64,000 nucleotides of DNA from a virus (taxonomy: Duplodnaviria > Caudoviricetes), in the IMG/VR virus record IMGVR_UViG_3300029955_000001; one strand, given 5' to 3'. Shown here one piece after another: positions 1 to 64,000 of this stretch. The translations under genes were made by a program, and so were the position numbers. The notes beneath the pieces are model-generated. The model was not told where the DNA came from. It saw only the letters and a list, made by a program, of their open reading frames with translations, and did no database searches. How positions within the stretch are numbered: position 1 is the first letter of the stretch; each line of letters begins with the position of its first letter.

Positions 1-363
1 ATAAATGCGTTCGCATAACTTATCCCTAAAATCATACTCAAATTCAATATTTGATTTATCCTCAGGATGTGTTTCGAAATGGTTATCATACACGGACCAC
101 ATTGCATTGCCGAGTAACTCTAAATGAGTATCAGAACCAAGGCGCTTACTATCACCCAATATATTGGTAAGATGGTGTTTTGGCAATAAAGGCGTATCTT
201 GAAATTCTCGATGAAAATCCCATGAATATGAACTATAGAGCGTTGCCCTATCATTCGTGCTAACGATTTCTCCGTTATCGAATACAAGATCAAAAGACCC
301 TGTTAATATATCCCATAACTCTTTAGTTGTATATTTAAGTAACGTTCTTGCTAATATTTTCAT
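1..363 (-). CDS. non-virion RNAP beta-prime C-terminal subunit (phiKZ gp74-like), 5-prime part, runs off window
   Basis: Manually translated open frame MKILARTLLKYTTKELWDILTG... from ATG at 363 to the window edge. It lies directly after the nvRNAP beta gene, as in phiKZ-like gene order. Confidence 0.7.
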   Translation of the reverse strand, partial: MKILARTLLKYTTKELWDILTGSFDLVFDNGEIVSTNDRATLYSSYSWDFHREFQDTPLLPKHHLTNILGDSKRLGSDTHLELLGNAMWSVYDNHFETHPEDKSNIEFEYDFRDKLCERIY

Positions 364-393
364 TAGTATTCCTTTTTAGTATACGTAAATTAC

Positions 394-2592
394 TTATTTA
401 TACACAACTGTCTGATCACTTTCCCAGTTAGGTTTATAGTCTCTGTATATAAAAGACAATCCGCTACATTCTGAAATATGTTTAACGAGACTTAACGGTC
501 TCGCTCCTCCTAATGGTAAAATCTTTCTATCCACTGCCGATTGAATTGCTGTGGGTTTATCAGCGCCTAGAATACTATACAAAATTTGTTTATGTGCAGC
601 TGGGTTATTATTACGATCGAGAATATCAGCAGTTACTTTTGCACCAGCGTATGCTGCATAGATACGAACCTCAGACTCTCCAAGAGCACGAATTGCTTGT
701 TGTCGAGATGGGTGTGAATGTTTATCAGTATTAGTAACTTGAGACAATACTCCAAAATGTTGTAGTTTGCCGCTGGACACAGCTGTCCAGTCGTCGCCTG
801 TTTTCTCTAACAAAATCATATACACACCGCCAATGCGTACATTATTTTTAGTAATAACGCGTTTACCAGAGTTACCAATGTAACTAACAGGGCCGTACAC
901 TGGTTTATAAAACATTTCTAATTGTTTAATTATTTCTTCTGATTCTGGTTCGTTTTCAGGAGGCATATATAGATAAATGCCATCTTTAATAACTGATGCT
1001 AGATGATCAATACGACGGCCTTTATACTCACCATCTGTAAACCAGACGTGCATCTTTGGAGAAACAATATTATAATAACCTAACAAATATTTCCAAGCGC
1101 GATCTATGGAATCTGGTTGGGTTAGTTCAAGTGTGCTTAGAACTGTTTTAATCTCATGCTCGGAATAACTATCCATTGTTGTCTTGTGTTTAGCGGTTGT
1201 AGCACCAAAGAACCAAGGATGAATATCATTCTTTATTTTAATAACAACATCACGACTAGCCGCATTAATGTATTGTTCGTATAATCGACCAATATTCATT
1301 CGTGAAATAGTAGAATTAGGGTCCATCACGATATCTGCCCGATTACCGTTTTCATCCACAGGCATTTCATCCGGTTCAGCGACGTGTACGATAACTCCCT
1401 TACCACCGTGACAATCTGACAATTTAAATCCTGTAATAGGTTCAATGTCATACTCGATTGTAAACTCCACACGCCAGTCATCTAATTGTGCTTGGCGATA
1501 CAGTTTAATAATCCGGTGTTGGTCGCTATCTACAACAGATAGTGCTTCAACTACCATTCTGTGAAATTCAGGAGTAATTCTTAAGTTCTCACGACGATCG
1601 CTTTTCAGGCGATTATATTCTTCTAGAATTTCCTTATAAAACTCACGTCTAGCTAAGTCGTATTTTTCTACTTGTGTTTCCATTCCAGCAACCGCGTCAG
1701 GTGCGCTATTTTGACTATCGTGTTGTACGCGAATATCAACAATTCTTCCACCAGCACCAGCTGCGTATGTGATTTTATCAAATACAAAATCTGGCTCCAT
1801 AAGAGCACTAACACTTTGTTCAACTACAGCTAATCCTTTATCGTAGCTTCGAAGACACATCAGAATACCGTCATATCGAACGCGATCCCCTATATCAGGG
1901 AATGGCTTGAAGTTATTTTCATCACCATATAAATTCAAAGCAAAACGTTTACTGCCCCATTCAACTGTACGTTGCTCATAAGTCTTAAAAGCAAATCTTC
2001 TTAATACATCTCTACTAATAATTACACCGTCTTCAGAAACCGCTGGATGCGTCATGAAAGCCATATTGCACTGAACACCGTACTTATAACCACCGTTTGG
2101 TGTAATTGACGGTGAGTCTAAAAACACGGTTCCTTCTGCTATAGCAGCACCTGGTCGAATATTTCTAATTCCATCTTGTTCTTTATATTCAAAACCAAAG
2201 TATTGGTGATAAGAACAATACTTAACCAAATTAAATATTCCTACTTCTTTAGTAATTGCGTTTTCATAAATTACTAAAGTTTGAGGATTCATCTTAATTG
2301 AATCAGCACCTATCTTGGGACGATAGCGTGGAATGATCTTGATGATTTCTCCATCGCACGGCATTCTCACTTTGAATGTATATTTACCAAACTCACGCTC
2401 AACACCAGTTTGACAACGACGCTCTGTAGCGCCATTGACAACAAGTGTCTGCGAAATATGACTCGAGAACATTTGCTCTCGACTACTAGAGTTGTGTTGC
2501 CTCCATGGGTTTAACCCATTAACTCCCTGAAACTCACGAAAAAGCTGATTAGAAACCTTAGTGCTCATAACGTTTTCCTTTATGTACAACAT
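394..2592 (-). CDS. non-virion RNAP beta subunit (phiKZ gp71-73-like), uninterrupted; likely start 2568
   Basis: Beta-subunit motifs SSSREQMFSSH, VSEDG, KLSDCHGGKG, ADIVMDP and SRMNIG. SD AAGGAA precedes MSTKV. Confidence 0.9.
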   Translation of the reverse strand: MLYIKENVMSTKVSNQLFREFQGVNGLNPWRQHNSSSREQMFSSHISQTLVVNGATERRCQTGVEREFGKYTFKVRMPCDGEIIKIIPRYRPKIGADSIKMNPQTLVIYENAITKEVGIFNLVKYCSYHQYFGFEYKEQDGIRNIRPGAAIAEGTVFLDSPSITPNGGYKYGVQCNMAFMTHPAVSEDGVIISRDVLRRFAFKTYEQRTVEWGSKRFALNLYGDENNFKPFPDIGDRVRYDGILMCLRSYDKGLAVVEQSVSALMEPDFVFDKITYAAGAGGRIVDIRVQHDSQNSAPDAVAGMETQVEKYDLARREFYKEILEEYNRLKSDRRENLRITPEFHRMVVEALSVVDSDQHRIIKLYRQAQLDDWRVEFTIEYDIEPITGFKLSDCHGGKGVIVHVAEPDEMPVDENGNRADIVMDPNSTISRMNIGRLYEQYINAASRDVVIKIKNDIHPWFFGATTAKHKTTMDSYSEHEIKTVLSTLELTQPDSIDRAWKYLLGYYNIVSPKMHVWFTDGEYKGRRIDHLASVIKDGIYLYMPPENEPESEEIIKQLEMFYKPVYGPVSYIGNSGKRVITKNNVRIGGVYMILLEKTGDDWTAVSSGKLQHFGVLSQVTNTDKHSHPSRQQAIRALGESEVRIYAAYAGAKVTADILDRNNNPAAHKQILYSILGADKPTAIQSAVDRKILPLGGARPLSLVKHISECSGLSFIYRDYKPNWESDQTVVYK

Positions 2593-2674
2593 TGTGTTAT
2601 AACAACTAAATATAAATTTGGAAAAATAATAATCTTTATTGTTATTTTTATGATGTCATTACCACACACTACAC

Positions 2675-2694
2675 TTTAGTGATATATCACTAAA
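2675..2694. promoter_or_regulatory. palindromic early-promoter-like site (TATATCAC on both strands)
   Basis: Perfect 20-bp palindrome TTTAGTGATATATCACTAAA between divergent genes. It resembles the phiKZ early motif TATATTAC. Confidence 0.6.
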
Positions 2695-2719
2695 AACCTT
2701 TACATTAAGAGGAACTCTT

Positions 2720-3058
2720 ATGAATGTCGATAGTTTAATGTTTAATCCTGGTAGTGATATTTACTACGATGCGGGGTTTAGAGTTGTTCTAGAAGATCAC
2801 ATGACGTTATTGAGAAATGATTCAACGACGCAAATCATTGACGTTGCTCCGATGGACGCGTATGTGTACGAGGCTGATCTATTTGGTCTTCTTTCTAAAT
2901 ATGGTGTTGCGCCATATTTACACTGGTTAACAATGCGAATGAACGATATGACTTCTCCGTCTGAGAATGATTTGAAATTAACACAGCTATTAATTCCTTA
3001 CCAAGGAAATATCGACAAGATACGACAGTCGTATACTAGTGTTAACAGAATTACATAA
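2720..3058 (+). CDS. conserved phage protein, possible LysM-like/T4 gp53-like baseplate wedge protein
   Basis: 112 aa with SD GAGGAA. The pattern YEADLFGLL..YG....LHWLTMRMN...SP...LLIP resembles LysM-type baseplate proteins (recall only). Confidence 0.4.
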   Translation: MNVDSLMFNPGSDIYYDAGFRVVLEDHMTLLRNDSTTQIIDVAPMDAYVYEADLFGLLSKYGVAPYLHWLTMRMNDMTSPSENDLKLTQLLIPYQGNIDKIRQSYTSVNRIT

Positions 3059-3254
3059 TGTTTAATTCTTTTGTATTTTTATGAAATGTTTCACATGGTA
3101 ATCCAGCATCTCTACATGCGTGGCAGCAAAACCAATACTCATGACCGTTTTCTGAATCTTCATCGCCGGTAAACACGTACTCACTATGACCTATTGTCCC
3201 GTGACAATACATGCAGTATAGTTCTAAATGACCAAATGTCATAAAAGCTTCCAC
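3051..3254 (-). CDS. small Cys-rich putative zinc-binding protein
   Basis: CxxC ... CCxxC ... C motifs in 67 aa. Confidence 0.55.
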   Translation of the reverse strand: MEAFMTFGHLELYCMYCHGTIGHSEYVFTGDEDSENGHEYWFCCHACRDAGLPCETFHKNTKELNIM

Positions 3255-3265
3255 ATAGAGAAAAA

Positions 3266-3308
3266 AATAGCATCTAATCTTTTTAAGGATTAGATGCTAT
3301 TTATGCCG
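3266..3308. terminator. intrinsic terminator hairpin flanked by TATGCCG
   Basis: Stem ATAGCATCTAATC/GATTAGATGCTAT with an A-run on the left (U-tail on the minus strand). Confidence 0.7.
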
Positions 3309-3314
3309 TATTAT

Positions 3315-4580
3315 TTAAATCGCACCAAACCCACCATTGCGATTGCCATAATTATTATTACCATAACTAGGAGTGTTATAGCTTCGTCCTATTCCTCCTA
3401 ATCCTGCTGGTCTATCCATACCACTACGTGATTGACCTTGCTGATACTGTTGTACGTTATTAGGAGCGCCAATAACAGAACGCAAACTAGGAACAGAACG
3501 AATCAGTGAGTTAAAATCCAAACCACCATTCTCAGTAACTACTGGCGCAGGCTGATACGATTGTGCTGGTTGGCCATATGTGTTTTGTGGTTGTTGTGGT
3601 GGAACTTGCCACGGTTGAAGATTAGTAACTGGAGCGCTTGCAAATGAAGCTGATGTCGCTGCTGCGGCAGGCGTGGTTCCTACGTCAGTATGTAGAGACT
3701 TACCTTCGTTACCAGCTTGCATTGGAACTAAGCGAATCTCTGATTTCATTACTTCGATATTATCGAATGTTTCTTCCCATTCAGATTCAAACAGAAGTTC
3801 ATCTGCCTCATCTTCCATTGTGTTTCTAAACAATTCAATGATAGTGTTCAGATTAGAAGCTACGACACCTACTGTCTTCATCAAAGCATCAAGATAAGGT
3901 GCAAGTTGAGATTCAGTACCAATGTTATATGTTTCAGGCTTATCAATACCTGGAAAAATATAATCCATCAAGCTTATTAAAGATTTAATATCTTTTACAC
4001 GCAGCTTTACACCATAACACTCATGCTCTGATTTTGTCAAGGCTTCGTATAGTGGAAAATGTACAATACCACATCGTGAGTAAGTAGTTCCTCTTACCTT
4101 ACCACCACGTTTTAGGAATATGGATACAAAATTCTTTTGAGAATTACCTTCGCCAAACTGTTCACATACTTTTGCGAAATCGTCAACCGTCTTCTTATCG
4201 ACATTTTTAACATGACTCAGAAAATCGGATTGTTCAGGCGTTAACGACGCATGCTCGTCTATGTGTGAAGCAATTTTTAACAAATGTAATGTTAGAACGT
4301 GCAACACGTAATTAATACGCACAACTAATGATGCTCGAAACTTTTCCAAGACATCAGATTCGCCTTTCAAAAGACTTTCCGATAACGGATGGAATATCAC
4401 GATATTCGACTTATTAGAATTAGCCAAATGTTCTTGAGTAGGAAGAACTAGTCGTTTTCCTTTTACAAGCAATGGTGTTTTTAATTCACCAATTACTTGA
4501 TTCACATAACCGTCGTCAGTAGCCACTAAGTCAGCTGTTTTAAGTATGGATTTATACAAATCCAATAATTTCATTGCCAT
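3315..4580 (-). CDS. conserved Chimalliviridae core protein (phiKZ gp70-like)
   Basis: 421 aa with a low-complexity Q/N/G tail. Position between the PicA-like gene and nvRNAP beta matches the phiKZ block. Confidence 0.6.
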   Translation of the reverse strand: MAMKLLDLYKSILKTADLVATDDGYVNQVIGELKTPLLVKGKRLVLPTQEHLANSNKSNIVIFHPLSESLLKGESDVLEKFRASLVVRINYVLHVLTLHLLKIASHIDEHASLTPEQSDFLSHVKNVDKKTVDDFAKVCEQFGEGNSQKNFVSIFLKRGGKVRGTTYSRCGIVHFPLYEALTKSEHECYGVKLRVKDIKSLISLMDYIFPGIDKPETYNIGTESQLAPYLDALMKTVGVVASNLNTIIELFRNTMEDEADELLFESEWEETFDNIEVMKSEIRLVPMQAGNEGKSLHTDVGTTPAAAATSASFASAPVTNLQPWQVPPQQPQNTYGQPAQSYQPAPVVTENGGLDFNSLIRSVPSLRSVIGAPNNVQQYQQGQSRSGMDRPAGLGGIGRSYNTPSYGNNNYGNRNGGFGAI

Positions 4581-4596
4581 TGCTTTTTTCCTTTAT

Positions 4597-6069
4597 TTAA
4601 ATAACACCGAAACCACCGGAACTTAACGGTGTTTGTATATTCCCATTAGTTTTACCAACGAAATCACAAGGAGATGGTCTAAGCTGACCCATCAGATCAC
4701 TGAAATCGTTTGCTACTGACATAGCTAGTCTACCATTTGTTGTTACTACCGGAACAGTCAATGCATCGCAAAACGATGGCGTGACGTAATCTACTTCTGG
4801 TTTACCGTCCAAAGATATTTTTATCCATGTTTCTCCAAGTAGATCAATTTGCATCGAGATTTCGAACGACATAGCACCCGAATACGATAGATCTTGCAAC
4901 ACTTGGAATTCCATGTTTCGTATGAAATTCTGCAAACCTAAACTATGATCAAATGTATCAGAAAACCCACGTACATCAAAAACGACTGTACTGATTACAC
5001 CGTCTCTAGATTGATTAGTAGTTTTAAACACAACCCAAGTAAGCCCTTGCTCCATAAGCAAACCTGGAATTGCTTGACTTAAAATAGTCGCGGCATGCGT
5101 AACGCCATCAGAACCACCCCAATCAGCAGTTAGTCCTGCTTGATGCACAGTTGCTTTCTCTGTAGCGGACATTAAAACAACGACTGCTAAATTATCAACA
5201 TTAGGGTCAAGTAACATTAATTCATTATAAGAGAAAGAGTCACCAATGGGTCTTCCTGTGACATTACTAATTGCAGATAACAAGGGGTCTTTAGAAGCAA
5301 TATTTTCTGCTGAATAATCTCTAGCGGCTTCTAGAATATCACCACGAGAAGAACCAATACTTGTATCAGCTTCGGAGCTTTTCCAACTCTGCAAGATATT
5401 AGCCATATAGCTTGCCGGTACACCATTTGCTCGCCTTGATTTCATGGCTAGATTATTAGCTATGGTTCTTTCGTCATACATAGTACAATCAGGCGGCAGC
5501 ATATCACGCGTCATTACTGAATAAATATCTTCAGGTCGCATCCGGTGATTTGATACCTGTTGACCAACACCGGACCAGCTATTATCGGTAATCACGTGAG
5601 AATTATCATTGATAGTCACGTGAGTTTGATTACCGAGAGGCGTCCTTTCGATTGTTCGTCTTTCCGTTATAATAGAGTTAACGGTAAAAATCATTCTCGG
5701 ATCAACGCTACCAGACAACGCAACACCATCGTAGTCGGTATAACCCATCACGTTTTCAATTATCTCACTACCGATACCTGGAAATACAGATCTTACTTCC
5801 ATACAGAAACGCATTCGTTTCTGTCCCCAGCCATTCGGAATGTCGATCGTTCCTTCTGGAGTAGGAGACGGACTAACAAAATGACTAGCAATACCAGCGA
5901 CTGTTGTTGGTCCAATTTTATTTGTATTAAATAATCGTTCTTGAATAATGTTCAATGTAGAGCGATCAAGATTTGTATTGTAAGGTCGTCGAAACTGTTG
6001 GTTATACGTGCCGGTTTCATGAATTATCAAACGTGTAATTGCAATTCCTGGTCTCTGATTAAAAGACAT
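4597..6069 (-). CDS. picA: phage nucleus protein import factor PicA/Imp1 (phiKZ gp69-like)
   Basis: 490 aa, immediately downstream of the gp68-like subunit in the conserved block. Assignment is by synteny and size. Confidence 0.65.
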   Translation of the reverse strand: MSFNQRPGIAITRLIIHETGTYNQQFRRPYNTNLDRSTLNIIQERLFNTNKIGPTTVAGIASHFVSPSPTPEGTIDIPNGWGQKRMRFCMEVRSVFPGIGSEIIENVMGYTDYDGVALSGSVDPRMIFTVNSIITERRTIERTPLGNQTHVTINDNSHVITDNSWSGVGQQVSNHRMRPEDIYSVMTRDMLPPDCTMYDERTIANNLAMKSRRANGVPASYMANILQSWKSSEADTSIGSSRGDILEAARDYSAENIASKDPLLSAISNVTGRPIGDSFSYNELMLLDPNVDNLAVVVLMSATEKATVHQAGLTADWGGSDGVTHAATILSQAIPGLLMEQGLTWVVFKTTNQSRDGVISTVVFDVRGFSDTFDHSLGLQNFIRNMEFQVLQDLSYSGAMSFEISMQIDLLGETWIKISLDGKPEVDYVTPSFCDALTVPVVTTNGRLAMSVANDFSDLMGQLRPSPCDFVGKTNGNIQTPLSSGGFGVI

Positions 6070-7725
6070 TTAAAAACTCCTTTGTGCAAGAGAAATAGCA
6101 AGATCAGCTAACTTTATTTTAATATCATGCGATACTACTGTTCTTCTATTATTTTTATTTCCATACAACTGTGCTATCCAACTATCGGGTATTGTTAGTC
6201 TCCAATTACGTTCTACAAATAAATTCGACACGAGATCAATACTCTCAGCAGCTGGATTAGTGCGTTTAGCAGTTTTCTGCTTACCAGATGATCGTTTTGA
6301 ATATGGATATAACGCATCGAGTATTTCTAATTGTTCCTTTTTGATTCTTGCGCGTGAATCAAAATCAACACGAAGTGCATCGTTATTTGTTTCTTCTGCT
6401 GCGCTGACTAAACCAGCTAATTCAAAATATCCTTTGTGCCATAAAGCAGCTTGTGCTACTGCCATTACACCCAATAACAATATCTTACTAATGTGTTGTA
6501 AACCCTTATGAGGAATAACTCTAGCGGTTACCCATTGTGTTAGTAGAATCTGCGGGTCGTATATTTGTTGTGTTTCAAGTGCTTTTATGGATAAAAAAGA
6601 TTGCTCCAATAATTCAATTTTAATATCTGGACATAGTTTGAAAGCAAGGGACATTATGTCTTGAGCATAATACGCGATAGTGATAATATCGCCTTCCGAT
6701 ATCTCTTGTTTTATTTTGTAACCTTCGAGTTTCGATAAATTGTTTTCGCCTTCTTGGCTTTGTCCTTCTACAATTTTATCTTTCACTAAACCTATAAAAC
6801 TATTGTCATGACCTTTTGATCTCTGTCCAATGTATTTGTAGATAAATGTAGCTAAATTAGAATTTTGATCTAATCCCCTAACATCGCCTATACTTAAACG
6901 TCGCACCAACACCATTGACAACATCCACGTTGGATAATCTTCAGTGCTTAGTCCATCTAGTATCGGTGATGATTTTGATTTCTCTGATGGAATAGTAGCT
7001 ACTACATACCGTCGTAACTTTTCCATTTCACTTGAATTTATTAACAACGTTTTTGTTAATAACCTACAAGCATAATACTCTTTAAATACTGTTCCAATTT
7101 CTTTCTTTGTTCGCTGAATGAATTCACCCCAAATAGGTATCATCGGGCGCAATAAGATTGACAGTGCCACCAATCCTTTATAATCTTTTTGATCATAAGT
7201 CCGATCACGTGTTCGTGAGTTATCAGCTGCTTCTACAAACTCAACCTCAATATTCTGAGGTATTTGTATATAGCTATAAAACTCACACCAATGTTTTACT
7301 TTTTCTAAATCATGAAAACTAAACAATTGTTCAATCAACACATACAACTTTTTTGTTAGTTCGTTTGTGTCCCATTCCGAATCAAATGTTTCTTTTATAT
7401 TCAAATAACATTTAAATATATTAGTTTGTTCTACCTGAGGTAACTGTGACCAATATTGATTAATCTCTTCAAAGATATCAAAATCACCACTGAATGATAC
7501 CTTATCAAATAAAGCAATATTCCATTCAATAACTAAATCTAAGTTTTTTCCAAGATGGTCTTTATTGTCAACTCGAATTATCTTGACTATGTCGTCAATA
7601 TCTAAATACGATTTACCAGCTAGTTCTTCTAATTGACTTGCGTTTACTATTAGTCCGCTTTTATGGACAACCATTGCGGTTGTTGGGACACCTTGCGCTG
7701 TTGTTCTAATTGTTATAAGTTTCAT
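6070..7725 (-). CDS. non-virion RNAP promoter-specificity (sigma-like) subunit, phiKZ gp68-like
   Basis: 551 aa alpha-helical protein in the conserved position, preceded by an early promoter motif. Confidence 0.7.
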   Translation of the reverse strand: MKLITIRTTAQGVPTTAMVVHKSGLIVNASQLEELAGKSYLDIDDIVKIIRVDNKDHLGKNLDLVIEWNIALFDKVSFSGDFDIFEEINQYWSQLPQVEQTNIFKCYLNIKETFDSEWDTNELTKKLYVLIEQLFSFHDLEKVKHWCEFYSYIQIPQNIEVEFVEAADNSRTRDRTYDQKDYKGLVALSILLRPMIPIWGEFIQRTKKEIGTVFKEYYACRLLTKTLLINSSEMEKLRRYVVATIPSEKSKSSPILDGLSTEDYPTWMLSMVLVRRLSIGDVRGLDQNSNLATFIYKYIGQRSKGHDNSFIGLVKDKIVEGQSQEGENNLSKLEGYKIKQEISEGDIITIAYYAQDIMSLAFKLCPDIKIELLEQSFLSIKALETQQIYDPQILLTQWVTARVIPHKGLQHISKILLLGVMAVAQAALWHKGYFELAGLVSAAEETNNDALRVDFDSRARIKKEQLEILDALYPYSKRSSGKQKTAKRTNPAAESIDLVSNLFVERNWRLTIPDSWIAQLYGNKNNRRTVVSHDIKIKLADLAISLAQRSF

Positions 7726-7766
7726 ATGTTTTTCCTTTATTTACACAACACATACTACTCACTTTA

Positions 7767-7774
7767 GTGATATA
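7767..7774 (-). promoter_or_regulatory. early promoter motif TATATCAC
   Basis: Context ACTTTAGTGATATATGACT is shared with the chimallin promoter and lies about 42 nt upstream of the ATG. Confidence 0.6.
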
Positions 7775-7814
7775 TGACTATATTTGTTTGTATTGCCATC
7801 ACCTTAAAAACTAC

Positions 7815-7860
7815 GGTAGAAAGTAACCTAAGCCTTCCGAGCCAGGGTTACTTTCTACCG
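7815..7860 (-). terminator. long hairpin after the ChmC-like gene
   Basis: 15-bp stem CGGTAGAAAGTAACC/GGTTACTTTCTACCG. Confidence 0.55.
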
Positions 7861-7891
7861 CTACAATATGAACTTATTTCACTACAATTAA

Positions 7892-8605
7892 TTAGAACGG
7901 GAGATCAGTATCGCCGCCGATGTCGTCCTGGGAATTATTGCCTCCGCCGCTAGAACGACCGCCGTTATAATTATTAGGGCGACCACCACCATTGTCTTTC
8001 GGCTTTGGCGCTTCGTAGTTGTCTGCGAGCATTGTCGGCATCAACTCAGTTAAGATGTCCGCGTACGCAGCAGCGCACCATTCAGAAACCTTTGCAATCG
8101 GGAACTCAGAACCATCCCCATGCACATAGCGATGAAAGCGGCTCTGTGGCAGGAAAGGAAATTTAATACGAGGGCGTCCTTTAGTTGTAGATGCTACTGA
8201 AATCCATAGCAAACCATTATCGTCTTTTCCAACATAAATTTCACTTACAACAACAGGCTGTTCACTACGTTTCCCACCTGGGAAAATAAAGTTCTTACAT
8301 TCCAATCTAAACTTACGTTCGTCAACTGGTGCTGTTACAGGAACCTTAATCATTTCACGAATACCGTGAATAAGCATGAAGAAATTTGGCACGTCTACAT
8401 TACCAGAAATTTTTCCGTATCCGTTACTTTCACCAGTGTCTTTAGGATCTCCTGTATATACGGTAATACGAGGGTTATTAGCGTACAATCCCCAAACCAA
8501 ATTAGACCACTTTGAGTCGTCACCAGGACACTTCACTGACAGACTAAGTTTATTGTTATCTAAAGCATTTTTCACACGCGGTGGAGCTTGATAATTACCA
8601 GCCAT
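7892..8605 (-). CDS. chmC: nucleic-acid-binding nuclear shell-associated protein ChmC-like (phiKZ gp67-like)
   Basis: 237 aa with a globular N-terminal domain and a G/N-rich disordered tail ending DTDLPF. It lies directly upstream of the gp68-like gene. Confidence 0.6.
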   Translation of the reverse strand: MAGNYQAPPRVKNALDNNKLSLSVKCPGDDSKWSNLVWGLYANNPRITVYTGDPKDTGESNGYGKISGNVDVPNFFMLIHGIREMIKVPVTAPVDERKFRLECKNFIFPGGKRSEQPVVVSEIYVGKDDNGLLWISVASTTKGRPRIKFPFLPQSRFHRYVHGDGSEFPIAKVSEWCAAAYADILTELMPTMLADNYEAPKPKDNGGGRPNNYNGGRSSGGGNNSQDDIGGDTDLPF

Positions 8606-8685
8606 GATTAACTTCCTTTTATTAAATGTTGTATTCTGACGCTCAAATTATGAGTCATGTCAGTAATAAATTACTGTATATTATA

Positions 8686-9531
8686 TTAACCATTCCTAAT
8701 TAATACTTCTTGAAGAATAGCACGTGTGTACGGATCTTTAATAGCGCTTATACTCATAGACAGCTTGTCGTATGTTGATACCGCGCTCCATTTATAATGG
8801 GTAGCTATATCTATAATCTCTCGACGAACCTTAATTGGCATTGGTTGAAACTGCTCATTATCGCCAAATACCTGAATAAGATCCTCTCGAAATGGAATCA
8901 TAGATAAGTTTGATCCTTGATAATATTTCGTATACCAAAGTGCTCTGTCTTTGAGTTTACCAGTATGAGATTCAATCAGTACTAATTTATTAAATTCTCT
9001 ATAAGACAATAAATCATAAGCGTAGTGTGTTAAAATTAAAGCTTTTGTTTTAACAGGTGACTTTATCTTTAAAGTAAATTTAACGATTTCACTAGGATGC
9101 TCAGTTAACAATATATTCATTGTTAAATTATGAAAAGCTGTATACTCTTTTTGTTTTGGAGTATTGTCTACTCTTAACTGAGCGTGTTTATATAAGTGTG
9201 TCATGTTAGCATAGTCGCTATAATAGAACACTACTTTAGTTTTACCTTTTGTTACGTCATTTACGATAGATGTAATCACATCCATTTCTACCGCTATTTC
9301 AGCAGCTACTTGATTTGGAAGTACAAGACCTGCATCTTCTTTATTTAAACTCCCCATAAGGTTTCTAAATAAAGTACGCGTGTTGACATAAAGTTCTTGG
9401 TAATCTTTTATAGGCGGATATTCCGTAGGATAATCTTCATGTATGCCGCACAAAGCCTCTTTAGCCAACGATGTAGCAATGCTTAAATTATACTGGCCTA
9501 CCGCCCTATTAGAAATGGCATCTGTATTCAT
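8686..9531 (-). CDS. conserved protein (phiKZ gp66-like), possible PIN/5-prime nuclease-like fold
   Basis: Motif LYVNTRTLFRN and synteny with the SbcD-like gene. Confidence 0.45.
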   Translation of the reverse strand: MNTDAISNRAVGQYNLSIATSLAKEALCGIHEDYPTEYPPIKDYQELYVNTRTLFRNLMGSLNKEDAGLVLPNQVAAEIAVEMDVITSIVNDVTKGKTKVVFYYSDYANMTHLYKHAQLRVDNTPKQKEYTAFHNLTMNILLTEHPSEIVKFTLKIKSPVKTKALILTHYAYDLLSYREFNKLVLIESHTGKLKDRALWYTKYYQGSNLSMIPFREDLIQVFGDNEQFQPMPIKVRREIIDIATHYKWSAVSTYDKLSMSISAIKDPYTRAILQEVLIRNG

Positions 9532-10637
9532 TCTACCTCCACCATGATACTATTCGCAGCATCTAACATTAAATCAGATGCGCCATTATTCACCATACGT
9601 TCAATTAATAATCCTTTAAGATTATCTTTCGTTAACGTAATCGGCACAAATAATTCTTCTTTATCTACAATTGATTTTTCTTCTTCTATAGTTTTTGATG
9701 GTAATTTTGACCAACTATAAAAAGGAAACTGTCTAATTAGCATTTCCATATTTTCAAATATGGGGTTATCACTATCTGCCTCAACACGCACAAATGAGTT
9801 AGCTGGTAAGTCCTTTACTTTTTCTTCAATAAGTGCTAGAGTGTCTGGTAGTGTTAAACCAAAACAATGAACAGTAATGAATTTCTTTGCTCCTTTATTT
9901 TCAACAAATGTAATTTGATATTTTCCATTATCTCGTACTGTTGCACGAATATGTCCTTTTGGTTCTTCTTCACCATGTGCTAATCTATCAAAAGAACCTT
10001 GTGCAATAATGCGATCAAACTGTGTATAGGTGTGTATGTGTCCAATTAATATTAAATTCTTAACTAGGGATAAATACGCACTGGCGTTATGAACTGGTGA
10101 TTTAACGTACGAGGGTAACTGATGATCGAACGTACCATGCATTATCGCGTAATCTACTTTAGTAAGCCCTTTTGCTTTTAACAGTTCATGGACTTGGCTT
10201 AGTGTTTTATCAGTTGTTGTCTCCCATTCATCAGGTACATAGAGCACGGTTATCCCGTAGCGCTCTATGTACTCGATGGATAGTTCTTTAACGTATTTTA
10301 GTTCAGCGCCAATGCCTGCTAAGGTGTTCGTGTTTGGAAATATCTCTGATTGTTTCCAATCATGCGAAGGTGTCCCTTCCAATACACGAACTAGAATATC
10401 GTGCTTCTTGCATAGTCGCAGAAAATGCGCTACCCAGAATTTAATATCCCATACTTCTTCATCTGATAAATTCATTAAATCGTGAAATACATCACCAGCT
10501 AAAAAAATAATATCTAATTCAGCTGTTTCAGCATTATCAGGAAAAGCTTTTTTAAGATTTTCAATAATCTCAGCTGTAGGATTCTTCCTATGGCCAAGAT
10601 GCAAATCAGAAATCACTGCTATTTTAAGTTCCTTCAT
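9528..10637 (-). CDS. SbcD/Mre11-like metallophosphoesterase nuclease
   Basis: Motifs ISDLHLG, FLAGDVF, GTPSHD, MHG and IGHIH. Confidence 0.85.
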   Translation of the reverse strand: MKELKIAVISDLHLGHRKNPTAEIIENLKKAFPDNAETAELDIIFLAGDVFHDLMNLSDEEVWDIKFWVAHFLRLCKKHDILVRVLEGTPSHDWKQSEIFPNTNTLAGIGAELKYVKELSIEYIERYGITVLYVPDEWETTTDKTLSQVHELLKAKGLTKVDYAIMHGTFDHQLPSYVKSPVHNASAYLSLVKNLILIGHIHTYTQFDRIIAQGSFDRLAHGEEEPKGHIRATVRDNGKYQITFVENKGAKKFITVHCFGLTLPDTLALIEEKVKDLPANSFVRVEADSDNPIFENMEMLIRQFPFYSWSKLPSKTIEEEKSIVDKEELFVPITLTKDNLKGLLIERMVNNGASDLMLDAANSIMVEVE

Positions 10638-10711
10638 TTAAATATCTCCAAGAAGGATATTTGTTTAACGCATGGTCGCTCATAACGTTGCGTGAAGTGT
10701 TAAAATAATTC

Positions 10712-11296
10712 TTATTCTGATATAAATTCAAAATCGTCCGTATCATCGACTTCGTCTGTGGTGTTGTTAATTATTTTCTTTTGATCGGCAGTAAGCTCTA
10801 CAATAGGCAGTCTGCCGTATCTTGTAAAAATACTGTTCCATATAGCCAGATCTTTTAAAACATTACCCGGAACTTTCATGATAAGCGCACGCTTGGTCAA
10901 TTCCGTTGTAAGATAACGAAGTCCTTGTCTCGGACTTTGATTTGCTATCTGTCCGGCAGTAGTAACTACAGATGAAATAGGAACCTTATAATCGCTCGGT
11001 TTCACTGGATTTACTGCTTCTCTATTTAATAGAGGAGGAACTGTAAACAAAATATTATCATTTCTATCAACAACATGAACAGACTTGTACGGACTCCCAG
11101 CGTAGTTTAACCATGTTTCCATATTCACGTTGTAGTGTAATTGCTCATCTCCAGCAAACACTGGTAAGAAAACACCAACAAACACACGCTCTGGTAAACG
11201 TTTAATATCTTCTTCTGCTATTTGAATTAATCGTTTTGTAACAATGTTACTATCGCCAGTTTGTTTTTGTTCTGCAAATTTATCAATGTTAATCAT
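10712..11296 (-). CDS. conserved hypothetical protein
   Basis: 194-aa ORF in the conserved core block. Confidence 0.6.
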   Translation of the reverse strand: MINIDKFAEQKQTGDSNIVTKRLIQIAEEDIKRLPERVFVGVFLPVFAGDEQLHYNVNMETWLNYAGSPYKSVHVVDRNDNILFTVPPLLNREAVNPVKPSDYKVPISSVVTTAGQIANQSPRQGLRYLTTELTKRALIMKVPGNVLKDLAIWNSIFTRYGRLPIVELTADQKKIINNTTDEVDDTDDFEFISE

Positions 11297-11306
11297 GATT
11301 TACTTT

Positions 11307-11774
11307 CTAAGTAGCAGACCCAGTATTATTCAATTTAACAATGGTCTCCACTATTGAATTTTGAATATTTAATAGTCTGCCAATAGAATAAGTAGTGCCG
11401 TTTTCTGTAACATCACACTGAATGCCAACCGAAACCTTATCTGTCAAATTCGTAGCATTATCATCTGTTGTGATAACAATGTTGACAACTTGATAATAAC
11501 GTCCAAGATACGTGTCAAGAGTTCGTCGTAATTGGTTACTAAAATTAGTGATATCGTTACCGTATTGTTCAATTAACCATTGTATATTTGAAATTCTACC
11601 AGCGTACAAATATGATTGAATATAGTCTGCTTCAAAAAAATGGCTAATCAAAAAATCCGCTTTTTCAGCAGTGGCGAATACCCAACCAGCAGGAGATAAA
11701 GTTGGGACCGGTACAGTGGCTGTGCTGAACGTAGTAATTACATCTGATGCAGTGACTAGTGTTGTAGATGTCAT
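11307..11774 (-). CDS. conserved protein, possible T4 gp25-like baseplate/sheath initiator
   Basis: 155 aa. The pattern L...L..YLGRYY..V.I.I followed by beta strands fits by recall only. Confidence 0.4.
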   Translation of the reverse strand: MTSTTLVTASDVITTFSTATVPVPTLSPAGWVFATAEKADFLISHFFEADYIQSYLYAGRISNIQWLIEQYGNDITNFSNQLRRTLDTYLGRYYQVVNIVITTDDNATNLTDKVSVGIQCDVTENGTTYSIGRLLNIQNSIVETIVKLNNTGSAT

Positions 11775-11872
11775 TTTCTAATTCTCTATAATCGGGTAAC
11801 ACATTATGTATCGGGTATGGAAAAAAAAACAGACCTAATCCAAAATACGGACTAAGTCTGTTAGTGTTATAT

Positions 11873-12523
11873 TTACATCATCCCACCAAAGCCTGATGTT
11901 GGGTCTTCTTTTCCAGCATCAATGATGGCTTTTACATTAGCCCATGTTATCAAGATATCAGATTGTTCATCTATATCTAACTCACGATCACCTTCCTTTA
12001 AGTCGTCGATGAACTGTGTATGAGACCACCCAGCTTCACTATCCCCATCTACTGGCAGATCTGTTACAATTCCATCCATTACGCGACGATAGTCGTAATG
12101 CTCGTCACCTGTTGCTTCTGGCTGCACGTCTACATATGTTTCAGAATACCCATCAATACGTTGTTGATGATACAATGTTCTGACAGTAGGCTCAGCCATT
12201 ATCCATCGTTGCATTTGTAGTTGTGCTATTTGAAACTCAGTCACTTCGCATAGTGGTTTAATTACATCCTTTTGGAATAAATTACTTACTTTCTTGTATG
12301 CTACACGTGATAAACGCATTGCCTCACTACCGTTGAACTTTTCAATAAGTTCAGAACTATCTTGTAGAAATGTTCTCCCAGCGTCGGTAAGAGTATTACT
12401 AAAATTATTTAATTGATTTTTAATAAAGTCTACTGTACTAGGATGTTTAGGCGAGTACAATAGAGCATTAAATTCTTGCGCACCGCCTATTAATACTTGC
12501 GCCATTGATTCTCCTTTTTTCAT
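11873..12523 (-). CDS. conserved core protein (phiKZ gp59-like); likely start 12505
   Basis: SD AAGGAG before MAQVLIGG. It follows nvRNAP beta-prime N. Confidence 0.55.
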   Translation of the reverse strand: MKKGESMAQVLIGGAQEFNALLYSPKHPSTVDFIKNQLNNFSNTLTDAGRTFLQDSSELIEKFNGSEAMRLSRVAYKKVSNLFQKDVIKPLCEVTEFQIAQLQMQRWIMAEPTVRTLYHQQRIDGYSETYVDVQPEATGDEHYDYRRVMDGIVTDLPVDGDSEAGWSHTQFIDDLKEGDRELDIDEQSDILITWANVKAIIDAGKEDPTSGFGGMM

Positions 12524-12750
12524 TACTGCACAAAAAGTAATTCTGACATTCGTTGAAACTTAACCGGATCAACAACACTGTCGTCGCTATGAATATACGA
12601 AGCCAATGTGCTGACAACTGGTTTCGGCATCGATAAATTTCGCGATACCATACGTGGGTTATTCAAATCAAAAGTTGATTTATGCGGAGCTAGATTCTTT
12701 AATTGTTCCGTTATACATGTATCGATTGATAATGTTGCGTTTAACTGATC
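12523..12750 (-). CDS. nvRNAP beta-prime N subunit (gp55-like) exon 3
   Basis: Starts GAT CAG TTA AAC (DQLN...) right after intron-terminal G 12751. 75 aa to TAA, which overlaps the next ATG. Confidence 0.85.
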   Translation of the reverse strand, partial: DQLNATLSIDTCITEQLKNLAPHKSTFDLNNPRMVSRNLSMPKPVVSTLASYIHSDDSVVDPVKFQRMSELLFVQ

Positions 12751-13045
12751 CTTTTGTCCATCTAATTCGTTAGATTAGATCGGTATGCTGAATACCTGCT
12801 TTATGTTTCCATAAAGAACTGACTATATCTTCTATTCGTAATGAATAGCCTTCCGTTTCGGAATCACTTGATTCCTACTCGCTTACGCGATAGTCGATGA
12901 ACCTTCTCCTGTACGGAGCTTGGCTGCTGATTGCCCAATCTCTATTCTTTTAAAACCTTGGCTTTGTCTTTCGACTCGCAGTGGTGAATAAAGCTCTCAG
13001 GGGTTTCCAGACAGTTAAAAAGGTTTTTAGACAGCAATTTTGTTT
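12751..13045 (-). mobile_element. group I intron (ORF-less, 295 nt), second intron of nvRNAP beta-prime N
   Basis: P AACTGTCTGGAAAC, Q AATCAGCAGCCAAG, R GTTCATCGACTA, S AAGATATAGTCAG. IGS GCTGTC pairs with exon GACGGT (U-G at the splice site). Ends in G. Confidence 0.9.
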
Positions 13046-13065
13046 ACCGTCAAAATCTGCATTAA
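13046..13065 (-). CDS. nvRNAP beta-prime N exon 2: 20-nt micro-exon encoding (F)NADFDG
   Basis: Sequence TT AAT GCA GAT TTT GAC GGT lies between an intron-terminal G and a U-G splice site. Splicing restores VVGFNADFDGDQ. Confidence 0.88.
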
Positions 13066-13492
13066 CTTATTGTCCAATTAGTTCGTTACACTAACCCGGT
13101 ATGTTGTACCTGCTATATATCTCTATATAGAACAGACTATATCTTCATCCTCAGCTTTATCTGTTTGGATGTCCACTGCTTCGGAGCCACTAGCTCCTAC
13201 TCCCATTACAGGATAGTCGTTGAACCTTCATCATTCTTAAATGGTTACCAATTTACATGGTAACGATTAGGCTCTTTCATTTAAGTTAAGATGCTTGGCT
13301 GCTGATTGTCTCTACCAGATTATTTTCAAACATTGACGTATGTGTTTTCACACTCCGCTTTAGTTAATCTGTCTAACAAGAGTTTCCAGCAATTCAATGG
13401 ATTTACATTTATCATTACTGATAAACTGGCCTGTATAAATATTATTTATAGTAATAGTATATTATTTTACTATAGAATTACTTATGTTCCTA
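13066..13492 (-). mobile_element. group I intron (ORF-less, 427 nt), first intron of nvRNAP beta-prime N
   Basis: P AATTGCTGGAAACTC, Q AATCAGCAGCCAAG, R GTTCAACGACTA, S AAGATATAGTCTG. IGS GGCC pairs with exon GGCT. Ends ...GGACAATAAG. Confidence 0.9.
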
Positions 13493-14717
13493 AGCCTACT
13501 ACTGACAAAATTGAAAGTGATACAGTGGGGATGTTCGGATCAGTTTTTATTTTCGTAACAAACATTGCTTGTGCTGACCCGCGTTCCAAACTCGGATTTC
13601 TTTGAAATATCACAGGTATGCCCTTGTATGGACATTCATTAATTAACAACTGAAACAGTTCATCTAACAGTGGATGATACTTTTGTGAATGTTCGTTTAG
13701 AAATGCTTTTGCACCATTGGGAGTAAATCCTCTACGCAATAGTTTATTCGTTAAATGAATACCTAATACGGATACTCCAATACCCCACGGGACATGCAAT
13801 TCATCATAATCGTGATTCGCTGTAAGCGATGAAATCACTGCTCTGAAACTAAAATGTGATCTAGTTCCAAATACATGTTTTCTAAATATTCCTTCTTTTT
13901 TAGCTAATGTAAAACGATATAAATCGTCATAAAAATCAGACAGTTGATAAATTGCTTTAATCGTCCTATTTTGTTTTGTTCTAACGGAATGATTTGCCAA
14001 TAAATTATCAATGCTACACATGGTGCGGATCGCGTCCACTGCTCCTGTTACAATTGGATCAACATATGTTCCTACGGTTGTTTCCTCAATAACCAATAGG
14101 GAACGATTAGGCAATGGCAGATAGTCAGAGAACACACAAGATCTTTGCTCTCTCAACAATTGTTCTAAAGGTTCTTCTACGCCTTTCTTTGCTCTGAATC
14201 CTTTTACATTAAATAACGATGCGATAATACTATCAAAGTTATCAACAAAATTATTATAACCTCGTTGGATTCCTAGCTCTTGTACAGTTTCCATAATTGC
14301 CGGAACTTTGACAGCTGGGTGATATGTACTGTCAGCTATCCATCGAATAATGTCGTATCCAGATTTTGAAAACTTTTCGGATAACATTGTTAACACAATT
14401 GGATTGATAAGTTTACTCACTCCTTCTGGCGCTCTAATCCAAACTAACGGCTCAAGATCTTGTTCTAAAGGTGCCTTTACGAATGTTCCGCATTGTTTAC
14501 ACTTCACACCAACGTTATGTTCTCCCTTTATTTCCTGGCATTCGCAAGTAGGCAAATTACTAAGAAGATCGGTATTGTATTTGGTGTAAATCATCGCATT
14601 AAAAGCTTCTTTATCTATTTCAGAACCTTCTGATACGTTGTTAATAATGATTGGTTCTTTAGTGCTATATTTTGAAAACAGTTCATCAAAGTTTACGAGT
14701 TCCAGTGAAATTCCTAT
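13493..14717 (-). CDS. nvRNAP beta-prime N subunit (gp55-like) exon 1, probable ATA start; spliced product about 490 aa
   Basis: Zn-ribbon CECQ..C..C and motifs RKHVFGTR, FSFRAVI and QRNPSL. The frame is open 41 codons upstream of the ATG at 14594, back to an ATA 6 nt after AGGAG. Confidence 0.88.
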
Positions 14718-14747
14718 GATGTTCTCCTGTGGATTTTAAATCAGAGG

Positions 14748-14799
14748 CAAAAAAGAGTGAGATTTTACTCTCACTCTTTTTGTTACTTACACTATGCCG
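14748..14799. terminator. terminator hairpin after chimallin, flanked by TATGCCG
   Basis: Stem AAAAAGAGTGAGA/TCTCACTCTTTTT. Confidence 0.65.
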
Positions 14800-14809
14800 C
14801 TATACTACT

Positions 14810-16672
14810 TTACTGCCAGCGGCTGAAACCACGATTTGCACCAGACGGTGTCGCGTTTTGATTATAACCACTGCGGAAGATACCGCTCGATTCAGGGGTC
14901 AACAAAGTATGACCCGAGAACTGTGAGCGAGCACGTTCGTAATTACCAAGATCCTGATACGAGTATACAGGCTTCAGAACCAAACCAGCTTCTTGGCAAC
15001 CCTTAACTAGTGCGTTAATGAAACCGACTTCAAACGTGACGCGGCGAGCGTAGCCTGTGAATACCGCGTTATTGCAAATTGATTGGATGATACGTTTCCG
15101 TTCATACAAGCGTTTCGGCAGAGGGATATGTGTGCTTGCAAAAGAATCAGACCACAACTTAATTGCACCTGGGTCTTGTGCGCCGACACAATTCAACACT
15201 GCCAAATAATCAATATCGCGAATGTCTGCACGTTCACCACGAGAGTTCGTGTAATGACCCAGATGGATACGATTGTATTCATCAGTTGCGACACGGCCCT
15301 TTGGATCAAAATACTTTACAAAGTTACCATTCGTAAGCTCGTTAGCGGCTTTAAGAATAGCGATATTTGCTTGGGTATTCCCAGCGGCAGCTGCCGAGAA
15401 TACTTCATTGAACCAGGTCTGAGCACCGCATTCCGGCACATCCAAGGACACCACAAGACCAGGACGAATTGTTGCCTTAACCAACTGCCCGAGATTTTCT
15501 GGTTTAAACTTATCGGCATGTGTGTCAATGCGTTGACCAACGCCACTTGGATCATTGCTAAAGTTAACTTCGATGCCAATAGCACCGATATCACGGAAGT
15601 CTACGTCGCCAGAAGGAAAATCCCTTGGACGGAAACCTTGAACCCAAGCGTTGTTTTCGCCGAGGCCAACGACTGGAACTAGCGCCAATAATTGCGCTGG
15701 AATAGTAAGCAGTTCGGTTGATTCCATCGTTGTTGCAACAAACCGAGCAGCGTAACGCTGAAAAGATTGTTGTGTTGGATCTGGAATACCGTACAAGTTT
15801 TGTGGCGCAACGATAGGGTCCCAGAAGATATCCAGGAAACCACCAATTCGCGCGATAGGTGCTTCACGTCCAGCATCTTGCTGTTGTGTTTGTTGCGACT
15901 GCACTGGTGCAGCGGTAAAATCCAATACGATATCACTGCGCAATGGCGCACCGACCGCATCTTGTTGTTGTGGCATTGCAAACTGTGTTCGCACTGACAA
16001 AGTGGAATCATTCTTAGCGTTTGCAATATTGATATCTTCAAAGTTCTTGCTATTAATTTCAAGCTCAGAAGTACATGCAAAAATAGCATTTGCAATCAAT
16101 ACGTGCAATGCCGATTTGTCTTCAACGTTAAAGTCCTTAGGAACAACACAAGCACCTGCGTTACGTGGTGTGTCTTGCGGAAACAACCGCTGAACGTAAC
16201 CAAGCACAACACCCTTCAAAGTATCGTTGCAGGAATCACCAGCAGTATAGAGAATCTCAACGGATTGACCGTTAATCATTTCTGGCTTAGGTGTGCGAAT
16301 ATCCGCAGACGCTTCGAGCAACAACGAGTGATACGCAACACCCAACAATGGGTTCTGCTTATCACGAACAGCGAGAATCAAAATAGAAATCGACAAGTTT
16401 GGTGTTTGTTCTTTTTCAATTGGAACCAAATTGATTTCAAAACTCTTATCGGCTTTTTCTGTGATCATCTCAGTCATTGCTTTGGTGATCTTGTTCAATG
16501 CTTCCGATGCCTGTGTGCGACTGAATGCAGGCCGTGACAACTTGCGCAGATTGGTGAAGCTGTACCCAGTGCTATCGGCTTTGGTTTGATGATCACGATT
16601 AGGTGCAAAACTACCAGTAGGGTTGTTTTGAACTTCTGCACCATTGCCAGTACTTTCGTCTTTAATAGCCAT
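14810..16672 (-). CDS. chmA: chimallin, phage nuclear shell protein
   Basis: 620 aa, directly upstream of nvRNAP beta-prime N as in phiKZ gp54-gp55. It has its own early promoter and terminator and extended N- and C-terminal tails. Confidence 0.8.
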   Translation of the reverse strand: MAIKDESTGNGAEVQNNPTGSFAPNRDHQTKADSTGYSFTNLRKLSRPAFSRTQASEALNKITKAMTEMITEKADKSFEINLVPIEKEQTPNLSISILILAVRDKQNPLLGVAYHSLLLEASADIRTPKPEMINGQSVEILYTAGDSCNDTLKGVVLGYVQRLFPQDTPRNAGACVVPKDFNVEDKSALHVLIANAIFACTSELEINSKNFEDINIANAKNDSTLSVRTQFAMPQQQDAVGAPLRSDIVLDFTAAPVQSQQTQQQDAGREAPIARIGGFLDIFWDPIVAPQNLYGIPDPTQQSFQRYAARFVATTMESTELLTIPAQLLALVPVVGLGENNAWVQGFRPRDFPSGDVDFRDIGAIGIEVNFSNDPSGVGQRIDTHADKFKPENLGQLVKATIRPGLVVSLDVPECGAQTWFNEVFSAAAAGNTQANIAILKAANELTNGNFVKYFDPKGRVATDEYNRIHLGHYTNSRGERADIRDIDYLAVLNCVGAQDPGAIKLWSDSFASTHIPLPKRLYERKRIIQSICNNAVFTGYARRVTFEVGFINALVKGCQEAGLVLKPVYSYQDLGNYERARSQFSGHTLLTPESSGIFRSGYNQNATPSGANRGFSRWQ

Positions 16673-16755
16673 GTTATCTATTCCTTTGTTTATAAAGATT
16701 ATTTCATTGTAGTTTGCGCAAACACAATGGTCATTAAACCTATGTGCTCACTTTA

Positions 16756-16763
16756 GTGATATA
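16756..16763 (-). promoter_or_regulatory. early promoter motif TATATCAC for chimallin
   Basis: Context CTTTAGTGATATATGACTGTATTTGTTT is nearly identical to the 7762-7789 site. Confidence 0.62.
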
Positions 16764-16902
16764 TGACTGTATTTGTTTCGAATAAAGCCATATTTGTGCT
16801 ATGCAATTATAGCCCCACTAGCCAGCGGTATTAACGCTGGCGTATGGATTATGGATTTGATTTTAGTCATTTCCTATACAATAGGACCAAGTTAGTATTT
16901 TT

Positions 16903-17076
16903 TTACTTAAATGATACTTTATAAGTTTGTTGTATTTTCTTCCGTTTATTCTGGTTCCTCCAGTTTGTTTTTGCTTCATCTTTAGATTCACCAAGCGCGT
17001 AGAACTCACCTTCAGTATAGCGCCATCCATCTTTTGTTAATACGAAATATCCATCACTATTATATTCATTGTTCAT
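16903..17076 (-). CDS. small hypothetical protein (57 aa, not in ORF track)
   Basis: MNNEYNSDGYFVLTKDGWRY...; ATGA overlap with the upstream stop codon. Confidence 0.5.
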   Translation of the reverse strand: MNNEYNSDGYFVLTKDGWRYTEGEFYALGESKDEAKTNWRNQNKRKKIQQTYKVSFK

Positions 17077-17780
17077 TTTTTATTACTGAGCCGCTCTGCC
17101 ATTGTTTTCCTAACGCCATGCCACTCGTATTGAATTGTTCTATCTATGGCTAGTTTTTCATTACCTTCTATAATCTGGTTTTCATTTGTGTAACGAGCAC
17201 CTGCTTGTTTAAGTAGTTCGTCTAACATTGCTTCGTTATGCGATTCAATAAAGAAGTTGCTGTGATAGAAAATACTACCAATTAAATGCGCTATTTGCTC
17301 AAGCCTATAAACACGATTAGCTTCTTTCCATCTTTCTGCACAATCGCAATCGCACGGTGTAGATGCATCTTTAACAGCTTCGCCATGCCAAACACAATCT
17401 GCACTATGTTCCACATCAACATCACAAATAGAAGTTGCAGCAATAGACGTTAAAGAATGCGTTACTTTAGCAGTTGTTTCAGTTATAGCCTTATTAACCT
17501 CAGCTGCTACGATGTCTCGTATTTTCTCAGCGAACTTCACACTAAGATCATTTATAATTGGTGTCCCGTCTAAAAGTTTCCACCACATCGGATGACTGCG
17601 TTTATATTCTTCGAATATTTCATCAGCTTTTTGCATTGCTTGTACGAAATCCATTACTTCTCCTTTTTGTAGTGCTTTCTTTTTACACTTTAATAACAAA
17701 CTAATTAAATCACTATTATCTAATTTATCATGATCAATGAAACCAATCCATCGCAGAAAACAAAATAGGTAATATCTCAT
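17073..17780 (-). CDS. hypothetical protein
   Basis: 235 aa, translationally coupled to its neighbours, contains CDCDC. Confidence 0.6.
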   Translation of the reverse strand: MRYYLFCFLRWIGFIDHDKLDNSDLISLLLKCKKKALQKGEVMDFVQAMQKADEIFEEYKRSHPMWWKLLDGTPIINDLSVKFAEKIRDIVAAEVNKAITETTAKVTHSLTSIAATSICDVDVEHSADCVWHGEAVKDASTPCDCDCAERWKEANRVYRLEQIAHLIGSIFYHSNFFIESHNEAMLDELLKQAGARYTNENQIIEGNEKLAIDRTIQYEWHGVRKTMAERLSNKK

Positions 17781-18118
17781 TAATTTATTCCTAAGCCAAC
17801 TATAATATCATGTTTGCTCTTAAACCAGTGTCTACCATTAGAAATAATTACATCTCCAACTTTCCAATCGGTAATCACTATTTCTGTTTTTGTCTTTTTA
17901 TCAAACGATTTAATTGGTGTGCTACCAGGATAATCAATTACTAGATAGTATCCAATTGGTTGAGGATCATCGTACAGCTTAGGTATATCCGCTTCAGCGT
18001 CCCAACGACCACATGACGTTAACATACCTAAATCAATAATCTCTTGCACCTCTGGTGAGTAATTAGGTGGTAAATCTGGCGGGGTAAATCCACTACCGTC
18101 GTTCCAATCATTAACCAT
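17780..18118 (-). CDS. stand-alone W(D/N)A...W.VGD beta-module protein, paralog 1
   Basis: GRWDAEADIPKL...GYYLV...DWKVGDVIISNGRHW. Confidence 0.6.
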   Translation of the reverse strand: MVNDWNDGSGFTPPDLPPNYSPEVQEIIDLGMLTSCGRWDAEADIPKLYDDPQPIGYYLVIDYPGSTPIKSFDKKTKTEIVITDWKVGDVIISNGRHWFKSKHDIIVGLGIN

Positions 18119-18389
18119 TATTTTCCTCTTTTATATAATGTTTTTCTAACTGTTTAACAACCATCTTGTAAGTTAAACCGCACCATTCATTACCGTCAAA
18201 GAAAACAACATCGCCTGTTTTCCATAAAGTAATACCGTCAAGATTTGTTTTACCATCGTAGCTTATTTTATACCAGTTTCCAATTTCACCAATTCCCGAC
18301 ATGAGATTGGGACAATTTGCAGACGCGTTCCATGTGCCGCAATAAGACGGAACTACACCCGTAGCTTCCATGATGGTGGATACAATCAT
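18111..18389 (-). CDS. stand-alone W(D/N)A...W.VGD beta-module protein, paralog 2
   Basis: GTWNASANCPNL..G.G..GNWYKIS..GKTNLDGITLWKTGDVVFFDGNEW. Confidence 0.65.
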   Translation of the reverse strand: MIVSTIMEATGVVPSYCGTWNASANCPNLMSGIGEIGNWYKISYDGKTNLDGITLWKTGDVVFFDGNEWCGLTYKMVVKQLEKHYIKEENNG

Positions 18390-18438
18390 TCCGATACCCT
18401 CATTTTATAGTTGAGATAATAATTTACTGGATGCTTAC

Positions 18439-19530
18439 ATGCAAAACATATTCAATCTAGTACAAAATGTAGAACAAGCCATAATTAAGTTTCCTGAATG
18501 GAACTATATCCGAAGTGGATTAAGAAGAAATCTAAATAACATTATTAGTTTCTATAGGACACACTCGATGGCTGTTGATTCATCACATTTTTTAATCCGT
18601 ATTCTTGAATCTATCACTGTGCCACAATCAATGAATTTAGAAAGGTATTACGCGAATGTAGACGCGGGGTCATTAAATGTGTCAATGGCGTTAAAATTAA
18701 CCAGTCCTGTTTTCAGAGGGCAGATATTTAATGGGATATTTTACGGTCCCGGTAACACAGAAATATTAATTGGACATGATGAAAGTTTTGATCCATTTGC
18801 AGCGCATGACGATTGGGAAAACTTAGCACCTGTTAAAGTACTAAGACATCCAATATCACATTTAGGAATGAATATTCCTGATGGCAAGAGTAATGATACT
18901 GAAACTGGAATAGCTGTAATTGCAATTAATATACCGATGTTAGCTGTTCAGTATAGGGCGTTTCGTTTAAATGAAATAGAAGTTTGTGCTGAGACTGGAG
19001 ATTCAGAGAAGAGCATCATGGAATTTATTAGGATGTATGTGTTGCCTAACATGATGACGTCACATTTAGATAATGTGATATTCAATCGCATTGATAAAAT
19101 GCAAAGAGGAATTCCTTTTGGGAGCACGAAGAAACATCATTCGTTTTATTTGATGGATTGGACATGGCGTGTAGATTATGTACATAGTCGTTTACTTTTA
19201 CAACTGAATGAAATGCAGAGAGATTTTACTGGCATATTAAGATCTATTCAGTTAGTAACAGAACAATCTGTTGAAGATTTAATGTATTTTCCAGACTTAT
19301 CTCCTACACGACAAATTCTTTGGGCGTTGGTTACTGCTAGAGTGAATGTTCTTTCATTTTTATATTCAGTAACAAAACACATGCAAGGTGATCGAAACGG
19401 TACAGAAACAAATCGTATATTACGCGTATTAAATTCCTATGGTGTAGATAGCGCGTTACGACAAGCTTTGCCTACTGAAGCATATTTTGATGTAGCAAGT
19501 GAAATTGAATTTATTGCAAGAGTAGCATAA
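18439..19530 (+). CDS. conserved phiKZ-like protein (gp52-like, putative virion protein)
   Basis: 363-aa ORF on the opposite strand between PolB and chimallin, consistent with the conserved arrangement. Confidence 0.5.
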   Translation: MQNIFNLVQNVEQAIIKFPEWNYIRSGLRRNLNNIISFYRTHSMAVDSSHFLIRILESITVPQSMNLERYYANVDAGSLNVSMALKLTSPVFRGQIFNGIFYGPGNTEILIGHDESFDPFAAHDDWENLAPVKVLRHPISHLGMNIPDGKSNDTETGIAVIAINIPMLAVQYRAFRLNEIEVCAETGDSEKSIMEFIRMYVLPNMMTSHLDNVIFNRIDKMQRGIPFGSTKKHHSFYLMDWTWRVDYVHSRLLLQLNEMQRDFTGILRSIQLVTEQSVEDLMYFPDLSPTRQILWALVTARVNVLSFLYSVTKHMQGDRNGTETNRILRVLNSYGVDSALRQALPTEAYFDVASEIEFIARVA

Positions 19531-19567
19531 TAAATCCCATACCAAAAAAGGTATGGGATTTATGCCG
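19531..19567. terminator. bidirectional terminator between convergent genes, flanked by TATGCCG
   Basis: Stem TAAATCCCATACC/GGTATGGGATTTA. Confidence 0.7.
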
Positions 19568-19579
19568 GTAATTCTCGTA

Positions 19580-21727
19580 TCAGTAGAAATCACTTACTAA
19601 TTTTGTTATCTTTTTATCAGTCATGTAAATGCCAAGACTCTCTAGGATAATGTAAAGAACTTTAGTGCTATCTGAAACAATTTTACGCACACCCACTACA
19701 TCGAAAATCTCTTTCGGTATACCACCAGATGCTAGTATACTTTCTGGAAGAATAAATGTTTTACCTAAAGTAAGTTTATCATTCTTTAACATCCATGCTT
19801 CCATTCGTGCCGCTAATTCACGATCTTCCATATTCAGAAGCCACTCGCGGGTATGTGTTGGACTATTCACCTCAGCAGATATTTTGATACCGATATAGGG
19901 TGGTTTATTAACCATGCCGTACTTCGGGCCAAATACTTCTTGCCACATCGTGTACTGCATGTAGTTTGCTGTTAACTCACCCCGCTTATAAGACTCAGCT
20001 GGTTTAATCTGTGATCGTTTAAAATACTCAAACTTACCTTGCGCGATTGAACTGATAATATTTCTTTCAATATCACCCACTTGTTTTAATATCTGATCCC
20101 AGCTTAATTTCTTTTCTTTCAATATTTCATTCATGACAAACAACATTAATTTCTTTGCTTCTGCCATAACAAGTTTAGGCGCATTAGATGCCTTAAGATG
20201 CACGCCTTTAATTTCTGATTTGTACTTACTATAAATGTTTCCTTCTTGCGCTCCAATTAACGCAAAGTAATGCTTTGCTACTTGAGTTGGGGTAAAAACA
20301 TCGAATTTAAATTCATTCTTCATCGCAATTTGAAATAGACGTTTCTTTTCAATTCCAAAATTAGTTGACATGATAGCAAGAACATGCGTGATAGTTTGCG
20401 ATGCTAAGAAAATCAATGCCGCAGCTACTGCATTTGAAACAGGATCAAAGGCATAACTTCCGCTATACCAAAGCACCCAATCTTGTACTGTAAAGATTGT
20501 TGAGTCTGTATCTGAAGTAACAACACAACGACGAATACTTTCTGGGAAATAAGCAACCGATGCCGGTACGTTCTTAGTAACCCAAAACGCTTTTATTAAA
20601 TTCTTATATTCATCAATAACGTTTATGATGTTTTCTACTGTTGAGGCATAAATCCCATACGCGGGTGTACCTGAAACATCCTTAACGTTAATAACTTCTT
20701 TTGTTGATTCTTTCTTTAAATCATCAGCACAAATCATTGAAGCAAAATTACAAATATCGTCAGTTGCTTTCTTAATTGCTGAATCTGGATCAGGATGAAC
20801 CACATTAACTCTTGTTGATAATTTTGTAATGAAAATTCTTACTGCGTCATTATTAAATTTCATTAAATGATAAAGATCGCCTGTGTAGACAAAAGCTGAT
20901 CGTTCTATTGGCGACAGTGTTCTTATTAAGTCATCAATTCTTTTTTGTTGTGAGCGAGTCTTCCAATATAAATCAGTGGAGTAACGAACTGTTTCAATTG
21001 TTTCTTCAATCGACGGATGGCGTAGCCCGAACTCGCACATTGCTTTTTCTATAGCAGAATAATCGCTGTGGTTGATAATACTGATAATGTTATTTCGAGT
21101 AATGTCGGCTGACCAATAGTGTCTGTTGCCAGATATAAATTTTTCATTGTTAGCATTACCGTATCCTGAAGTAGATCTACAATTAGAAGTCAGCGTCGAG
21201 TGTGCTGTCTTGTTATTTAGAACTGTAGAAGAAGATACGTGCGCGCCAGATAAAGAATTATTAGCAAGCTTTTTATTAATCTGTTCTTTTTCTTTTATAT
21301 CTTCTAAAAATTTATTACCGGCTAATTTAGCAGCAAATTTCTCTTTTTTAGCTTTTCCGCGTGCTGCTACGTTACCATCAATAAAATCTACTAATAATGA
21401 TTTCTTAACTTCTGGAGATAAATAAGTAGTAAGAGTTGGTGCTATCAAGTCGTTTTCTTTAACGGCACTATTGATATACTCAGATAACTTACCTACTTTT
21501 CTTTCACGATCTCCATTACGACCACGTTCTAGATAATGTATTTTTGGATCTTTAAATTCGAACTCTCCATTAGGTTTTAAAGATGTTATCACAAACTTAA
21601 CACAGTCGTCATAAGGCTTCCCGGTCATATGTGCTAAATAACTGGCTGAGTCATCAACGTAGTGTTTAAAAATATTAACATCACGAACGTATTCATTCGT
21701 GTCTAAAATAAAAGGGTTATCGGCCAT
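19580..21727 (-). CDS. family B DNA polymerase, polymerase-domain subunit (phiKZ gp50-like split PolB)
   Basis: KKLANNSLSG (KxxxNSxYG-like), SDTDSTIF (DTDS) and KGVHL. No exonuclease domain. Confidence 0.88.
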   Translation of the reverse strand: MADNPFILDTNEYVRDVNIFKHYVDDSASYLAHMTGKPYDDCVKFVITSLKPNGEFEFKDPKIHYLERGRNGDRERKVGKLSEYINSAVKENDLIAPTLTTYLSPEVKKSLLVDFIDGNVAARGKAKKEKFAAKLAGNKFLEDIKEKEQINKKLANNSLSGAHVSSSTVLNNKTAHSTLTSNCRSTSGYGNANNEKFISGNRHYWSADITRNNIISIINHSDYSAIEKAMCEFGLRHPSIEETIETVRYSTDLYWKTRSQQKRIDDLIRTLSPIERSAFVYTGDLYHLMKFNNDAVRIFITKLSTRVNVVHPDPDSAIKKATDDICNFASMICADDLKKESTKEVINVKDVSGTPAYGIYASTVENIINVIDEYKNLIKAFWVTKNVPASVAYFPESIRRCVVTSDTDSTIFTVQDWVLWYSGSYAFDPVSNAVAAALIFLASQTITHVLAIMSTNFGIEKKRLFQIAMKNEFKFDVFTPTQVAKHYFALIGAQEGNIYSKYKSEIKGVHLKASNAPKLVMAEAKKLMLFVMNEILKEKKLSWDQILKQVGDIERNIISSIAQGKFEYFKRSQIKPAESYKRGELTANYMQYTMWQEVFGPKYGMVNKPPYIGIKISAEVNSPTHTREWLLNMEDRELAARMEAWMLKNDKLTLGKTFILPESILASGGIPKEIFDVVGVRKIVSDSTKVLYIILESLGIYMTDKKITKLVSDFY

Positions 21728-21807
21728 TGTTGTTTTTTCCTTTTTCCAGTAGCAAATTATAAGTCGTGTAGATATTTTTTAAAGTTTTTAATCTTTAAAA
21801 AAGAAGA

Positions 21808-21848
21808 CGGCATAAAAAAAAGGGTTCCAGTTGTTTAGACCGGAACCC
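21808..21848 (-). terminator. intrinsic terminator (hairpin + U8 + ATGCCG)
   Basis: GGGTTCC/GGAACCC stem followed by a T-run on the minus strand. Confidence 0.7.
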
Positions 21849-21854
21849 ATAAAA

Positions 21855-22140
21855 AGAATTATCTAGCGAGGAGAGCACTAGATAACGTGCGGCGACGCAC
21901 ACAACAAGATAACATTAACTCAGACAACTTTGCCTTGTTCAGCATCTCTACCCGAAAAGGAATAACGAGGAAATGCACAGACTAAGCTACATTGCCCATT
22001 TCATTAAGTTATATATAAGGAGTAAAAATATAACTTAATGAACCTAGGAGTTAATGCTCTCTTAGCACTATTTCATTTGATAAATTTCAAACAAAACTTC
22101 TTAACAGTGATCCAACGGAGGTAAAAACCACTATTAAGCA
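21855..22140. ncRNA. candidate structured ncRNA with repeated GGA(G)/CUCC hairpin loops
   Basis: No long ORF. Three clear stems have AGGAG or ACGGAG loops, and there are six GGA motifs in total. Transcribed strand is unknown. Confidence 0.3.
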
Positions 22141-22233
22141 AACCGGGTGTGCCAAACCCTTTACTGTCAAACAATTAATGTTCCCAATAAAAAATAACTG
22201 AAAAACATTAGTTGCTCTACATACAATACATTT

Positions 22234-22632
22234 TTAACTTATACTGAGTGTGAACGCGTTATAACCGTTCGCTACTAAACAAGAATTGATACGCGCTATG
22301 TCTGCTTGACTAACATTTGTAATTGTAGCTACAATTGTATTTGTCTCAGTTAACACCACGGTAGAATCGTTAATCCACGGAATACCAAGAACAACTGAAA
22401 CTCCTGCGGTTGTTGTTATTTTAATATAGTTATACTGCTTTGGATCGTTTGGTGTTCCTACCGGAAGTGATGGATAAACAGCCACATGTATCGCCTGAAT
22501 AGGTCTATCTCTATTAGCCATTTCATAGTTCATAACGGCATCAACAACAGCATCGACATAACCAGAACCCAACACAGGAACAGCGAATAGATTAAACGTG
22601 TACGCTTGACCTATTTGAAAGTTTGTAGACAT
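22234..22632 (-). CDS. conserved core protein (phiKZ gp49-like)
   Basis: 132-aa beta-rich ORF just upstream of PolB. Confidence 0.55.
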   Translation of the reverse strand: MSTNFQIGQAYTFNLFAVPVLGSGYVDAVVDAVMNYEMANRDRPIQAIHVAVYPSLPVGTPNDPKQYNYIKITTTAGVSVVLGIPWINDSTVVLTETNTIVATITNVSQADIARINSCLVANGYNAFTLSIS

Positions 22633-22647
22633 GATGATCCTAAATTA

Positions 22648-23037
22648 TTAATTGAAGAATTTTTTAAGAACAATATCGTTCCCTAACATACAATCATAAG
22701 TGTATGGAAATTCTAATTGCCCTATTCTATTTTTTTCGTATGCGCCTAAATTACGCACTGCGTTATATATACCCATAGCCAAAATGTGCGTAGCGTTTTT
22801 TACAAGACTAAACAAAATAGGATCAGATATATAAGAGGTATTGCGCATACGATTAAGTTCAGGAAGTCTAGATAAATCATTAAAACAATTTTCTTCCCCA
22901 TCTAATAAGATAAAAATTATTTGAGTAATAATCTCTACCACATCATCTCTTCCAAATACATTAGCTGTTTTATTACAAAATTCTTTTACCAATTCTCTAC
23001 TGTTCAGTATAATGAGAACGTCTTTATTAGTCTGCAT
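22648..23037 (-). CDS. hypothetical protein, tandem paralog family member
   Basis: Shares the N-terminal lII(L/D)..L..F and C-terminal L.AY....PY....LGNDIvL patterns with the next two ORFs. Confidence 0.6.
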   Translation of the reverse strand: MQTNKDVLIILNSRELVKEFCNKTANVFGRDDVVEIITQIIFILLDGEENCFNDLSRLPELNRMRNTSYISDPILFSLVKNATHILAMGIYNAVRNLGAYEKNRIGQLEFPYTYDCMLGNDIVLKKFFN

Positions 23038-23057
23038 GTTACATCACTATCTAATAT

Positions 23058-23480
23058 TCAGCATTCAGGTAGTTCTAGTCGTGTCAGTAAAATGTCGTTT
23101 CCCAATAATTGAACAAATTGATAAAACAGATAACCATTACGATAAGCATTAAGTCGTTTTAAGTCACTGTATATTTTTGACGCAAACTCAGACATTGCTT
23201 CGGCGGTGTCGTCGGCATCTTGTGCAAAAGCGGCACCAAGATGATACCTAGCAGCACACTGACAGCTAGCATCAATGTTTAAATTTGTATTGCTATTATC
23301 GTACGACATTGCTTCAAAAATTGTTTCCAATACATCTTCTTCAGTTACTTCGATTTCTATAAGTGCTTTTATTTTTGTACGTAAAAATTTCACTAGATTA
23401 CGAGTATCTAGGATAACATAGTCTGGTAATTTCATTTCGTTTATTTTATTTATTTTTCTCGAATACGATAGTATTGGCAT
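23058..23480 (-). CDS. hypothetical protein, tandem paralog family member (likely start at MKLPDY)
   Basis: PDYVILD...LNAYRNGYLFYQFVQLLGNDILL. Confidence 0.6.
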   Translation of the reverse strand: MPILSYSRKINKINEMKLPDYVILDTRNLVKFLRTKIKALIEIEVTEEDVLETIFEAMSYDNSNTNLNIDASCQCAARYHLGAAFAQDADDTAEAMSEFASKIYSDLKRLNAYRNGYLFYQFVQLLGNDILLTRLELPEC

Positions 23481-23829
23481 TTAACATTCTCCTTAGTGCG
23501 TATGGAAAGTAGTTGTCACTATAAGCATTAATAGCAATCAGTTTATTTTTTATTTGATTACCTAATTTATTTACAGCGTTTATTACTCTTTCTTCTGCAC
23601 CGTTATCATTGTCATAGTTTTCAGATAGACCTATACCTTTGCTCATAAGGAACGCGGTACAGGTCAATCGAACAGTTGAGGTTGGTAAGTAATTAATTGA
23701 ATTTGTTATTTTTACTAAAGCTTCATCAGCTTCGATGACAGGCATGTCTAGTTCACACACTATTGACCTAAAAGCGTTAAGCTCGCTCTTAAGTTCAATA
23801 ATTAAATAATCCGGAAATTTATTATTCAC
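23446..23829 (-). CDS. hypothetical protein, tandem paralog family member
   Basis: PDYLIIE...INAYSDNYFPYALRRML. Confidence 0.6.
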   Translation of the reverse strand: MNNKFPDYLIIELKSELNAFRSIVCELDMPVIEADEALVKITNSINYLPTSTVRLTCTAFLMSKGIGLSENYDNDNGAEERVINAVNKLGNQIKNKLIAINAYSDNYFPYALRRMLNANTIVFEKNK

Positions 23830-24244
23830 GATATATCTTTATAATTGCAATTAGATCACTACCAAACCATTTAGATTGTTCAATAGAAACATCATATATT
23901 TCTTTCATAAAAATACCATACATCATTGAATTAACAGCTTCTTCAATTAAGTCTACCACAACTTCAATTAGTAAACTATTATCAGGATAACAAGAATAAT
24001 CCGCTAAACGTGCTTCGTTAGAAAGAGAATATTGTTGTAGTATTGATTCTTTTAAAGGACTAAATGCTGGGTGTTTAATTCCTATTTTCTTATTTTGAAG
24101 ATAATCTAGAAACAAATACCCAGCACTCATAGTAACGGTGTTGCTAATTACTCCTTTTATTCCGTTCTCATAAAAAGAGAATACCGAATCAAACTGTTTA
24201 ACTTGTCTTAGTATCTCAGCGGTAGGTAATAGATATGCCGACAT
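23822..24244 (-). CDS. hypothetical protein
   Basis: 140 aa, coupled to neighbours, with SD. Confidence 0.6.
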   Translation of the reverse strand: MSAYLLPTAEILRQVKQFDSVFSFYENGIKGVISNTVTMSAGYLFLDYLQNKKIGIKHPAFSPLKESILQQYSLSNEARLADYSCYPDNSLLIEVVVDLIEEAVNSMMYGIFMKEIYDVSIEQSKWFGSDLIAIIKIYRE

Positions 24245-24260
24245 TAAATACCCTCACAAA

Positions 24261-24698
24261 TCAATCGTTGTAATCAACTGGGAACGTAATAACAACATCT
24301 CTAAGGTTACAAAAATCCATACTGTATCCTTCTAGATTATCAAATGTTAATTCTGGGATATGCGCTGCTATTGCATCTATTGTTAATTTAAATATATTCA
24401 GAGACAACTCTACGGCTGTGTCTGAATCTAATCCTTGTTGAATAAGCAATTTCGTAGATGGTCGAAATCGTTTATTCGAATCTATCATTACTGCACTATT
24501 CACTATTTCATGCACTAATAACGACATGTATTCACCAGCGTTATAATTAAGTGCGTTGTTACTTTGCAATAAAGACAATTGGCCGTTTGCTCTGCCGTTA
24601 TTTGTGTTAGCTATATATTGAGCATATTCTGAAATTGTTTGTTTAAGAACACCCACTGGTTCTGCAAGTGAGAGCAATACTTGTTTAGGCTTAATCAT
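24261..24698 (-). CDS. hypothetical protein
   Basis: 145-aa ORF in the operon. Confidence 0.6.
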   Translation of the reverse strand: MIKPKQVLLSLAEPVGVLKQTISEYAQYIANTNNGRANGQLSLLQSNNALNYNAGEYMSLLVHEIVNSAVMIDSNKRFRPSTKLLIQQGLDSDTAVELSLNIFKLTIDAIAAHIPELTFDNLEGYSMDFCNLRDVVITFPVDYND

Positions 24699-24711
24699 TC
24701 TCTATCATCTT

Positions 24712-25356
24712 TCATGACCATTCGCCTTCTGTTATTCTGCGCTGCCAGTCCCATATTCTAAAATCACAACACTTTTCAATGTAGTAATCTCCTCTATTTA
24801 CTTTTAGAAAATGCATCAACCATGTATCTTTGTCAATAAATTTAATAATATTTGTTCTTAAGTCAACTAAAGTAGATACGATGTTATTTACAATATCATT
24901 TAGAGTTTCATCGTTATGGTATTCTGGCTTAATAAACTCACGCCATATTTCTTCATAACTGGCTTGATCTCTGTGTAACCAAACATTTAACCATGCTGAC
25001 TTATCATCTAAAGTCTTTTGAACGAAGGCTTTTATTATTTGCATACCTATTGTTGGCACTGTTGGTTCTTCTGATAACTGCTTTACGTTTTTACTTGTAA
25101 CAACAATATCGCCAGATTGATTAAACACTTCACTTACAATATCACTTAAACTCATAATTGGTGTTTCGACTATTGTCCCATCTTCTTTCTTTTCTTTTTT
25201 ATAATAGTAATTACCAGGACGTAACACAGCGTCAGATTTACCACGTATATAAATACCTTTATCAAAAGGTATCAAGTATTCTTTAAATTTTTCTTCTATG
25301 TGTGAAGCTAATTCTTTTGGATTAAATATAAGTGTACTGGTTACTGGGATGTTCAT
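24712..25356 (-). CDS. conserved hypothetical protein (phiKZ gp42-like by position)
   Basis: 214-aa ORF ending ...DFRIWDWQRR... Confidence 0.5.
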   Translation of the reverse strand: MNIPVTSTLIFNPKELASHIEEKFKEYLIPFDKGIYIRGKSDAVLRPGNYYYKKEKKEDGTIVETPIMSLSDIVSEVFNQSGDIVVTSKNVKQLSEEPTVPTIGMQIIKAFVQKTLDDKSAWLNVWLHRDQASYEEIWREFIKPEYHNDETLNDIVNNIVSTLVDLRTNIIKFIDKDTWLMHFLKVNRGDYYIEKCCDFRIWDWQRRITEGEWS

Positions 25357-25730
25357 AAATAAAATGAATAGTTAAATTGTTTCATCTCTGCGAAGTACTG
25401 AATATACAGGTCTCGCCCTCTCATTACTATTTCAATTTCATTGTGATCAGAATAAATTCGTGGTGCTTTTATATACCAACTAAATACTTTACTTAATCCA
25501 GTTGGCAAGCTAGTATCAAGATAATCTCTGACATTTATGTGTGGTCTACGATTATGAATGTGATTTATGTCAAACAAATTATAAGTCATCTCTATTTCTT
25601 CAGCAATTATCCATTTGACGATATCTTCTTCATCTGCTGGATATGCTTCTAGTATAGGTTCAAAGTATGGTTTTATGTAATGAATAAACTCTTGGATGTC
25701 TTGTATCAAAATTGCCCTGCCAACAGTCAT
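25353..25730 (-). CDS. hypothetical protein
   Basis: 125 aa, SD AGGGAG, overlaps the next ORF. Confidence 0.6.
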   Translation of the reverse strand: MTVGRAILIQDIQEFIHYIKPYFEPILEAYPADEEDIVKWIIAEEIEMTYNLFDINHIHNRRPHINVRDYLDTSLPTGLSKVFSWYIKAPRIYSDHNEIEIVMRGRDLYIQYFAEMKQFNYSFYL

Positions 25731-25923
25731 TATAACTCCCTAGGGACTCTCAAATGATTAGCTTGTTATGTTTTTTTATACAATAATATTAAAACGGCAT
25801 ATAGCCTAAAGTTTCTTCACAACCCTTAATCCGCCGTTAGTAAACGCCCCGCAGCATTTGACTAGTTAATTGGAAAAAAGGTTGTGAAGAAACTACCATC
25901 TTAATTTGATGGTAGTGAACTAC

Positions 25924-26943
25924 TTACAGAACAAGTCCTGTATCGGTATCTGGCTGATCTACTTTTGTCAAGATGCTTTCACTTGCTAAACGTGCTTTTT
26001 GTCGCGCAGCCGCGTCTGCTAGAATTTTTGACAGGTGATTGTATTCACCTTTAATAATTCCATCACTAGTAACAAAGTGCATTGGAATACGGCCCTTCAG
26101 CGTGTCAGTACAGCTTTCTGGGATATAACCATTACATTGATAATCTGGAGTGATTGGGAACGGTGTTGTCATTCCTTCTACAGCCAAGGTAGCAACGCTG
26201 ATAATGTTTCCAATGTTGCTAGGGATATCATCGGTCTTTTCAATCAACGACAACGCGACGAGCTGTGGTGTCTTGAACGAAGTCACTTTGTTGAAATTCA
26301 ACCAATGAGCTAGATCTTTAGAATCCAACTCTAGATTTTCACGGGAGAACAAAACACATAAACCAGTGATAATTTCAATGATGCCGCGATCAGCAACAAT
26401 GCGTGGATCTGGGTCATCGCGTGATGTTACGTTCTTATTTTGGACGTAATACATCACAACAGGCAATTTACGCAAGCCTGCAATTGACTCATACGACTTC
26501 AATGTCTTCAGTGTGTTTTCAGCAGCAAGAGCCGATTCAATTCCGCCAATAGCAATACAAACTGTTGGTGTATTTTGTTCTAACAATTCACTCATGATCA
26601 ATGGCGCAATAACAGAACCAGAGCCACCGCCTGTTGACGACAGAACAATAGTAAGATCAGCCGATGGAAACTTCTGAAGAATAGCGCGAATGTGACGGCT
26701 AATCTCAGCATGATTTTCACGACGAACCTTTCCAGACCCATCAAGTCCTTCAAGTACATAGGAGTTATCAGAATTGATATGCTTATGTGAATTAGATTTA
26801 CTTGCGTCAACATAAACAACTTGCAGCATTGCAAAGCCATCTTCAACCTGACCTTTATGCTTTTCTAATTGATTACCAATATTCCAACCAGCACCACCAC
26901 AGCAAATAACAAGTACTTCACCTTTTGGCGTCGACATTTCCAT
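25924..26943 (-). CDS. phuZ: PhuZ phage tubulin
   Basis: CCGGAGWNIG (T1 loop), VDAS, SSTGGGSGS (tubulin signature) and LDSKD (T7 loop), with an acidic C-terminal tail ending GLVL. Confidence 0.93.
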   Translation of the reverse strand: MEMSTPKGEVLVICCGGAGWNIGNQLEKHKGQVEDGFAMLQVVYVDASKSNSHKHINSDNSYVLEGLDGSGKVRRENHAEISRHIRAILQKFPSADLTIVLSSTGGGSGSVIAPLIMSELLEQNTPTVCIAIGGIESALAAENTLKTLKSYESIAGLRKLPVVMYYVQNKNVTSRDDPDPRIVADRGIIEIITGLCVLFSRENLELDSKDLAHWLNFNKVTSFKTPQLVALSLIEKTDDIPSNIGNIISVATLAVEGMTTPFPITPDYQCNGYIPESCTDTLKGRIPMHFVTSDGIIKGEYNHLSKILADAAARQKARLASESILTKVDQPDTDTGLVL

Positions 26944-27006
26944 TTTCCTTTTTTAATTAATAACAACACGTTGTGCTTTGCATAGAAGACAGCGATTTTG
27001 TAAAAT

Positions 27007-27906
27007 TTGTATCTAATGAGATATTATGATGAATTGTATATACCTCACTATAGTGATATATGGTTCAAAACGAATAGGTTAACAAATAAAGGAATTGTTA
27101 TGTTAAGTGCACTTAGCAAGGCAACGGATGAGTGTAAGTTTAGGATACCAAGAACTATCTTAGACGTCGTATTTATTCGACGTACTCAGAACTGGAAAGA
27201 TTTACCTGTCAGTATAGATGAAATGATTCTTAGAAACGTGATACGCCCACGTGTAATGATAGATTGTAATTTATTAGGCGGTACTGAAGCTTTTATTAAC
27301 TTAGAAGGTGTTCAGTATACCCGTACAGATGATTATACTTCTGTATATAGAATACCAAAAACTTTAACTCAAGGACGTAGTATTATCGTAGTTAAGAATA
27401 TAACATTTACTGATCCTACAAAAATATCTAGCTACGGTATTGCTGCTGGAACACAGAACACTACCATGTTACAGACAGGTAGCGCTGTAATGGATGCTCA
27501 TGGCAGTATACCAGTAACATCAACAGCTCGCGTGCAATTGATTGGTGAGAACGTTGTAATGGTAAGAGATACAGTTGTTTTGCCAGCTAATATTTATTTA
27601 CGTTGCATATTGGAAAATGATGAAACTCTTTCTCATTTACAATTAGCTAGTTATAGGCATTTCTCAGAACTATGTGTCTTAGCTGTAAAAGCATACATTT
27701 ATAATGAATACGTTATTGAAATGGATGTCGGCGAATTATTAGGTGGTATGCAATTAGGTCGATTTAAAGAGATTGTGGATACCTACGCTGAAGCAGATGA
27801 ACTTTATCGTACCTACTTAGTTGAGAAGTGGCAGAAAGTAGCGGTAATGCAAGATACTGAACAATTCACTAGATTGCTCAGATTAATGATAGGTGGAAGC
27901 AGATAG
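27007..27906 (+). CDS. conserved late/virion protein, possible neck or head-tail adaptor; likely start 27100
   Basis: SD AAAGGA before MLSALSK. Function is only a weak guess. Confidence 0.45.
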   Translation: MYLMRYYDELYIPHYSDIWFKTNRLTNKGIVMLSALSKATDECKFRIPRTILDVVFIRRTQNWKDLPVSIDEMILRNVIRPRVMIDCNLLGGTEAFINLEGVQYTRTDDYTSVYRIPKTLTQGRSIIVVKNITFTDPTKISSYGIAAGTQNTTMLQTGSAVMDAHGSIPVTSTARVQLIGENVVMVRDTVVLPANIYLRCILENDETLSHLQLASYRHFSELCVLAVKAYIYNEYVIEMDVGELLGGMQLGRFKEIVDTYAEADELYRTYLVEKWQKVAVMQDTEQFTRLLRLMIGGSR

Positions 27907-28020
27907 TAAATGCTATATACATAAAAGCCAGGACATCAACCCTGGCTTTTATGCTGCGCTAAAATAAAAAAAAAATAATAAGTTAATAAAGGAGGGGTAA
28001 ACTTCCATCCCCTCCTCACT

Positions 28021-28986
28021 CTAGCTGTACTTCACCGGTAAATCGTTATACTGCTGAATCAGGCTATCGTCTATCCTCCCGATGTTTAAAGACTGACTAG
28101 AACAGTCAGTGCCGATCATCCATTTAAGCTGTTCTTCATTTAATGAAACACAACCATAAGGAAGATGTTTCGTTTCAAATAAAGCCGCACGCAGCTTGTA
28201 TGGTCCACTCCATCGTACTAATGGTTTCCCTATGTTGTCTGGGTACTCCTGCCAAACAGCAACTAAACCAATAATAGATTTAGTAATAATCATCCGGCGA
28301 CCATACGGATCGTAACAATGCCTCTGCTCCCCTCTCTCCAGATAATTGTACGTCTCTCTATCTATTTGCAGGTTATCGAAGCTACCGTTCGGAGATTCCC
28401 ATTCAGGATTATATCTGAACATAATCGGTCCCATGAGTTCGAACTTCTTAATAAACAACTGCATCTCAGGGTAACGATTCAGTAAATTCATCGTTAATGA
28501 ATCCGTGAGGTTATCCTTAACAGTTTTCTGTTCAGTAGTCCTTGGGGTGTGTCGTGTTGATCGCATTACTTCAGGCATGTAATGTTGTTTTGTACTGCCG
28601 TCGCCAAAATTATCAAAACTAACTGAATCCCCATTTGGTTGTAGGACAGTAACTGTCCGTGATACTTCGTTTGGCTCTGGTACAAATAACTTCATACCAG
28701 CAGGTAGTGATTCTTCTATTGGAGACTTAACAATAGGCGTAGGTTCAGCTTTCTTCTCTTCCTGTACTTCTTTCTTAACAGGTTGTGGTTTGGCTTCTTC
28801 CTTATTAATCATACCGGCTTCGGTTAATACAAACTCCACGAAATGAACCAACCATTTTCTTGGATAGATGACAAAGACGACTTTTGTCTTTGGCTTAACG
28901 ATCTTTGTTTGTTTGCTCTTTGATTCTTCTTTCTTTTTGAGTTCCCGCTTATAAGCAGAACTCCATACTTTTGAAAAACTGCTCAT
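28021..28986 (-). CDS. hypothetical early protein with K/E/P-rich linker
   Basis: 321 aa, SD AGGAG. Confidence 0.6.
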   Translation of the reverse strand: MSSFSKVWSSAYKRELKKKEESKSKQTKIVKPKTKVVFVIYPRKWLVHFVEFVLTEAGMINKEEAKPQPVKKEVQEEKKAEPTPIVKSPIEESLPAGMKLFVPEPNEVSRTVTVLQPNGDSVSFDNFGDGSTKQHYMPEVMRSTRHTPRTTEQKTVKDNLTDSLTMNLLNRYPEMQLFIKKFELMGPIMFRYNPEWESPNGSFDNLQIDRETYNYLERGEQRHCYDPYGRRMIITKSIIGLVAVWQEYPDNIGKPLVRWSGPYKLRAALFETKHLPYGCVSLNEEQLKWMIGTDCSSQSLNIGRIDDSLIQQYNDLPVKYS

Positions 28987-29049
28987 AGCACACTCCTATC
29001 TATAAAAAAAATTGTTCGAAGAGAACTGTTAGATTCTCTTCGATTTTAT

Positions 29050-29214
29050 TTATGCCGCTGATGCAGCTTTTGATACGGCTTGTGCCGCGAGGTCGGCGGC
29101 GTTTGTTTCGGATTCCTTAGTGTTCTTGTCCTTTTCTTCTTGGAGACGCATTTCCGTTACCACATACGCACATCCAAGAAACCCAACAAGAACGCCCATG
29201 ATGAATTTGCCCAT
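29050..29214 (-). CDS. 54-aa membrane microprotein (not in ORF track)
   Basis: MGKFIMGVLVGFLGCAYVVTEMR...; SD AGGAG. Confidence 0.6.
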   Translation of the reverse strand: MGKFIMGVLVGFLGCAYVVTEMRLQEEKDKNTKESETNAADLAAQAVSKAASAA

Positions 29215-29215
29215 G

Positions 29216-29440
29216 TTATAATACTCCTAAGTTAATGTCTTTCGATTCGATTGTTTTTCCATTAGTCGATTTCTCAACTAATACTTTTACCATCTTTTCA
29301 CGCTGTGCTATTTTATCAGCTTCGGCTTTAGCTAGTCCTGCTTTGACCAAGACTTCACCTTTTAGGTAAATCTTCTGTCCAATTTGTGCACCTATTTGTT
29401 GGACGATACCGCCTATAAATTTCTCAATTAAAACGTTCAC
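29216..29440 (-). CDS. 74-aa microprotein, amphipathic Gly-rich N-terminus
   Basis: GTG start after AAGGAGAGG. Confidence 0.55.
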   Translation of the reverse strand: MNVLIEKFIGGIVQQIGAQIGQKIYLKGEVLVKAGLAKAEADKIAQREKMVKVLVEKSTNGKTIESKDINLGVL

Positions 29441-29532
29441 GTCCTCTCCTTTTTATTTAGATTAGCGATCACGCTGTATCGCTAATCTAAACGACCTGTG
29501 AGGGCACAGGTCGTCTTGCCGATGTTTGTGGG

Positions 29533-29703
29533 TTACGCTGCAGGTGCGTCTGTTGCTGGCGCTGGTGTAGCGACATCGCCTACTGTTGCGGTTGTGGTCT
29601 TGTTGCCAAAGCTGATGTGGTCTTTTGCGAAATAGGCAGCTACACCACCAACAACGATAACGCCAAGAGCGATGAGGCCATTCTTCAGATTGATGTTCAG
29701 CAT
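29533..29703 (-). CDS. membrane microprotein
   Basis: MLNINLKNGLIALGVIVVGGVAAYF...; SD AAAGGA. Confidence 0.62.
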   Translation of the reverse strand: MLNINLKNGLIALGVIVVGGVAAYFAKDHISFGNKTTTATVGDVATPAPATDAPAA

Positions 29704-29754
29704 GATATTTTCCTTTTGGGTGAGTAATAAATTTAGATCAAGCAAGAGAATTCT

Positions 29755-29800
29755 TACTAAATCTCACAACTGTTATATATGTCTGAAATATTCTAGGATC
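29755..29800 (-). promoter_or_regulatory. repeated early promoter module, copy 1
   Basis: Minus strand GATCCTAGAATATTTCAGACATATATAACAGTTGTGAGATTTAGTA. Confidence 0.65.
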
Positions 29801-29870
29801 AAGTTTTCAAACACGCTCCTTACTTACTTTACTACATGTACTTCTACTACAGATTTTTTACAATTACGAA

Positions 29871-30161
29871 CTACGCTGGATTGAGGTTTTCGGTAAACGT
29901 AACATCACTTACCGAATGACTTTCTTTAATGATTGAGGCTACCTTGCTTTCAAACTCCTCCATGAGCCTTCTGGCTTCTTGTGTGTGAAACTTGGCCTCC
30001 TCCATTGTTGTTTCGTCGTCGCAGTTACGTTCACCGGACAACAGCTCTGCTACTTGTTTTGCGATCTTGCGATTGCGAAAAGCAGTTGCTACTATTCCAG
30101 TTACTGCCAAGGTTACTACGCTGCCAATTGCTACGAGGATTTTTGTTTTTGCGGATGTCAT
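29871..30161 (-). CDS. single-pass membrane protein
   Basis: ILVAIGSVVTLAVTGIVATAF followed by a charged helix. Confidence 0.62.
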   Translation of the reverse strand: MTSAKTKILVAIGSVVTLAVTGIVATAFRNRKIAKQVAELLSGERNCDDETTMEEAKFHTQEARRLMEEFESKVASIIKESHSVSDVTFTENLNPA

Positions 30162-30230
30162 GGTAATTATCCTGAAATTGAAATAGTTTGAAATACGAGT
30201 TAAGTTATTTCTTAAAGAAGTATTGTGATT

Positions 30231-30521
30231 CTACTTCTCTGTGTAGTTCTTTTGTGATCTTGATGATTTTTTTTCATCGCCATTCAAATAAGCTTCTTGA
30301 AGACGATCTTGAAACTTTTGAATATCGGCTTTGCTGAAAGCAAAACCAACTCCATTGTTTTCCTTCAAGATAATTTTCAGATGAACAATAGACCGCATTG
30401 CCGGTATCGTGCTATCTAGCACTTTCTTTTGTTTTTCTTCTTTGTTCTTCGATGAAAAAAGCTTAGCGACGCCACCTCCTATTGCTAGTACGGCTAAGCC
30501 AATAACGGCTTTTATGTTCAT
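30231..30521 (-). CDS. single-pass membrane protein
   Basis: MNIKAVIGLAVLAIGGGVAKLF; SD CAGGAG. Confidence 0.62.
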   Translation of the reverse strand: MNIKAVIGLAVLAIGGGVAKLFSSKNKEEKQKKVLDSTIPAMRSIVHLKIILKENNGVGFAFSKADIQKFQDRLQEAYLNGDEKKSSRSQKNYTEK

Positions 30522-30543
30522 GATGCACTCCTGATGTGTTAAG

Positions 30544-30744
30544 TTATAGATTGTGTTCTGCTTTATAACGACGAAGAGCATCTGGTTCCATATTACGTTC
30601 GTATTCTGCTTCTTGTTCCATTCTAGCGCAATAGCTATTTATCTTGGCTTTATGTTCAGACTCTTTTTTCATTTCAAAATACTTAAGAATAAGAACACCA
30701 CCAGCAATACTAACTACTGCTAATGTTACATGAACTCTCCACAT
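30544..30744 (-). CDS. single-pass membrane microprotein
   Basis: MWRVHVTLAVVSIAGGVLILKYF; SD CAGGAG. Confidence 0.6.
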   Translation of the reverse strand: MWRVHVTLAVVSIAGGVLILKYFEMKKESEHKAKINSYCARMEQEAEYERNMEPDALRRYKAEHNL

Positions 30745-30895
30745 GGCATTCTCCTGATTTAAATGTAAATAATAAAAAAGACCATTAACAATAAATAAAA
30801 CCAACCTTATTGTTAATGGCTGGAAATCGTTTTATGCGTGAGGGCTTTCAAAAGGAGGTTATATGTCCTAATGGCCCTCGGTAAGCACGGATAGA

Positions 30896-31498
30896 TCAGG
30901 AAGTTAAGTTCCTGATTTCAGCAAGGGCCTTCCGGCCAATGTTTGCTATCCGCATCAGATCGTTGTCGCTCATCTTCGACAACATATCCACTGTTACCTT
31001 CCCGCCAAGTTCGTCGGTAAGATTATTCTTGACTCTTACTGATAACTTAGAGTCTTGAATCAGTGTTGTATTAGGCACCCGCGTTAAAACGGCAGCGCTC
31101 TCTGGTACTATAAATCCACGATGTTGAAACACCGCTACTTTATGAGTACCGCCATCAGCCGTAGCTGCCTCAGAGCTTACGCGAAGCGTAAAGGCATACA
31201 TCGGTATGATACCGACCTTGATTAACGCATCTTCCAGCGCTGACATCAGGTAAGGCGCACCTCCAATCATTGCGGAGGTAATGGGTGGTTCACCCAGTGC
31301 TCTTGCGTATTCTCTATGCGCGACAGCTATATCAGCAATGCTGGTCGCTGCCTCACGAATGAAAACTGATGTCGGCATACTGTCAAAGGTCAACAGCGCT
31401 ATGAGTTGAAGCAGGAACCCACCAGTAACATCAACCAAACCAGCGAGCAGCTGGTCCTTTGTTGCTTTGTGTTGCGTTAAATTCAAGATTGCATTCAT
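30896..31498 (-). CDS. candidate Csx20-like ring-nuclease domain fused to an RNAP alpha-CTD-like HhH domain
   Basis: N-terminus NLTQH..T.DQ, AMIGGAP and YAFTLR.S.E....DG...K...F.H.GF. C-terminus LSVRVKNNL...TVDML...SDNDL.RI.NIGRKALAEI. Confidence 0.5.
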   Translation of the reverse strand: MNAILNLTQHKATKDQLLAGLVDVTGGFLLQLIALLTFDSMPTSVFIREAATSIADIAVAHREYARALGEPPITSAMIGGAPYLMSALEDALIKVGIIPMYAFTLRVSSEAATADGGTHKVAVFQHRGFIVPESAAVLTRVPNTTLIQDSKLSVRVKNNLTDELGGKVTVDMLSKMSDNDLMRIANIGRKALAEIRNLTS

Positions 31499-31699
31499 TT
31501 TGTTTCTCCAGTATAAAAGGGTGTGGGTTTTTAAAGCTACTCGTGTGAGGGCAGTGGTATATCACTACGCATAGTGACCCGTTTCTCTGACCCTCAGGCT
31601 AATAGCCTAGTGGATAATAATCCAGGATGTTCTTGAAATAAGTTTTGTTGCGTTTTACGAGGCCGCCGCCTAGATACACATTGGATTCCCTTCAAGAGC

Positions 31700-31739
31700 G
31701 TTAAGAAGTAAGCAAGCTCCCGATTGCTTACTTCTTAAC
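31700..31739. terminator. perfect 16-bp hairpin
   Basis: GTTAAGAAGTAAGCAA/TTGCTTACTTCTTAAC. Confidence 0.55.
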
Positions 31740-31762
31740 TCATTATCAGTTAGTGCAAACCG

Positions 31763-31897
31763 TTAAGGCTTAGGCTGCTTTCGCTTTGCGTTTGCCGGTC
31801 CAAATCTATCTCGCCCCTGCATACGACAGTATTGTGCTTTCGCTGGCAATATCAAATCTATATACATTGGTGACAGTTTGTTATAGTGTCTTTCCAT
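31763..31897 (-). CDS. 44-aa basic microprotein (not in ORF track)
   Basis: MERHYNKLSPMYIDLILPAKAQYCRMQGRDRFGPANAKRKQPKP; GGAGGT upstream, immediately after a promoter module. Confidence 0.4.
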   Translation of the reverse strand: MERHYNKLSPMYIDLILPAKAQYCRMQGRDRFGPANAKRKQPKP

Positions 31898-31902
31898 ATA
31901 AC

Positions 31903-31948
31903 TACTAAATCTCACCTCCAGTATATATGTCTGAAATATTATAGGATC
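31903..31948 (-). promoter_or_regulatory. repeated early promoter module, copy 2
   Basis: Minus strand GATCCTATAATATTTCAGACATATATACTGGAGGTGAGATTTAGTA. Confidence 0.62.
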
Positions 31949-31981
31949 AAGTTTTTCTCAGACATATACACTGGTTGTTTC

Positions 31982-32464
31982 TTAGTACCTATTCCAATTA
32001 GCGTCCCATTCGATATCGCTTCGAAGGTGACGAAGTTTAGAATCCATCGACGACTTGATTTCTCGAGTAGCGTCTCTGACAGCGTTGTTCACTTCTGCCT
32101 TCATCGCATTGATGATCTCAGCCTTCATTTCCTCGACTGCCGCACGTTCGTTGAAACGAGTAGCGTATTCTGGATCAGCCGCCATACGTGCAATATGTAA
32201 ATCATGCTCTTGTTTACGCGCTTCCCTAGCTGCTTTGCAATCTTCTGCATTCTTACGATTACGCAAGATGATAATCTTTGCGGCATCAGATACAAACGCA
32301 ATGTCCTTCAGACCGATTTCAACAGTATATACTTCAGTATTTAGCGCATCTTCGGCAGCACGTATTTCCTCACCTCTCTTGCGTTCTTGTATTTTACTGT
32401 AGACACCAGCACTTACTAATGCTGTAAGTCCGGTTACCAGCAAACCAGCAATGATCTTGTTCAT
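31982..32464 (-). CDS. single-pass membrane protein with coiled-coil tail
   Basis: MNKIIAGLLVTGLTALVSAGVY; SD GGAG. Confidence 0.65.
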   Translation of the reverse strand: MNKIIAGLLVTGLTALVSAGVYSKIQERKRGEEIRAAEDALNTEVYTVEIGLKDIAFVSDAAKIIILRNRKNAEDCKAAREARKQEHDLHIARMAADPEYATRFNERAAVEEMKAEIINAMKAEVNNAVRDATREIKSSMDSKLRHLRSDIEWDANWNRY

Positions 32465-32499
32465 TTTTTTATTCTCCAGTATTGAAATAGATTTAAATC

Positions 32500-32619
32500 T
32501 TACTGACGCCAGTATGCAGCGTCACCTTGTTGTTTGTTTGCGATTGTCCTGTTTATATACTCGATTGCGTAATGCGCAGCAATCGCTGACACAACACAGA
32601 TTACAATACTCTTAATCAT
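32500..32619 (-). CDS. 39-aa membrane microprotein (not in ORF track)
   Basis: MIKSIVICVVSAIAAHYAIEY...; SD AAGGAG. Confidence 0.55.
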   Translation of the reverse strand: MIKSIVICVVSAIAAHYAIEYINRTIANKQQGDAAYWRQ

Positions 32620-32634
32620 GACTGACTCCTTAGC

Positions 32635-32763
32635 TTAGAAACGATGACAGGATTCGTGGATTGTGAAAAGCAGATTACCGATGGATGAACCGATAATCAT
32701 TCCACCGATAACATTGAACATGAGTTCGTATTCAGTAATGACATTTTTCAATTTCGTAAACAT
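32635..32763 (-). CDS. 42-aa membrane microprotein (not in ORF track)
   Basis: ...LMFNVIGGMIIGSSIGNLLF...; SD AAGGGG. Confidence 0.5.
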   Translation of the reverse strand: MFTKLKNVITEYELMFNVIGGMIIGSSIGNLLFTIHESCHRF

Positions 32764-32792
32764 AATTTAACCCCTTAGGCAAGATACTTCTT

Positions 32793-32835
32793 TACTATCT
32801 CGCCTAAGGTATATATGTCTGAAATATTCTAGGAT
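32793..32835 (-). promoter_or_regulatory. repeated early promoter module, copy 3
   Basis: Minus strand ATCCTAGAATATTTCAGACATATATACC. Confidence 0.62.
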
Positions 32836-32840
32836 ACTAA

Positions 32841-33023
32841 TCAGCTTCTAGCGGCAATGATTGCTTTTGTAACCTTCCATCCAATCGCGTATCCTACAAC
32901 AGCAGATACAGATAAAATACAAAGAAAGACTGGTATACTCATACCTTTCTTTTCTTCATATTCTTTTACTTCTGCGTCAGCTTGTTCCGGTGTTATGTGT
33001 ACGTTTTTCATGACATTCTCCAT
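32841..33023 (-). CDS. membrane microprotein
   Basis: IPVFLCILSVSAVVGYAIGW hydrophobic segment. Confidence 0.58.
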   Translation of the reverse strand: MENVMKNVHITPEQADAEVKEYEEKKGMSIPVFLCILSVSAVVGYAIGWKVTKAIIAARS

Positions 33024-33063
33024 TGATTAAAAAAGTGTTTTGAGTAACGATATTTCTATCAAG

Positions 33064-33182
33064 ACTCGCAACTACTACGTATGTTTGAAAAAATCTAGAA
33101 TCTATTTAATTTAAAATCAATAACGAATAATGAATTCCACTCAATCTCACCAAGATTATATATGTCTAAGATATTCTAGGAT
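33064..33182 (-). promoter_or_regulatory. repeated early promoter modules, copies 4 (degenerate, 33064-33102) and 5 (33143-33182)
   Basis: Minus strand GATTCTAGATTTTTTCAAACATACGTAG and ATCCTAGAATATCTTAGACATATATAAT align with copies 1-3. Confidence 0.55.
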
Positions 33183-33580
33183 AGTGTTTTTAACGGCATA
33201 AATGCCAAGCTATTCACTTGGCTATTTTTATAATGTTGTCATTTTTACAACCTGCAATTAATATACTTAAGTATACTATTGGGGCTCCGCCCCCAAAATC
33301 CACTAAGGGAAGACTGCCCAACAGGCTTACCGCTTATGATCATTTTATATAATTGCAGGTTTTAGTTTCTGCAAATAATAGATTATGACAGTAAAAAATT
33401 ACTTTAATTGTATTTTTGATAATTAATATTTCAATTATTGATTTTTATTTTAAGAAAGTAATTTTGATTATATTTATTATAATCAATACAAAAATCTATT
33501 GGAGCCTTTAAAGTTTACTCATTGGGCCGTGTTGTCAAAATGACAACATTATATTTAGTTATTAAATTAGCGTTATTATT

Positions 33581-34246
33581 GTGAACGTTCTTACATTTAA
33601 TAAAAAGGAATTCGCTATGAGTTTACTAAGATTGAGATTAGCCGTCGAGGCTTACGATGCCCCTCAAGACACAATCCCTAACGATGGTGTTAACCAAACA
33701 ATCGTAATGAAAGGTCCTTTGTCTGATATATATACAAAGGCACTGAATATTGCCTATGCAAAAAAAGATAAACTTACTGGTGAAGTAGAACCAGTAGAAG
33801 AAACTAATATCGTACAAGATACTAAGGTAGGTGGCGCAATGCCACCTGCTAATAATATTCTTCAAGATCCAGTAGCAATCGAAAATTTAGTTAGTGCGTT
33901 AGAAAGTCAAGCTATTGATGCAGCATTAATGGAAAAACTTTCTCGTACTCTAAACGATGCATCAGACGATGCTCCACCTACAGATTCGTTTCAGACGGTC
34001 TATGGAGTGTCTAGAGACGATTTAAATGAAGAGGACCTAGTTTCTATAGCAAAAGACGTATCGACTCAACCTGAGTCCACTAGCGAATATATCGTCGTGA
34101 TTGATCGTACAGGATGTAGTAGCGATGACCCAGAACAAGTAATGAAATTATCTAGCGCAATTGAAAGTTTAATCGATGCGTTTGGTGGTAAGGTATTTAG
34201 TAGCTTAGAAGATTACGTACATTACCAAGCTACGCTATTGGGTTAA
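33581..34246 (+). CDS. putative virion (head) protein; likely start 33617
   Basis: SD AAAAGGA before MSLLRLRLAVE. Contains ALES, a gp175-type A/S/G-X-E cleavage-like motif. Confidence 0.5.
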   Translation: MNVLTFNKKEFAMSLLRLRLAVEAYDAPQDTIPNDGVNQTIVMKGPLSDIYTKALNIAYAKKDKLTGEVEPVEETNIVQDTKVGGAMPPANNILQDPVAIENLVSALESQAIDAALMEKLSRTLNDASDDAPPTDSFQTVYGVSRDDLNEEDLVSIAKDVSTQPESTSEYIVVIDRTGCSSDDPEQVMKLSSAIESLIDAFGGKVFSSLEDYVHYQATLLG

Positions 34247-34294
34247 TTTTCACTATATTAATCACGCGTACGTAAACTAACAGAGCGGTCGATA

Positions 34295-35542
34295 ATGGAA
34301 ACTATAAAAAGCATATTTGATGAGGAATGTGTTAAACTTGTCATCGATAAACATTTACTAAAAAAGATTAGTCAGTATCAACTTTTCTTTGTAAATAAAA
34401 ATGAGGACCATATTAAGTTTTTTGGTGGTAATTTACTAGGTGTGCAAGTAGTTAGGTTCATGCCGCAGGACTATGATCATTGGTTCGATGAAGTGCTTTG
34501 TATTGATTATGGTCCATTAGGTGAGCGTCTAGAAACCCTAGAAGAAATACAACCAGAATTTCGTAAAGTTACAAGTGATACTTTTAATCTATCTTGTATT
34601 TGGTTATGTCATGCTATTTTAAATAGTCATTACTTAACCCCTGAAGAAAAACAAACTGGTATGATTGATACTTTACTAGTTTTGCAATATAAATTCATTA
34701 CAAGTTTACTGTATCATTATTTCAAATACCCAGCAGATAGACAAGTAGCAGAGGCAGCATATGCTCAACTAAGCTATAAGTTTGCCATTAAGGTGTATGG
34801 TAGCTGGGCTGCTGTTTTAAGAAATAGAGCCGAATCAATTTGCTCACAGATAGATCCTATTACAAACAAGCCAAGTATTCACTACGACGCTATTATGCAT
34901 ATGGGAGTAGATAAAGACGTAACTTATGTTTTATCGGATTCACAGGGACGTATTCGTGATATTGTAAAGAACTACTATTTTATTTTTGATATGGTTAAAA
35001 ATAGTAATGGTAGGATTATTAGCACTTCGTCAATAGTGGAATATGATGGTGAAGTATTCCTTCGTGATAAGACTAAGAACTTAACAGCATATGGTCGTTA
35101 TCTTAACTCCATTATTACAGATAAGAATTCTTTTATTCGTAATGAACTAGTAGTTATCATTGAAAAACTAATGCACACAATGTCTCCTAGGTTATTCATG
35201 GAAACACTTGTGTGGATGTCTACAAACTATAGACAAGATGGTGTTGGTGTTATTGAAGAAGTTTTAAATGAAACACTAATTCATAGTTTTGATTATCTTA
35301 ATCAAGAACGTGGTGTTGTGAGAAACACGACCGACATTCCTGGATTATTAGATAAGTTACGTGGTGTTTACATGTCGTCTAGAAGCACTGATCCTATTTT
35401 AATTTCTTTACGTAGTAAAATGGAAACAGTAGTTAAATTAGCTACTGGTAATAAGACAGAGTCAATGATCGCTAGCGTGCGCACTGCTACGATGTTATAC
35501 ATAGTGCTCAGAGCCTTTACAATGAAGCATTATACTGGTTAG
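34295..35542 (+). CDS. conserved phiKZ-like virion structural protein
   Basis: 415-aa helical protein convergent with terminase. Confidence 0.55.
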   Translation: METIKSIFDEECVKLVIDKHLLKKISQYQLFFVNKNEDHIKFFGGNLLGVQVVRFMPQDYDHWFDEVLCIDYGPLGERLETLEEIQPEFRKVTSDTFNLSCIWLCHAILNSHYLTPEEKQTGMIDTLLVLQYKFITSLLYHYFKYPADRQVAEAAYAQLSYKFAIKVYGSWAAVLRNRAESICSQIDPITNKPSIHYDAIMHMGVDKDVTYVLSDSQGRIRDIVKNYYFIFDMVKNSNGRIISTSSIVEYDGEVFLRDKTKNLTAYGRYLNSIITDKNSFIRNELVVIIEKLMHTMSPRLFMETLVWMSTNYRQDGVGVIEEVLNETLIHSFDYLNQERGVVRNTTDIPGLLDKLRGVYMSSRSTDPILISLRSKMETVVKLATGNKTESMIASVRTATMLYIVLRAFTMKHYTG

Positions 35543-35546
35543 TATA

Positions 35547-35596
35547 CGGCATAAATAGCATCGGTATAATCCGATGCCATTTATGCTTCTATGCCG
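35547..35596. terminator. bidirectional terminator with CGGCATA/TATGCCG flanks
   Basis: Stem GCATAAAT.GCATCGG/CCGATGC.ATTTATGC between convergent genes. Confidence 0.65.
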
Positions 35597-37816
35597 CTAT
35601 TGCCTTCTAATAATTTCAGCTTCTGATAAAGGTTCACTTGATATACAGCCAGCTGGATTGAAGTAAACATTATCAGGCTGGACACTATTATTTTGTCCGT
35701 ACTGATAACCACGACGCCTCGTGCGTTTCTTCTCTTTCGCTTGCTTAATCAAGTTGTCAAGACTGTAAATCTCACCTACTTCTAGAATCAAACGTCTACT
35801 CAACATGCGTAATTCATGTTCCATTTGCAGAGTAATAAAATCATCGTCTTCTTCAGTAAGTAGGTTATAAAGTTCGTCAATACGTTCTCTAATATATTGT
35901 TGTTCTTCACGTCGTTCTGTTTCTAATGGTGTTTCGATAGGTTTAGGTGCAAAAGAAGTCATGACCTTATCGATACCATAGAACGAAAGATTCTTACCTT
36001 GATGTAATAACCAATTCGCTAATAACCACCCAATTACCATATCGTCATGCTCACCAACTGGATGGTCAATACGCCCGTTCCTAGTGACAAGTCCTTTAAT
36101 CTGGTCTATCAGGTCTTTATCATGAATCTTTTCACAACCACGTTTAGCTGCATTCTGTAACGTAGTAGTATAAAGACCCGTTCGACTAGTAGCCCCAGAT
36201 CCGGATGTTGAAAAACCAAACAAGTTCTTAAGTCTATCATAAATGTCATTTGAGCGCCTGCCAATCGGTACTTGAATTTCTTTCCAATAATCTTTATATT
36301 GAACAGGATCATTCACAACCCAATTAAATAGACGTTTGAAAGGATCAATGCCGTATTGTGGGAGCCAATGAAGTAGGTAATCCAACAATCCAACACCCGT
36401 AGAACGTTTTTCAATAATTGCAGTGATATTAGAATAGGTGACTAAAATAGAACAAACCCACTCTGCAAATTTAATGAGATTTGTTTCATTAAAAGTTCCC
36501 GCTGCAACAACGTCTAACGTATCTGCGTCAATTAAAACTAATGAAATATCATCTCTTCCACTAGCTTCACTTGTATCCATTCCCAAGACAAATCTACCTG
36601 TCTTCATCCGTTCTTCAATTTCATCTTCAGGGATATACCATCGTGTAATATATCCATGAGGTTTACTAATGTCAGTATAAAGATGAGACATGTAGCTATT
36701 AGAGATTTTCTCTAATATAGTTACCGCCAGCGGATGTGTCTGACTACCTGAAGTCCATCGATTAAAATAATCTCGATCAGCTTCTTCGCCAGTCATCGTT
36801 GTTTGCTCTAGTTTTTCCCTGAGCCACTGGTCGGTTTTTCCGAGCTGCTTGTGATCAAAAGTGGCATTAATACGACAGACACCACCATGAGAATTACGAC
36901 GAATAGTTGCATGTAGGTCCTCTATATCTTTACAATCGAAGAACTTTTCTGTCCAGTTGGCAGATTCGCTCAACATTTTATAAATGAAAGCACCGTCAGC
37001 ATCATCTTTTTTACCAGCAGTGGTTGTTAGGATAGTGCCATACGGTGTACCCTGTCGTTTCGCAGCATCAGCAGCAGCTCCCATAGAAGCTAGTGCTGTC
37101 GGCAAAGCTAATCGAATATTTGGATGGTACGGACCTTCATCAATATGGAATATTGGCGAAGTTAAGCCCCGGCCCATTTTCAATGCGCTTTTCTCAGCCA
37201 TTTGTGCAACATGTGTAGTGTAAGTGTTATCTAAAGATTTTACACTAACCTGTTCCATATTGTTTAAATCGTCTCTTGTTCGTTGTTGAAGATAGAGAGG
37301 CAATTCTTCACCAATGCGTTTGAGACGATCAACGTTTGCTCTTCTGAGAGTGTCGTTTAACGTCATTAAGTTAATTGCTGTGTTCTGACATAAAATATTC
37401 AGTAAGTAATTCATTAATGCATCTGTTGACACCGACTTACCAGTTTGACGCGGTTGAATCAATATTAACATTACATGGTTAAAAAATAACCAGAACAATG
37501 CTATATTACCTCTATTAGACTCTAACATATCTGGCTCGTTTTTACCAAGACCAGGTATGCGACAACACTCTCTAAAATAAAACCAAGGATTAATTCGACA
37601 TTCTATTGCTATAGCAGCTATTTCTTCAATTGTTAAGTTAGGATCAAATGGATCAATCCCTTTTAATTTTGGATTTACTAATGCCAAAATAAAGGAGTCA
37701 TTTCTTATTCCCATACTTCGATACAATGAAGCTAACCTAACAAAACTTCGATTAGTAGTTTCTTTATTTATTATAGCAGTAGGAAAATACTTCCAGTCTT
37801 GTTCAAATAGTATCAT
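35597..37816 (-). CDS. terL: terminase large subunit
   Basis: Walker A QPRQTGKS, Walker B FHIDE, nuclease motifs LGMDTSE and HDD. Confidence 0.92.
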   Translation of the reverse strand: MILFEQDWKYFPTAIINKETTNRSFVRLASLYRSMGIRNDSFILALVNPKLKGIDPFDPNLTIEEIAAIAIECRINPWFYFRECCRIPGLGKNEPDMLESNRGNIALFWLFFNHVMLILIQPRQTGKSVSTDALMNYLLNILCQNTAINLMTLNDTLRRANVDRLKRIGEELPLYLQQRTRDDLNNMEQVSVKSLDNTYTTHVAQMAEKSALKMGRGLTSPIFHIDEGPYHPNIRLALPTALASMGAAADAAKRQGTPYGTILTTTAGKKDDADGAFIYKMLSESANWTEKFFDCKDIEDLHATIRRNSHGGVCRINATFDHKQLGKTDQWLREKLEQTTMTGEEADRDYFNRWTSGSQTHPLAVTILEKISNSYMSHLYTDISKPHGYITRWYIPEDEIEERMKTGRFVLGMDTSEASGRDDISLVLIDADTLDVVAAGTFNETNLIKFAEWVCSILVTYSNITAIIEKRSTGVGLLDYLLHWLPQYGIDPFKRLFNWVVNDPVQYKDYWKEIQVPIGRRSNDIYDRLKNLFGFSTSGSGATSRTGLYTTTLQNAAKRGCEKIHDKDLIDQIKGLVTRNGRIDHPVGEHDDMVIGWLLANWLLHQGKNLSFYGIDKVMTSFAPKPIETPLETERREEQQYIRERIDELYNLLTEEDDDFITLQMEHELRMLSRRLILEVGEIYSLDNLIKQAKEKKRTRRRGYQYGQNNSVQPDNVYFNPAGCISSEPLSEAEIIRRQ

Positions 37817-37828
37817 AATCTAAATAAA

Positions 37829-39538
37829 TCAATTAGTCTGCCATGCTTGCAAACCAGCGATTGCGAGTTGTAAATCATTAGCAGTTGTACGCAAGAAGAA
37901 CTTCACTAGCAGTGTATCGTTATTGACTATCCCGGTTCCAATATGTAGAGGAACATTCCATTGATCAATTGTATACTCAAAATCTAATCCGTTATACGAA
38001 ATAGAAAACATGTTTGGAACAGGAGGTGCTGTTTCTGTAAATGGATCAGTCAGAGGTTCCGTTGCGTAGTATAAACGATTTAACCACTCGGTCAAATTAG
38101 CAGCACCCACATCAATAGCTACAGTTGTTAGTTGCGCACCAACATACGTAGTAACAGCGTGATTACCTACACCGAATGGTGGCGTTTGCCCTGGACTATA
38201 ACCAATCGTCCAGTTAGCTGCAGCGCGCCCAGTGCCAGCAGCTGCTAATGTAACTGTAACTGTTTGCACATTAACGTACGATGTGTAAATAGGATTCACG
38301 CTACTTAAATTGATCGACACTTCAAGATTCTGAGTAATTCCATAACCTGTAGGATTAAATGGCTCAGACGTAGGTGTTATCGTAACGTATGGACTTACGT
38401 TGAAAACAGTGTTGCGTTCTAAGTTATACAAATACCATTCTAGACTGTAACTATTTGTTATGCTATTCCAAACAGGATAGCAAAACAGTTTAACAGTATA
38501 GATGCCATCTTCGTTTATAGTAACGGCTTGGTATGCTTCAGTAACGAAACGCACGTTGTTAATAGATCCAGCAGTAGCTCCGTAGACAATTTCACCCGGT
38601 GACAATGTGTATTTCAGAACCAGTGGTAATTTCTGTCCAACAACAGTAGCCACGTAATCTCTAAAGCCAAATATCGAGAACTTAGTTCCATCTACAGGCA
38701 ACACAAGAGATGACCCGTCGCTATAGTTTACTACACCCATAAGACTCAATCCGTTTAACGGAACGTTCATCGGGTATTGAATTAGATTAGGATCGCTTGT
38801 GGATAAGAACGGACATTGTAGCGCAATACCGCTTATGTATTTCAGCGAACTATCAGTTGTTCTAATGAATGCTGTATTTTCAACAAGCAGTTGACGTTTA
38901 GAAACCACATTACCATTGTCCGAGTAGAAAACAGCAACAACAACTTCACCATCAGCTAGTTGTTGTGTTGTGTAGCATACCGGCACAGTCTTGATAGATA
39001 TATTCTCTAAACCAGCAGCAGCAACAAGTTCCAAAGGAATCGATTGACTAATCAAATTGCCAGATTGATTATACACAGAACTAATAACTGTGCCAGTGTT
39101 GCTCAAATCTGAACCAAGGAATATTTTACACGAGGTAGCCATACTACCAGCTACATGAAGTCTAGCATCCACAGCTAGCACATTAGGGATTACACTGTTG
39201 TCTACATAAAGACGATAGGTATCGCTTTGTGTGCCAGGACCAACTCCTAGTAAAATGTCTGTTGAGTTAAACGCAGCAGACGGTACAGTAGTTATAGCAG
39301 TAAGCGTAGCTACCATTGTCGTTGGATTGATAGCCGTAACTTTATAATAATCATCTGTCGTGGTATCTACTGCGTAATCATTTAGATTTGGGACAAATTT
39401 ACCTAAGCCTACAGAACCTGTATAAATTTCAGTAATGTTCCAAGTCTTCCATGTATTTGCTGGGTTATACACTGGCGCAACGTCGTCTGTCCCGAGAATT
39501 CCGCTGATGCTCAATGGCGTTATGGTTGAGGATGACAT
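37829..39538 (-). CDS. virion structural/baseplate protein (phiKZ gp26-like)
   Basis: 569 aa beta-rich, follows the terminase-sheath gene order. Confidence 0.65.
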   Translation of the reverse strand: MSSSTITPLSISGILGTDDVAPVYNPANTWKTWNITEIYTGSVGLGKFVPNLNDYAVDTTTDDYYKVTAINPTTMVATLTAITTVPSAAFNSTDILLGVGPGTQSDTYRLYVDNSVIPNVLAVDARLHVAGSMATSCKIFLGSDLSNTGTVISSVYNQSGNLISQSIPLELVAAAGLENISIKTVPVCYTTQQLADGEVVVAVFYSDNGNVVSKRQLLVENTAFIRTTDSSLKYISGIALQCPFLSTSDPNLIQYPMNVPLNGLSLMGVVNYSDGSSLVLPVDGTKFSIFGFRDYVATVVGQKLPLVLKYTLSPGEIVYGATAGSINNVRFVTEAYQAVTINEDGIYTVKLFCYPVWNSITNSYSLEWYLYNLERNTVFNVSPYVTITPTSEPFNPTGYGITQNLEVSINLSSVNPIYTSYVNVQTVTVTLAAAGTGRAAANWTIGYSPGQTPPFGVGNHAVTTYVGAQLTTVAIDVGAANLTEWLNRLYYATEPLTDPFTETAPPVPNMFSISYNGLDFEYTIDQWNVPLHIGTGIVNNDTLLVKFFLRTTANDLQLAIAGLQAWQTN

Positions 39539-39547
39539 GCATTTTCC

Positions 39548-42118
39548 TTAAGTGGTTATACTAAGATACTGGGATAAACTAAACGCATCTTTCATATACA
39601 GTTGGATAACCATGTTAACAAATTTGTATATGTAAAGATTAACATCAATCACAATATTCAAGTTATGTGGTTCAATAATTACGTAGTTCGGATCTGGTTT
39701 CAAATTTGATTGAGTGGGATCGAAATCTAATAGGTATTCGTACGGTTGGCAAATGTTTAATACGTCTTGCGTGCTGTATGTTTGTTGAATAATTGGATTG
39801 TCTATAACCCCATTAATTAGGTCATAAATAATCTTACATACAAACGGGCTATATACACGATACAGCGCAGGAATTGTGTTTGGCGTAGTAAATGTAGGCT
39901 CAGGTAGTTTCAATGTCATATAGTTCGATACATTCGTATCAATAACTCGTGACTTAGCAAGTAATGTATACGTGTCATCAGGCACTGTATTTAACAAAGG
40001 AACTATCATCTGTCGAATTAAATACGGTCTTCCGTTCTGAGCATTTGGAACAGATACACCACTATTATCTTCTGAGAATAATACTTTAGTCTTGTCTAGT
40101 ACTTTTCCATCGACCACAATACGAATGACTTGATCATCGCGAATGTCGTAACGTGTATTTTCAGACAATAGCTCATGGTCAATATAACCACTATCCGTAG
40201 ATAAAGTCCTAATTAAATCAGTATTACAGAAACCAGTAAAACGAACATCTACGTGTTGTGTTTGTGTTGTTGGGTTAATTAAAAATTCTTTATTAACAAT
40301 AACAACTCGTGGAAATTTAACGTAATAGTCCAAATTCTCAATTAAAGATTGTCCATTTAGAAATATATCTAACTCGCCCATTGGTATTAACATATTGCCC
40401 AAGGCCGATGTTTCTTTGTTTATTTGCACGGAAGTTAGATTAAATATAATCAAACCATCAACCGGCGTGTAATTAAAATCATACGCTAAGAACGTTTTAT
40501 TACTACGTACTAATGTATAATTTTGAGTCATATCAACTAACCAAGTAAGCTGGCCGTTAATGATAACGTATTTTGAACTACCAGTAACATCAGTCCATAC
40601 ATACGTAGGTGTTCCAGAATCAATAGGACAAACGTACATTCTGTAGTCTAGACTTGGATCAATCGTCTGTGTAATTATGCCGTATATTTCGTCAAGAGTT
40701 TGTGTGCCTTGTCCATAGATCATTTCAACAAGATTCGTATTTGAATTAACAGCAGTATAGGTATCACCTGTTGTGTTGTTATAATAACCTAATAAAACAC
40801 CATTGACATCGTACTCGTAAGCAAATGAACTGTTTATTAAACCTGGTGGTGTATTTACAATAAGTTTGTTTGAGTACGGCGTAACAAACGAGGGCGTGTC
40901 GCCAAGTAGTTTACTTAAAGCGTTATAACCAAACGCATCTTGAGCCATTGTCAATGTTATATTGCGTAGATCACTACGCATGATTTCTGTATACGGAGAT
41001 GCTTCAAGTGTAGGGGCTTGCCAATTAGGCACTGTTGCGTTAAGCCCGACCATAGCAGCTATTACATCACTATCTGTCATTTTATAAAGTTCTTTAATGC
41101 GGTTATTTTCAAACGGTAATGTTCTCGTATAACCGGACTTACGAACGTTCATCCTAATAACCAAGGCATTTGGATTTGTCCATGTTGGTTGACTATTTGC
41201 ATAACCTACCACGTACGCAACAGGAATAGAGTAGTCTTTATGCGTTAGCATTCTAACCGCATCTACTTGGTTCTTGTGGTAATATAGACCCGTATAACGT
41301 CCGCTAGTACTTGGCATAGTTAAAAAGAAATCTATATCACCTTGATATTCAATGCCTTCTGAATTATCCTCACCAGCATAATGTAGTAAGTATTTAAACT
41401 TATTATCAAGTGTACTAGTGAAAGATAACAAATCACTAATATTAAACGTTATTGTTTTATAAATAGAACTATCGTAAACAAACTCAGCTACGTCTCCAGG
41501 TTGCGTGCTAATCAAATCAATGCTTGACGTTAGCATGCCGTTTACAAATGCATATGTCGTACCAGGCAATAACAACGATGCGTTGTATAAATTCTGTAGA
41601 GCGATTATATTAGCAGTTGTCACCATTGTTCCGCCTTGTACATTAACAGTACTTACTACTTCTTCCGCAGCAGGTGTTTGAAAATAAGCGTTAGTGTACA
41701 AACGAATATATAAATTTGGACTATCAAAATGCGTTGGTATTGTTGGTTGTTGTTTTACAGCGACAATATAATCTTTATCTTTCGTTACCATGTACCATAC
41801 TTGGGTACGTGGGTACTGAACACCGTTAATATCGTAAATATCAACAATCATTTTTTTAGTATTGCAAGCTTGTGAGAACGATATCCATTGTTCCCGTGCA
41901 TCTAGTAAACCTAATAACTTTGGACTTATTTGTCCTACCATGTAAATATGAAATACTGGTCCTTGTTCTGGCAGTGTAATTGTTCTCCATGGTAAAGAGA
42001 ATGTATTCCATACACCACCATTAGCTGTTAATCTGGCTGGTTGAGTGATCGACTGCAAATCAGCATTAGGCGCGCACCACATACTTTCTAATGCATTCTC
42101 TATGAAGAAACTGAACAT
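39548..42118 (-). CDS. virion structural/baseplate protein (phiKZ gp27-like)
   Basis: 856 aa, synteny. Confidence 0.65.
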   Translation of the reverse strand: MFSFFIENALESMWCAPNADLQSITQPARLTANGGVWNTFSLPWRTITLPEQGPVFHIYMVGQISPKLLGLLDAREQWISFSQACNTKKMIVDIYDINGVQYPRTQVWYMVTKDKDYIVAVKQQPTIPTHFDSPNLYIRLYTNAYFQTPAAEEVVSTVNVQGGTMVTTANIIALQNLYNASLLLPGTTYAFVNGMLTSSIDLISTQPGDVAEFVYDSSIYKTITFNISDLLSFTSTLDNKFKYLLHYAGEDNSEGIEYQGDIDFFLTMPSTSGRYTGLYYHKNQVDAVRMLTHKDYSIPVAYVVGYANSQPTWTNPNALVIRMNVRKSGYTRTLPFENNRIKELYKMTDSDVIAAMVGLNATVPNWQAPTLEASPYTEIMRSDLRNITLTMAQDAFGYNALSKLLGDTPSFVTPYSNKLIVNTPPGLINSSFAYEYDVNGVLLGYYNNTTGDTYTAVNSNTNLVEMIYGQGTQTLDEIYGIITQTIDPSLDYRMYVCPIDSGTPTYVWTDVTGSSKYVIINGQLTWLVDMTQNYTLVRSNKTFLAYDFNYTPVDGLIIFNLTSVQINKETSALGNMLIPMGELDIFLNGQSLIENLDYYVKFPRVVIVNKEFLINPTTQTQHVDVRFTGFCNTDLIRTLSTDSGYIDHELLSENTRYDIRDDQVIRIVVDGKVLDKTKVLFSEDNSGVSVPNAQNGRPYLIRQMIVPLLNTVPDDTYTLLAKSRVIDTNVSNYMTLKLPEPTFTTPNTIPALYRVYSPFVCKIIYDLINGVIDNPIIQQTYSTQDVLNICQPYEYLLDFDPTQSNLKPDPNYVIIEPHNLNIVIDVNLYIYKFVNMVIQLYMKDAFSLSQYLSITT

Positions 42119-42170
42119 GACCGTCCTTAAAGAAAAAAATACTATCCTATTTTGTAGGATAGTATCGAAG

Positions 42171-43103
42171 TTAATACTCGTTGGAATTCAGAAGCGCGAG
42201 AACTGGGCGCAGGATGTCAGTAGGCGCATCTTTTCCCTGACGTTCTATCAACCGCGCAATGCCAGAGTTCTTGAACATTCTTTCAGTGCATGCTGCCATC
42301 AGAATAGCAATCCATGTTGGAGGGTGCTCTAACGCAACACTTACTAATTCTTTTGCGTTACTGGACCAGCTGCTACCCATGATTGAAAATAACAAACCGA
42401 CATTGAGTTCTCTCAAACGAATACTGCCGGTTATTTCTTCTGCCATTAAACAGTAGCTAGTAACACTAGGTACAACATCGACTTTATCTAAAATAACCAA
42501 AACATCTTGTGCTTTTATTCTTAATGTTGTGGAGATCGCATTAACTAAACGTAGTTTTTCACGTTCTTCCAATATGTCACTACTTGTTCTATCTGTAAAT
42601 TGCGACATATAGAAAATAGCCGTGAAAATTGCTAAGTTCATTTGTTCACGCGGATCAAGAGCAAAACGGCGACTAACTGCCTCACTTACCCAACTAGCAA
42701 ATATCGATAAAGGTAGTTTCGATATGTCTCTAATAAGATTTGGATTTTGTCGTATCCATATATCGTTTAATTTAGCACGATAAGTATGAAGCTTGTAATC
42801 GATTTGATTGCGAATTTTAAAACCTGCTTGAGCAGTATCATAAGTTCCAAATGGTCGTAAATCAATAACTAGTTGCTGTGCTTTTGCAGGATTCGTTATT
42901 AATATAGGATGAGCAAAAGCTGGTATTTGACCAATATCATTTTCAACTGTAAGGATACAATTCACTGGACCATTAGTTGCGCCAGGTGCATCCAAGCTAG
43001 AAAGCCGGCCAGATACATACGCCCTTTCAATAGAGTCAACTATTTTCTTTAACACGAACCCCATACACGCATGGGTGTCATAGGCAGTTTTACAGATAGT
43101 CAT
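42171..43103 (-). CDS. virion structural protein (phiKZ gp28-like)
   Basis: 310 aa, divergent from the sheath gene. Confidence 0.6.
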   Translation of the reverse strand: MTICKTAYDTHACMGFVLKKIVDSIERAYVSGRLSSLDAPGATNGPVNCILTVENDIGQIPAFAHPILITNPAKAQQLVIDLRPFGTYDTAQAGFKIRNQIDYKLHTYRAKLNDIWIRQNPNLIRDISKLPLSIFASWVSEAVSRRFALDPREQMNLAIFTAIFYMSQFTDRTSSDILEEREKLRLVNAISTTLRIKAQDVLVILDKVDVVPSVTSYCLMAEEITGSIRLRELNVGLLFSIMGSSWSSNAKELVSVALEHPPTWIAILMAACTERMFKNSGIARLIERQGKDAPTDILRPVLALLNSNEY

Positions 43104-43323
43104 TTTGTATTATCCTAATAATGTGCCTAATGGCATTAATGAAAAAACGTAATTGATCGAAAAACAGCGATTATTCTATGTTGATCACTTTGCGTAACAA
43201 TAATACATAATAAAGGTGTTCGCATTTTATTCTAGAATTATTATGATCTAACATCTATCTTCAAGAACTAAAGTGTCTTACCGAAACCATACCATTCATC
43301 ATCCATTGTGCTAGGAACGAAAA

Positions 43324-45660
43324 ATGTCTTCTTCAACAATCGTCAATGCCGCACCAATGACCATTTTCCAAGGTATTCAGGATCTGAGTACCCGGCCAGT
43401 GGCTGTTGTTCCGGAAGTGCTCCCAACGCACTTACCAAAAGTTTATCTCTATACTAAACAGGGTCCAACTGACCCACAACTAGTAGTCGGTTCTAGTCTC
43501 ACTAACATGTATGATGTTAATAGTTTTGACTTGACACAAAAGTGGGCTACGCATGCAACTGTTTTGGCTAACACGATTAATGCCCAAGGTAATTCCTTGA
43601 TGGTGGAACGACTTGAACCACTTGATGCCGCTCCGCCAGCTAATGTTCGTGTATACATGGATATATTGCCAGCTACTATTCCGAACTACACACGTAATTC
43701 TGATGGCAGTATTGCTGTTGATTCAAGCGGTAATAAAATTGCTTCCGGCACTGGCATTGCTGGTTACCAAGTAAAATTTGTTGCTGTGCAAATTCCTGTC
43801 ACTATCACTTCAAACAATAGTAACGAAACGATAACTGGCGAATTTAAATCTCTTGGTGCTTGGGATGCTAACGCTAATAACCCAGTATTAACTAGCACTG
43901 GAACAGCTGGAACTTATTACACAGTAACGACCGCTGGTAATACAGCGATTGCTGGTGTGGCTGCGTCAGTTGTACCAGGTTCATATGGTTGGAATGTTGG
44001 TGATATTATTGTTTTCGATAGCACTGGTGCCGGTAGCCAAATTACCGACGCAACAGTCACGACTAATTTTGGACAAGCAACTCAAACTGTTGGTGATCAA
44101 ACAGTCGGTTTAGTTCAATCTATTCGTTATCCGTTCTTCGATGCAGTTATAAGTAACTTCGGTGAATACGGTAATAACCAAGGTTTAGTCTTGTGGGCAC
44201 CAACCACTAACTCCAGTCCTTCTATTGATCCTAGTCTGTTGGATCAGTTTGTGTATCCGTTACGTATGGCGTGTGTGTCGCGTGCTGATTCATTGAGCAC
44301 TTCGACGGTAACACCAACGTTAGACGCAATGCAATACGTTGATTGCTGCTTAAAACCAAATACACGTTTGTCGACTACGACACAACAAATGTATATTGGC
44401 GATGTATTTATTAACGCGTATCAGAGTATTCTTGATCCAAGTTCTCCACCACAGTACGGACCATTTGGTCAGTTTAAATTGTACGATGCTGAAATTTTGA
44501 CATGCTTAAACATGTTCTACGCAGCAGAACAACCGTATATTTCGACTAATGCATTTACTGATTTTACCGGTGTCGCCAACGAGCAATATCGTTTTAATAT
44601 CCTTGGTGGTGCTTCGTCAGCTGGCGTTCCGTACTTCTCGTATCAGGTAGTAACTGGCGCTTCTAATAGCACTGTGTTTACTCAAAATTCGAACTTGTAC
44701 GCATGTGGTGGTGACGACGGTACAATGAATGAAGAATTGTTTGCTACGCTAGTTGCAACAGCAATTTCCGAATACGCTGACCCAAACAGTGTGTTGCAGG
44801 ACATAGCGCGCTATCCAGAATCGATCTTCTATGACTCTGGGTTCCCAATCGCTACTAAGAAAGCAATTACCAGCTTTATAGCGATTCGTAAAGATACCGC
44901 AATTGTTCTATCGACGCACGATGTTCTGCTGCCACAATTGACAGCTGCGCAAGAATCTTCACTAGCTTTAGCATTGCTGTCCTACTGTCAGATGTATCCG
45001 GAATCGGATTACTATGGTACTAATACTGTTCGTGCAATGATCATTGGTCGTTCTGGTACATTCTTGAATAGTTTATATAGTAAGCCATTGCCGTTGACAA
45101 TTGAAATTGCTTACAAAGCAGCGCAGTATATGGGCGCAGGAAATGGTATTTGGAAACCTGGTTTCAGTTTCGATATGGCACCGTTGAGTCAAGTGCAGTT
45201 GTTCATTAACGTGAACGTGACTTTTACGCCAGCTACTGTTCGAAATACAGACTGGAGTAATGGTTTAAATTGGGTTGAGTCATTCCAACGTCGTACGCTA
45301 TACTTCCCAGCATTGAAGACTGTTTACGCTAATGATACAGCAGTGCTGACTAGCTTTTTCACAATGATGGCTTGTGTTGAATTGGAAAAAGTTGGTGATC
45401 GTTGCCGTCGTCAATTCTCTGGTGAGTCTTCGTTAACAGATACACAATTGATCGAGCGCGTTAATCAATTCGTAATAGATGCCACTACCGGACGTTTTGA
45501 TGGTCGTTTCACTATTATCCCGAGAGCTTACATTAGTGCGTCAGATAGCCAACGCGGATATAGCTGGACGCTTCCTATCGACATATACGCGCCAAATATG
45601 AAAACGGTGATGACTCTCTCTATTGTTAGTTATAGAATCAGTGATTTAACAACGTCTTAA
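43324..45660 (+). CDS. contractile tail sheath protein with an inserted beta-module
   Basis: 778 aa, begins NAAPMT...GIQDLS, contains YDSGF and ends LPIDIYAPNMKTV. Followed by the tube gene. Confidence 0.85.
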   Translation: MSSSTIVNAAPMTIFQGIQDLSTRPVAVVPEVLPTHLPKVYLYTKQGPTDPQLVVGSSLTNMYDVNSFDLTQKWATHATVLANTINAQGNSLMVERLEPLDAAPPANVRVYMDILPATIPNYTRNSDGSIAVDSSGNKIASGTGIAGYQVKFVAVQIPVTITSNNSNETITGEFKSLGAWDANANNPVLTSTGTAGTYYTVTTAGNTAIAGVAASVVPGSYGWNVGDIIVFDSTGAGSQITDATVTTNFGQATQTVGDQTVGLVQSIRYPFFDAVISNFGEYGNNQGLVLWAPTTNSSPSIDPSLLDQFVYPLRMACVSRADSLSTSTVTPTLDAMQYVDCCLKPNTRLSTTTQQMYIGDVFINAYQSILDPSSPPQYGPFGQFKLYDAEILTCLNMFYAAEQPYISTNAFTDFTGVANEQYRFNILGGASSAGVPYFSYQVVTGASNSTVFTQNSNLYACGGDDGTMNEELFATLVATAISEYADPNSVLQDIARYPESIFYDSGFPIATKKAITSFIAIRKDTAIVLSTHDVLLPQLTAAQESSLALALLSYCQMYPESDYYGTNTVRAMIIGRSGTFLNSLYSKPLPLTIEIAYKAAQYMGAGNGIWKPGFSFDMAPLSQVQLFINVNVTFTPATVRNTDWSNGLNWVESFQRRTLYFPALKTVYANDTAVLTSFFTMMACVELEKVGDRCRRQFSGESSLTDTQLIERVNQFVIDATTGRFDGRFTIIPRAYISASDSQRGYSWTLPIDIYAPNMKTVMTLSIVSYRISDLTTS

Positions 45661-45710
45661 CAAGACAAAAAAATTAGTTATACACACATAGGGAATTAAC
45701 TTTCCTATGT

Positions 45711-46613
45711 GTGTTACTTTTAACTACCTTTCATTTAGAGAGAATACACATGGCACGCTTAGCTAATGCAATTTTGAAACCAGGCACAGCTTTCGATGCC
45801 GGACATAATAGTCCGATGATCGATTTGCAAAACGGCGGTCAGATGGGGTACGCTCCAGACTTAGCTGGCTGGGTAAGTAACCAAGCTTACGTTCGTCGTA
45901 ATTTGATTTGTTTGTTAGTAGAAGCTCCAATTGGATTTAACTACTTGTTAAATCCAAATTACTGGATAGGCACCTTACGTGCGTTGGTAGAGCTGCATCC
46001 TTTATCCATCGATGGTCTGAATGCCAGTCTAACAGTTGACAAAGCAGAAACGCCAGTAGGTGGCGGTGGACAAATGCAGGAAGACTTTACAGATGTTAAG
46101 GAAGAACGTTCTAACGTTGTTTTCCGCTGGGGTGAAAAGTACGGTATGCCTGTTGCATCGTTCCTTCGTGGTTGGATTACCAACTTGATGATGGACCCAA
46201 ATACAAAGTATCCTAACATCGCTACTTTGGCTGTAAAACCTAGTGACATGCTGGCTGATATGTATTCGGCTACCATGATTTTCATTGAACCAGATCCAAC
46301 ACACACCACAGTGATGAAATCTTGGTTGGTAACAAACATGTGGCCTATCGGCACAGGTGAAGTTACTGGTAAACGTGATTTAACAACACAGGGTGACACG
46401 CCTACGTACGACGTGAATTTCTCTGGGATTGCGCAGTATAGTTTGGGTGTTGATGCATTCGCTCAGCAGTTGTTAGACGGTATCAATATTACTGGCGCTA
46501 ACCCACAACTGCGTCAAGCGTTTGTACAATCGATCACTGCTGATATATTGGCAACAAGTGCGTCTTACACAGCTGAAGCAGCTGCTGTTGGTGCACAAGC
46601 AATTAAGGTTTAA
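45711..46613 (+). CDS. tail tube protein; likely start 45750 (MARLAN)
   Basis: Follows the sheath. Motifs W.SNQAYVRRNLIC and FIEPDP...V.KSWLVTNMWP. Confidence 0.8.
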   Translation: MLLLTTFHLERIHMARLANAILKPGTAFDAGHNSPMIDLQNGGQMGYAPDLAGWVSNQAYVRRNLICLLVEAPIGFNYLLNPNYWIGTLRALVELHPLSIDGLNASLTVDKAETPVGGGGQMQEDFTDVKEERSNVVFRWGEKYGMPVASFLRGWITNLMMDPNTKYPNIATLAVKPSDMLADMYSATMIFIEPDPTHTTVMKSWLVTNMWPIGTGEVTGKRDLTTQGDTPTYDVNFSGIAQYSLGVDAFAQQLLDGINITGANPQLRQAFVQSITADILATSASYTAEAAAVGAQAIKV

Positions 46614-46626
46614 AATACTAAGCCGG

Positions 46627-46667
46627 AATAATAGAGAGACAGGTCAAAAGCCTGTCTCTCTATGCCG
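46627..46667. terminator. bidirectional terminator flanked by TATGCCG
   Basis: Stem ATAGAGAGACAGG/CCTGTCTCTCTAT. Confidence 0.7.
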
Positions 46668-46668
46668 T

Positions 46669-47220
46669 CTAAGTTTTTGTAAGATGTCGAATCCAATCAG
46701 TACGATACCAACTATCTTGACCATCATAATGTGTTCTTGTTTGTGTATCTTTAGATAATTTAGCCGAAGTTAAACAACTGTTCAAATGTTTTATTTCTGG
46801 TTCTGATAATAAATTCTTATCTAGGAACCAGCCTTCTTTCTTTTCTTCTTTGGCTTTCTTAGCTTCCCATAAAACTTTTACTATAGGCCGCCAACAGAGA
46901 ATATCTGTACTCCAATATGCGTCATCATTAATTTTCTTTTCCGCATCATCACTCCAAACGATTTCGCCAATAGAATTAGATGTTACTATTCCACAGATAG
47001 AAATTCTATTTACAGTAAAACTACTATATTCAACTCTATCAGATGGTTTATTTTGTTTGAATTGAGGACGATCTTTCATTGCTATTGCAGCAACTTCTTC
47101 TGGTGTTTTAACACATACACCGTCGTCAGTATATGCTAACCAAAGTATATTAGCGTAATCTGCGTTTGATATACCAGCATCCATTACACGTTTGATCCAT
47201 TCTTCTTGAGTTAGGTTCAT
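46669..47220 (-). CDS. hypothetical protein, paralog of the next ORF
   Basis: Start after AAGGAGAATTAAC. Shares GE..W.D.AE..INDD..W...W.PI.K.LWE.KK.KEEKK.GWFL. Confidence 0.6.
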   Translation of the reverse strand: MNLTQEEWIKRVMDAGISNADYANILWLAYTDDGVCVKTPEEVAAIAMKDRPQFKQNKPSDRVEYSSFTVNRISICGIVTSNSIGEIVWSDDAEKKINDDAYWSTDILCWRPIVKVLWEAKKAKEEKKEGWFLDKNLLSEPEIKHLNSCLTSAKLSKDTQTRTHYDGQDSWYRTDWIRHLTKT

Positions 47221-47249
47221 TTTTGTTAATTCTCCTTTAAGATTCACAT

Positions 47250-47648
47250 CTATACTTCTTTTAAATCTTTAATCCAGTTACCTGAAGACATTAAAACCTC
47301 GCCAGCGCAATCTGACTTTACTTGAACTGAGCGTCGTGACATTTGTGCTGCGCTGATACAATTAACTATCTCATTAACTTTCGCTGCTGATAAAGATTCC
47401 GAGCTTAAGAACCATCCTTTTTTCTTTTCTTCTTTTAGCTTCTTTAATTCCCATAGAGCTTTCAGAATAGGTTGCCAGTAAGCTATGTGTTCTGCATTAT
47501 TCCAATGTTCGTCATCATTAATTAATTCTTCAGCATTATCAGCCCAGATAAATTCACCACTAGAACTAACACTAACAATAAAACCACCGGCAGCAGATAT
47601 CTGTAAAGTATTTGCTATAAAATCGCTCATTTCAACTGTAAAGCTCAT
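47250..47648 (-). CDS. hypothetical protein, paralog of the previous ORF
   Basis: Same motif block. Confidence 0.6.
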   Translation of the reverse strand: MSFTVEMSDFIANTLQISAAGGFIVSVSSSGEFIWADNAEELINDDEHWNNAEHIAYWQPILKALWELKKLKEEKKKGWFLSSESLSAAKVNEIVNCISAAQMSRRSVQVKSDCAGEVLMSSGNWIKDLKEV

Positions 47649-48024
47649 TTTTTAATTCTCCTTTTAGATTCACATCTATCTCTTCGCGATTCAGATATAG
47701 AGTCATTATGTTGCTAAATAAAATTCTATGGCAGAAGTCACCAGCTGGGCAGAAACATGTTATTGCTACATTTTCATATTCTTTTAACTTCATCCACAAT
47801 GCAGGATTCTGTCTTAAGGATAAACGCATTTTACTCATATAGCGCTGCGTATATTCTTCTTCATTAATTTGACCATTTTTATATTCCATTACATCTTTGT
47901 AGAATGGCGCAAAATGTTCGTTAATTTTATTTTTTGCTGTAATGTCAAGTATTTCAATACCCTGCGCTTTAGCCACCCTCCATGATGACATTTGCATTGT
48001 CCATACGTTTATTTGCTTGTTCAT
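47632..48024 (-). CDS. DUF488-like protein
   Basis: DIT.K...FAP......EYK.G.I..EEY..RY...M and ITCFC..GDFCHR.L. Confidence 0.6.
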   Translation of the reverse strand: MNKQINVWTMQMSSWRVAKAQGIEILDITAKNKINEHFAPFYKDVMEYKNGQINEEEYTQRYMSKMRLSLRQNPALWMKLKEYENVAITCFCPAGDFCHRILFSNIMTLYLNREEIDVNLKGELKNELYS

Positions 48025-48589
48025 CTAAATGCAGTCCTTTAGACTTATATGTCGAGTACGTGTGGCTGATATTAAGCATATGTGTTTGTCTGTTTATTTC
48101 ATAAACAACTTTTGGCTCATCTGTTAATACAAAATTAGAAAGATTAAAATTTTTAATTTGTGCATCGTATCCGTTTTCTGATTTCTTATACACAGTAGTA
48201 AGATGTACAATTGTATTTGGTAACGTCAATGCTTCTTCGTATAATCTAACGCCTCCGGCAATAAACACTTTCCTTTGTTTTGCAATACCATCACACAGAA
48301 CAAGTGCGGTTTCTAAAAAAGGAACAAAACAAATACTGTTCCCCAGTTCAGGATCATATTTGTTTTTTGCTAATGTCTCCGATACTACAATCACTGTACG
48401 ACCCTCTAAAGGCGCTGGAAGCGATTCATAGGTGTTTCTACCCATGATAACTATGTTGCCCATAGTGAGCCGTTTAAAGCGGTTTAAATCGCCATTTAAA
48501 CGCCATGGGATAGTGTTCTTATATCCTATCTCACCTTCAGGCGTAGTGGCAAGAATAATTTCAATTTTTAGTTGTTTGAAATCGTACAT
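47969..48589 (-). CDS. folA: dihydrofolate reductase
   Basis: IG..N.IPW.L..DL.RFK.LT.G..VIMGR.TYESLP.PL.GR..IVVS and FIAGGV.LY. Confidence 0.92.
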   Translation of the reverse strand: MYDFKQLKIEIILATTPEGEIGYKNTIPWRLNGDLNRFKRLTMGNIVIMGRNTYESLPAPLEGRTVIVVSETLAKNKYDPELGNSICFVPFLETALVLCDGIAKQRKVFIAGGVRLYEEALTLPNTIVHLTTVYKKSENGYDAQIKNFNLSNFVLTDEPKVVYEINRQTHMLNISHTYSTYKSKGLHLDEQANKRMDNANVIMEGG

Positions 48590-48641
48590 TTTAAAATCCT
48601 TTTTACGTAATAAATAGAGAGGTGTTTAGCCTCTCTATTTA

Positions 48642-48947
48642 TTAACTGGTTAGTCGTTGCATTGCTGTTGCTAAAGCATCCGCGTTAGCTTTACCTACAA
48701 TTGTAAATTTACTAATATCAAAATTAGCCCAACGCATATCACCTAGATCCGAAGCACAAATAAGTGGGCTTACTTGAATTACAATTGCGTAACCCCATGT
48801 TTTAAATTCACCTTCAGATACTCCAGGACTTTTTAAACTAGGTATAGCACCACCAGTGTTAGGGACTATAACACTACCTACAGCAAGAGGCTGCTCTGCC
48901 CATATTGGATCTGTGTCAGACCTCCACAGCACATTAATTAAAGCCAT
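48642..48947 (-). CDS. hypothetical protein
   Basis: 101 aa, SD AAGGTGA. Confidence 0.55.
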   Translation of the reverse strand: MALINVLWRSDTDPIWAEQPLAVGSVIVPNTGGAIPSLKSPGVSEGEFKTWGYAIVIQVSPLICASDLGDMRWANFDISKFTIVGKANADALATAMQRLTS

Positions 48948-49009
48948 TTTTATTCACCTTATTTTTAAATAAAAAAAAGAAGGAGAGTTTACTCTCCGTA
49001 TAGTGCATA

Positions 49010-49228
49010 TCATCCGCTAGTGTTAATAGCGTTATGCAGTCTTGTTTGTTCGTTGAACTGGCTTATTAATGTCGAAATAGGATTGTCTGGTAAATTCCTT
49101 ATTGCTTGTAATTCTCGAATTAAATGACCAGGTCCTGTTAGTGCCATTAGAACTTGTCCTAATGCTTCTGCGTCTACACTAAACTTCAGTACAGCTTCAT
49201 TATTTTTGTCTTCATCAGCCATGTTCAT
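49010..49228 (-). CDS. hypothetical protein
   Basis: 72 aa, SD AAAGGA. Confidence 0.5.
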   Translation of the reverse strand: MNMADEDKNNEAVLKFSVDAEALGQVLMALTGPGHLIRELQAIRNLPDNPISTLISQFNEQTRLHNAINTSG

Positions 49229-49320
49229 ATCCTTTATGTAATAAATAAAAAAAGGAATATATCCCTAACCAAACTTAACGTCTGGTTAGGGATATTTATT
49301 GTCTTTAATGCTTATTATTT

Positions 49321-49806
49321 TTAGGAATTTGCAAGTGCTTTTGCAGCAGCAGCAGCAGCAATTTCTTTTACCTTCTTGAACTCGCCTTTGTTCTTCAACC
49401 CCTTTGATTCCCACTTGGCAGTCAGCAGGCCATAAGCGGTTGTCTTTGGACTATCCTTTACACCTGGTTGTGCTTGGACTTCAGCACTACGTACGAAATG
49501 AAAGCCGAGCGTATCTTTGCCGGTCAGAGGAATTTCAATCTTCGCGTCATCAATTGTCTTCTGTTTCTTCAAGACAGGAATAACCGACTCAGTGAATGCC
49601 AGCCCAGCAGCCGCAAGGAACATGGAGTTATGAGCGTTAATCTCTTGGATCGAATTAATTGTAATTGTTTCTGGCAATGTCCTTGCATAGATATCAGCTG
49701 CGATAGCAGTCGTACCTGTCTTTGCATCGACAGTAATTGCTTCTTTGATCAATTTGGCTAGATCGATTGTTTCTTGCTTTAATTCTGGCTTCTTATTTTC
49801 CGACAT
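49321..49806 (-). CDS. hypothetical Lys/Ala-rich protein with own terminator and structured leader
   Basis: 161 aa, SD AAAAGGA, terminator hairpin at about 49260-49297. Confidence 0.6.
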   Translation of the reverse strand: MSENKKPELKQETIDLAKLIKEAITVDAKTGTTAIAADIYARTLPETITINSIQEINAHNSMFLAAAGLAFTESVIPVLKKQKTIDDAKIEIPLTGKDTLGFHFVRSAEVQAQPGVKDSPKTTAYGLLTAKWESKGLKNKGEFKKVKEIAAAAAAKALANS

Positions 49807-49970
49807 GATAGTATTTCCTTTTAATTAACTAAAGTATATTATTAAAACTACGTTAAACGTCGTTAGATCGACGTGTCTGATGTAATGCAAACGTATACGT
49901 ATTGACGCTCGCAATATCACTATTGTTATATGCTAACAATAGCCGATGAGACTCAGACAAATCCATCTAT

Positions 49971-50582
49971 TTATTTCTTAAAGATATTTCCGAAATTGCT
50001 ATTCTGTTTATTAATAGCATCGTTGCTCGGCTCTCGTTTATCAGACAATGGCGAATTCTTCAAATTATCAATAACCGATAATTGTTGTTTTGTTTTAGCC
50101 GTATGTCGCTCGCTTTTTAATAAACCACTGTTCTTTAGTTTATCTTCGAGTTCTTCTTTTGTCAGAGGTTTAGGAGGAAGTTCAGTTCTACCGAGCGCTG
50201 GAACAGATACCAAAGTAACGCTAACCGTTGTTGCTGACTCATCAGCTAATGCTTTTAAGTATAAATCACCACCAGTTAGGATATGATATTTTTTATCATG
50301 TCGAACAACACGTAAAATGTCCGCGTAAACATGACTGGCCATGTTTTCTGGTTCTATGACTGTATCAAGAACAAGATCGTTAATATCTACTTCAATTTCT
50401 TTTGCGAACTTACTCACGATTTTTATTTGATCGTAAACGTACCGAACATCACAAAGAGAAATTACCGCACTACTCGTATCTATTGTTTTATTAACTGGTT
50501 TTTTATTTTTTGTTTTAGAACGTTTGCGTGAAGCTCCCTGCACATCCGGAGTATTTTGCTGTTGCGCAACTACATTATCCAT
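49971..50582 (-). CDS. hypothetical protein, possible degenerate ParB/Srx-like domain
   Basis: VVRHDKKYHILTGG...AL...VTLVSVPAL. Confidence 0.45.
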   Translation of the reverse strand: MDNVVAQQQNTPDVQGASRKRSKTKNKKPVNKTIDTSSAVISLCDVRYVYDQIKIVSKFAKEIEVDINDLVLDTVIEPENMASHVYADILRVVRHDKKYHILTGGDLYLKALADESATTVSVTLVSVPALGRTELPPKPLTKEELEDKLKNSGLLKSERHTAKTKQQLSVIDNLKNSPLSDKREPSNDAINKQNSNFGNIFKK

Positions 50583-50609
50583 GACGACCTCTTTGTGTAA
50601 ATATAAAAA

Positions 50610-51071
50610 TTATTTTCTATTGAAGTTACTACCAGAATTAAATTCACGTGGTGTTCTTCTATCTTCAAATCTTGGTCGATTTGAAAATGCTGGAGGATAA
50701 GTTGGCGCTATGACTGCTACGGGCACTGGTTGTTCTGGATTAATGCGAACGCTCTTTAAAGCTGGGGTGGAAATAAGACGTCCTTTAATCATTGCTTTGC
50801 CTGACTTAATCGCCTCAGTAACATAATTCTGACCAATGATAACAGTGTACTTACCATGTTGTTTAAAATAGAGCGGGCCAGTGAAGTCAATAGGTTCATT
50901 TGAATTCTCTATTGTAACTACGTGATCTGGGTTAATTTCTTTTGTTTCAGAAAATGGATTAATATCAGCAACACCAACTGCAATCGTAGACCCTGCTTTT
51001 CCAAGCAGAATTAAACGGTCAAGCTGATAACGGTTCTTGTTAAAAACAAGTACGGCTTCTTTGTTGCTCAT
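50610..51071 (-). CDS. hypothetical protein, paralog of the previous ORF (ParB/Srx-like)
   Basis: PLYFKQHGKYTVIIG...AIKSG...GRLISTPAL. Confidence 0.45.
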   Translation of the reverse strand: MSNKEAVLVFNKNRYQLDRLILLGKAGSTIAVGVADINPFSETKEINPDHVVTIENSNEPIDFTGPLYFKQHGKYTVIIGQNYVTEAIKSGKAMIKGRLISTPALKSVRINPEQPVPVAVIAPTYPPAFSNRPRFEDRRTPREFNSGSNFNRK

Positions 51072-51189
51072 AGTTTTGAAATCCTTTTAAAGTAAGTTAC
51101 ACATAGAAGAGATGCATACCGGTTATTTTTAACCAGTATTTGTTTACTACAGAGTAATTCTGTTCTTATTTATTACACTGCTCACCTTA

Positions 51190-51197
51190 GTGATATA
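51190..51197 (-). promoter_or_regulatory. early promoter motif TATATCAC
   Basis: CCTTAGTGATATATGTG context, just downstream of the protease terminator. Confidence 0.55.
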
Positions 51198-51255
51198 TGT
51201 GTTTATTTTTTTAGAATGCGGCATAGAGGCTGAGTATTACCCCAGCCTCTGCTTT

Positions 51256-52029
51256 TTACCATTCCGTGTAAGCAGCTTTTTTAGTAGTATCGAAACTATC
51301 TAAGGCAGACCACCCTAAACTAGCATATAACTCATCCGCACTCAAATGAGTAGACTCACGAGAAAAACCAGGAAGTGATTGTTCTTTAAAACTGCGCTCT
51401 ATAACGCCACGAGAAAAACTCATATCAAGAAGATTCTCAAGGGCAGGAGATTTCCATTTCTCAGCCACACTAATGCCTGGTTCGTTTACATGATCGAATG
51501 TTACAATGTTTCGAAGTGCTCGTTTATAAACACCATTTTGACGGAAGTCATCAGTGAATGCTCGAATAGAAAAACATATGTTCTCATTTGGGTTAGCTAG
51601 TTCTTTTTCAAGGACATACCCTAATTCACCAGAAGGACATACTTCGCTAATAATAGCAATGACCGGTTTACCATTAGCATCTTTAATGTTGTTGTAATCA
51701 AGCGTAATCGATGCGTGATGACAGCAAATTCTATTCTCGACAATTGTCATGACACGATTCGCAAACGACTCTACAGACTGATTAGGGTCCATCCTAGGGT
51801 GTCCGTTTTCGCCTCGCAGTGACCCGCGCGCTACACGTCGTTGAAACTGACTAGAACTTTCAAATAAATCTTTGGCTTGTTCGTAGACATATAGTTGCCC
51901 AGCCGAGTTGAATACATTTAAAGCACCAACTACCATCGGATAATAACCTTTGGCATTCTTTTTAAGCTCGCCTACTTTATTTACTCCAACTAGTGAAGTA
52001 CATGCAAATGTAACAGAATTTAAAGCCAT
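51256..52029 (-). CDS. prohead protease (phiKZ gp175-like)
   Basis: GENGHP (His), FSIRA (Ser) and TFDHVNEPGI. Confidence 0.85.
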   Translation of the reverse strand: MALNSVTFACTSLVGVNKVGELKKNAKGYYPMVVGALNVFNSAGQLYVYEQAKDLFESSSQFQRRVARGSLRGENGHPRMDPNQSVESFANRVMTIVENRICCHHASITLDYNNIKDANGKPVIAIISEVCPSGELGYVLEKELANPNENICFSIRAFTDDFRQNGVYKRALRNIVTFDHVNEPGISVAEKWKSPALENLLDMSFSRGVIERSFKEQSLPGFSRESTHLSADELYASLGWSALDSFDTTKKAAYTEW

Positions 52030-52061
52030 GGTATTTTCCTTAAACTATATATTTACTTCCA

Positions 52062-52787
52062 TCACCTTCGAATAATGGATTCGATTCTTTCCACTCTTTC
52101 GGTCGGGTTCACAAGAGAAGAAACCAACCCTTCATCAAAATAACTACCAAGTAATTTATTGGTAGTGTTAGTAGCCGCATATTGAACACTGCGTAAGCCA
52201 ATAAACGCAGGAGGATTAGTTTCTAATTCATCAAGAGTTTGAACAGAATGACGATAATACTCATGACGATTTTCAGAGTTACGAGAAATCATTGAAGCAA
52301 TTAATTCCATCACCTCGTGTGTTTCCCCGATACCAGCGCCAGCATGTTTCTTTGCAGTATCTAATAGCAACCCAAGTTCTCGATAGCCAACATACCACGG
52401 CACATGGCCTTTAGATGCAATTTCATCAAATATTTTGTAAACTAATATATCTGTTTTAACGAGATCGATTGAAGAAAATACAGTACTACCTGGCTCAAAA
52501 TAAAACTCGTAACATTCATCTTCATTAAACGTTACCTTCATTGTAGAAGTAGGTTCTATGCGAATCATTGCGTTAACAAGAGACACACCGTAATACTTGT
52601 CTTCGCAAGTAATCGCATAGATACCAACAATGTGTGTTTCAATGCCAATTGTGGCTAAGCCTCTTTCAGCAAATCGACTAGGTATATAAATCTTTACAGC
52701 ACGTTTAGCGCGCACAGACCTATCTTCTAAAACTTCTAAACAAGCATGTACCTTATCTGCATCACGAATAAGTTCTTTGGGATTCAT
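52062..52787 (-). CDS. conserved virion protein (gp176-like)
   Basis: Synteny between the protease and vRNAP beta. Confidence 0.6.
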   Translation of the reverse strand: MNPKELIRDADKVHACLEVLEDRSVRAKRAVKIYIPSRFAERGLATIGIETHIVGIYAITCEDKYYGVSLVNAMIRIEPTSTMKVTFNEDECYEFYFEPGSTVFSSIDLVKTDILVYKIFDEIASKGHVPWYVGYRELGLLLDTAKKHAGAGIGETHEVMELIASMISRNSENRHEYYRHSVQTLDELETNPPAFIGLRSVQYAATNTTNKLLGSYFDEGLVSSLVNPTERVERIESIIRR

Positions 52788-52801
52788 ATACCTACCTTAA
52801 G

Positions 52802-54277
52802 TTATTTGAGTACTGTAACACGAAACTGTGTGCTGACCCAATACGCTATATATTCTAACACACTAACAGCAGCAGCTTCACGCACGTCAATTGTTGGATT
52901 TTCTTTCTTAATTCGTTCAATACCAGAAAGAATACGTTCCGCATCTGTGTGAAAGAAACGTGCATTACAAACGAGTCTTAAACACAAATCCCACAGGTCA
53001 TCTAATTCGCTTTCACGAGCAGCCTCTAACATTTTAGAAAAACGTCTTACAATGTTATCTCTGCTATCTGGCAAAGGTTCTTTTACTTCATCCAGGTCAC
53101 GTAGTTGACGATCAAACTCTTTTGTAAGAATGTGCTTCGTTCTAGTGAAACGACGATTGCTTTCTGTTACAGAAGTAATAGACGAATGGCGCGCCCATAA
53201 CGTTTTCAGTTCGATAGCTTTATCATTGATTGAAGAAACAGTACAAACTGGAACCCCGGTTAACGTGTTGCCAAACAAGATTTCGTTTTCACCACCGTCC
53301 TGAATCCATTTACTATATACGTCGCTATTGACAATTGTTTTAGTTCCTTGTACAGATTTAACAAGAATTTTATTCTTTGAAGAACTATCATGATCGTCAA
53401 TAGCACGACATAACCGAGAACCGGCTTGATTGCGATATTCGACAATCAAATTATTAAATGCATTTAGGCCCATTGTTGTTTCTGGCAAAGGCTTATCAGC
53501 TAATGCGTTAGCTAATAGATAGATAGCTAATGCATTATCAACGCCTTCAGCAGGACACTCTGTAAATGTGTTAAAACGAAGTTGTTGTTTCTCACTTAAC
53601 TCCGCTTGTTTAATTTGGAACACATGAGTCCAAATACGAATGAAGAAACTATCTCCTTTTACAGATGCCCATTCATCAATCGCGTCATTAAGATTCTTAG
53701 TTCCTGTCTTCATCAGCTTCAACATTTCTTCCACTGTAATGAGCGGTAACTTCATTGCTAGCGGTGGTGTGTTGAATGGTTCTTCTTCAAAACGACGTAC
53801 TGATTTTTCTAGTGCACTGTTTAACAACGGAGCAGGAGGAGAGTAAGTGATTACCTCCATACCCAATAAAGAAGATGGCGTAGTCAGACTTAACTCACGA
53901 TGAACTCGTGATACCAGATCAGCAACAGCCGGAGCAACTACCGTTTTTGCAAACAAGATATATCGCTTAACAGCTTCTGTAACTAACAGTGTTGTATTGT
54001 CCAATACTTCGTCATGAGCAGATGTTCCAAATGCTTCATTCTTAGCATTGGCCATGTATGTAATCATCTTAACATTAGGACTGCCCACACCTTCTACTTT
54101 TACGCCAGGTACACCAGACGTTTTTTCTGTACTAGAAAAAGCAATACGCGCATCAGAACGAGTCGCTTTCACTAGCGTGTCCAGTGGTGTGCCTTCAATT
54201 GGAGTAAGAACTATGTTGTGTTCATCCAAAATCTGAGTGAGAGTTAACGCACTATCAAGAGCTTCTACGTTCAACAT
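52802..54277 (-). CDS. conserved virion protein (gp177-like)
   Basis: 491 aa, synteny. Confidence 0.6.
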   Translation of the reverse strand: MLNVEALDSALTLTQILDEHNIVLTPIEGTPLDTLVKATRSDARIAFSSTEKTSGVPGVKVEGVGSPNVKMITYMANAKNEAFGTSAHDEVLDNTTLLVTEAVKRYILFAKTVVAPAVADLVSRVHRELSLTTPSSLLGMEVITYSPPAPLLNSALEKSVRRFEEEPFNTPPLAMKLPLITVEEMLKLMKTGTKNLNDAIDEWASVKGDSFFIRIWTHVFQIKQAELSEKQQLRFNTFTECPAEGVDNALAIYLLANALADKPLPETTMGLNAFNNLIVEYRNQAGSRLCRAIDDHDSSSKNKILVKSVQGTKTIVNSDVYSKWIQDGGENEILFGNTLTGVPVCTVSSINDKAIELKTLWARHSSITSVTESNRRFTRTKHILTKEFDRQLRDLDEVKEPLPDSRDNIVRRFSKMLEAARESELDDLWDLCLRLVCNARFFHTDAERILSGIERIKKENPTIDVREAAAVSVLEYIAYWVSTQFRVTVLK

Positions 54278-54278
54278 A

Positions 54279-54482
54279 TTAAATTTCTCCCAAATAAGGC
54301 GTTACTTTTCGTTGAAAACAAGTTTGTGCTAGGTTGTAAATAATAGAACGGGATAACGGAGATCCGTTTAAAGTGTCCGCTACTTCGTTACCCAATACAC
54401 CCTGCGCCACGCTAGCTACTAACTCATTAGCGTTAGCTAGTGTTACTAAAGTTCTTTCTGAATCTTGATTATTTAAACCCAT
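54279..54482 (-). CDS. small hypothetical protein
   Basis: 67 aa, SD AGGA. Confidence 0.55.
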   Translation of the reverse strand: MGLNNQDSERTLVTLANANELVASVAQGVLGNEVADTLNGSPLSRSIIYNLAQTCFQRKVTPYLGEI

Positions 54483-54517
54483 GATGTTTTCCTATGAAAA
54501 TAACTATTACGTCGCAT

Positions 54518-54730
54518 TTAATTTTGACCTTTGTATATCTTACACGCCTTAGCGCTAATGACGTTAAGTAAAGTGCATGTTGTTCCAATAATATCTGGAC
54601 TACACACAATACGATTTTGTATACTGAGAGCACCGAATATGGCATCTATTTTAACACCGGATTCGGTAGTGATGTCGTCATTCAGAATTGTGCCAAAAAC
54701 TGTTTTCATTTGATTACAGAACACGCCTTT
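54518..54730 (-). CDS. virion RNAP beta subunit (gp178-like) exon 4
   Basis: Begins AAA GGC GTG TTC (KGVFCNQMKTV) after terminal G 54731, completing the GD-K motif. Confidence 0.85.
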   Translation of the reverse strand, partial: KGVFCNQMKTVFGTILNDDITTESGVKIDAIFGALSIQNRIVCSPDIIGTTCTLLNVISAKACKIYKGQN

Positions 54731-55083
54731 CCTTTTGTCCAATTAGTTCGTTAGACTAACCCGGTGTGCACTGACACCCGCCTACATTTTCATGTAGGAG
54801 CAGATCATATCTTCATCCTCTATTTCTAGTTAGGATGTTTCCCATTTCTGTCCACTTGGACTCTACACCGTGGTAAGCGGTTGATCGTTGAACCTTTTCC
54901 ATTTTACAGGAACTTGGCTGCTAAAGAGGATCTTAGATCCTACGGTTGCCCATTGTAATATCCGTTTCGTTTTTAGACCATGGCTTTGTCTTTCGACTCG
55001 CAGTGGTGAAACAGCTTTAGGGGGTTCCAGCAGTTAGAGAAAATTCATTTGAACATTACTAATCAAATGGACTATATTTTTTA
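54731..55083 (-). mobile_element. group I intron (ORF-less, 353 nt) in vRNAP beta
   Basis: P AACTGCTGGAAC, R GTTCAACGATCA and S AAGATATGATCTG (covaried P7). Ends TGGACAAAAGG. Confidence 0.88.
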
Positions 55084-55998
55084 ATCACCTACACCAGCAG
55101 GAACTTCACCTGTGATGTATACTTTAATTGCTAACGTATCTAACGATAACGGATCACCTTCGATTCTAAAACCTTCATCTACGGAACCAGTATAGGCTGT
55201 TTTACCAGCCGCTCGATTACGCTTAGAGAATTCACGATCGTAAGTAGTTACAATACTACGCAATGAATCCGACATGTCTTCAATCATTCCGTTGTAAAAT
55301 ACCTCAATCCGTTCTATTTTACCAATCGTTTTAGCTTGTGGTGTTTGAGCACTTAATATACGTAATGTATCTAATGATTCTTCATCAAAGAGACCTGATT
55401 CAGCTGTAATAGCATCTTCGATTACACATAAAATACTCTCAGATTCCACCTTATCACCAGGTTTGACTAACCGACGTATACTTTGATCAAAATTAACAAC
55501 AATGTATTTTACCTTTGTTGTTGACGTAGATAACAACTTAGCTGCTCTTCTAGAAATAGCAGAGGAATCGTCTAGTGTGGCGTTTGATTCCATTAGCGCC
55601 GTCTTTACCATAATGCCAGATTTCCAAACAACATCGTTTGGATTGAAAAGATCTTTTTCAAAGAAACCTGTATTATAACAAATAAGCTCACTTGTTTTAA
55701 ATACCTGACCAGGGATCATATCTGTTTTCACAGAATGAGGGATCACTAAACCAGCAGCATTACCAAAACGTCTACCTAATTCATATCCAGTTGGTTTTTC
55801 ATCTCCGTCATATTGAACAATAATACCGTGTTCTGAAACAGAAATTACTTTACCAGGTTTCTTTGCGGTCATAGCAAACAGATCGCTTGTCCTGTGAGGT
55901 AACACTTGCTCGTAACCAGTACGAATTTGCGGTTGCGCATAACCTATACAAGACACGACGTGACTAGCTTGAACCGATGCAAAATTTACCCGTTTGGG
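55084..55998 (-). CDS. virion RNAP beta subunit exon 3
   Basis: PKRVNFASVQASH...TLDDSS...PAGVGD; in frame with the 55081-55956 ORF. Confidence 0.88.
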
Positions 55999-57434
55999 CC
56001 TTTTGTCCAGTGAGGTCGCTTTACTCTCCTCACCCGGTGTGTTAAGACACCCGCCTACACTTTCATGTAGGAGCAGACTATATCTTCATCCTCTTAGAAT
56101 AAGTAGGATGTCTTCTATTTCCCCAGGGCTTCCTAGGTACTGGCTGATAAGGCCATAGTCGTTGAACGTTCCTCGTATCGTTTCCGATCATTAGAGGCTT
56201 CGCTGCGGATTACCCAATCTTTATCTTTGTTACCGTACCCAGGTAATTATTCTGGCCGCTAGTCAGTTTCCTATACTAGTTTGGTAGATAAAGCTCTAAG
56301 GGACTTCCCGCCAATTAAAAAGAATTTCATTGAATATTACTATTCAATGAGACCTAGATTGTTTATTAAAATTAATACGGATAATATCCGTACCTATAAC
56401 CATCAGAAAAAACTTTTTCACCATTCGATTTAAGACGATAATTAAGTGCAGTTGTTGTCAACCTGTGCCACTTCGCGCACTCTACAGCGGAAGGATATAT
56501 TTTAAACTCACCATTTTCATTATTTACTACTTTTACGCACCGACTACATGAAAAATTATTTAACTCCAAATATGGATCAATAACTTCTCTCCATGGTGTT
56601 AAGTCATGCGCCCAGCGTATTTGAATAAAATTTGGTAAGACAGGTTGATCTTCGCGACGTATCCATTGAGAAAGCGTCGGTAACGCAATGTCCAAGTCTT
56701 TAGCTAACTCACTCATTTGGTTATATGTTGCTATTTCACCAGTAAGTACGTTACGAACACTAATCGCTTTGGAAGTGCTATTCTGCAAAAGAGCTTGCTC
56801 AACTGAAATAGGAATTATCCATGGTTCATTAGAGTGTGATCCGCGATACTGTTTTCGCTCAGGAAACACTCTTTCTTCACCAACAAAGATACGATAATTA
56901 ATTGCATCTTTCGACATACCCATAAAACGAGCACACTCAATAATACTTGGAAATTTTCTAATATTCCCAGTATCTATATCTCTAACCGAAATAGGAATAC
57001 ATTTTGGTGTAATTCCCATTGCACCAGCATGTTCCGCATTTCCTTGATAAGTAGTCCATTCTAAATTATCTAACCAATCATCACCTTTAACGGTGTTAAT
57101 GTGATTGACAACAAGTGAGGTTATGTCTACGCCGGGATGTTTAAAAACATAACACAGTAAACGATGTCTTCCCCATGTTAGGGTATAGTTATCATCACCA
57201 AATATCCGGTAATTTACATAGCCATCAGGATTTCTACTACCTTCCAAATTAATGCGTGTAGTTTTATTGATTACTCGACCATCAATAGAAATTACATAGT
57301 TCGAGTATCCTGGTATTTCATAATAACCAGGAAAATCAATACTTTCTTTTAATTCATGGTTATACATTTAACACTCCTTAATATTCAACATATTATAGTG
57401 TGTTAATTTTATTTTAATTCAAAACAATCTGTTA
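55999..57434 (-). mobile_element. group I intron (1436 nt) with HNH endonuclease in vRNAP beta
   Basis: P AATTGGCGGGAA, Q AATCCGCAGCGAAG, R GTTCAACGACTA and S AAGATATAGTCTG. Long-range P1 AGATTGTTT/AAACAATCT encloses the ORF. Confidence 0.9.
56372..57367 (-). CDS. intron-encoded HNH homing endonuclease (NUMOD4-HNH-NUMOD1 type)
   Basis: EIPGYSNYVIS..GRV, HRL, VNHINT.KGDD.LDNLEW and C-terminal repeats with S..ECA. Confidence 0.88.
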   Translation of the reverse strand: MYNHELKESIDFPGYYEIPGYSNYVISIDGRVINKTTRINLEGSRNPDGYVNYRIFGDDNYTLTWGRHRLLCYVFKHPGVDITSLVVNHINTVKGDDWLDNLEWTTYQGNAEHAGAMGITPKCIPISVRDIDTGNIRKFPSIIECARFMGMSKDAINYRIFVGEERVFPERKQYRGSHSNEPWIIPISVEQALLQNSTSKAISVRNVLTGEIATYNQMSELAKDLDIALPTLSQWIRREDQPVLPNFIQIRWAHDLTPWREVIDPYLELNNFSCSRCVKVVNNENGEFKIYPSAVECAKWHRLTTTALNYRLKSNGEKVFSDGYRYGYYPY

Positions 57435-59078
57435 ATCATCTCTATCTGAAGCTGGTGAAAGTAAAGCTGTGGTGGATATTAACGCAGTAGCTCCAGTTTC
57501 CCCAATCTTGTATCGGCGAGACATTCCACGTAATGAAGTGAACTGTGGGTCAGCTGATAAGTACGTATTAACCGCTACGTCCTTACTATCCGAAGTAGCT
57601 TCAGATATTGTACCCATATCGTTAGCGTGATAGATACGTGCGTTCTTAGTCATACTGCGACTATTACGACCACCAGTACCAGCAAATGTTACTGCTTCCA
57701 TTTCTTTCAGATTCTGAACTGGATTTATATCACTAACTAATGCTACGGATGGATCTTGCATAATGTTTTTCCATACAGCATAGGGATTCAAATCAATTGG
57801 TACTTTTGATTTTCCTATACGACCATTATGTCCACGAATAGCCCTTACAATTTCACCATAGACAGCCCCCGCCATACGCTCGTAACCTTTAATACGCATG
57901 TACTGCGAATCAAGTTCATCAGGATGTTTATCATTTAACAACATCTGACAGCTACGAATTAATAGATCTCTGAAATTTAACGGCTCTTTCATTTCTATTA
58001 ACAAATCACGTGTAATGGGATCAATATACATCTGGTATAACAAATCAATTTCACGAACATAACGAGCGCTAGCGCCGTTGTTCTCTAAGACATTTAAATA
58101 AATACCACGTTTGTCGAATTCGTGAACACTATACTGACGAATAACTTTATGGTATTCATTAAAACCAGCCAGTATCATGGATGCTTCTTTATTGTCTTTT
58201 TGGAACACTAAAGTCTCATCACTAAATACAATAGGATATTCATTTGGCATTAAGTTAACACGAGTCCCCGCAGGTACTCTACGTGGGTTTACTTTCAATA
58301 ACTTAATTAGTCTATCCAAACCAATTTCATACCCAAGAATAATACCAATTGGAATGGTGCGACCTAACACCTTTGCCTCAGCAAAATCAATTGGTTCTTT
58401 ATCTATATCAAGGCCGAGCAATTCCTCAATCGTGCCGAATGGTTGAAGAATACCGTCTGCTGTGATGTAGATAAAATCATTCTTATCTAGAACTAATAAC
58501 GCATCGCTTTCTCGTTGAACGCCATCTGAATTAACAGCGTGCCCAATAATGATTGATCCATCTTTTTCATAGATCGCTATTGATTCTCTGCCGTAAAGAG
58601 CTTCGCGTCTCGTGTGATCAAACTGTAAAGCAAATGTATACGTGTAGGCTTCATCGACGCGAATTTGCTGTGGATCAAATGCTACTTTCTGCTTAGGAAC
58701 AGCATTATTTTGAGACATCACAGACTGATGTTTTATTTCAGCCCATTTACTGATATCTTCTTCTGGCTCTTTTTCTTTAAAGGCAATGTTACTTGGCGTT
58801 GGTCGTTTTACATCTGGACGTTCGGCTGTTAATGTAAAACCACGGAACCCTAGCGCTAACGTGCTGTAAAGTTTAGGACAATCAAACAAATTATCAAACA
58901 CTGTACCAGGGTGCATACTTGTTACTGAGTCATCTGTTGGATCTAGTCCTTTAGCGACAATCTGATTGCGAAGCCATGTACCAGAGTCATTAACGCGTTT
59001 CTCGCTACGACTAACAAACACTGTACCGTAGTAACTAGTAAGCTTTACCGTATCTGGCGATGTCTTACGAATTGGAAG
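57435..59078 (-). CDS. virion RNAP beta subunit exon 2
   Basis: LPIRK...GTGGR...HANDMGTISEAT...SDRDD; starts after terminal G 59079. Confidence 0.88.
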
Positions 59079-60399
59079 CATTCCAATTAAATGGACCATA
59101 TCATCATCCTCAACATTACTTGTTAGGATGCCTACCATTTCGGGACTATTAATCCCTACTCTACTTGCTTTAATTACTAAATTAATAGCAACCATCTGAT
59201 TTTACACAGATGTTATTATGCGATGATTTGCAATAGCTTTCGATGGCCTCTGAACACACTCCGTATATTAAAATAAATACTTAGGAGCTTCGTTGCGGAT
59301 TATGTCTTTTAATAACGTTTTTACTATTCTCAACACTTCCATTACTGGGTTGAGTATTACAGTGTGTTTCCACCTGTAAGTAGTAGTTATTAAAATTATA
59401 GACGTTTTCCCGCAGTTAGATAGGTTTTGTTGTACCGTATTACTACGATACGGGGACCGGTAAATGAACGTACAAAAATAAATTAAATTTAGAATAAGAC
59501 GTGGAAATTATTAATATTTTTTTCCAGTTCTTTTACAATGTCTTTAACGAGGACACCACTTGGGAGCTTAAACGTATCGTAAACTTCAAGGGCATTTCTA
59601 AAGACTTGTAATTTTCCATCAACAACAAACCAATAACGATAAATTTGTTTAAGTCTCATTACCAGTTCTTTTTCTACAGAATCACTTTTGAGATGTAGAT
59701 AAGTTAAAACGATTAAATACTCTTTTCGAGCTTTAATAAAAAGCTTTTTTAATTCATCGTTTTCTTTTGTTCTCAAATAAACTTCTTCGCCACCAAAAAT
59801 ATCGATAGGCCTATAATGTTGCAAACCATTAAATTCGATATGAATGTTTAACTTAGGTAAAAAGAAATCACTTCTTAGGAGAGATGGTGATAATCTAAAT
59901 TCTCTAATATGTTCAATATTAAAGTTTTTTAAACATAACTCGACAGCTTTCTCACCTTTTGATTCCATACAAATACGACAACCGGCTTTATTCGAAAGAT
60001 GACCGTTTGGTTTCTGCCAAAACGATCCATGCGTAGGACAAATTATTTCTACATGTTCTTTATTGCCGTTATACTTAACCTTACTATAATCGTATTTATT
60101 ACCATGAATTAACTTAGCGTCTTTTATAAATTCTTCTGTAGTTTTCTTATGTTCTTCTATAAAACATTTTTTACACCCACACCCAGCTAAATGTGAACAC
60201 GCTTTCTGATAAAATAACCCGTGTCTTAGACACGTAATAGTTAACTTATCATGAGCTAGAAATATTTCTGGTAGAAGATCATAGTTGTTTGTTTATAAAA
60301 CGGATGGTCTTTTATTTCTTAATTTATTTAAAAATGTTTCTTTGTTCATTGTAGCCTTTTTATCATACAGTAATAAAACCTATATAACAATGGCTTTCA
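59079..60399 (-). mobile_element. group I intron (1321 nt) with degenerate endonuclease in vRNAP beta
   Basis: P AACTGCGGGAAA, Q AATCCGCAAC, R GTTCAGAGGCCAT and S ATGATATGGTCCA. IGS GTCCCC pairs with exon GGGGAT. Confidence 0.88.
59489..60349 (-). pseudogene. intron-encoded Vsr/EDxHD-like endonuclease with Zn-binding repeats, premature TAA at codon 19
   Basis: ATG at 60349 and TAA at 60295-60293. The frame then continues through C..HG...C..C repeats and D.FLP...IEFNGLQHY. Confidence 0.7.
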
Positions 60400-62205
60400 A
60401 TCCCCACGTTGTTTACGTAAAGAGTACTTGATACCATTCACCGAATAAGTACCGTCTTCTTTTATTACGGGTAACTTAAACTCCATCGTAGATGTTGTCC
60501 CGTCTACCGGAGTAATTCTAACCTTATGTTTGTCATACGAACCTAAAACACTATCTTCACGTTCTACCTCATAGCCCGTTACTGCGATCCCGGCCTTCTG
60601 AACATTCATCACCATACCAGCCACATCTCGAGGCATGATATCAGTAACGTAGAGACGATCAAAATCATGTAAACTCGATTTCAACATACTCTTATCATGG
60701 ATAGTTTGTTTGTCGGCAATCGTAGTTACTGATTCGATAGCTAGTTGTTTTGGCTTAATATCAATAAACTTATCTAACGTCGTCTTGCCATCTGGCGAAA
60801 CGATTGTTCTATAAGACTTTGATAACGTTTCATAACGTCGATACTCTGCAGCTGATAAACGACCAATATCTGCTAAACGATCACACACCTTCATTACACC
60901 ATCTTCTAGTGTTACAGGTTCATCAATAATGATATCTTCATGATGGCTCGTTGTGCTGTCGTTATGCGATCCGACATGTGCTCTAGAAATAGCTTCTAGT
61001 TCTGCTAAGTCCTCATCTAACCGAGCATCTAATTCTGCACTATGCGTTATATCGGCACCAGTATCGTCAGCGTGATCAGAATGTAGTGGATCGTAAGTTA
61101 CTTCACTAGGTGGCGGGTTCTCTGTTTGCTTCAATTCTACAGCACCTGTAGCGCTGTTAATAACAGGTAATGATGTTGCTTGTGTAATAACAGGCGAAGC
61201 ATTAGGGGCTGTTTGTACAGATACGCTATTATCGGAAGAATCAGTAGCGGTAACCGTAATATCAGATTTAATATCAACAGGAGTATTTTCTTTATCCCGC
61301 TGAACTTCATCTGTAACATCCGGCGAAGCAACAGTGCGCGCGTGAAACAAAGCCATCATCAAACGTAAGAAACGTTTCTGAATTTGAGACGGCGTTAAGC
61401 CCTTTATATTTGCTTCTGGATCTTCTTCCAATTCTTCTTCAGTAGCAATGCGCCATGAATTTAATTTACCCAGGTTAATGGCAAACCAGCGATTAGATTC
61501 AATAAATATTAAATTAACCTTATTCATTTCACCATCAGGCACGTGTGATAAAACAGAAGTTTTTCTATTATCACCTAACCATTTATAAATCTCTAAAATC
61601 ATTAAGCTATCAGGATTATTAAAGATCTTTACGACATGTTGCGATATACCAGATGATCCTAACCGAAGATCTGGTAAACTAGGTAATACAGTAGGCAATC
61701 TACAAGTAATGAAATTTTCTCTATCAGAAGTCGCCGTTACTACCGCTATATTTTTCCACACAGCTGATTGTGTATTCCACCATTTATAATACTCACTATA
61801 AAACGAACGTGGGTAACGATACATTTCTTGAAGAAATCCGTAATTATAAATAACTAGTGTATTCGGATCACGAGTGCTTATTTCAAGTGTTTTCATAAAA
61901 CGAAAACGACGATTTTTACTATGGAAATGTCTTATTAGCCCCATTGGATTAATAGCGTGCCTTCTTGGCATTCCCTTCTCATCTCCTAATTCAGTAATAT
62001 GACCAACGTTAATTGGTTTTGAAATATTACGAAACAAGAAGTCGTCAGGATCGGGGCCCATCACTATTGGGCTAGTTGATACATAGTGTAAAATAGATCT
62101 CTTTGGTAAATCTAACAGATCCATTTTTGGACATGGTGGATTCATCAAGTGCTCTGCTATTCTTACGCCATATTTTCTATACCAAATGTCATAAAAAAGA
62201 TTCAT
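60400..62205 (-). CDS. virion RNAP beta subunit exon 1 (spliced product about 1525 aa)
   Basis: Ends YSVNGIKYSLRKQRGD, which joins LPIRK. Size matches phiKZ gp178-type subunits. Confidence 0.85.
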
Positions 62206-62210
62206 TTTAA

Positions 62211-62379
62211 TTATCCATCTGTTAGATTATAAAGAACAAAAGCAACTGTTGCTACGTCTATGCTGGAAGTAAACCTACCATCTGTTCCAACATAAGCTCT
62301 CTTTTTAGTAAGGTACTCGTCTACTTCTTTAACTGCTTCGTCAGAGTACGTTGCGTTACTGCTGACAGTATCGCCATCA
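62211..62379 (-). CDS. virion RNAP beta-prime catalytic subunit (gp180-like), last exon
   Basis: T GAT GGC GAT ACT... gives (F)DGDTVSSNATYSDEAV...TDG-stop, following terminal G 62380. Confidence 0.82.
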
Positions 62380-64000
62380 CTTACATATTACTTATATTCA
62401 TAGTAATATGTTACTTTACATCACTGTAAAGAATAGACTATATCTTTATCTTTTACTTTCATTGTAAGAAAGCAGTCAGATATCTCCCGTTTCGACGGAT
62501 CTCCCGATCGGTCTACTTCCTTGCGGAATAGTCGTTGAGCCTTATCCATGCCCTTGTGAGGTTTAGGATCTTGGTTGCTATAGGGATTCTTAGAATCCAC
62601 GGTTGCCTCACAGTTTATTAATAAAACAATATTAATAAAAGCAGTACTGAACGCGATTAACTTTCAGTATAATGTAATATTCTTAAGCATTCACGCTCTG
62701 GTTTTCACCACACGTTGTAGCTATTACACTTTAGAGGGTTTCCAGCAATTAAAGAGATTTATTTTCATAGGCATTTCGGCCTAAGGACTCTGATTGATAT
62801 TAAATTCTTTTTACTAAATATTGGTTTTTTATAAGTGACTTATTACTAATAGCGTGCATAATCATTCCATTTCCTCTATTAAGAAAAACAGATGCTTTTG
62901 CATAACTTGTAAATAATTGTTCAGTATTTGTTTTTGTATCAGTGACTATTACACCAGTTGTTTTTCCAACCGGATTAGCTAAGTATACAGTTATTTCATT
63001 TTCTGTATACACAGGCCATGGCGTTTCATCATTTTCCATTTTAAAATCATAACCTTTTAATGGTCGGTGATTTCTTTCATCTTTTAAATAAGAATGTATA
63101 GTCATAACTGCGCAGTTTGTTGCTCTGCTGCAATCAGCCACACTGGAATATGTATTTATAACGCCAGTTACAATATTGCGTGTTTTAACTGAAGTAGGTA
63201 CTCCAATATGAAGTTTACGATCAATTGTTTTTTCTTGGTCAGTAACTTCTCGCCACGACGTCGCGTCTGTTTTAAGTTTGAATTGTAAAAATCCAGGATA
63301 CACTGGTTGATTTTTAGCTTTTACACGATACTTAATTGTATCTTTGTTTAAGTTTAAATAATCTGCGCAGTCTACGTATCCTCTAAATTCTTTTACTTCA
63401 CCAGTAACAACATTACGCATTAGAACTGTGGAGTCTATATTTTGTAGACCATTTTTCCATGCGTGAATGTTATTGTCTTTTCTTGTGGACCATTCTAAAT
63501 TTTCTAATCTATCATCACCGGGTATTCCGTTAATGTGGTTTGTTACAAGTGAATCAACATTAACGGTGTAAGGAAGCCATGCAAGACAAATTAATCTATG
63601 TCTTCCTATTGATGTATCGTTACCAACATCTGGAGTGATTTTATATCTAGCATACCCTGTATCGAAAAAATATTTCAATACTCTACCACTGGTCGCGTTA
63701 ATAAGATTGCCAAATTTATTAATAGCGTAATTACTAAAGCCTGGTATGTATGCGTAATCTGAAAATTTATAATGAAGCATTCCGCCTTCTGGGAATTTCC
63801 ACACTAGGTTACTTGGGTGACAGTTCTTTTTATTACCATCGACAAACATTACATCTATTCGGTGCCAGTGATGAAAAGGAACTGCAATTCTTTTAAAAGT
63901 TAATGCAACTAATACTGCAACTTTATAGTTTTGATACCCGTTCCACAAACACGCATAAACTAATAAATTTCCATCAGCATCTACGGTGTGGGGAATAATA
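62380..64000 (-). mobile_element. group I intron in the DFDGD motif of vRNAP beta-prime, 5-prime end outside window
   Basis: P AATTGCTGGAAAC, R GCTCAACGACTA and S AAGATATAGTCT. IGS GAGTC is preceded by ATCA, a P10 partner for exon TGAT. Confidence 0.85.
62800..64000 (-). CDS. intron-encoded HNH homing endonuclease with two HNH-like units (partial, open to window edge)
   Basis: FVDGNKKNCHPSNLVW and NHINGIPGDDRLENLEW plus NUMOD1-like repeats. The frame is open beyond 63948. Confidence 0.85.
   Translation of the reverse strand, partial: IIPHTVDADGNLLVYACLWNGYQNYKVAVLVALTFKRIAVPFHHWHRIDVMFVDGNKKNCHPSNLVWKFPEGGMLHYKFSDYAYIPGFSNYAINKFGNLINATSGRVLKYFFDTGYARYKITPDVGNDTSIGRHRLICLAWLPYTVNVDSLVTNHINGIPGDDRLENLEWSTRKDNNIHAWKNGLQNIDSTVLMRNVVTGEVKEFRGYVDCADYLNLNKDTIKYRVKAKNQPVYPGFLQFKLKTDATSWREVTDQEKTIDRKLHIGVPTSVKTRNIVTGVINTYSSVADCSRATNCAVMTIHSYLKDERNHRPLKGYDFKMENDETPWPVYTENEITVYLANPVGKTTGVIVTDTKTNTEQLFTSYAKASVFLNRGNGMIMHAISNKSLIKNQYLVKRI

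Follow-up and report, generated by a model that had tools for sequence, protein, structure and literature searches.

Group I introns in the RNA polymerase (RNAP) genes of phiKZ and its relatives are the closest described systems. All three introns of phiKZ lie in RNAP genes (at N|ADFDGD, NAD|FDGD and HGGN|KGV), Goslar is interrupted at D|F and within the F codon, and PhiPA3 gp210 contains an intron at DD| in the beta gene of the virion RNAP (vRNAP) (Birkholz et al. 2024, PMC11620839). The same DD| position is interrupted in HPP-Temi, HHBS47_1 and CF8, and it is a recurrent insertion site. The sequence-only reading of the DNA analysed here had noted as known that phage group I introns favour conserved catalytic sites and that phiKZ-like RNAP genes carry some, and phiKZ, Goslar, PhiPA3 and others, with introns at or near the same motifs, agree with it. 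In phiKZ gene 55 (gp56/gp56.1), which encodes the N part of the non-virion (nv) RNAP beta' subunit, a single intron with an HNH gene ahead of its ribozyme core occupies N|ADFDGD. In phiKZ gp180/gp179 and Goslar gp205/gp206 an HNH intron lies late in the vRNAP beta' (N part) gene, close to its 3' end, and splits D|FDGD in phase 0, in the order 5' exon, HNH gene, core, short 3' exon and virion (v) beta start. In other phage groups, several group I introns per essential gene, likewise at conserved sites and with or without an endonuclease, are found in Twort orf142, which is credited with three introns in PMC11620839 (as its ref. 45), and in the Jug jumbo phages, with a mean of 18.5 introns per genome (PMC12880540).

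The window analysed here is the whole 64-kb stretch of DNA presented above. It very probably derives from a new nucleus-forming jumbo phage (Chimalliviridae) whose nearest isolate is FLC9, with six genuine phiKZ-type group I introns that have homed into three RNAP genes where these are most conserved. These introns are a real but crowded case of the selfish element known from phiKZ and relatives; whereas the targets in Twort and Jug are terL, nrdD and DNA polymerase, here both multisubunit RNAPs of a nucleus-forming phage are hit. The features are as follows (Rfam RF00028 matches in brackets).

12523..12750, minus strand: nv beta' exon 3 (DQLNATLS.. to stop), from tblastn with FLC9 gp381 residues 417-491 and orthologue alignment
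12751..13045, minus strand: nv beta' group I intron B, 295 nt, no ORF (12799-13055, 83.4 bits)
13046..13065, minus strand: nv beta' 20-nt micro-exon TTAATGCAGATTTTGACGGT, encoding (F)NADFDG, read directly from the sequence
13066..13492, minus strand: nv beta' group I intron A, 427 nt, no ORF, ending in G (13113-13447, 89.2 bits)
13493..14717, minus strand: nv beta' (N part) exon 1, ending ..GTA GTA GGC T, from tblastn with FLC9 gp381 (60% identity)
54518..54730, minus strand: v beta exon 4 (KGVFCNQMK.. to stop), from tblastn with FLC9 gp40 residues 1447-1513; E. coli beta from K1065
54731..55083, minus strand: v beta intron 3, 353 nt, no ORF (54781-55096, 56.6 bits)
55084..55998, minus strand: v beta exon 3 (PKRVNF.. 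to AGVGD), from tblastn (64% identity); PHROG 3148 positions 1051-1354
55999..57434, minus strand: v beta intron 2, 1436 nt (core 56054-56380, 92.5 bits)
57435..59078, minus strand: v beta exon 2 (LPIRK.. to SDRDD), from tblastn; PHROG 3148 to position 1050
59079..60399, minus strand: v beta intron 1, 1321 nt (core 59068-59477, 55 bits)
60400..62205, minus strand: v beta exon 1 (MNLFYD.. to RKQRGD), from tblastn with FLC9 gp40 residues 2-653; PHROG 3148 positions 2-574
62211..62379, minus strand: v beta' 3' exon (T + DGDTVSSN.. to stop; also given as 62379-62214), from tblastn with FLC9 gp41 residues 486-538 (75% identity)
62380..64000, minus strand: v beta' intron, 3' part (core 62414-62811, 51.9 bits)

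The Rfam model RF00028 (gathering cut-off, 50 bits) gave exactly six matches that reach this score, all of them minus-strand, all inside RNAP genes and each covering the full model (positions 1-253), with scores of 51.9-92.5 bits and E-values of 2.6e-10 to 1.9e-22: two in the nv beta' gene, three in the v beta gene and one in the v beta' gene. The Infernal-type search that the sequence-only reading had proposed thus returned what it claimed, six group I introns confined to RNAP genes. Its further claim that no other gene in the window is interrupted also held: a permissive RF00028 scan (E<=1) of the 64 kb found no additional intron, the large genes tested (an RNAP subunit gene at 394-2592, DNA polymerase and terminase) were uninterrupted, and further introns or split genes in other parts of the 64 kb were therefore rejected. 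Its interpretation, an unusually heavy load that makes both RNAP systems splicing-dependent, is partly supported. As to the load, Rfam matches per whole genome in eight reference chimalliviruses numbered 0, 0, 0, 0, 0, 2, 3 and 3 as against six in this one 64-kb window, and ~60 sampled v beta genes carried at most one small insertion each; the load is heavy for Chimalliviridae but has precedent in giant phages such as the Jug group. With six introns in the genes of two polymerases, one phage can therefore need six ribozyme reactions to make both.

The nv beta' gene is the counterpart of phiKZ gene 55: the same N part is encoded, the gene adjoins chimallin (14810-16672; Pfam PF25677 at 7.6e-41) as in phiKZ gp54/gp55, and the same motif is hit, but by two ORF-less introns with a 20-nt exon between them. 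Exon 1 matches PHROG 2987 at 2e-127 and probably starts with ATA at 14717 (its first ATG comes at 14594). Intron A sits 5 nt upstream of the phiKZ N|ADFDGD site and intron B at DG|D, with the junctions ..VVG(F) T|TT AAT..GGT|GAT; as the F|NADFDG site is two bases 5' of the N codon, it flanks DFDGD and does not lie inside it. The guide of intron A, GGCC, is found ~61 nt into the intron and forms P1 (GGCU/GGCC), whose splice-site pair is U-G, and ungapped alignment with five orthologues prefers 13493 over 13484 as the end of exon 1. An end at 13484 (..GLGTF) was rejected, since it adds three residues missing from the five orthologues and also lacks the U-G pair in P1. Intron B has a P1 of 6+2 bp (GACGGU/GCUGUC) and a core 83-89% identical to Pseudomonas phage intron cores (89% over 75 nt for the phiKZ gene 55 intron). 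Splicing would yield VVGFNADFDGDQL, which corresponds in the alignment to E. coli beta' 458-464. The micro-exon is at once the 3' exon for intron A and the P1 substrate for intron B, and offers a natural test of two ribozymes sharing one tiny exon.

The v beta' intron has the layout common to phiKZ and Goslar; its 5' splice site and the exon before it fall outside the window, past base 64000, and the 3' side and the guide are visible. The 3' splice site reads AAG|T GAT GGC GAT and the guide, GAGUCC, is at 62790-62785; the 5' exon is predicted to end ..GGACUU, which would encode D-F. Because the 3' exon begins T GAT GGC, the implied site is TT|T, 2 nt downstream of the phase-0 split in phiKZ and Goslar v beta' and at the nucleotide position used in Goslar nv beta'. 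An HNH endonuclease ORF with an open 5' end runs from 62800 to beyond 64000 (62803-63999 in the domain search; HNH_3 at 4.6e-11 and NUMOD1 at 2.8e-9 in Pfam; 36% identity to phiKZ gp179, E 6.5e-52). The window-end sequence was absent from viral and metagenome contigs in an exact-pattern scan, 52800-64000 had no megablast match among isolate phages, and a search for related loci among viral contigs found no relative.

The v beta gene has two more introns (RGD|LP and GD|K) than the PhiPA3 case. In a profile alignment RGD|LP falls in E. coli beta 147-154 (SQLHRSPG), a segment which is very conserved but is not a catalytic motif. Intron 1, inserted there, has a P1 of 8+2 bp (GUGGGGAU/GUCCCCGU) that pairs across an endonuclease ORF (60349-59489; PHROG 559/9084/7140) in the P1 loop; an in-frame TAA at 60295-60293 breaks this ORF, so intron 1 may no longer be mobile. 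Intron 2 is inserted directly after two conserved aspartates (E. coli D674-D675), as in PhiPA3 gp210, whose intron carries an HNH nicking endonuclease (PMC11620839), and it too holds an HNH endonuclease ORF, at 56372-57367 (56375-57367 in the domain search), that precedes the core (PHROG 59 at 1.6e-33, NUMOD1 at 1.8e-6; the HNH_3 match, 17.5 bits, is below cut-off). The splice register of intron 3 rests on orthologue alignment because its P1 is weak: with the P1 register given by Rfam, splicing would occur 3 nt further upstream, and there is another in-frame register that would add 2 aa. The register GGT| ... TTG|GAC AAA AGG, although in frame, was rejected as it places two extra residues in the invariant GDKGVF loop. 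For v beta exon 2 and the third endonuclease, phmmer against PDB sequences gave nothing useful, and the RNAP exons had no Pfam match.

Exon boundaries were read from the sequence and from tblastn with proteins of FLC9, an intron-less Burkholderia phage, as queries; the visible junctions are (G)F|NADFDG, DG|D, RGD|LP, DD|PKR and GD|K. All five visible 5' exons end in U and all six introns in G. P1 helices with the splice-site U-G pair measured 8+2, 6+2, 5+2 and 4+1 bp, with 3+2 bp in v beta intron 3, the weakest being those of intron A (4+1 bp) and v beta intron 3. The strands of P7, which is not paired in the RF00028 model, are GACUA/UAGUC in four introns, GAUCA/UGAUC in v beta intron 3 (a double compensatory change) and GGCCA/UGGUC in v beta intron 1; this guanosine-binding helix is preserved by compensation in two introns. 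Moreover, in-frame joining of the exons restores motifs collinear with orthologues (tblastn, v beta and nv beta' alignments): i) the exons are collinear with FLC9 gp381, gp40 and gp41, and those of v beta follow the order of PHROG 3148; ii) nine v beta sequences align without a gap at any of the junctions, and in this alignment local conservation at the three v beta sites is at the 98.9th, 93.4th and 95.8th percentile; iii) the nv beta' micro-exon is spanned without gaps in a 6-orthologue alignment; and iv) the orthologues are single unbroken ORFs across all junctions. Alignment of the spliced proteins to intron-less orthologues, also proposed beforehand as a check, was ungapped at every junction, and the host genes match PHROG 2987 and 3148 in a chimallin-encoding phage. 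The observation of six polymerase-gene introns as it had been worded is nevertheless confirmed in part. Five of its six junctions are fully visible, the 5' exon of DF|DGD being past base 64000; of three sites assigned to DFDGD, DG|D stands, F|NADFDG is a flanking site and DF|DGD is read from the 3' side and the guide; and placement of all sites in catalytic motifs fails for RGD|LP.

The ribozyme-model matches, U/G boundaries, P1 pairings, collinear spliced proteins and endonuclease domains are observed directly, and from them we infer splicing, endonuclease activity and homing. Each pre-mRNA would self-splice by guanosine attack after the P1 U-G pair and ligation of the exons after the terminal G. 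The result would be a restored NADFDGD in each beta' subunit, and RGD-LP, DD-PKR and GD-K in the virion beta subunit. Of the five visible 5' splice sites, four have a stop codon there or at most three codons away, and the 20-nt exon is untranslatable alone, so there are sound grounds to expect that both polymerases would depend on splicing; the earlier claim that both transcription phases are splicing-dependent is to this extent probable. Translation of the pieces separately, with the polypeptides assembling into a polymerase, would suit the natural split of chimallivirus RNAP subunits into several polypeptides (PMC7598289), and v beta intron 1 ends with a G that completes an in-frame ATG directly before LPIRK. 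Yet the NADFDG exon, which has no start codon, is impossible as a protein of its own, a full ribozyme core stands at every break and the orthologues are unbroken; such translation was rejected for the micro-exon and is hardly credible for the locus. That at least one intron is a dead relic, or that the metagenome was mis-assembled, leaving a pseudogene in the assembly, is very improbable: three of the six Rfam scores (52-57 bits) are barely over the cut-off, two P1 helices are weak and no identical contig was present in the public collections searched, but every exon join keeps the frame and gives back the invariant motifs exactly, P7 is maintained through compensatory changes, and both polymerases are essential core genes in Chimalliviridae, in which a dead intron would be lethal.

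The self-splicing reading extends to how the introns may have spread. In three of the six, an endonuclease gene sits in the P1 loop, after the 5' splice site and ahead of the guide, and the other three lack any ORF; two endonuclease genes, both HNH and both homologous to phiKZ gp179, gp56 and gp72, look intact and one contains a stop codon. By cutting or nicking the alleles that lack an intron in co-infecting relatives, the endonucleases would spread the introns, and conserved codons would be good targets because the recognition sequence is common to relatives and imprecise intron loss would be lethal. It is conceivable, though unlikely, that the introns are more than selfish, their endonucleases forming a multi-target arsenal, kept by selection, that nicks the RNAP genes of co-infecting rivals, as PhiPA3 gp210 was shown to do against phiKZ: an HNH-bearing intron occupies the site of the PhiPA3 gp210 intron, for which a competitive advantage was shown (PMC11620839), two HNH genes look intact and both polymerase systems are hit. 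However, three introns without an endonuclease and one endonuclease stopped prematurely form the usual decay pattern of selfish elements, and weapon and parasite look alike in sequence. The usual constraint on group I introns in bacteria is that ribosomes disturb ribozyme folding. A still more doubtful, speculative extension is that the phage nucleus, by separating transcription from translation, may relax this interference and let chimalliviruses accumulate polymerase introns, with the surviving endonucleases acting as a joint multi-site weapon against both RNAPs of relatives.

Among the sites in the window, DD| is common to PhiPA3, HPP-Temi, HHBS47_1 and CF8, and the TT|T position to Goslar nv beta'. 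Among the few genomes examined, none was seen with an intron at the other four sites (the one upstream of N, DG|D, RGD|LP and GD|K), nor were insertions at RGD|LP or GD|K seen in the ~60 sampled v beta genes. The window extends the set of occupied sites described for chimallivirus RNAP genes by two in v beta (RGD|LP and GD|K) and by the two on either side of NADFDG in nv beta'. Taken together, phiKZ, Goslar and the window phage have introns at five or more distinct positions in a stretch of ~25 nt around the NADFDGD codons, and the motif is therefore a hotspot for independent invasions. The practical value lies in correct annotation, as gene callers will give at least nine fragments instead of three genes.

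The covariance-model search proposed in the sequence-only reading was run, and it returned six matches to the Rfam group I intron model RF00028 in the window, all on the minus strand, each at or above the gathering score and each covering the full model, while a permissive scan at E<=1 added no further intron there. Thus the six group I introns claimed from sequence were all recovered, and all of them (6/6) lie in RNA polymerase (RNAP) genes as had been proposed. The introns and their endonuclease genes occupy ~5.45 kb; the RNAP coding share of the non-intron window is ~15%, and by our own arithmetic the chance of 6/6 random insertions falling there is ~1e-5. The six introns in RNAP genes are real and far from a chance distribution. 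At least one polymerase gene of the window lacks introns: another RNAP subunit gene (394-2592, minus strand) is uninterrupted, with PHROG 3295 matched full-length.

The polymerase genes were labelled non-virion (nv) or virion (v) by synteny with phiKZ (chimallin gp54 adjoining gp55; gp180-179-178-177). The window carries genes for tail sheath, terminase, DNA polymerase and RNAP subunits, and for chimallin beside nv beta':

14810-16672: chimallin gene (Pfam PF25677 at 7.6e-41; PHROG 'nuclear shell protein')

The nearest isolate is Burkholderia phage FLC9. Given chimallin, identities of window proteins to any isolate phage of <=62%, and no close genome by megablast, the source of the window is, judged from its sequence, a nucleus-forming jumbo phage new to that group. 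A candidate intrinsic-type terminator (14740-14790, minus strand), in which a run of T follows a strong hairpin (GAGTGAGA..TCTCACTC TTTTTT), separates chimallin from nv beta'; ARAGORN found no tRNA genes in the window.

In nv beta', two tandem introns (A and B) are separated by a 20-nt exon:

13492-13066, minus strand: intron A, 427 nt, with AAG at its end, preceded by ..GTA GTA GGC T
between introns A and B, minus strand: 20-nt exon, TT AAT GCA GAT TTT GAC GGT
13045-12751, minus strand: intron B, 295 nt, with AAAAG at its end, GAT CAG TTA.. next

Residues 1-414 and 417-491 of the uninterrupted FLC9 orthologue gp381 flank both introns (tblastn). The spliced product, VVGFNADFDGDQLN, aligns ungapped to five orthologues and also to E. 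coli beta' 458-NADFDGD-464, bearing out the placement of these introns around NADFDG, with the second junction at DG|D (bars mark predicted splice junctions). P1, the helix pairing the 5' exon end with the guide sequence, is clean in intron B (GACGGU, the final six bases of the 20-nt exon, with GCUGUC) and short in intron A (GGCU with GGCC). An exon end at 13484 was rejected: it adds three residues found in 0/5 orthologues and has no U-G pair. At the other end of the gene (14594-14735, minus strand), a non-canonical ATA start is pointed to by the sequence, because homology to the FLC9, RP31 and phiKZ N-termini begins at codon ATA (14717), AGGAG sits 7 nt upstream, and the first in-frame ATG, GTG or TTG is 41 codons downstream.

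The v beta gene carries three introns. Four blocks of FLC9 gp40 (1514 aa, one ORF) were matched in order (tblastn), joining at RKQRGD|LPIRK, SDRDD|PKRVNF and AGVGD|KGVF (GAT|TGA...ATG|CTT, GAT|TAA...AGG|CCC and GAT|TAA...AGG|AAA at the nucleotide level; predicted exon joins 60400|59078, 57435|55998 and 55084|54730), and the pieces match PHROG 3148 with order kept. In the orthologue alignment that had likewise been suggested, spliced v beta (1525 aa) was collinear with eight intron-less proteins, with zero gaps at the junctions; in this nine-protein alignment RGD|LP, DD|PKR and GD|K stand at the 98.9th, 93.4th and 95.8th percentiles of local conservation. Alignment of a nine-protein profile with E. 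coli beta gave three collinear blocks, placing DD|PKR at D674-D675|A676, GD|K at D1064|K1065 and RGD|LP at 147-SQLHRSPG-154, the last by extending the register from the block end at 145 through the shared NG-x7-Q..P spacing. DD|PKR and GD|K are part of the RNAP active-centre region, and RGD|LP is a universally conserved channel segment rather than a catalytic motif. The view that all introns target catalytic motifs is overstated for RGD|LP.

For v beta', the window holds the 3' exon only:

62379-62214, minus strand: v beta' 3' exon, 75% identity to FLC9 gp41 residues 486-538

A single 3' splice site, AAG|T GAT GGC GAT, is both G-terminated and free of stops, and therefore the 5' exon should stop two bases into the F codon. 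Within the guide region of the intron lies GAGUCC (62790-62785), which would pair with a 5' exon end ..GGACUU, encoding (A)-D-F. Thus the 3' splice site and guide sequence fit the suggested DF|DGD junction, although its 5' exon lies outside the window.

Signs of function were found in the RNA structure and in the reading frames. Although the Rfam model leaves P7 unpaired, P7 complementarity is kept by compensatory changes in two introns. A stop codon lies immediately 3' of three 5' splice sites and after three codons at a fourth, so unspliced RNA would yield truncated proteins. Four introns share a 3'-end element, ..TGGACAA(A/T)AAG(G) (54731-54745, 55999-56012, 12751-12762 and 13066-13077, minus strand); in two of these four, TG|GAC AAA AGG would be an in-frame alternative 3' splice site adding two residues.

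In three of the six introns an ORF separates the 5' splice site from the guide sequence, an arrangement also seen in phiKZ. The v beta' intron encodes an HNH_3 + NUMOD1 protein with 36% identity to phiKZ gp179, and the DD| intron an HNH/NUMOD protein, whose final codons (..GYRYGYYPY-stop, 56372-56400, minus strand) overlap both the candidate guide GGUUAU and the beginning of the ribozyme core. The RGD| intron ORF (59489-60349, minus strand) matches phage endonuclease PHROGs, with no Pfam or PDB match; the P1 of this intron (8+2 bp) spans the ORF, which is therefore located in the P1 loop. An in-frame TAA (60295-60293) follows its ATG by 18 codons and precedes 267 open codons: this endonuclease gene may be decaying, or the TAA may be a sequencing error.

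Group I elements of this kind are well known, as phiKZ work of 2002 and 2014, cited in PMC11512511, indicates, and PhiPA3 (2024) is a further published case (PMC11620839).

Introns and intron sites in related phages
phiKZ: 3 Rfam introns, all within RNAP genes; N|ADFDGD, NAD|FDGD, HGGN|KGV
Goslar: 3 Rfam matches, 1 above cut-off; D|FDGD (v beta') and within the F codon (nv beta')
HPP-Temi: 2 Rfam introns; DD| site
HHBS47_1, CF8, PhiPA3: DD| site (PhiPA3: PMC11620839)
FLC9, RP31, Eowyn, RAY, pTD1: 0 Rfam introns each; no sites

The load of six, described as unusually heavy in the sequence-only reading, is so relative to the 0-3 Rfam introns of the eight relatives with a count above, but other jumbo phages are known from published work to carry far more (PMC12880540). 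Among ~60 sampled v beta genes, none had more than one small insertion. The intron cores of the window are mosaic relatives of Pseudomonas phage cores, including those of N4-like phages, and intron modules seem, from these sequences, to move between sites and phage families. Over 70-128 nt, the core of intron B (12751-13045, minus strand) shares 83-89% identity with introns of three distantly related Pseudomonas phages, which lie at different sites or in different genes, namely in the gene for a single-subunit RNAP (N4-like PAP02/Pa_WF01), at the v beta DD| site (HPP-Temi) and in gp55 (phiKZ).

Follow-up and report, generated by a model that had tools for sequence, protein, structure and literature searches.

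How can an essential polymerase subunit be encoded by a gene whose active-site motif appears to be missing? This question is raised by a phage gene at positions 14717-12523 (minus strand) of the 64,000-nt stretch of DNA analyzed here (the window), for which the database gene call, P0003, is a 357-aa ORF ending ...VVGLGT, the gene having been truncated by automatic calling. An earlier note, made from the sequence alone, had read the locus as a gene of three exons and two tandem group I introns, with the NADFDGD motif on a 20-nt micro-exon missed by automated annotation, and had proposed that splicing could gate the switch to middle and late transcription. The structural reading held, including the missed exon, while the functional reading did not. 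The arrangement in the window is real and supported by RNA, and it is not unique, being of a kind that is already known.

Gene identity and the joined reading frame

The gene, with its two introns and three exons, is orthologous to phiKZ gp55 and encodes the N-terminal beta-prime subunit of nvRNAP (non-virion RNA polymerase). Its product shows full-length homology to PDB 7ogp_A (PHIKZ055; E = 2.8e-76) and phrog_2987, and it contains both the zinc-binding Cys cluster of gp55-type proteins (C64, C66, C79, and C82, all invariant) and, after splicing, the NADFDGD motif. The gene also sits directly downstream of the nuclear shell gene encoding chimallin (Table 1), an order that matches phiKZ, where gp54 precedes gp55, and that likewise occurs in FLC9 and RP12. 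The subunit family was recognized by PHROGs, PDB, and homolog searches only; Pfam searches with exon 1 alone or exon 3 alone gave no match. The closest known relatives of the product are at most 76% identical in protein, and those retrieved by an IMG/VR search are distant (at most 41% identical). Of the possible in-frame starts, ATA at 14717 alone matches the position at which the homologs begin with GTG or ATG, and the N terminus read from it lines up with FLC9 gp381 and RP12 ORF287 at their GTG and ATG starts; the first in-frame ATG, GTG, or TTG lies 41 codons downstream.

Table 1. Features of the interrupted nvRNAP beta-prime gene and its upstream neighbor in the window
Feature	Position	Strand	Evidence or remark
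Chimallin (phage nuclear shell protein), directly upstream	14810..16672	-	phrog_4795, E = 2.5e-90
Shine-Dalgarno-like AGGAG	14724..14728	-	6 nt upstream of ATA; read in sequence
Exon 1, 1225 nt, ATA start, 3' end ...GTA GGC T (U)	13493..14717	-	phrog_2987 positions 2-412, E = 7e-138
Intron 1, ORF-less group I, 427 nt, extended P1, terminal G at 13066	13066..13492	-	RF00028, 89.2 bits
Intron 1 guide sequence GGCC	13428..13431	-	pairs with exon-1 end GGCU, U.G at splice site; centroid fold only
Micro-exon TTAATGCAGATTTTGACGGT, 20 nt	13046..13065	-	fills phrog_2987 positions 415-421, in the gap left by exons 1 and 3
Intron 2, ORF-less group I, 295 nt, terminal G at 12751	12751..13045	-	RF00028, 83.4 bits
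Intron 2 guide sequence GCUGUC	13030..13035	-	6/6 pairing with last six micro-exon bases GACGGU (P1)
Exon 3, 75 codons + TAA, begins GAT CAG (D-Q-L-N)	12523..12750	-	phrog_2987 positions 422-477

The coordinates and letters originally given for the end of exon 1, the micro-exon, the start of exon 3, and the lengths of both introns were each found in the sequence. The micro-exon supplies two bases of a Phe codon followed by N-A-D-F-D-G, and joining the three exons yields a 1473-nt CDS that stays in frame to the TAA stop at 12525-12523 and encodes 490 aa, in agreement with the product of about 490 aa first proposed. The predicted product reads ...SVVGFNADFDGDQLN over the spliced junctions, and it aligns without gaps to the uninterrupted homologs FLC9 gp381 and RP12 ORF287 across ...VVGFNADFDGDQLN. 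Without the micro-exon, the frame shifts and stops immediately (VVG*), so the earlier statement that skipping would cause both a frameshift and loss of the motif is correct. The occurrence of the motif in another gene, which had been named as evidence against this reading, is not decisive, since this phage family normally possesses a second polymerase, the virion RNAP, which has a DFDGD of its own. The virion RNAP gene of the window phage is likewise split by an intron inside its motif. A pseudogene was considered and ruled out: all three exons remain open and conserved, and spliced RNA was found.

Two group I introns and their RNA

Both introns match the whole Rfam model RF00028 (positions 1-253; E = 1e-22 for intron 1 and 6e-21 for intron 2) with scores above its gathering score of 50 bits, in keeping with the two tandem group I introns originally described. 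In each case the 5' exon ends in a U paired to a guide G, the intron ends in omega-G, and the reading frame is restored by its removal. Lying 20 nt apart, the pair belongs with tandem introns separated by a short internal exon (<~35 nt), of the type known from Twort orf142. No sense-strand ORF of more than 31 aa occurs in 13492-12751, and a homing-endonuclease ORF is thus lacking from this interval.

The pairing of the intron 2 guide GCTGTC with GACGGT, also part of the first description, involves every position, so that the end of the micro-exon forms P1 of intron 2; this helix, with a U.G wobble at the splice site, is seen in both the MFE fold and the Rfam alignment. In relatives with an intron at the same site (site D), P1 pairs 6/6 in 13 of 15, L022 and L067 show a compensatory change, and relatives with the exon sequence GATGGT carry the compensating guide GCCATC. 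The guide-sequence evidence is weaker for intron 1, because its P1 is only 4 bp, and a search by eye for a P10 pairing of this intron gave none that was convincing. Across the columns that align, the two introns are only ~72% alike, and when each was ranked against the related introns, the other did not appear among its eight best matches.

Evidence for splicing and circularization was obtained at the level of metatranscriptome contigs. The doubly spliced form, one of the isoforms proposed earlier as a check, is present in contigs of three runs from peat or permafrost (X13 rec4, X14 rec9, and X16 rec14), each of which runs through exon 1 to 13492, continues with 19 letters, and resumes in exon 3 at 12750, otherwise showing no differences. 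A protein search of translated RNA contigs with exon 3 alone matched only relatives of 54-67% identity, and the 19 junction letters were therefore counted, not read; from their exact length in three contigs, we infer that they are the micro-exon TAATGCAGATTTTGACGGT. Circular RNA contigs of intron 1 were found in three runs (426+30 and 422+30 nt), joined at the terminal G with junctions 13066->13491 and 13066->13487. Intron excision, exon ligation, and intron circularization are each represented among the RNA contigs, the circles being those of intron 1. Removal of the whole 742 nt as a single composite intron was ruled out, as the protein would lose the motif and the RNA contigs carry the 19 extra letters. 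Intron 2 RNA was barely seen in the metatranscriptome contigs, and two short-sided joints (X14 13233->13286 and X16 13230->12918) are probably derived from similar introns in other phages.

DNA may be present in the RNA libraries, and intron-less alleles occur in distant relatives; an intron-less strain in that peat, as DNA or RNA, could in principle have supplied the "spliced" contigs, or the tandem could be an assembly chimera. However, in at least three DNA runs, 100% of the words sampled from the stretch, those of the introns among them, are present, and the spliced contigs match the window without a difference for up to 494 nt, compared with the at most 76% protein identity of the nearest known relatives. 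In addition, none of the RNA contigs listed crosses the exon 1/intron 1 boundary, and the intron 1 circles are cut at the predicted sites. An artefact of either kind is thus extremely improbable.

We are highly confident that the nvRNAP motif is interrupted by two mobile group I introns, each self-excising, with the 20-nt exon retained to give the 490-aa frame. Two different mobile introns would have invaded the NADFDGD-coding sequence, the most conserved stretch of the gene, and both would since have lost, or never had, a homing endonuclease gene. Each ribozyme would recognize the 5' splice site of its own intron, through GGCU/GGCC in the case of intron 1 and GACGGU/GCUGUC in that of intron 2, and would excise independently, keeping the exon and restoring the open frame. 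Because neither guide fits the splice site of the other intron, exon inclusion would be the default outcome. We infer independent and helper-free self-splicing after two separate invasions, with no regulatory role. The environmental RNA, comprising both spliced mRNA and circular intron, shows that a 20-nt exon can serve two ribozymes, its 3' end being the substrate helix of the second.

Intron sites at the motif in related phages

Among 89 loci, the window included, the motif is uninterrupted in 44, and another 33 show an interruption together with both of its sides; of the 88 related loci, about half are interrupted there. The interruptions fall at no fewer than eight sites within ~24 nt of motif-coding DNA, and nine of the 33 interrupted loci have two or three introns; at least eight of the 88 related loci contain tandem introns, two or three in number, separated by exons of 9-12 nt. 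Close and distant relatives hold zero, one, two, or three introns, with none in FLC9 and RP12. Single introns of ~1.2-1.7 kb, long enough for an endonuclease gene, are present in seven loci (L016, L022, L027, L054, L055, L078, and L079). In L032, the end of exon 1 seems to precede the Asn codon, and the motif is not restored when this exon is joined to the 12-nt piece; a frameshift error and a further tiny exon are both possible there. Gene callers cannot see exons of 9-20 nt and therefore truncate this essential polymerase subunit in the window and in roughly half its relatives, which is why many jumbo-phage genomes seem to lack the active-site motif.

These relatives also bear on the gating idea, in which inclusion or skipping of the micro-exon, or the rates of splicing, would time the appearance of active nvRNAP and hence the early-to-middle switch. 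The gene does encode the catalytic subunit of nvRNAP, skipping would give a truncated product without the motif, and one contig (X13 rec3) spans the intron 2/exon 3 boundary, so that unspliced RNA, or DNA, is present to some extent. Tandem group I introns are known to undergo exon skipping in Twort orf142 and in engineered constructs (PMC10136302). However, the exon-included form alone was assembled, in three runs, and no exon-skipped contig was found in four RNA runs, bearing in mind that contigs drop rare forms. Furthermore, the guides are specific to their own splice sites, a property that suppresses skipping according to PMC10136302. With zero to three introns at varying motif sites, the relatives therefore have no conserved regulatory device. 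The gating proposal is thus unsupported and, in our judgment, very unlikely, although some exon skipping or regulated splicing may occur, rare isoforms being invisible in contigs. Introns vary freely among the relatives in both number and position, the pattern to be expected of competing selfish mobile elements.

Selection, not drift, could conceivably have caused the introns to accumulate, if ORF-less introns break up the homing-endonuclease targets of co-infecting relatives and thereby render essential active-site codons un-nickable. Relatives have introns with endonuclease genes at, or next to, the sites used in the window: that of Totoro lies where intron 2 does, and that of phiKZ (gp56) separates N from A. 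In addition, seven relatives carry the endonuclease-sized single introns noted above, and multiple occupancy is frequent among interrupted loci. PhiPA3 gp210 shows that such nucleases can be weapons between chimalliviruses (PMC11620839). However, cleavage by the enzymes at these sites is only putative, half of the relatives survive without an intron at the motif, and selfish invasion by nucleases recognizing DNA beside an existing intron could equally explain the stacking. Protection by stacking is therefore offered tentatively, as an unlikely alternative to purely selfish invasion. A broader version, just as speculative, is that the ~24 nt coding for NADFDGD may be an arms-race hot spot, in which at least eight intron lineages and nicking endonucleases compete and ORF-less stacking (with exons of 9-20 nt) is selected as a shield. 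The 9-nt exons would then be the shortest that two neighboring ribozymes can handle, because six of the nine bases belong to the downstream P1. Relatives with 9- and 12-nt exons and with three tandem introns, among them L014 with a 9-nt exon and L067 with a triple intron, are natural tests of the minimum length of a group I exon, and the density of insertion sites fits recent work on intron endonucleases as weapons between co-infecting nucleus-forming phages.

Comparison with known systems

A literature search for group I introns at DFDGD in phages found none; several annotated or published systems are nonetheless comparable. In phiKZ (gp55/gp56 (HNH)/gp56.1), the orthologous gene adjoins chimallin and has an intron in the same NADFDGD-coding stretch, and the mature protein is deposited as PHIKZ055+PHIKZ056.1. 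That single intron, of ~1.4 kb, carries an HNH gene (gp56) and lies between the Asn and Ala codons, whereas in the window two ORF-less introns are inserted elsewhere, at points separated by a 20-nt exon. A long-read study saw no splicing in phiKZ under its conditions (PMC10914365).

The published precedent for a short exon between tandem group I introns is Staphylococcus phage Twort orf142, in which introns 2 and 3 are separated by a 23-nt exon (Landthaler and Shub 1999, as cited in PMC10136302). As in the window, two group I introns in a phage protein gene flank a very short exon (23 versus 20 nt). The Twort introns are highly similar and undergo exon skipping, whereas the window pair is ~72% alike, with different guides and no skipped form seen, and it is in the window, unlike Twort orf142, that the short exon carries the catalytic motif. 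PMC10136302 also cites tandem group I introns with a 34-nt exon in Coxiella burnetii 23S rRNA, a case that differs from the window in being a bacterial rRNA gene with introns of different subgroups and reported exon skipping.

The beta-prime intron of Serratia phage vB_SmaS-Totoro (Moabitevirus) occupies the exact intron-2 site of the window (…GAC GGT | …) and has the same guide, GCTGTC; it is a single intron with an HNH endonuclease ORF, with no upstream intron and no micro-exon. In Escherichia phage Goslar (gp247/Intron_gpI/HNH/gp185), the same gene, again adjoining the nuclear shell gene, reads as having a 13-nt exon (CGACGGTGACGCT) that is flanked by an HNH-carrying intron on one side and by a second intervening sequence on the other. 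The first Goslar intron scores 46.9 bits, near the Rfam threshold, and the second is an intervening sequence for which group I membership is only putative. The Goslar splice points differ from those of the window, falling after GAC TT and after GCT.

Architecture and identity of the interrupted polymerase gene

An open frame on the minus strand (14735 to the stop at 13482) has a tail reading ...SILSVVGLGT, and two matches to the Rfam group I intron model RF00028 (gathering score 50) lie back to back directly 3′ of it. With boundaries placed by group I rules (U at the end of the 5′ exon, G at the end of the intron), two introns flank a 20-nt micro-exon encoding (F)NADFDG of the catalytic motif NADFDGD. 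The joined coding sequence of 1473 nt keeps its frame and yields 490 aa, with SILSVVGFNADFDGDQLNATL spanning both junctions; sequence, RF00028 matches and joined coding sequence together confirm all exon and intron numbers of the earlier note. The tandem-intron structure is real, and the micro-exon is present in the mature mRNA. Sense ORFs in both introns reach at most 31 aa, and therefore neither carries an endonuclease gene.

Coordinates of the polymerase gene, of other group I introns in the window and of RNA contigs containing both outer exons
Feature	Coordinates	Strand	Length	Remark
Exon 1	14717-13493	minus	1225 nt	
Intron 1	13492-13066	minus	427 nt	
Middle exon	13065-13046	minus	20 nt	
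Intron 2	13045-12751	minus	295 nt	
Exon 3	12750-12523	minus	228 nt	
RF00028 match 1	13447-13113	minus		89.2 bits, model positions 1-253
RF00028 match 2	13055-12799	minus		83.4 bits, model positions 1-253
Group I intron	54781-55096	minus		above Rfam threshold
Group I intron	56054-56380	minus		above Rfam threshold
Group I intron	59068-59477	minus		above Rfam threshold
Group I intron	62414-62811	minus		above Rfam threshold
RNA contig X13 rec4	exon 1, 13985-13492; exon 3, 12750-12721		543 nt	19 letters between
RNA contig X14 rec9	exon 1, 13707-13492; exon 3, 12750-12656		330 nt	19 letters between
RNA contig X16 rec14	exon 1, 13562-13492; exon 3, 12750-12400		662 nt	19 letters between; extends beyond the end of the compared stretch

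Exon 1 matches positions 2-412 of PHROG 2987 ("RNA polymerase beta subunit") and exon 3 positions 422-477; once the final two exon 1 residues are placed, seven positions of the gap remain, exactly the contribution of the 20-nt exon. Among solved structures, phiKZ gp55 (7ogp chain A, listed under the name PHIKZ055+PHIKZ056.1) matches best, with E = 2.8e-76. The nearest cultured relative, Burkholderia phage FLC9, has an uninterrupted gene (gp381, 59.6% identity by tblastn with exon 1), and the spliced protein aligns to FLC9 gp381 and RP12 ORF287 with zero gaps across both junctions. By homology, the product is assigned as the N-terminal β′-like subunit of the non-virion RNA polymerase. The 620-aa gene upstream encodes chimallin, the nuclear shell protein (phrog_4795, E = 2.5e-90), a gene order common to phiKZ (gp54-gp55), Goslar, FLC9, and RP12. 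The polymerase gene apparently starts at ATA (14715-14717, minus strand), 6 nt past AGGAG; its first 41 codons include no in-frame ATG, GTG or TTG, yet they form a conserved segment that lines up with the FLC9 and RP12 starts (GTG and ATG). An RNA contig (X14 rec12) covers this start site with zero differences.

Splicing products in environmental RNA

The stretch is contained in public peat and permafrost runs, with 100% of sampled words found in three DNA runs and 43-53% in seven metatranscriptome runs; contigs were compared for four RNA runs from four studies. In three of them, exon 1 and exon 3 are separated by 19 letters, the exact remainder of the 20-nt exon, the exon 1 alignment running to 13492 because the first T is the same in the micro-exon and in intron 1. 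These letters are identified as the micro-exon by count, their number being exact in three independent contigs. No contig in the four RNA runs contains a direct exon 1-exon 3 joint.

Excised group I introns, such as that of Tetrahymena, typically circularize with the loss of a few 5′ nucleotides. Contigs of intron 1 (456 nt in X14 and X16, 452 nt in X17) jump back from 13066 to 13491 or 13487 and represent 426- and 422-nt circles with a 30-nt assembler overlap added; the circles close at the predicted terminal G and lack one or five 5′ nucleotides. Depth, a poor gauge of level, is 34-203 for these circles versus ~2-17 for exon contigs. Hardly any RNA contig sequence derives from intron 2; a single contig (X13 rec3) spans its boundary with exon 3, showing that the run includes some precursor RNA or DNA. 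A 303-nt RNA contig in X16 links 13230 to 12918 with 12 foreign letters in between and is probably a related intron of another phage.

Introns at the motif in related loci and cultured phages

A protein search returned 729 homologs; among the best 120, the full motif is present in 54, and ~60 stop inside or just before it, with read-through tails breaking at ...NA|, ...NAD|, ...NADFDG|, and ...VVG|. A family HMM, in which the motif occupies positions 410-416, was used to map exons in 88 related loci. Counting the window, the motif is uninterrupted in 44 of 89 loci and interrupted with both sides visible in 33; another 10 stop at the motif, their 3′ part lying beyond the locus, and two lack coverage of it. 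Junction reading places introns after base 1 of the codon preceding Asn (window, L067), after AAY (L078, phiKZ), after GCT, after the first GAY, after GAYT and GAYTT (L073, L018), after the second GAY (L079), and after GGT.

Tiny exons between two introns recur: 12 nt (GAYTTYGACGGT) in L028, L034, L038, L041, and L061, and 9 nt (TTCGACGGT) in L014. L067 (4637-6150) has three tandem introns at the motif, the two exons between them, CCAAATGCTGAT and TTTGATGGT, measuring 12 and 9 nt, and a fourth intron ~35 codons upstream; the first two of the three have nearly identical 3′ halves and are therefore probably duplicates. Rfam group I models occur on both sides in L014, L028, L032, L034, L038, L041, and L050, with four models in L067 and only the downstream one at threshold in L061. 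In L032 (2040-2500), exon 1 stops ahead of the Asn codon and the 12-nt piece found fails to restore the motif, reflecting either a sequencing frameshift or a further tiny exon. A second hot spot at conserved QRN|PSLxR (HMM position ~374, ~35 codons upstream of the motif) is occupied in nine loci (L010, L038, L039, L042, L043, L049, L050, L067, L085).

Among cultured phages, Serratia phage Totoro has one HNH-carrying intron at exactly the intron 2 site, and the HNH intron of phiKZ sits between Asn and Ala. Goslar (L090, NC_048170, 4258-6050) reads GAC TT / intron with HNH / CGACGGTGACGCT / second intervening sequence / ATG AAC, a predicted 13-nt exon between two interruptions, of which only the first intron is near the Rfam threshold; its record lists one Intron_gpI, the HNH gene, and small separate ORFs, with no entry for the 13-nt exon. 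HNH-bearing group I introns were predicted in phiKZ RNAP genes in 2002, and a long-read study saw no splicing (PMC10914365).

Splice-site pairing and proposed origin of the tandem introns

The intron 2 guide GCUGUC (13035-13030) pairs with GACGGU, the final six bases of the micro-exon, through four Watson-Crick pairs, one internal G·U and the splice-site U·G, two further A-U pairs lengthening the helix; this pairing is present in both the minimum-energy fold and the Rfam alignment. It is complete (6/6) in 13 of the 15 relatives whose intron occupies this point, including L022 and L067, where exon GATGGT and guide GCCATC form a compensating change. For intron 1, the exon end GGCU is predicted to pair with GGCC (13431-13428) over a long P1 extension, at 4 bp only and in the centroid fold only; a search for its P10 gave nothing convincing. 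By inspection, the guides do not match each other's splice sites (3/6 and 2/4 pairs), and differences of this kind disfavor exon skipping in an engineered-intron study (PMC10136302).

The two introns are ~72% identical over aligned columns and have a catalytic core in common; what sets them apart is a P1 extension of 69 nt and an insertion of 52 nt. Each is absent from the other's eight best matches among ~50 related introns. The most economical explanation is independent invasions by two selfish introns of a hot spot in the NADFDGD-coding sequence, defined by its extreme conservation, after which endonuclease genes may have been lost or the introns may have come to depend on them in trans. 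The earlier proposal that micro-exon splicing gates the switch to middle and late transcription is unsupported: the introns of relatives vary freely in number and position, and the assembled RNA form is exon-included only. A PhiPA3 intron endonuclease, located in a virion RNAP gene, is a weapon against phiKZ (PMC11620839; reviewed in PMC12908238). A protective role of the introns against competitors' endonucleases is possible.

PMC10136302 describes tandem group I introns around a 23-nt exon, with exon skipping, in Twort orf142 and around a 34-nt exon in Coxiella 23S rRNA, and phage phiNIT1 has a small exon flanked by two introns (PMC11878797). The window feature belongs with the Twort-type tandem introns and lies in a gene family for which introns were already on record; RNA evidence from the environment, the circular form of intron 1, and the 9-12-nt exons seen across the family add to its interest. 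A literature search found no description of tandem introns or micro-exons within an RNAP catalytic motif.

In total, six group I introns exceed the Rfam threshold in the 64 kb. The virion RNAP β′ gene (62380-64000, minus strand) is likewise interrupted within its catalytic motif, by an intron that ends ...GTAAG at 62381, before the exon restarts T GAT GGC GAT (F-D-G-D), and that contains a long ORF extending past the window end. This phage therefore has the same motif interrupted in both its virion and its non-virion polymerase.

Follow-up and report, generated by a model that had tools for sequence, protein, structure and literature searches.

A phage gene joining a Csx20-like domain to an RNA polymerase alpha-CTD-like domain, a candidate anti-type III CRISPR protein

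The two-domain gene and its upstream region

The window, by which we mean the whole 64,000-nt stretch of viral DNA analyzed here (IMG/VR record IMGVR_UViG_3300029955_000001; Caudoviricetes), carries on its minus strand an open reading frame of 200 codons plus a stop (30896..31498) whose translation is a two-domain protein. The gene begins with ATG, and a Shine-Dalgarno sequence, GGAG (31506..31509, minus strand), can be read directly 7 nt 5' of this start codon. The N-terminal domain (residues 1–135; 31094..31498, minus strand) is of the Csx20/MJ1673 family and is predicted, from hhalign, AF2, and Swiss-Prot model comparisons, to be a cyclic oligoadenylate (cOA)-binding ring-nuclease module. 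The C-terminal domain (residues 147–197; 30908..31060, minus strand) is a helix-hairpin-helix domain resembling the alpha-CTD of RNA polymerase (RNAP), recognized through PF03118. The gap between the two matched domains, residues 136–146 (31061..31093, minus strand), forms the inter-domain linker. In the full-length AF2 model pLDDT falls below 50 in residues 143–150 only, just after the linker, and the two domains appear from the model to be flexibly joined.

The GC content of the gene is 47.8% versus 37.5% for the window. An identical protein, P0002, is encoded on a 13-kb JGI contig and bears precomputed tags for both families, PF27247 (PF27247.1), which Pfam names MJ1673, and PF03118; a PHROGs search returned no family for the two-domain protein. 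The carrier is a giant peat phage. It encodes chimallin, PhuZ, and split RNAPs, and is of the nucleus-forming type.

Upstream of the gene lies a near-palindrome, AGTGATATACCACT (31553..31566, minus strand), which includes the TATACCAC (31554–31561, minus strand) that had been called early-promoter-like. The motif is indeed at that position, but the near-palindrome is a degenerate copy of a recurrent promoter-like core, and the 8-mer is unenriched, with 60 one-mismatch matches in the window versus 56 expected. This chance frequency rules out TATACCAC as a stand-alone signal. The consensus of the recurrent core, AGTSATATATCACTAAAGTGAG, occurs 42–119 nt upstream of five genes, chimallin among them, and the core is enriched in intergenic DNA (10/25 vs 13.8%, p 0.001); the copy at 31553..31566 has a T>C change in the core and is without the AAAGTGAG tail of the consensus. 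Scans for sigma-70-type promoters and terminators gave background level only, and Rfam and tRNA scans of the upstream stretch returned nothing credible.

Contigs assembled from RNA libraries cover the gene in four peat studies; being assemblies, they carry no strand, start-site, or timing information. Their depth is very uneven, which argues for RNA and against carried-over DNA, and contigs coming from further upstream cross the upstream motif. The stretch 31550–31715 is abundant among them and may be either a leader or an RNA of its own. Contig ends at 31739 were considered as a transcript end and rejected as an assembly flip, because the loose letters read as the other strand of a 16-bp hairpin with perfect pairing.

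A sister clade of Csx20 on mobile elements

All N-terminal motifs quoted in the first-pass annotation are present, namely NLTQHKATKDQ (residues 6–16), IGGAP (78–82), and YAFTLRVSSEAATADGGTHKVAVFQHRGF (101–129). They are beyond chance because they fall exactly on the columns that are invariant, or nearly so, in a family with ∼1,600 representatives at 50% identity, and the Csx20 pattern given alongside them (FSH.LT..Q ... YATT.R...E...G...K.S.F.H..F) fits real Csx20 genes. When the family profile was compared with 18 Csx20 proteins scoring over the NCBIfam cut-off, hhalign aligned the whole domain (probability 96.5%, E 8.9e-10, 116 columns). The N-terminal domain is thus a member of the Csx20/MJ1673 family (PF27247).

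Against the NCBIfam model NF040559 (CAS_Csx20), the window protein scores 22 bits (E 1.6e-4), over residues 91–129 only, the C-terminal motif, and does not reach the curated cut-off of 70 bits. Its clade relatives score 25–41 bits versus 124–165 bits for full-length bona fide Csx20, and the control genome of M. jannaschii scores above the cut-off; the model was matched by 27 of the 27 sampled relatives (best E 9.8e-16). The label "Csx20-like" is therefore apt, given the profile match, whereas plain "Csx20" would be too strong, because this mobile-element sister clade misses the NCBIfam cut-off.

At the level of single residues, H10, Q16, Y101, R106, E110, F124, and H126 fall on columns that hardly vary, or do not vary at all, in bona fide Csx20, where H10, R106, E110, and H126 are equivalent to H7, R98, E102, and H118, and T104 and K120 align with its conserved T and K. 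The polar residues that are invariant in the family are all kept in the domain, the window protein having H10, R106, E110, D115, K120, and H126. The ring-nuclease function of Csx20 has been proposed to depend on residues of these types, His, Arg, and Asp/Glu (PMC8284326).

The AF2 model of the domain (pLDDT 96) alternates beta and alpha elements. Its sole significant match among Swiss-Prot models is MJ1673 (E 1.1e-6, TM 0.56/0.60), and it also matches MJ1673 clusters of the ESM Atlas (TM 0.79–0.91, rmsd 1.6–1.9 Å) as well as AFDB clusters named "CRISPR-associated protein" and, in one case, "Csx16" (E 2e-5 to 3e-4), the kind of structural match foreseen by the first-pass annotation. The modeled core is a central beta-sheet with flanking helices, probably a derived Rossmann/CARF-like fold, as modeled for Csx20. 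Comparisons with solved structures say less: a sequence-profile search of the PDB found no solved relative of the domain, and Foldseek searches of the PDB with both models gave nothing at E ≤ 0.001, with weak Cam1 and Csm6 CARF rows only. VIA-align, run over ∼48,000 chains, placed Asp/Glu racemase-type Rossmann folds at the top (Z ∼7) and SAVED/CARF at Z 5–6, an outcome compatible with a ring nuclease and not diagnostic of one.

The domain is predicted to form a symmetric homodimer with a shared ligand site, at an ipSAE of 0.60 versus 0.11 for the best control; in calibration, 20 of 30 proteins solved as same-chain pairs attained the ipSAE mark, as did 1 of 23 solved as single chains. The pLDDT of the partners is at least 89, contacts agree between runs to at least 97%, and the invariant IGGAP motif sits at the predicted interface. 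Tandem-duplicated natural relatives exist.

Phylogenetically, the domain belongs to a large phage- and plasmid-borne sister clade of Csx20, and a long branch with full support divides this clade from the CRISPR-linked Csx20 proteins. A CRISPR array lies within 10 kb at 1/131 loci of the clade (viral 0/80, genomic 1/51), compared to 10/20 loci of bona fide Csx20 (Fisher p 1.5e-9). No coherent type III cas genes were found among 141 proteins neighboring clade members; two PADLOC "Cas10" matches in this set (E 2e-9) were discounted as probably cross-matching HD domains, given that the set includes three proteins with a Pfam HD domain and two with RNase Y.

Clade relatives occur on at least 154 viral contigs of IMG/VR, the ESM Atlas clusters closest to the domain are ∼80% viral, and tblastn identified relatives in Pasteurella phage Pm86 and Rhodothermus phage RM378; of other relatives, one is phage-borne and one lies on a conjugative element. 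A standalone copy of the domain is encoded on a 269-kb viral contig that also carries a chimallin homolog. Many of the cellular copies are in CPR MAGs (Saccharibacteria/Paceibacteria), and CPR genomes seldom carry type III CRISPR. Relatives reside in anti-defense islands, as illustrated by a tandem-domain relative with an Anti-Pycsar Apyc1 gene two genes away and a Lar restriction-alleviation gene 6 kb away. A csx20-aca14 anti-defense operon has been described in Pasteurella multocida (PMC13551039), and phage csx20 homologs have been published from four phage genomes (PMC12409355).

The alpha-CTD fusion and proposed function

The first-pass annotation's alpha-CTD is borne out by a match of residues 147–197 to Pfam RNA_pol_A_CTD (PF03118; E 1.9e-7, 31.1 bits vs a cut-off of 23.8 bits) that spans profile positions 15–63 of 67. 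The same domain also matches PDB chains of the Bacillus subtilis alpha-CTD (E 0.008). Several NCBIfam rpoA models match by their CTD part (residues 144–197), far below cut-off; the same scan found the alpha N-terminal dimerization/assembly domain to be absent, the first 135 residues being the Csx20-like domain, and the protein is therefore not a polymerase subunit. From the B. subtilis alignment, R155, N158, G188, and K190 are presumably the counterparts of E. coli R265, N268, G296, and K298, and the positions that we take to be C269 and S299 are occupied by N159 and A191. Of the six residues that contact UP-element DNA (the "265 determinant"), four thus appear to be kept.

The fusion itself had been put forward as previously undescribed, and no second instance turned up among family members, relatives, or the alpha-CTD search. 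Nearly all of the more than 140 relatives end right after the N-terminal domain, and no Pfam domain was found in ten longer relatives or in four with C-terminal tails. A word search with residues 138–200, which distant fusions could escape, returned the window's own copy only. The two-part design of Csx20-like domain and alpha-CTD therefore seems to be new, whereas phage cOA-degrading enzymes as such had been suspected before.

We consider the protein to be probably an anti-type III CRISPR, cA4-degrading enzyme with an added DNA-binding module. Perhaps expressed early in infection, its homodimer would bind cyclic tetra-adenylate (cA4), and possibly cA3 too, from the Cas10 of a host type III CRISPR system and would cleave the bound cA4 to linear products, and cOA-activated effector nucleases would stay off while the phage genome occupies its protein nucleus. 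Purified Csx20 degrades cA4, and cA3 too at higher enzyme concentration, and cA4 cleavage was shown by HPLC for one Csx20 (PMC12409355). One alpha-CTD per subunit on a flexible linker would reproduce the NTD-dimer/linker/CTD layout of RNAP alpha, and the paired alpha-CTDs should bind A/T-rich DNA bivalently. For this DNA-binding role, the least certain step, we prefer built-in Aca-like autoregulation or DNA localization.

Several points count against an anti-CRISPR role: it is not obvious why a hydrolase of a diffusible signal would be tethered to DNA; many of the cellular copies are in CPR genomes; the clade sits on a long branch, and its members may have lost or altered the activity; the Csx20 score is below cut-off; the upstream site is degenerate; and solved structures, searched with predicted models, gave no convincing match.

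The uniqueness of the fusion among more than 140 relatives suggests an added function beyond plain hydrolysis. Together with the near-palindrome in the gene's own upstream region, it would suit a Csa3-like cOA-sensing DNA-binding regulator, not chiefly an enzyme, in which cA4 repositions the two alpha-CTDs, and binding to phage or host DNA, and hence transcription, shifts when type III immunity fires. The layout of sensor dimer, flexible linker, and DNA-binding domain is also seen in Csa3, which regulates transcription and is stimulated by cA4 (PMC8284326). Such a regulator is nonetheless unlikely here: all polar residues common to active Csx20 enzymes are kept, so that catalysis is not obviously lost, and in this type of phage the chimallin shell encloses the phage DNA. 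Moreover, phiKZ-like phages carry out both early and late transcription through phage RNAPs that lack an alpha subunit. We regard as a long shot, too, a protein that links the alarm signal of type III CRISPR to DNA, its dimer sensing and finally consuming cA4 as the grip of the alpha-CTDs changes. Were this true, it would be a self-regulating anti-CRISPR, a single chain serving both as enzyme and as Aca-like repressor, or alternatively a sensor for a transcriptional response once host immunity detects the phage.

A different target is conceivable, since members of this clade lie away from CRISPR arrays (1/131 loci) and are common in CPR MAGs, and Apyc1, found two genes from one relative, is aimed at Pycsar signals. 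The protein would then be a hydrolase or sponge for another immune nucleotide (e.g. CBASS cyclic trinucleotides) or a non-catalytic cOA sponge, as might also fit the side activity of Csx20 on cA3 (PMC12409355) and the binding without cleavage seen in some Csx15 family members (PMC13148439). We hold this to be quite improbable, as cA4 is the family's sole experimentally defined ligand and substrate (PMC12409355). The residues common to both clades are also kept, and distance from CRISPR loci is to be expected of a mobile-element counter-defense gene.

Scarcely credible is an alpha-CTD decoy against host transcription, with the N-terminal domain mainly a dimerization scaffold for two alpha-CTDs that would occupy UP elements or capture RNAP-alpha-contacting activators and so shut off the host: an alpha-CTD above the Pfam cut-off with four of six DNA-contact residues kept, a layout that mimics RNAP alpha, the ability of phiKZ-like phages to do without host RNAP, and the fusion of an alpha-CTD to an unrelated module in another jumbo phage (CcrColossus gp133) would all agree with it, but a pure scaffold needs no preservation of every Csx20-family ligand-site residue.

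Relevance and comparison with known systems

Among CRISPR types, it is type III for which action on nucleus-forming jumbo phages has been shown, because exported mRNA is detected and cOA-activated effectors kill, with cOA-activated NucC as the described route (bioRxiv 10.1101/2022.06.20.496707). The literature that we searched described no ring nuclease from a nucleus-forming jumbo phage, and the window gene and the standalone copy on the 269-kb chimallin contig are candidate answers to type III defense. Published phage Csx20 are few (four genomes), and the mobile-element clade is large, with ∼1,600 representatives at 50% identity and no fewer than 154 IMG/VR contigs, and cleanly apart from CRISPR-linked Csx20. 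The alpha-CTD fusion offers a natural experiment on what counter-defense enzymes may gain from built-in DNA binding, be it autoregulation, localization, or sensing.

The closest known system is Csx20 (NF040559; PF27247), a CRISPR-associated cA4 ring nuclease characterized by Hoikkala et al. 2025 (PMC12409355), which is homologous to the N-terminal domain over the whole ∼125-residue domain. The two have H, Q, Y, S/T, R, E, K, F, and H residues in common, a dimer is predicted for the window protein as it is modeled for Csx20 (PMC12409355), and the predicted fold of MJ1673 is that of the N-terminal domain. They differ at the AMIGGAP of the window protein, which reads LIQGDFG in Csx20, and, unlike Csx20, the window protein is phage-borne, away from CRISPR arrays, in a separate clade, and equipped with an extra alpha-CTD.

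The phage and prophage csx20 homologs (PMC12409355, PMC13551039) represent the same mobile-element use and the same proposed cOA-degrading role. In Pasteurella, however, the regulator Aca14, a ribbon-helix-helix protein, is a separate gene, whereas the putative DNA-binding domain of the window protein has another fold and is fused; and unlike the Pasteurella homologs, the window gene is carried by a nucleus-forming jumbo phage.

AcrIII-1/Crn2 (DUF1874), an anti-CRISPR ring nuclease of viruses (Athukoralage et al. 2020, as referred to in PMC12409355), is a small dimeric enzyme that destroys cA4 and disables type III CRISPR, and thus offers a functional model for the proposed role of the window protein. 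It is of a different protein family, without a DNA-binding fusion, and a Pfam scan of the window protein gave no DUF1874 match at E up to 10. Csa3 likewise combines a dimeric cOA-binding Rossmann-like domain with a DNA-binding domain, but it belongs to another CARF family, has a winged HTH in place of the alpha-CTD, is host-encoded, and promotes immunity. RNAP alpha, finally, resembles the window protein in carrying its CTD on a flexible linker from a dimerizing N-terminal domain, and the R/N/G/K contact positions appear conserved between the two.

The gene, its phage and its upstream region

The ATG ORF of 200 codons at 30896-31498 (minus strand), preceded by a GGAG Shine-Dalgarno sequence (31506-31509, minus strand), encodes a Csx20/MJ1673-family protein of the mobile-element type that is uniquely fused to an alpha-CTD, and its translation contains every motif quoted in the first-pass annotation. 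An identical protein (P0002, precomputed Pfam tags PF27247 and PF03118) is encoded on a 13-kb JGI metagenome contig. The window also carries genes for a chimallin shell protein (14810-16672), a PhuZ-type tubulin (25924-26943), a split multisubunit RNA polymerase, a tail sheath and a terminase; the first three bear out its earlier assignment to a nucleus-forming phage, and the source is a phiKZ-like jumbo phage of this kind.

G+C content of the gene is 47.8%, ~10 points above that of the window (37.5%) and higher than in every 2-kb bin of the window's composition profile (maximum 43.4%), suggesting a horizontal and fairly recent acquisition. Because both halves are G+C-rich (48.9% and 45.1%), the gene was possibly acquired as a single unit. 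It is embedded in a minus-strand run of small genes (54-160 aa; 29050-30804, 31982-32464 and 32841-33023), most of which, judged by eye, carry a single hydrophobic, membrane-span-like segment; the 31982-32464 product, the one small neighbour scanned, matched no Pfam family.

The early-promoter-like site annotated at 31554-31561 is present and is a copy of a recurrent motif, but the exact TATACCAC is not enriched in the window as an 8-mer, and this copy differs from the consensus by T>C and by the absence of the AAAGTGAG tail. The recurrent, promoter-like motif, AGTSATATATCACTAAAGTGAG, is partly palindromic, its core (AGTGATATATCACT) being a palindrome in itself, and precedes the starts of five minus-strand genes, chimallin among them, by 42-119 nt, with consensus copies at 2679-2686, 7767-7774, 16756-16763, 27053-27060 and 51190-51197 (all minus strand). 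Matches to its core favour intergenic DNA (10/25 vs 13.8%, p 0.001). In other genomes, TATATCAC and TATATTAC cores are read as phiKZ-type early promoters. Four peat studies yielded RNA-library contigs that cover the ORF; since two of these contigs, which are blind to strand and start, reach into it from 31715-31739, transcription may start further upstream.

Contig depth over the interval 31550-31715, immediately upstream of the gene, greatly exceeds that on the ORF: a 166-nt RNA contig reaches 149 in one peat RNA-library contig set (X3), compared with 5-14 on the ORF, and depth is 31-35 in two others (X2 and X4). Both strands of the interval fold well (z -4.9 and -5.1), and Rfam and tRNA scans gave no match; it could represent either a small RNA present in abundance or a stable 5' leader. 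A 50-codon ORF (31763-31915) lies upstream of the gene between two strong hairpins, one at 31699-31740 with a perfect 16-bp stem that makes RNA contigs switch strand at 31739, the other (31914-31978) deduced from spurious Rfam miRNA-precursor matches on both strands.

A Csx20-like N-terminal domain

Judged by sequence, the N-terminal domain (residues 1-135) is a member of a family that is both large and tightly conserved: a word-indexed search retrieved 1,409 proteins, all tagged PF27247 (Pfam name 'MJ1673'), and an exhaustive search of 50%-identity representatives retrieved 1,596. The window protein keeps all invariant or near-invariant columns, namely N6, T8, H10, Q16, (M)IGGAP 77-82, Y101, S/T104, R106, E110, D115-G116, K120, F124, H126 and G128-F129. 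The NCBIfam model CAS_Csx20 (NF040559) scores it at 22 bits, below the cut-off of 70, over residues 91-129 only; the model is matched by 27/27 sampled relatives (best E 9.8e-16), and M. jannaschii is the control genome scoring above the cut-off.

The proposed kinship with Csx20 was upheld by profile-profile comparison with 18 aligned bona fide Csx20 proteins from Campylobacterota (over-cut-off gene in 52/401 genomes), which gave a probability of 96.5% and E 8.9e-10 over 116 columns, the whole domain. Residues in register (window/Csx20) are H10/H7, Q16/Q13, Y101/Y93, R106/R98, E110/E102, F124/F116 and H126/H118, and K120 falls on a conserved K.

Structural comparison of the domain (model pLDDT 96 when predicted alone) pointed to the MJ1673 family. 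The sole significant match among Swiss-Prot models was MJ1673 (E 1.1e-6, TM 0.56/0.60), the closest ESM Atlas clusters are MJ1673-family and ~80% viral (TM 0.79-0.91, rmsd 1.6-1.9 A), and matching AFDB clusters carry the names 'CRISPR-associated protein' and 'Csx16'. Sequence-profile and structure searches of the PDB found no clear match among solved structures. Top BFVD matches are uncharacterised viral proteins of ~128 aa.

The domain is predicted to form a homodimer, with ipSAE 0.60 vs 0.11 for the best control (the homodimer mark is reached by 20/30 proteins solved as same-chain pairs and 1/23 solved as single chains), partner pLDDT ≥ 89 and contact agreement between runs ≥ 97%. The predicted interface is symmetric and comprises residues 38-48, the IGGAP motif and the last strand. 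Many relatives carry natural tandem duplications of the domain in one chain (including P0003-P0007, P0122-P0129 and locus L167, 10001-10807); as covalent pseudo-dimers, these are consistent with a dimeric unit.

Placement and genomic context of relatives

In a quick tree search of 145 domains, the 24 rows of CRISPR-model Csx20 separated from all 121 others (viral, plasmid, MAG and window), with support 100 on both sides. Separate probes were used to retrieve the two groups, so that sampling is bimodal by construction and intermediates may exist. Viral and 'genomic' rows are interleaved in the larger group, and the row closest to the window belongs to a viral contig (52% identity). CRISPR arrays lie within 10 kb of bona fide Csx20 at 10/20 loci, compared with 0/80 viral and 1/51 genomic loci of the window's clade (Fisher p 1.5e-9).

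Phage hallmarks (ERF, Mu Gam, NinG, terminases, methylases) occur among the clade's neighbours, and coherent type III genes are absent there. One relative is phage-borne, another lies on a conjugative element beside its relaxase and T4SS genes, and a tandem-domain relative (P0006) has an Anti-Pycsar Apyc1 gene two genes away and a Lar restriction-alleviation gene at a distance of 6 kb, a setting that resembles a phage anti-defence island. Relatives are encoded on at least 154 IMG/VR contigs; one of these, of 269 kb, encodes the domain without a C-terminal tail together with a chimallin homolog (E 1.3e-47), and thus a second nucleus-forming phage carries the domain. Two adjacent MJ1673-family genes, one divergent, occur on a 70-kb contig (L004, 10001-10381 and 10460-10975), where the pair adjoins a DUF488 gene and follows, on its upstream side, two very large ORFs (1,410 and 1,793 aa).

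A Campylobacteraceae MAG (G003) carries both a bona fide Csx20 (C64:5428-5787, 138 bits) and a mobile-element-type copy (C76:26902-27252, locus L035, 34 bits). The two are on separate contigs, and among the clade's loci L035 alone has a CRISPR-like array no more than 10 kb away. Many 'genomic' copies occur in Saccharibacteria/Paceibacteria (CPR) MAGs (loci L015, L016, L019, L023, L036, L040, L043, L047, L049 and L050, among others); CPR genomes seldom have CRISPR.

The alpha-CTD fusion and its proposed function

Residues 147-197 match Pfam RNA_pol_A_CTD at 31.1 bits (gathering threshold 23.8, E 1.9e-7), in agreement with the alpha-CTD-like C-terminus first proposed, and also match the CTD portion of several NCBIfam rpoA models and Bacillus subtilis alpha-CTD chains in the PDB (E 0.008). 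Through alignment to the B. subtilis domain, R155, N158, G188 and K190 correspond to E. coli alpha R265, N268, G296 and K298, which are UP-element DNA-contact residues; C269 and S299 are replaced by N159 and A191. Since the alpha N-terminal domain is absent, the product is not a polymerase subunit.

The fusion was flagged as not known from any described protein, and no second instance emerged: 117/144 domain-bearing ORFs in all fetched loci stop ≤ 10 residues past the domain and 0/144 have an alpha-CTD-like tail, the best 150 representatives and best 120 homologs lack the fusion apart from the window's own copy, a word search with residues 138-200 retrieved only that copy, and no BFVD match spans both domains. 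Other jumbo phages have alpha-CTD fusions with different partners, such as CcrColossus gp133 (284 aa, alpha-CTD at the N-terminus).

As far as sequence and structure analysis reaches, these results confirm the two-domain observation and support the first-pass interpretation. A putative phage ring nuclease is the best-supported reading, and published work speaks for it: the ring nuclease Csx20 is active on cA4 and, when its concentration is raised, on cA3 (PMC12409355); viral ring nucleases function as anti-CRISPRs (PMC12409355, PMC13148439); and type III CRISPR with NucC gives protection from nucleus-forming jumbo phages (bioRxiv 10.1101/2022.06.20.496707). The Csx20-like dimer would act on cA4, and perhaps on cA3, made by host Cas10; by binding and cleaving it, the dimer would silence cOA-activated effectors. 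Homologs of csx20 were previously noted in four phage genomes (PMC12409355), as was a csx20-aca14 operon (PMC13551039). Less well supported alternatives are that the protein binds DNA in response to cOA, as Csa3 does, that it hydrolyses or soaks up a different nucleotide signal, or that it serves as an alpha-CTD decoy.

The full-length model has two confident domains joined by a low-confidence linker (pLDDT < 50 at residues 143-150), and this predicted arrangement reproduces the logic of RNA polymerase alpha, in which a dimeric NTD is connected through a linker to the CTD.
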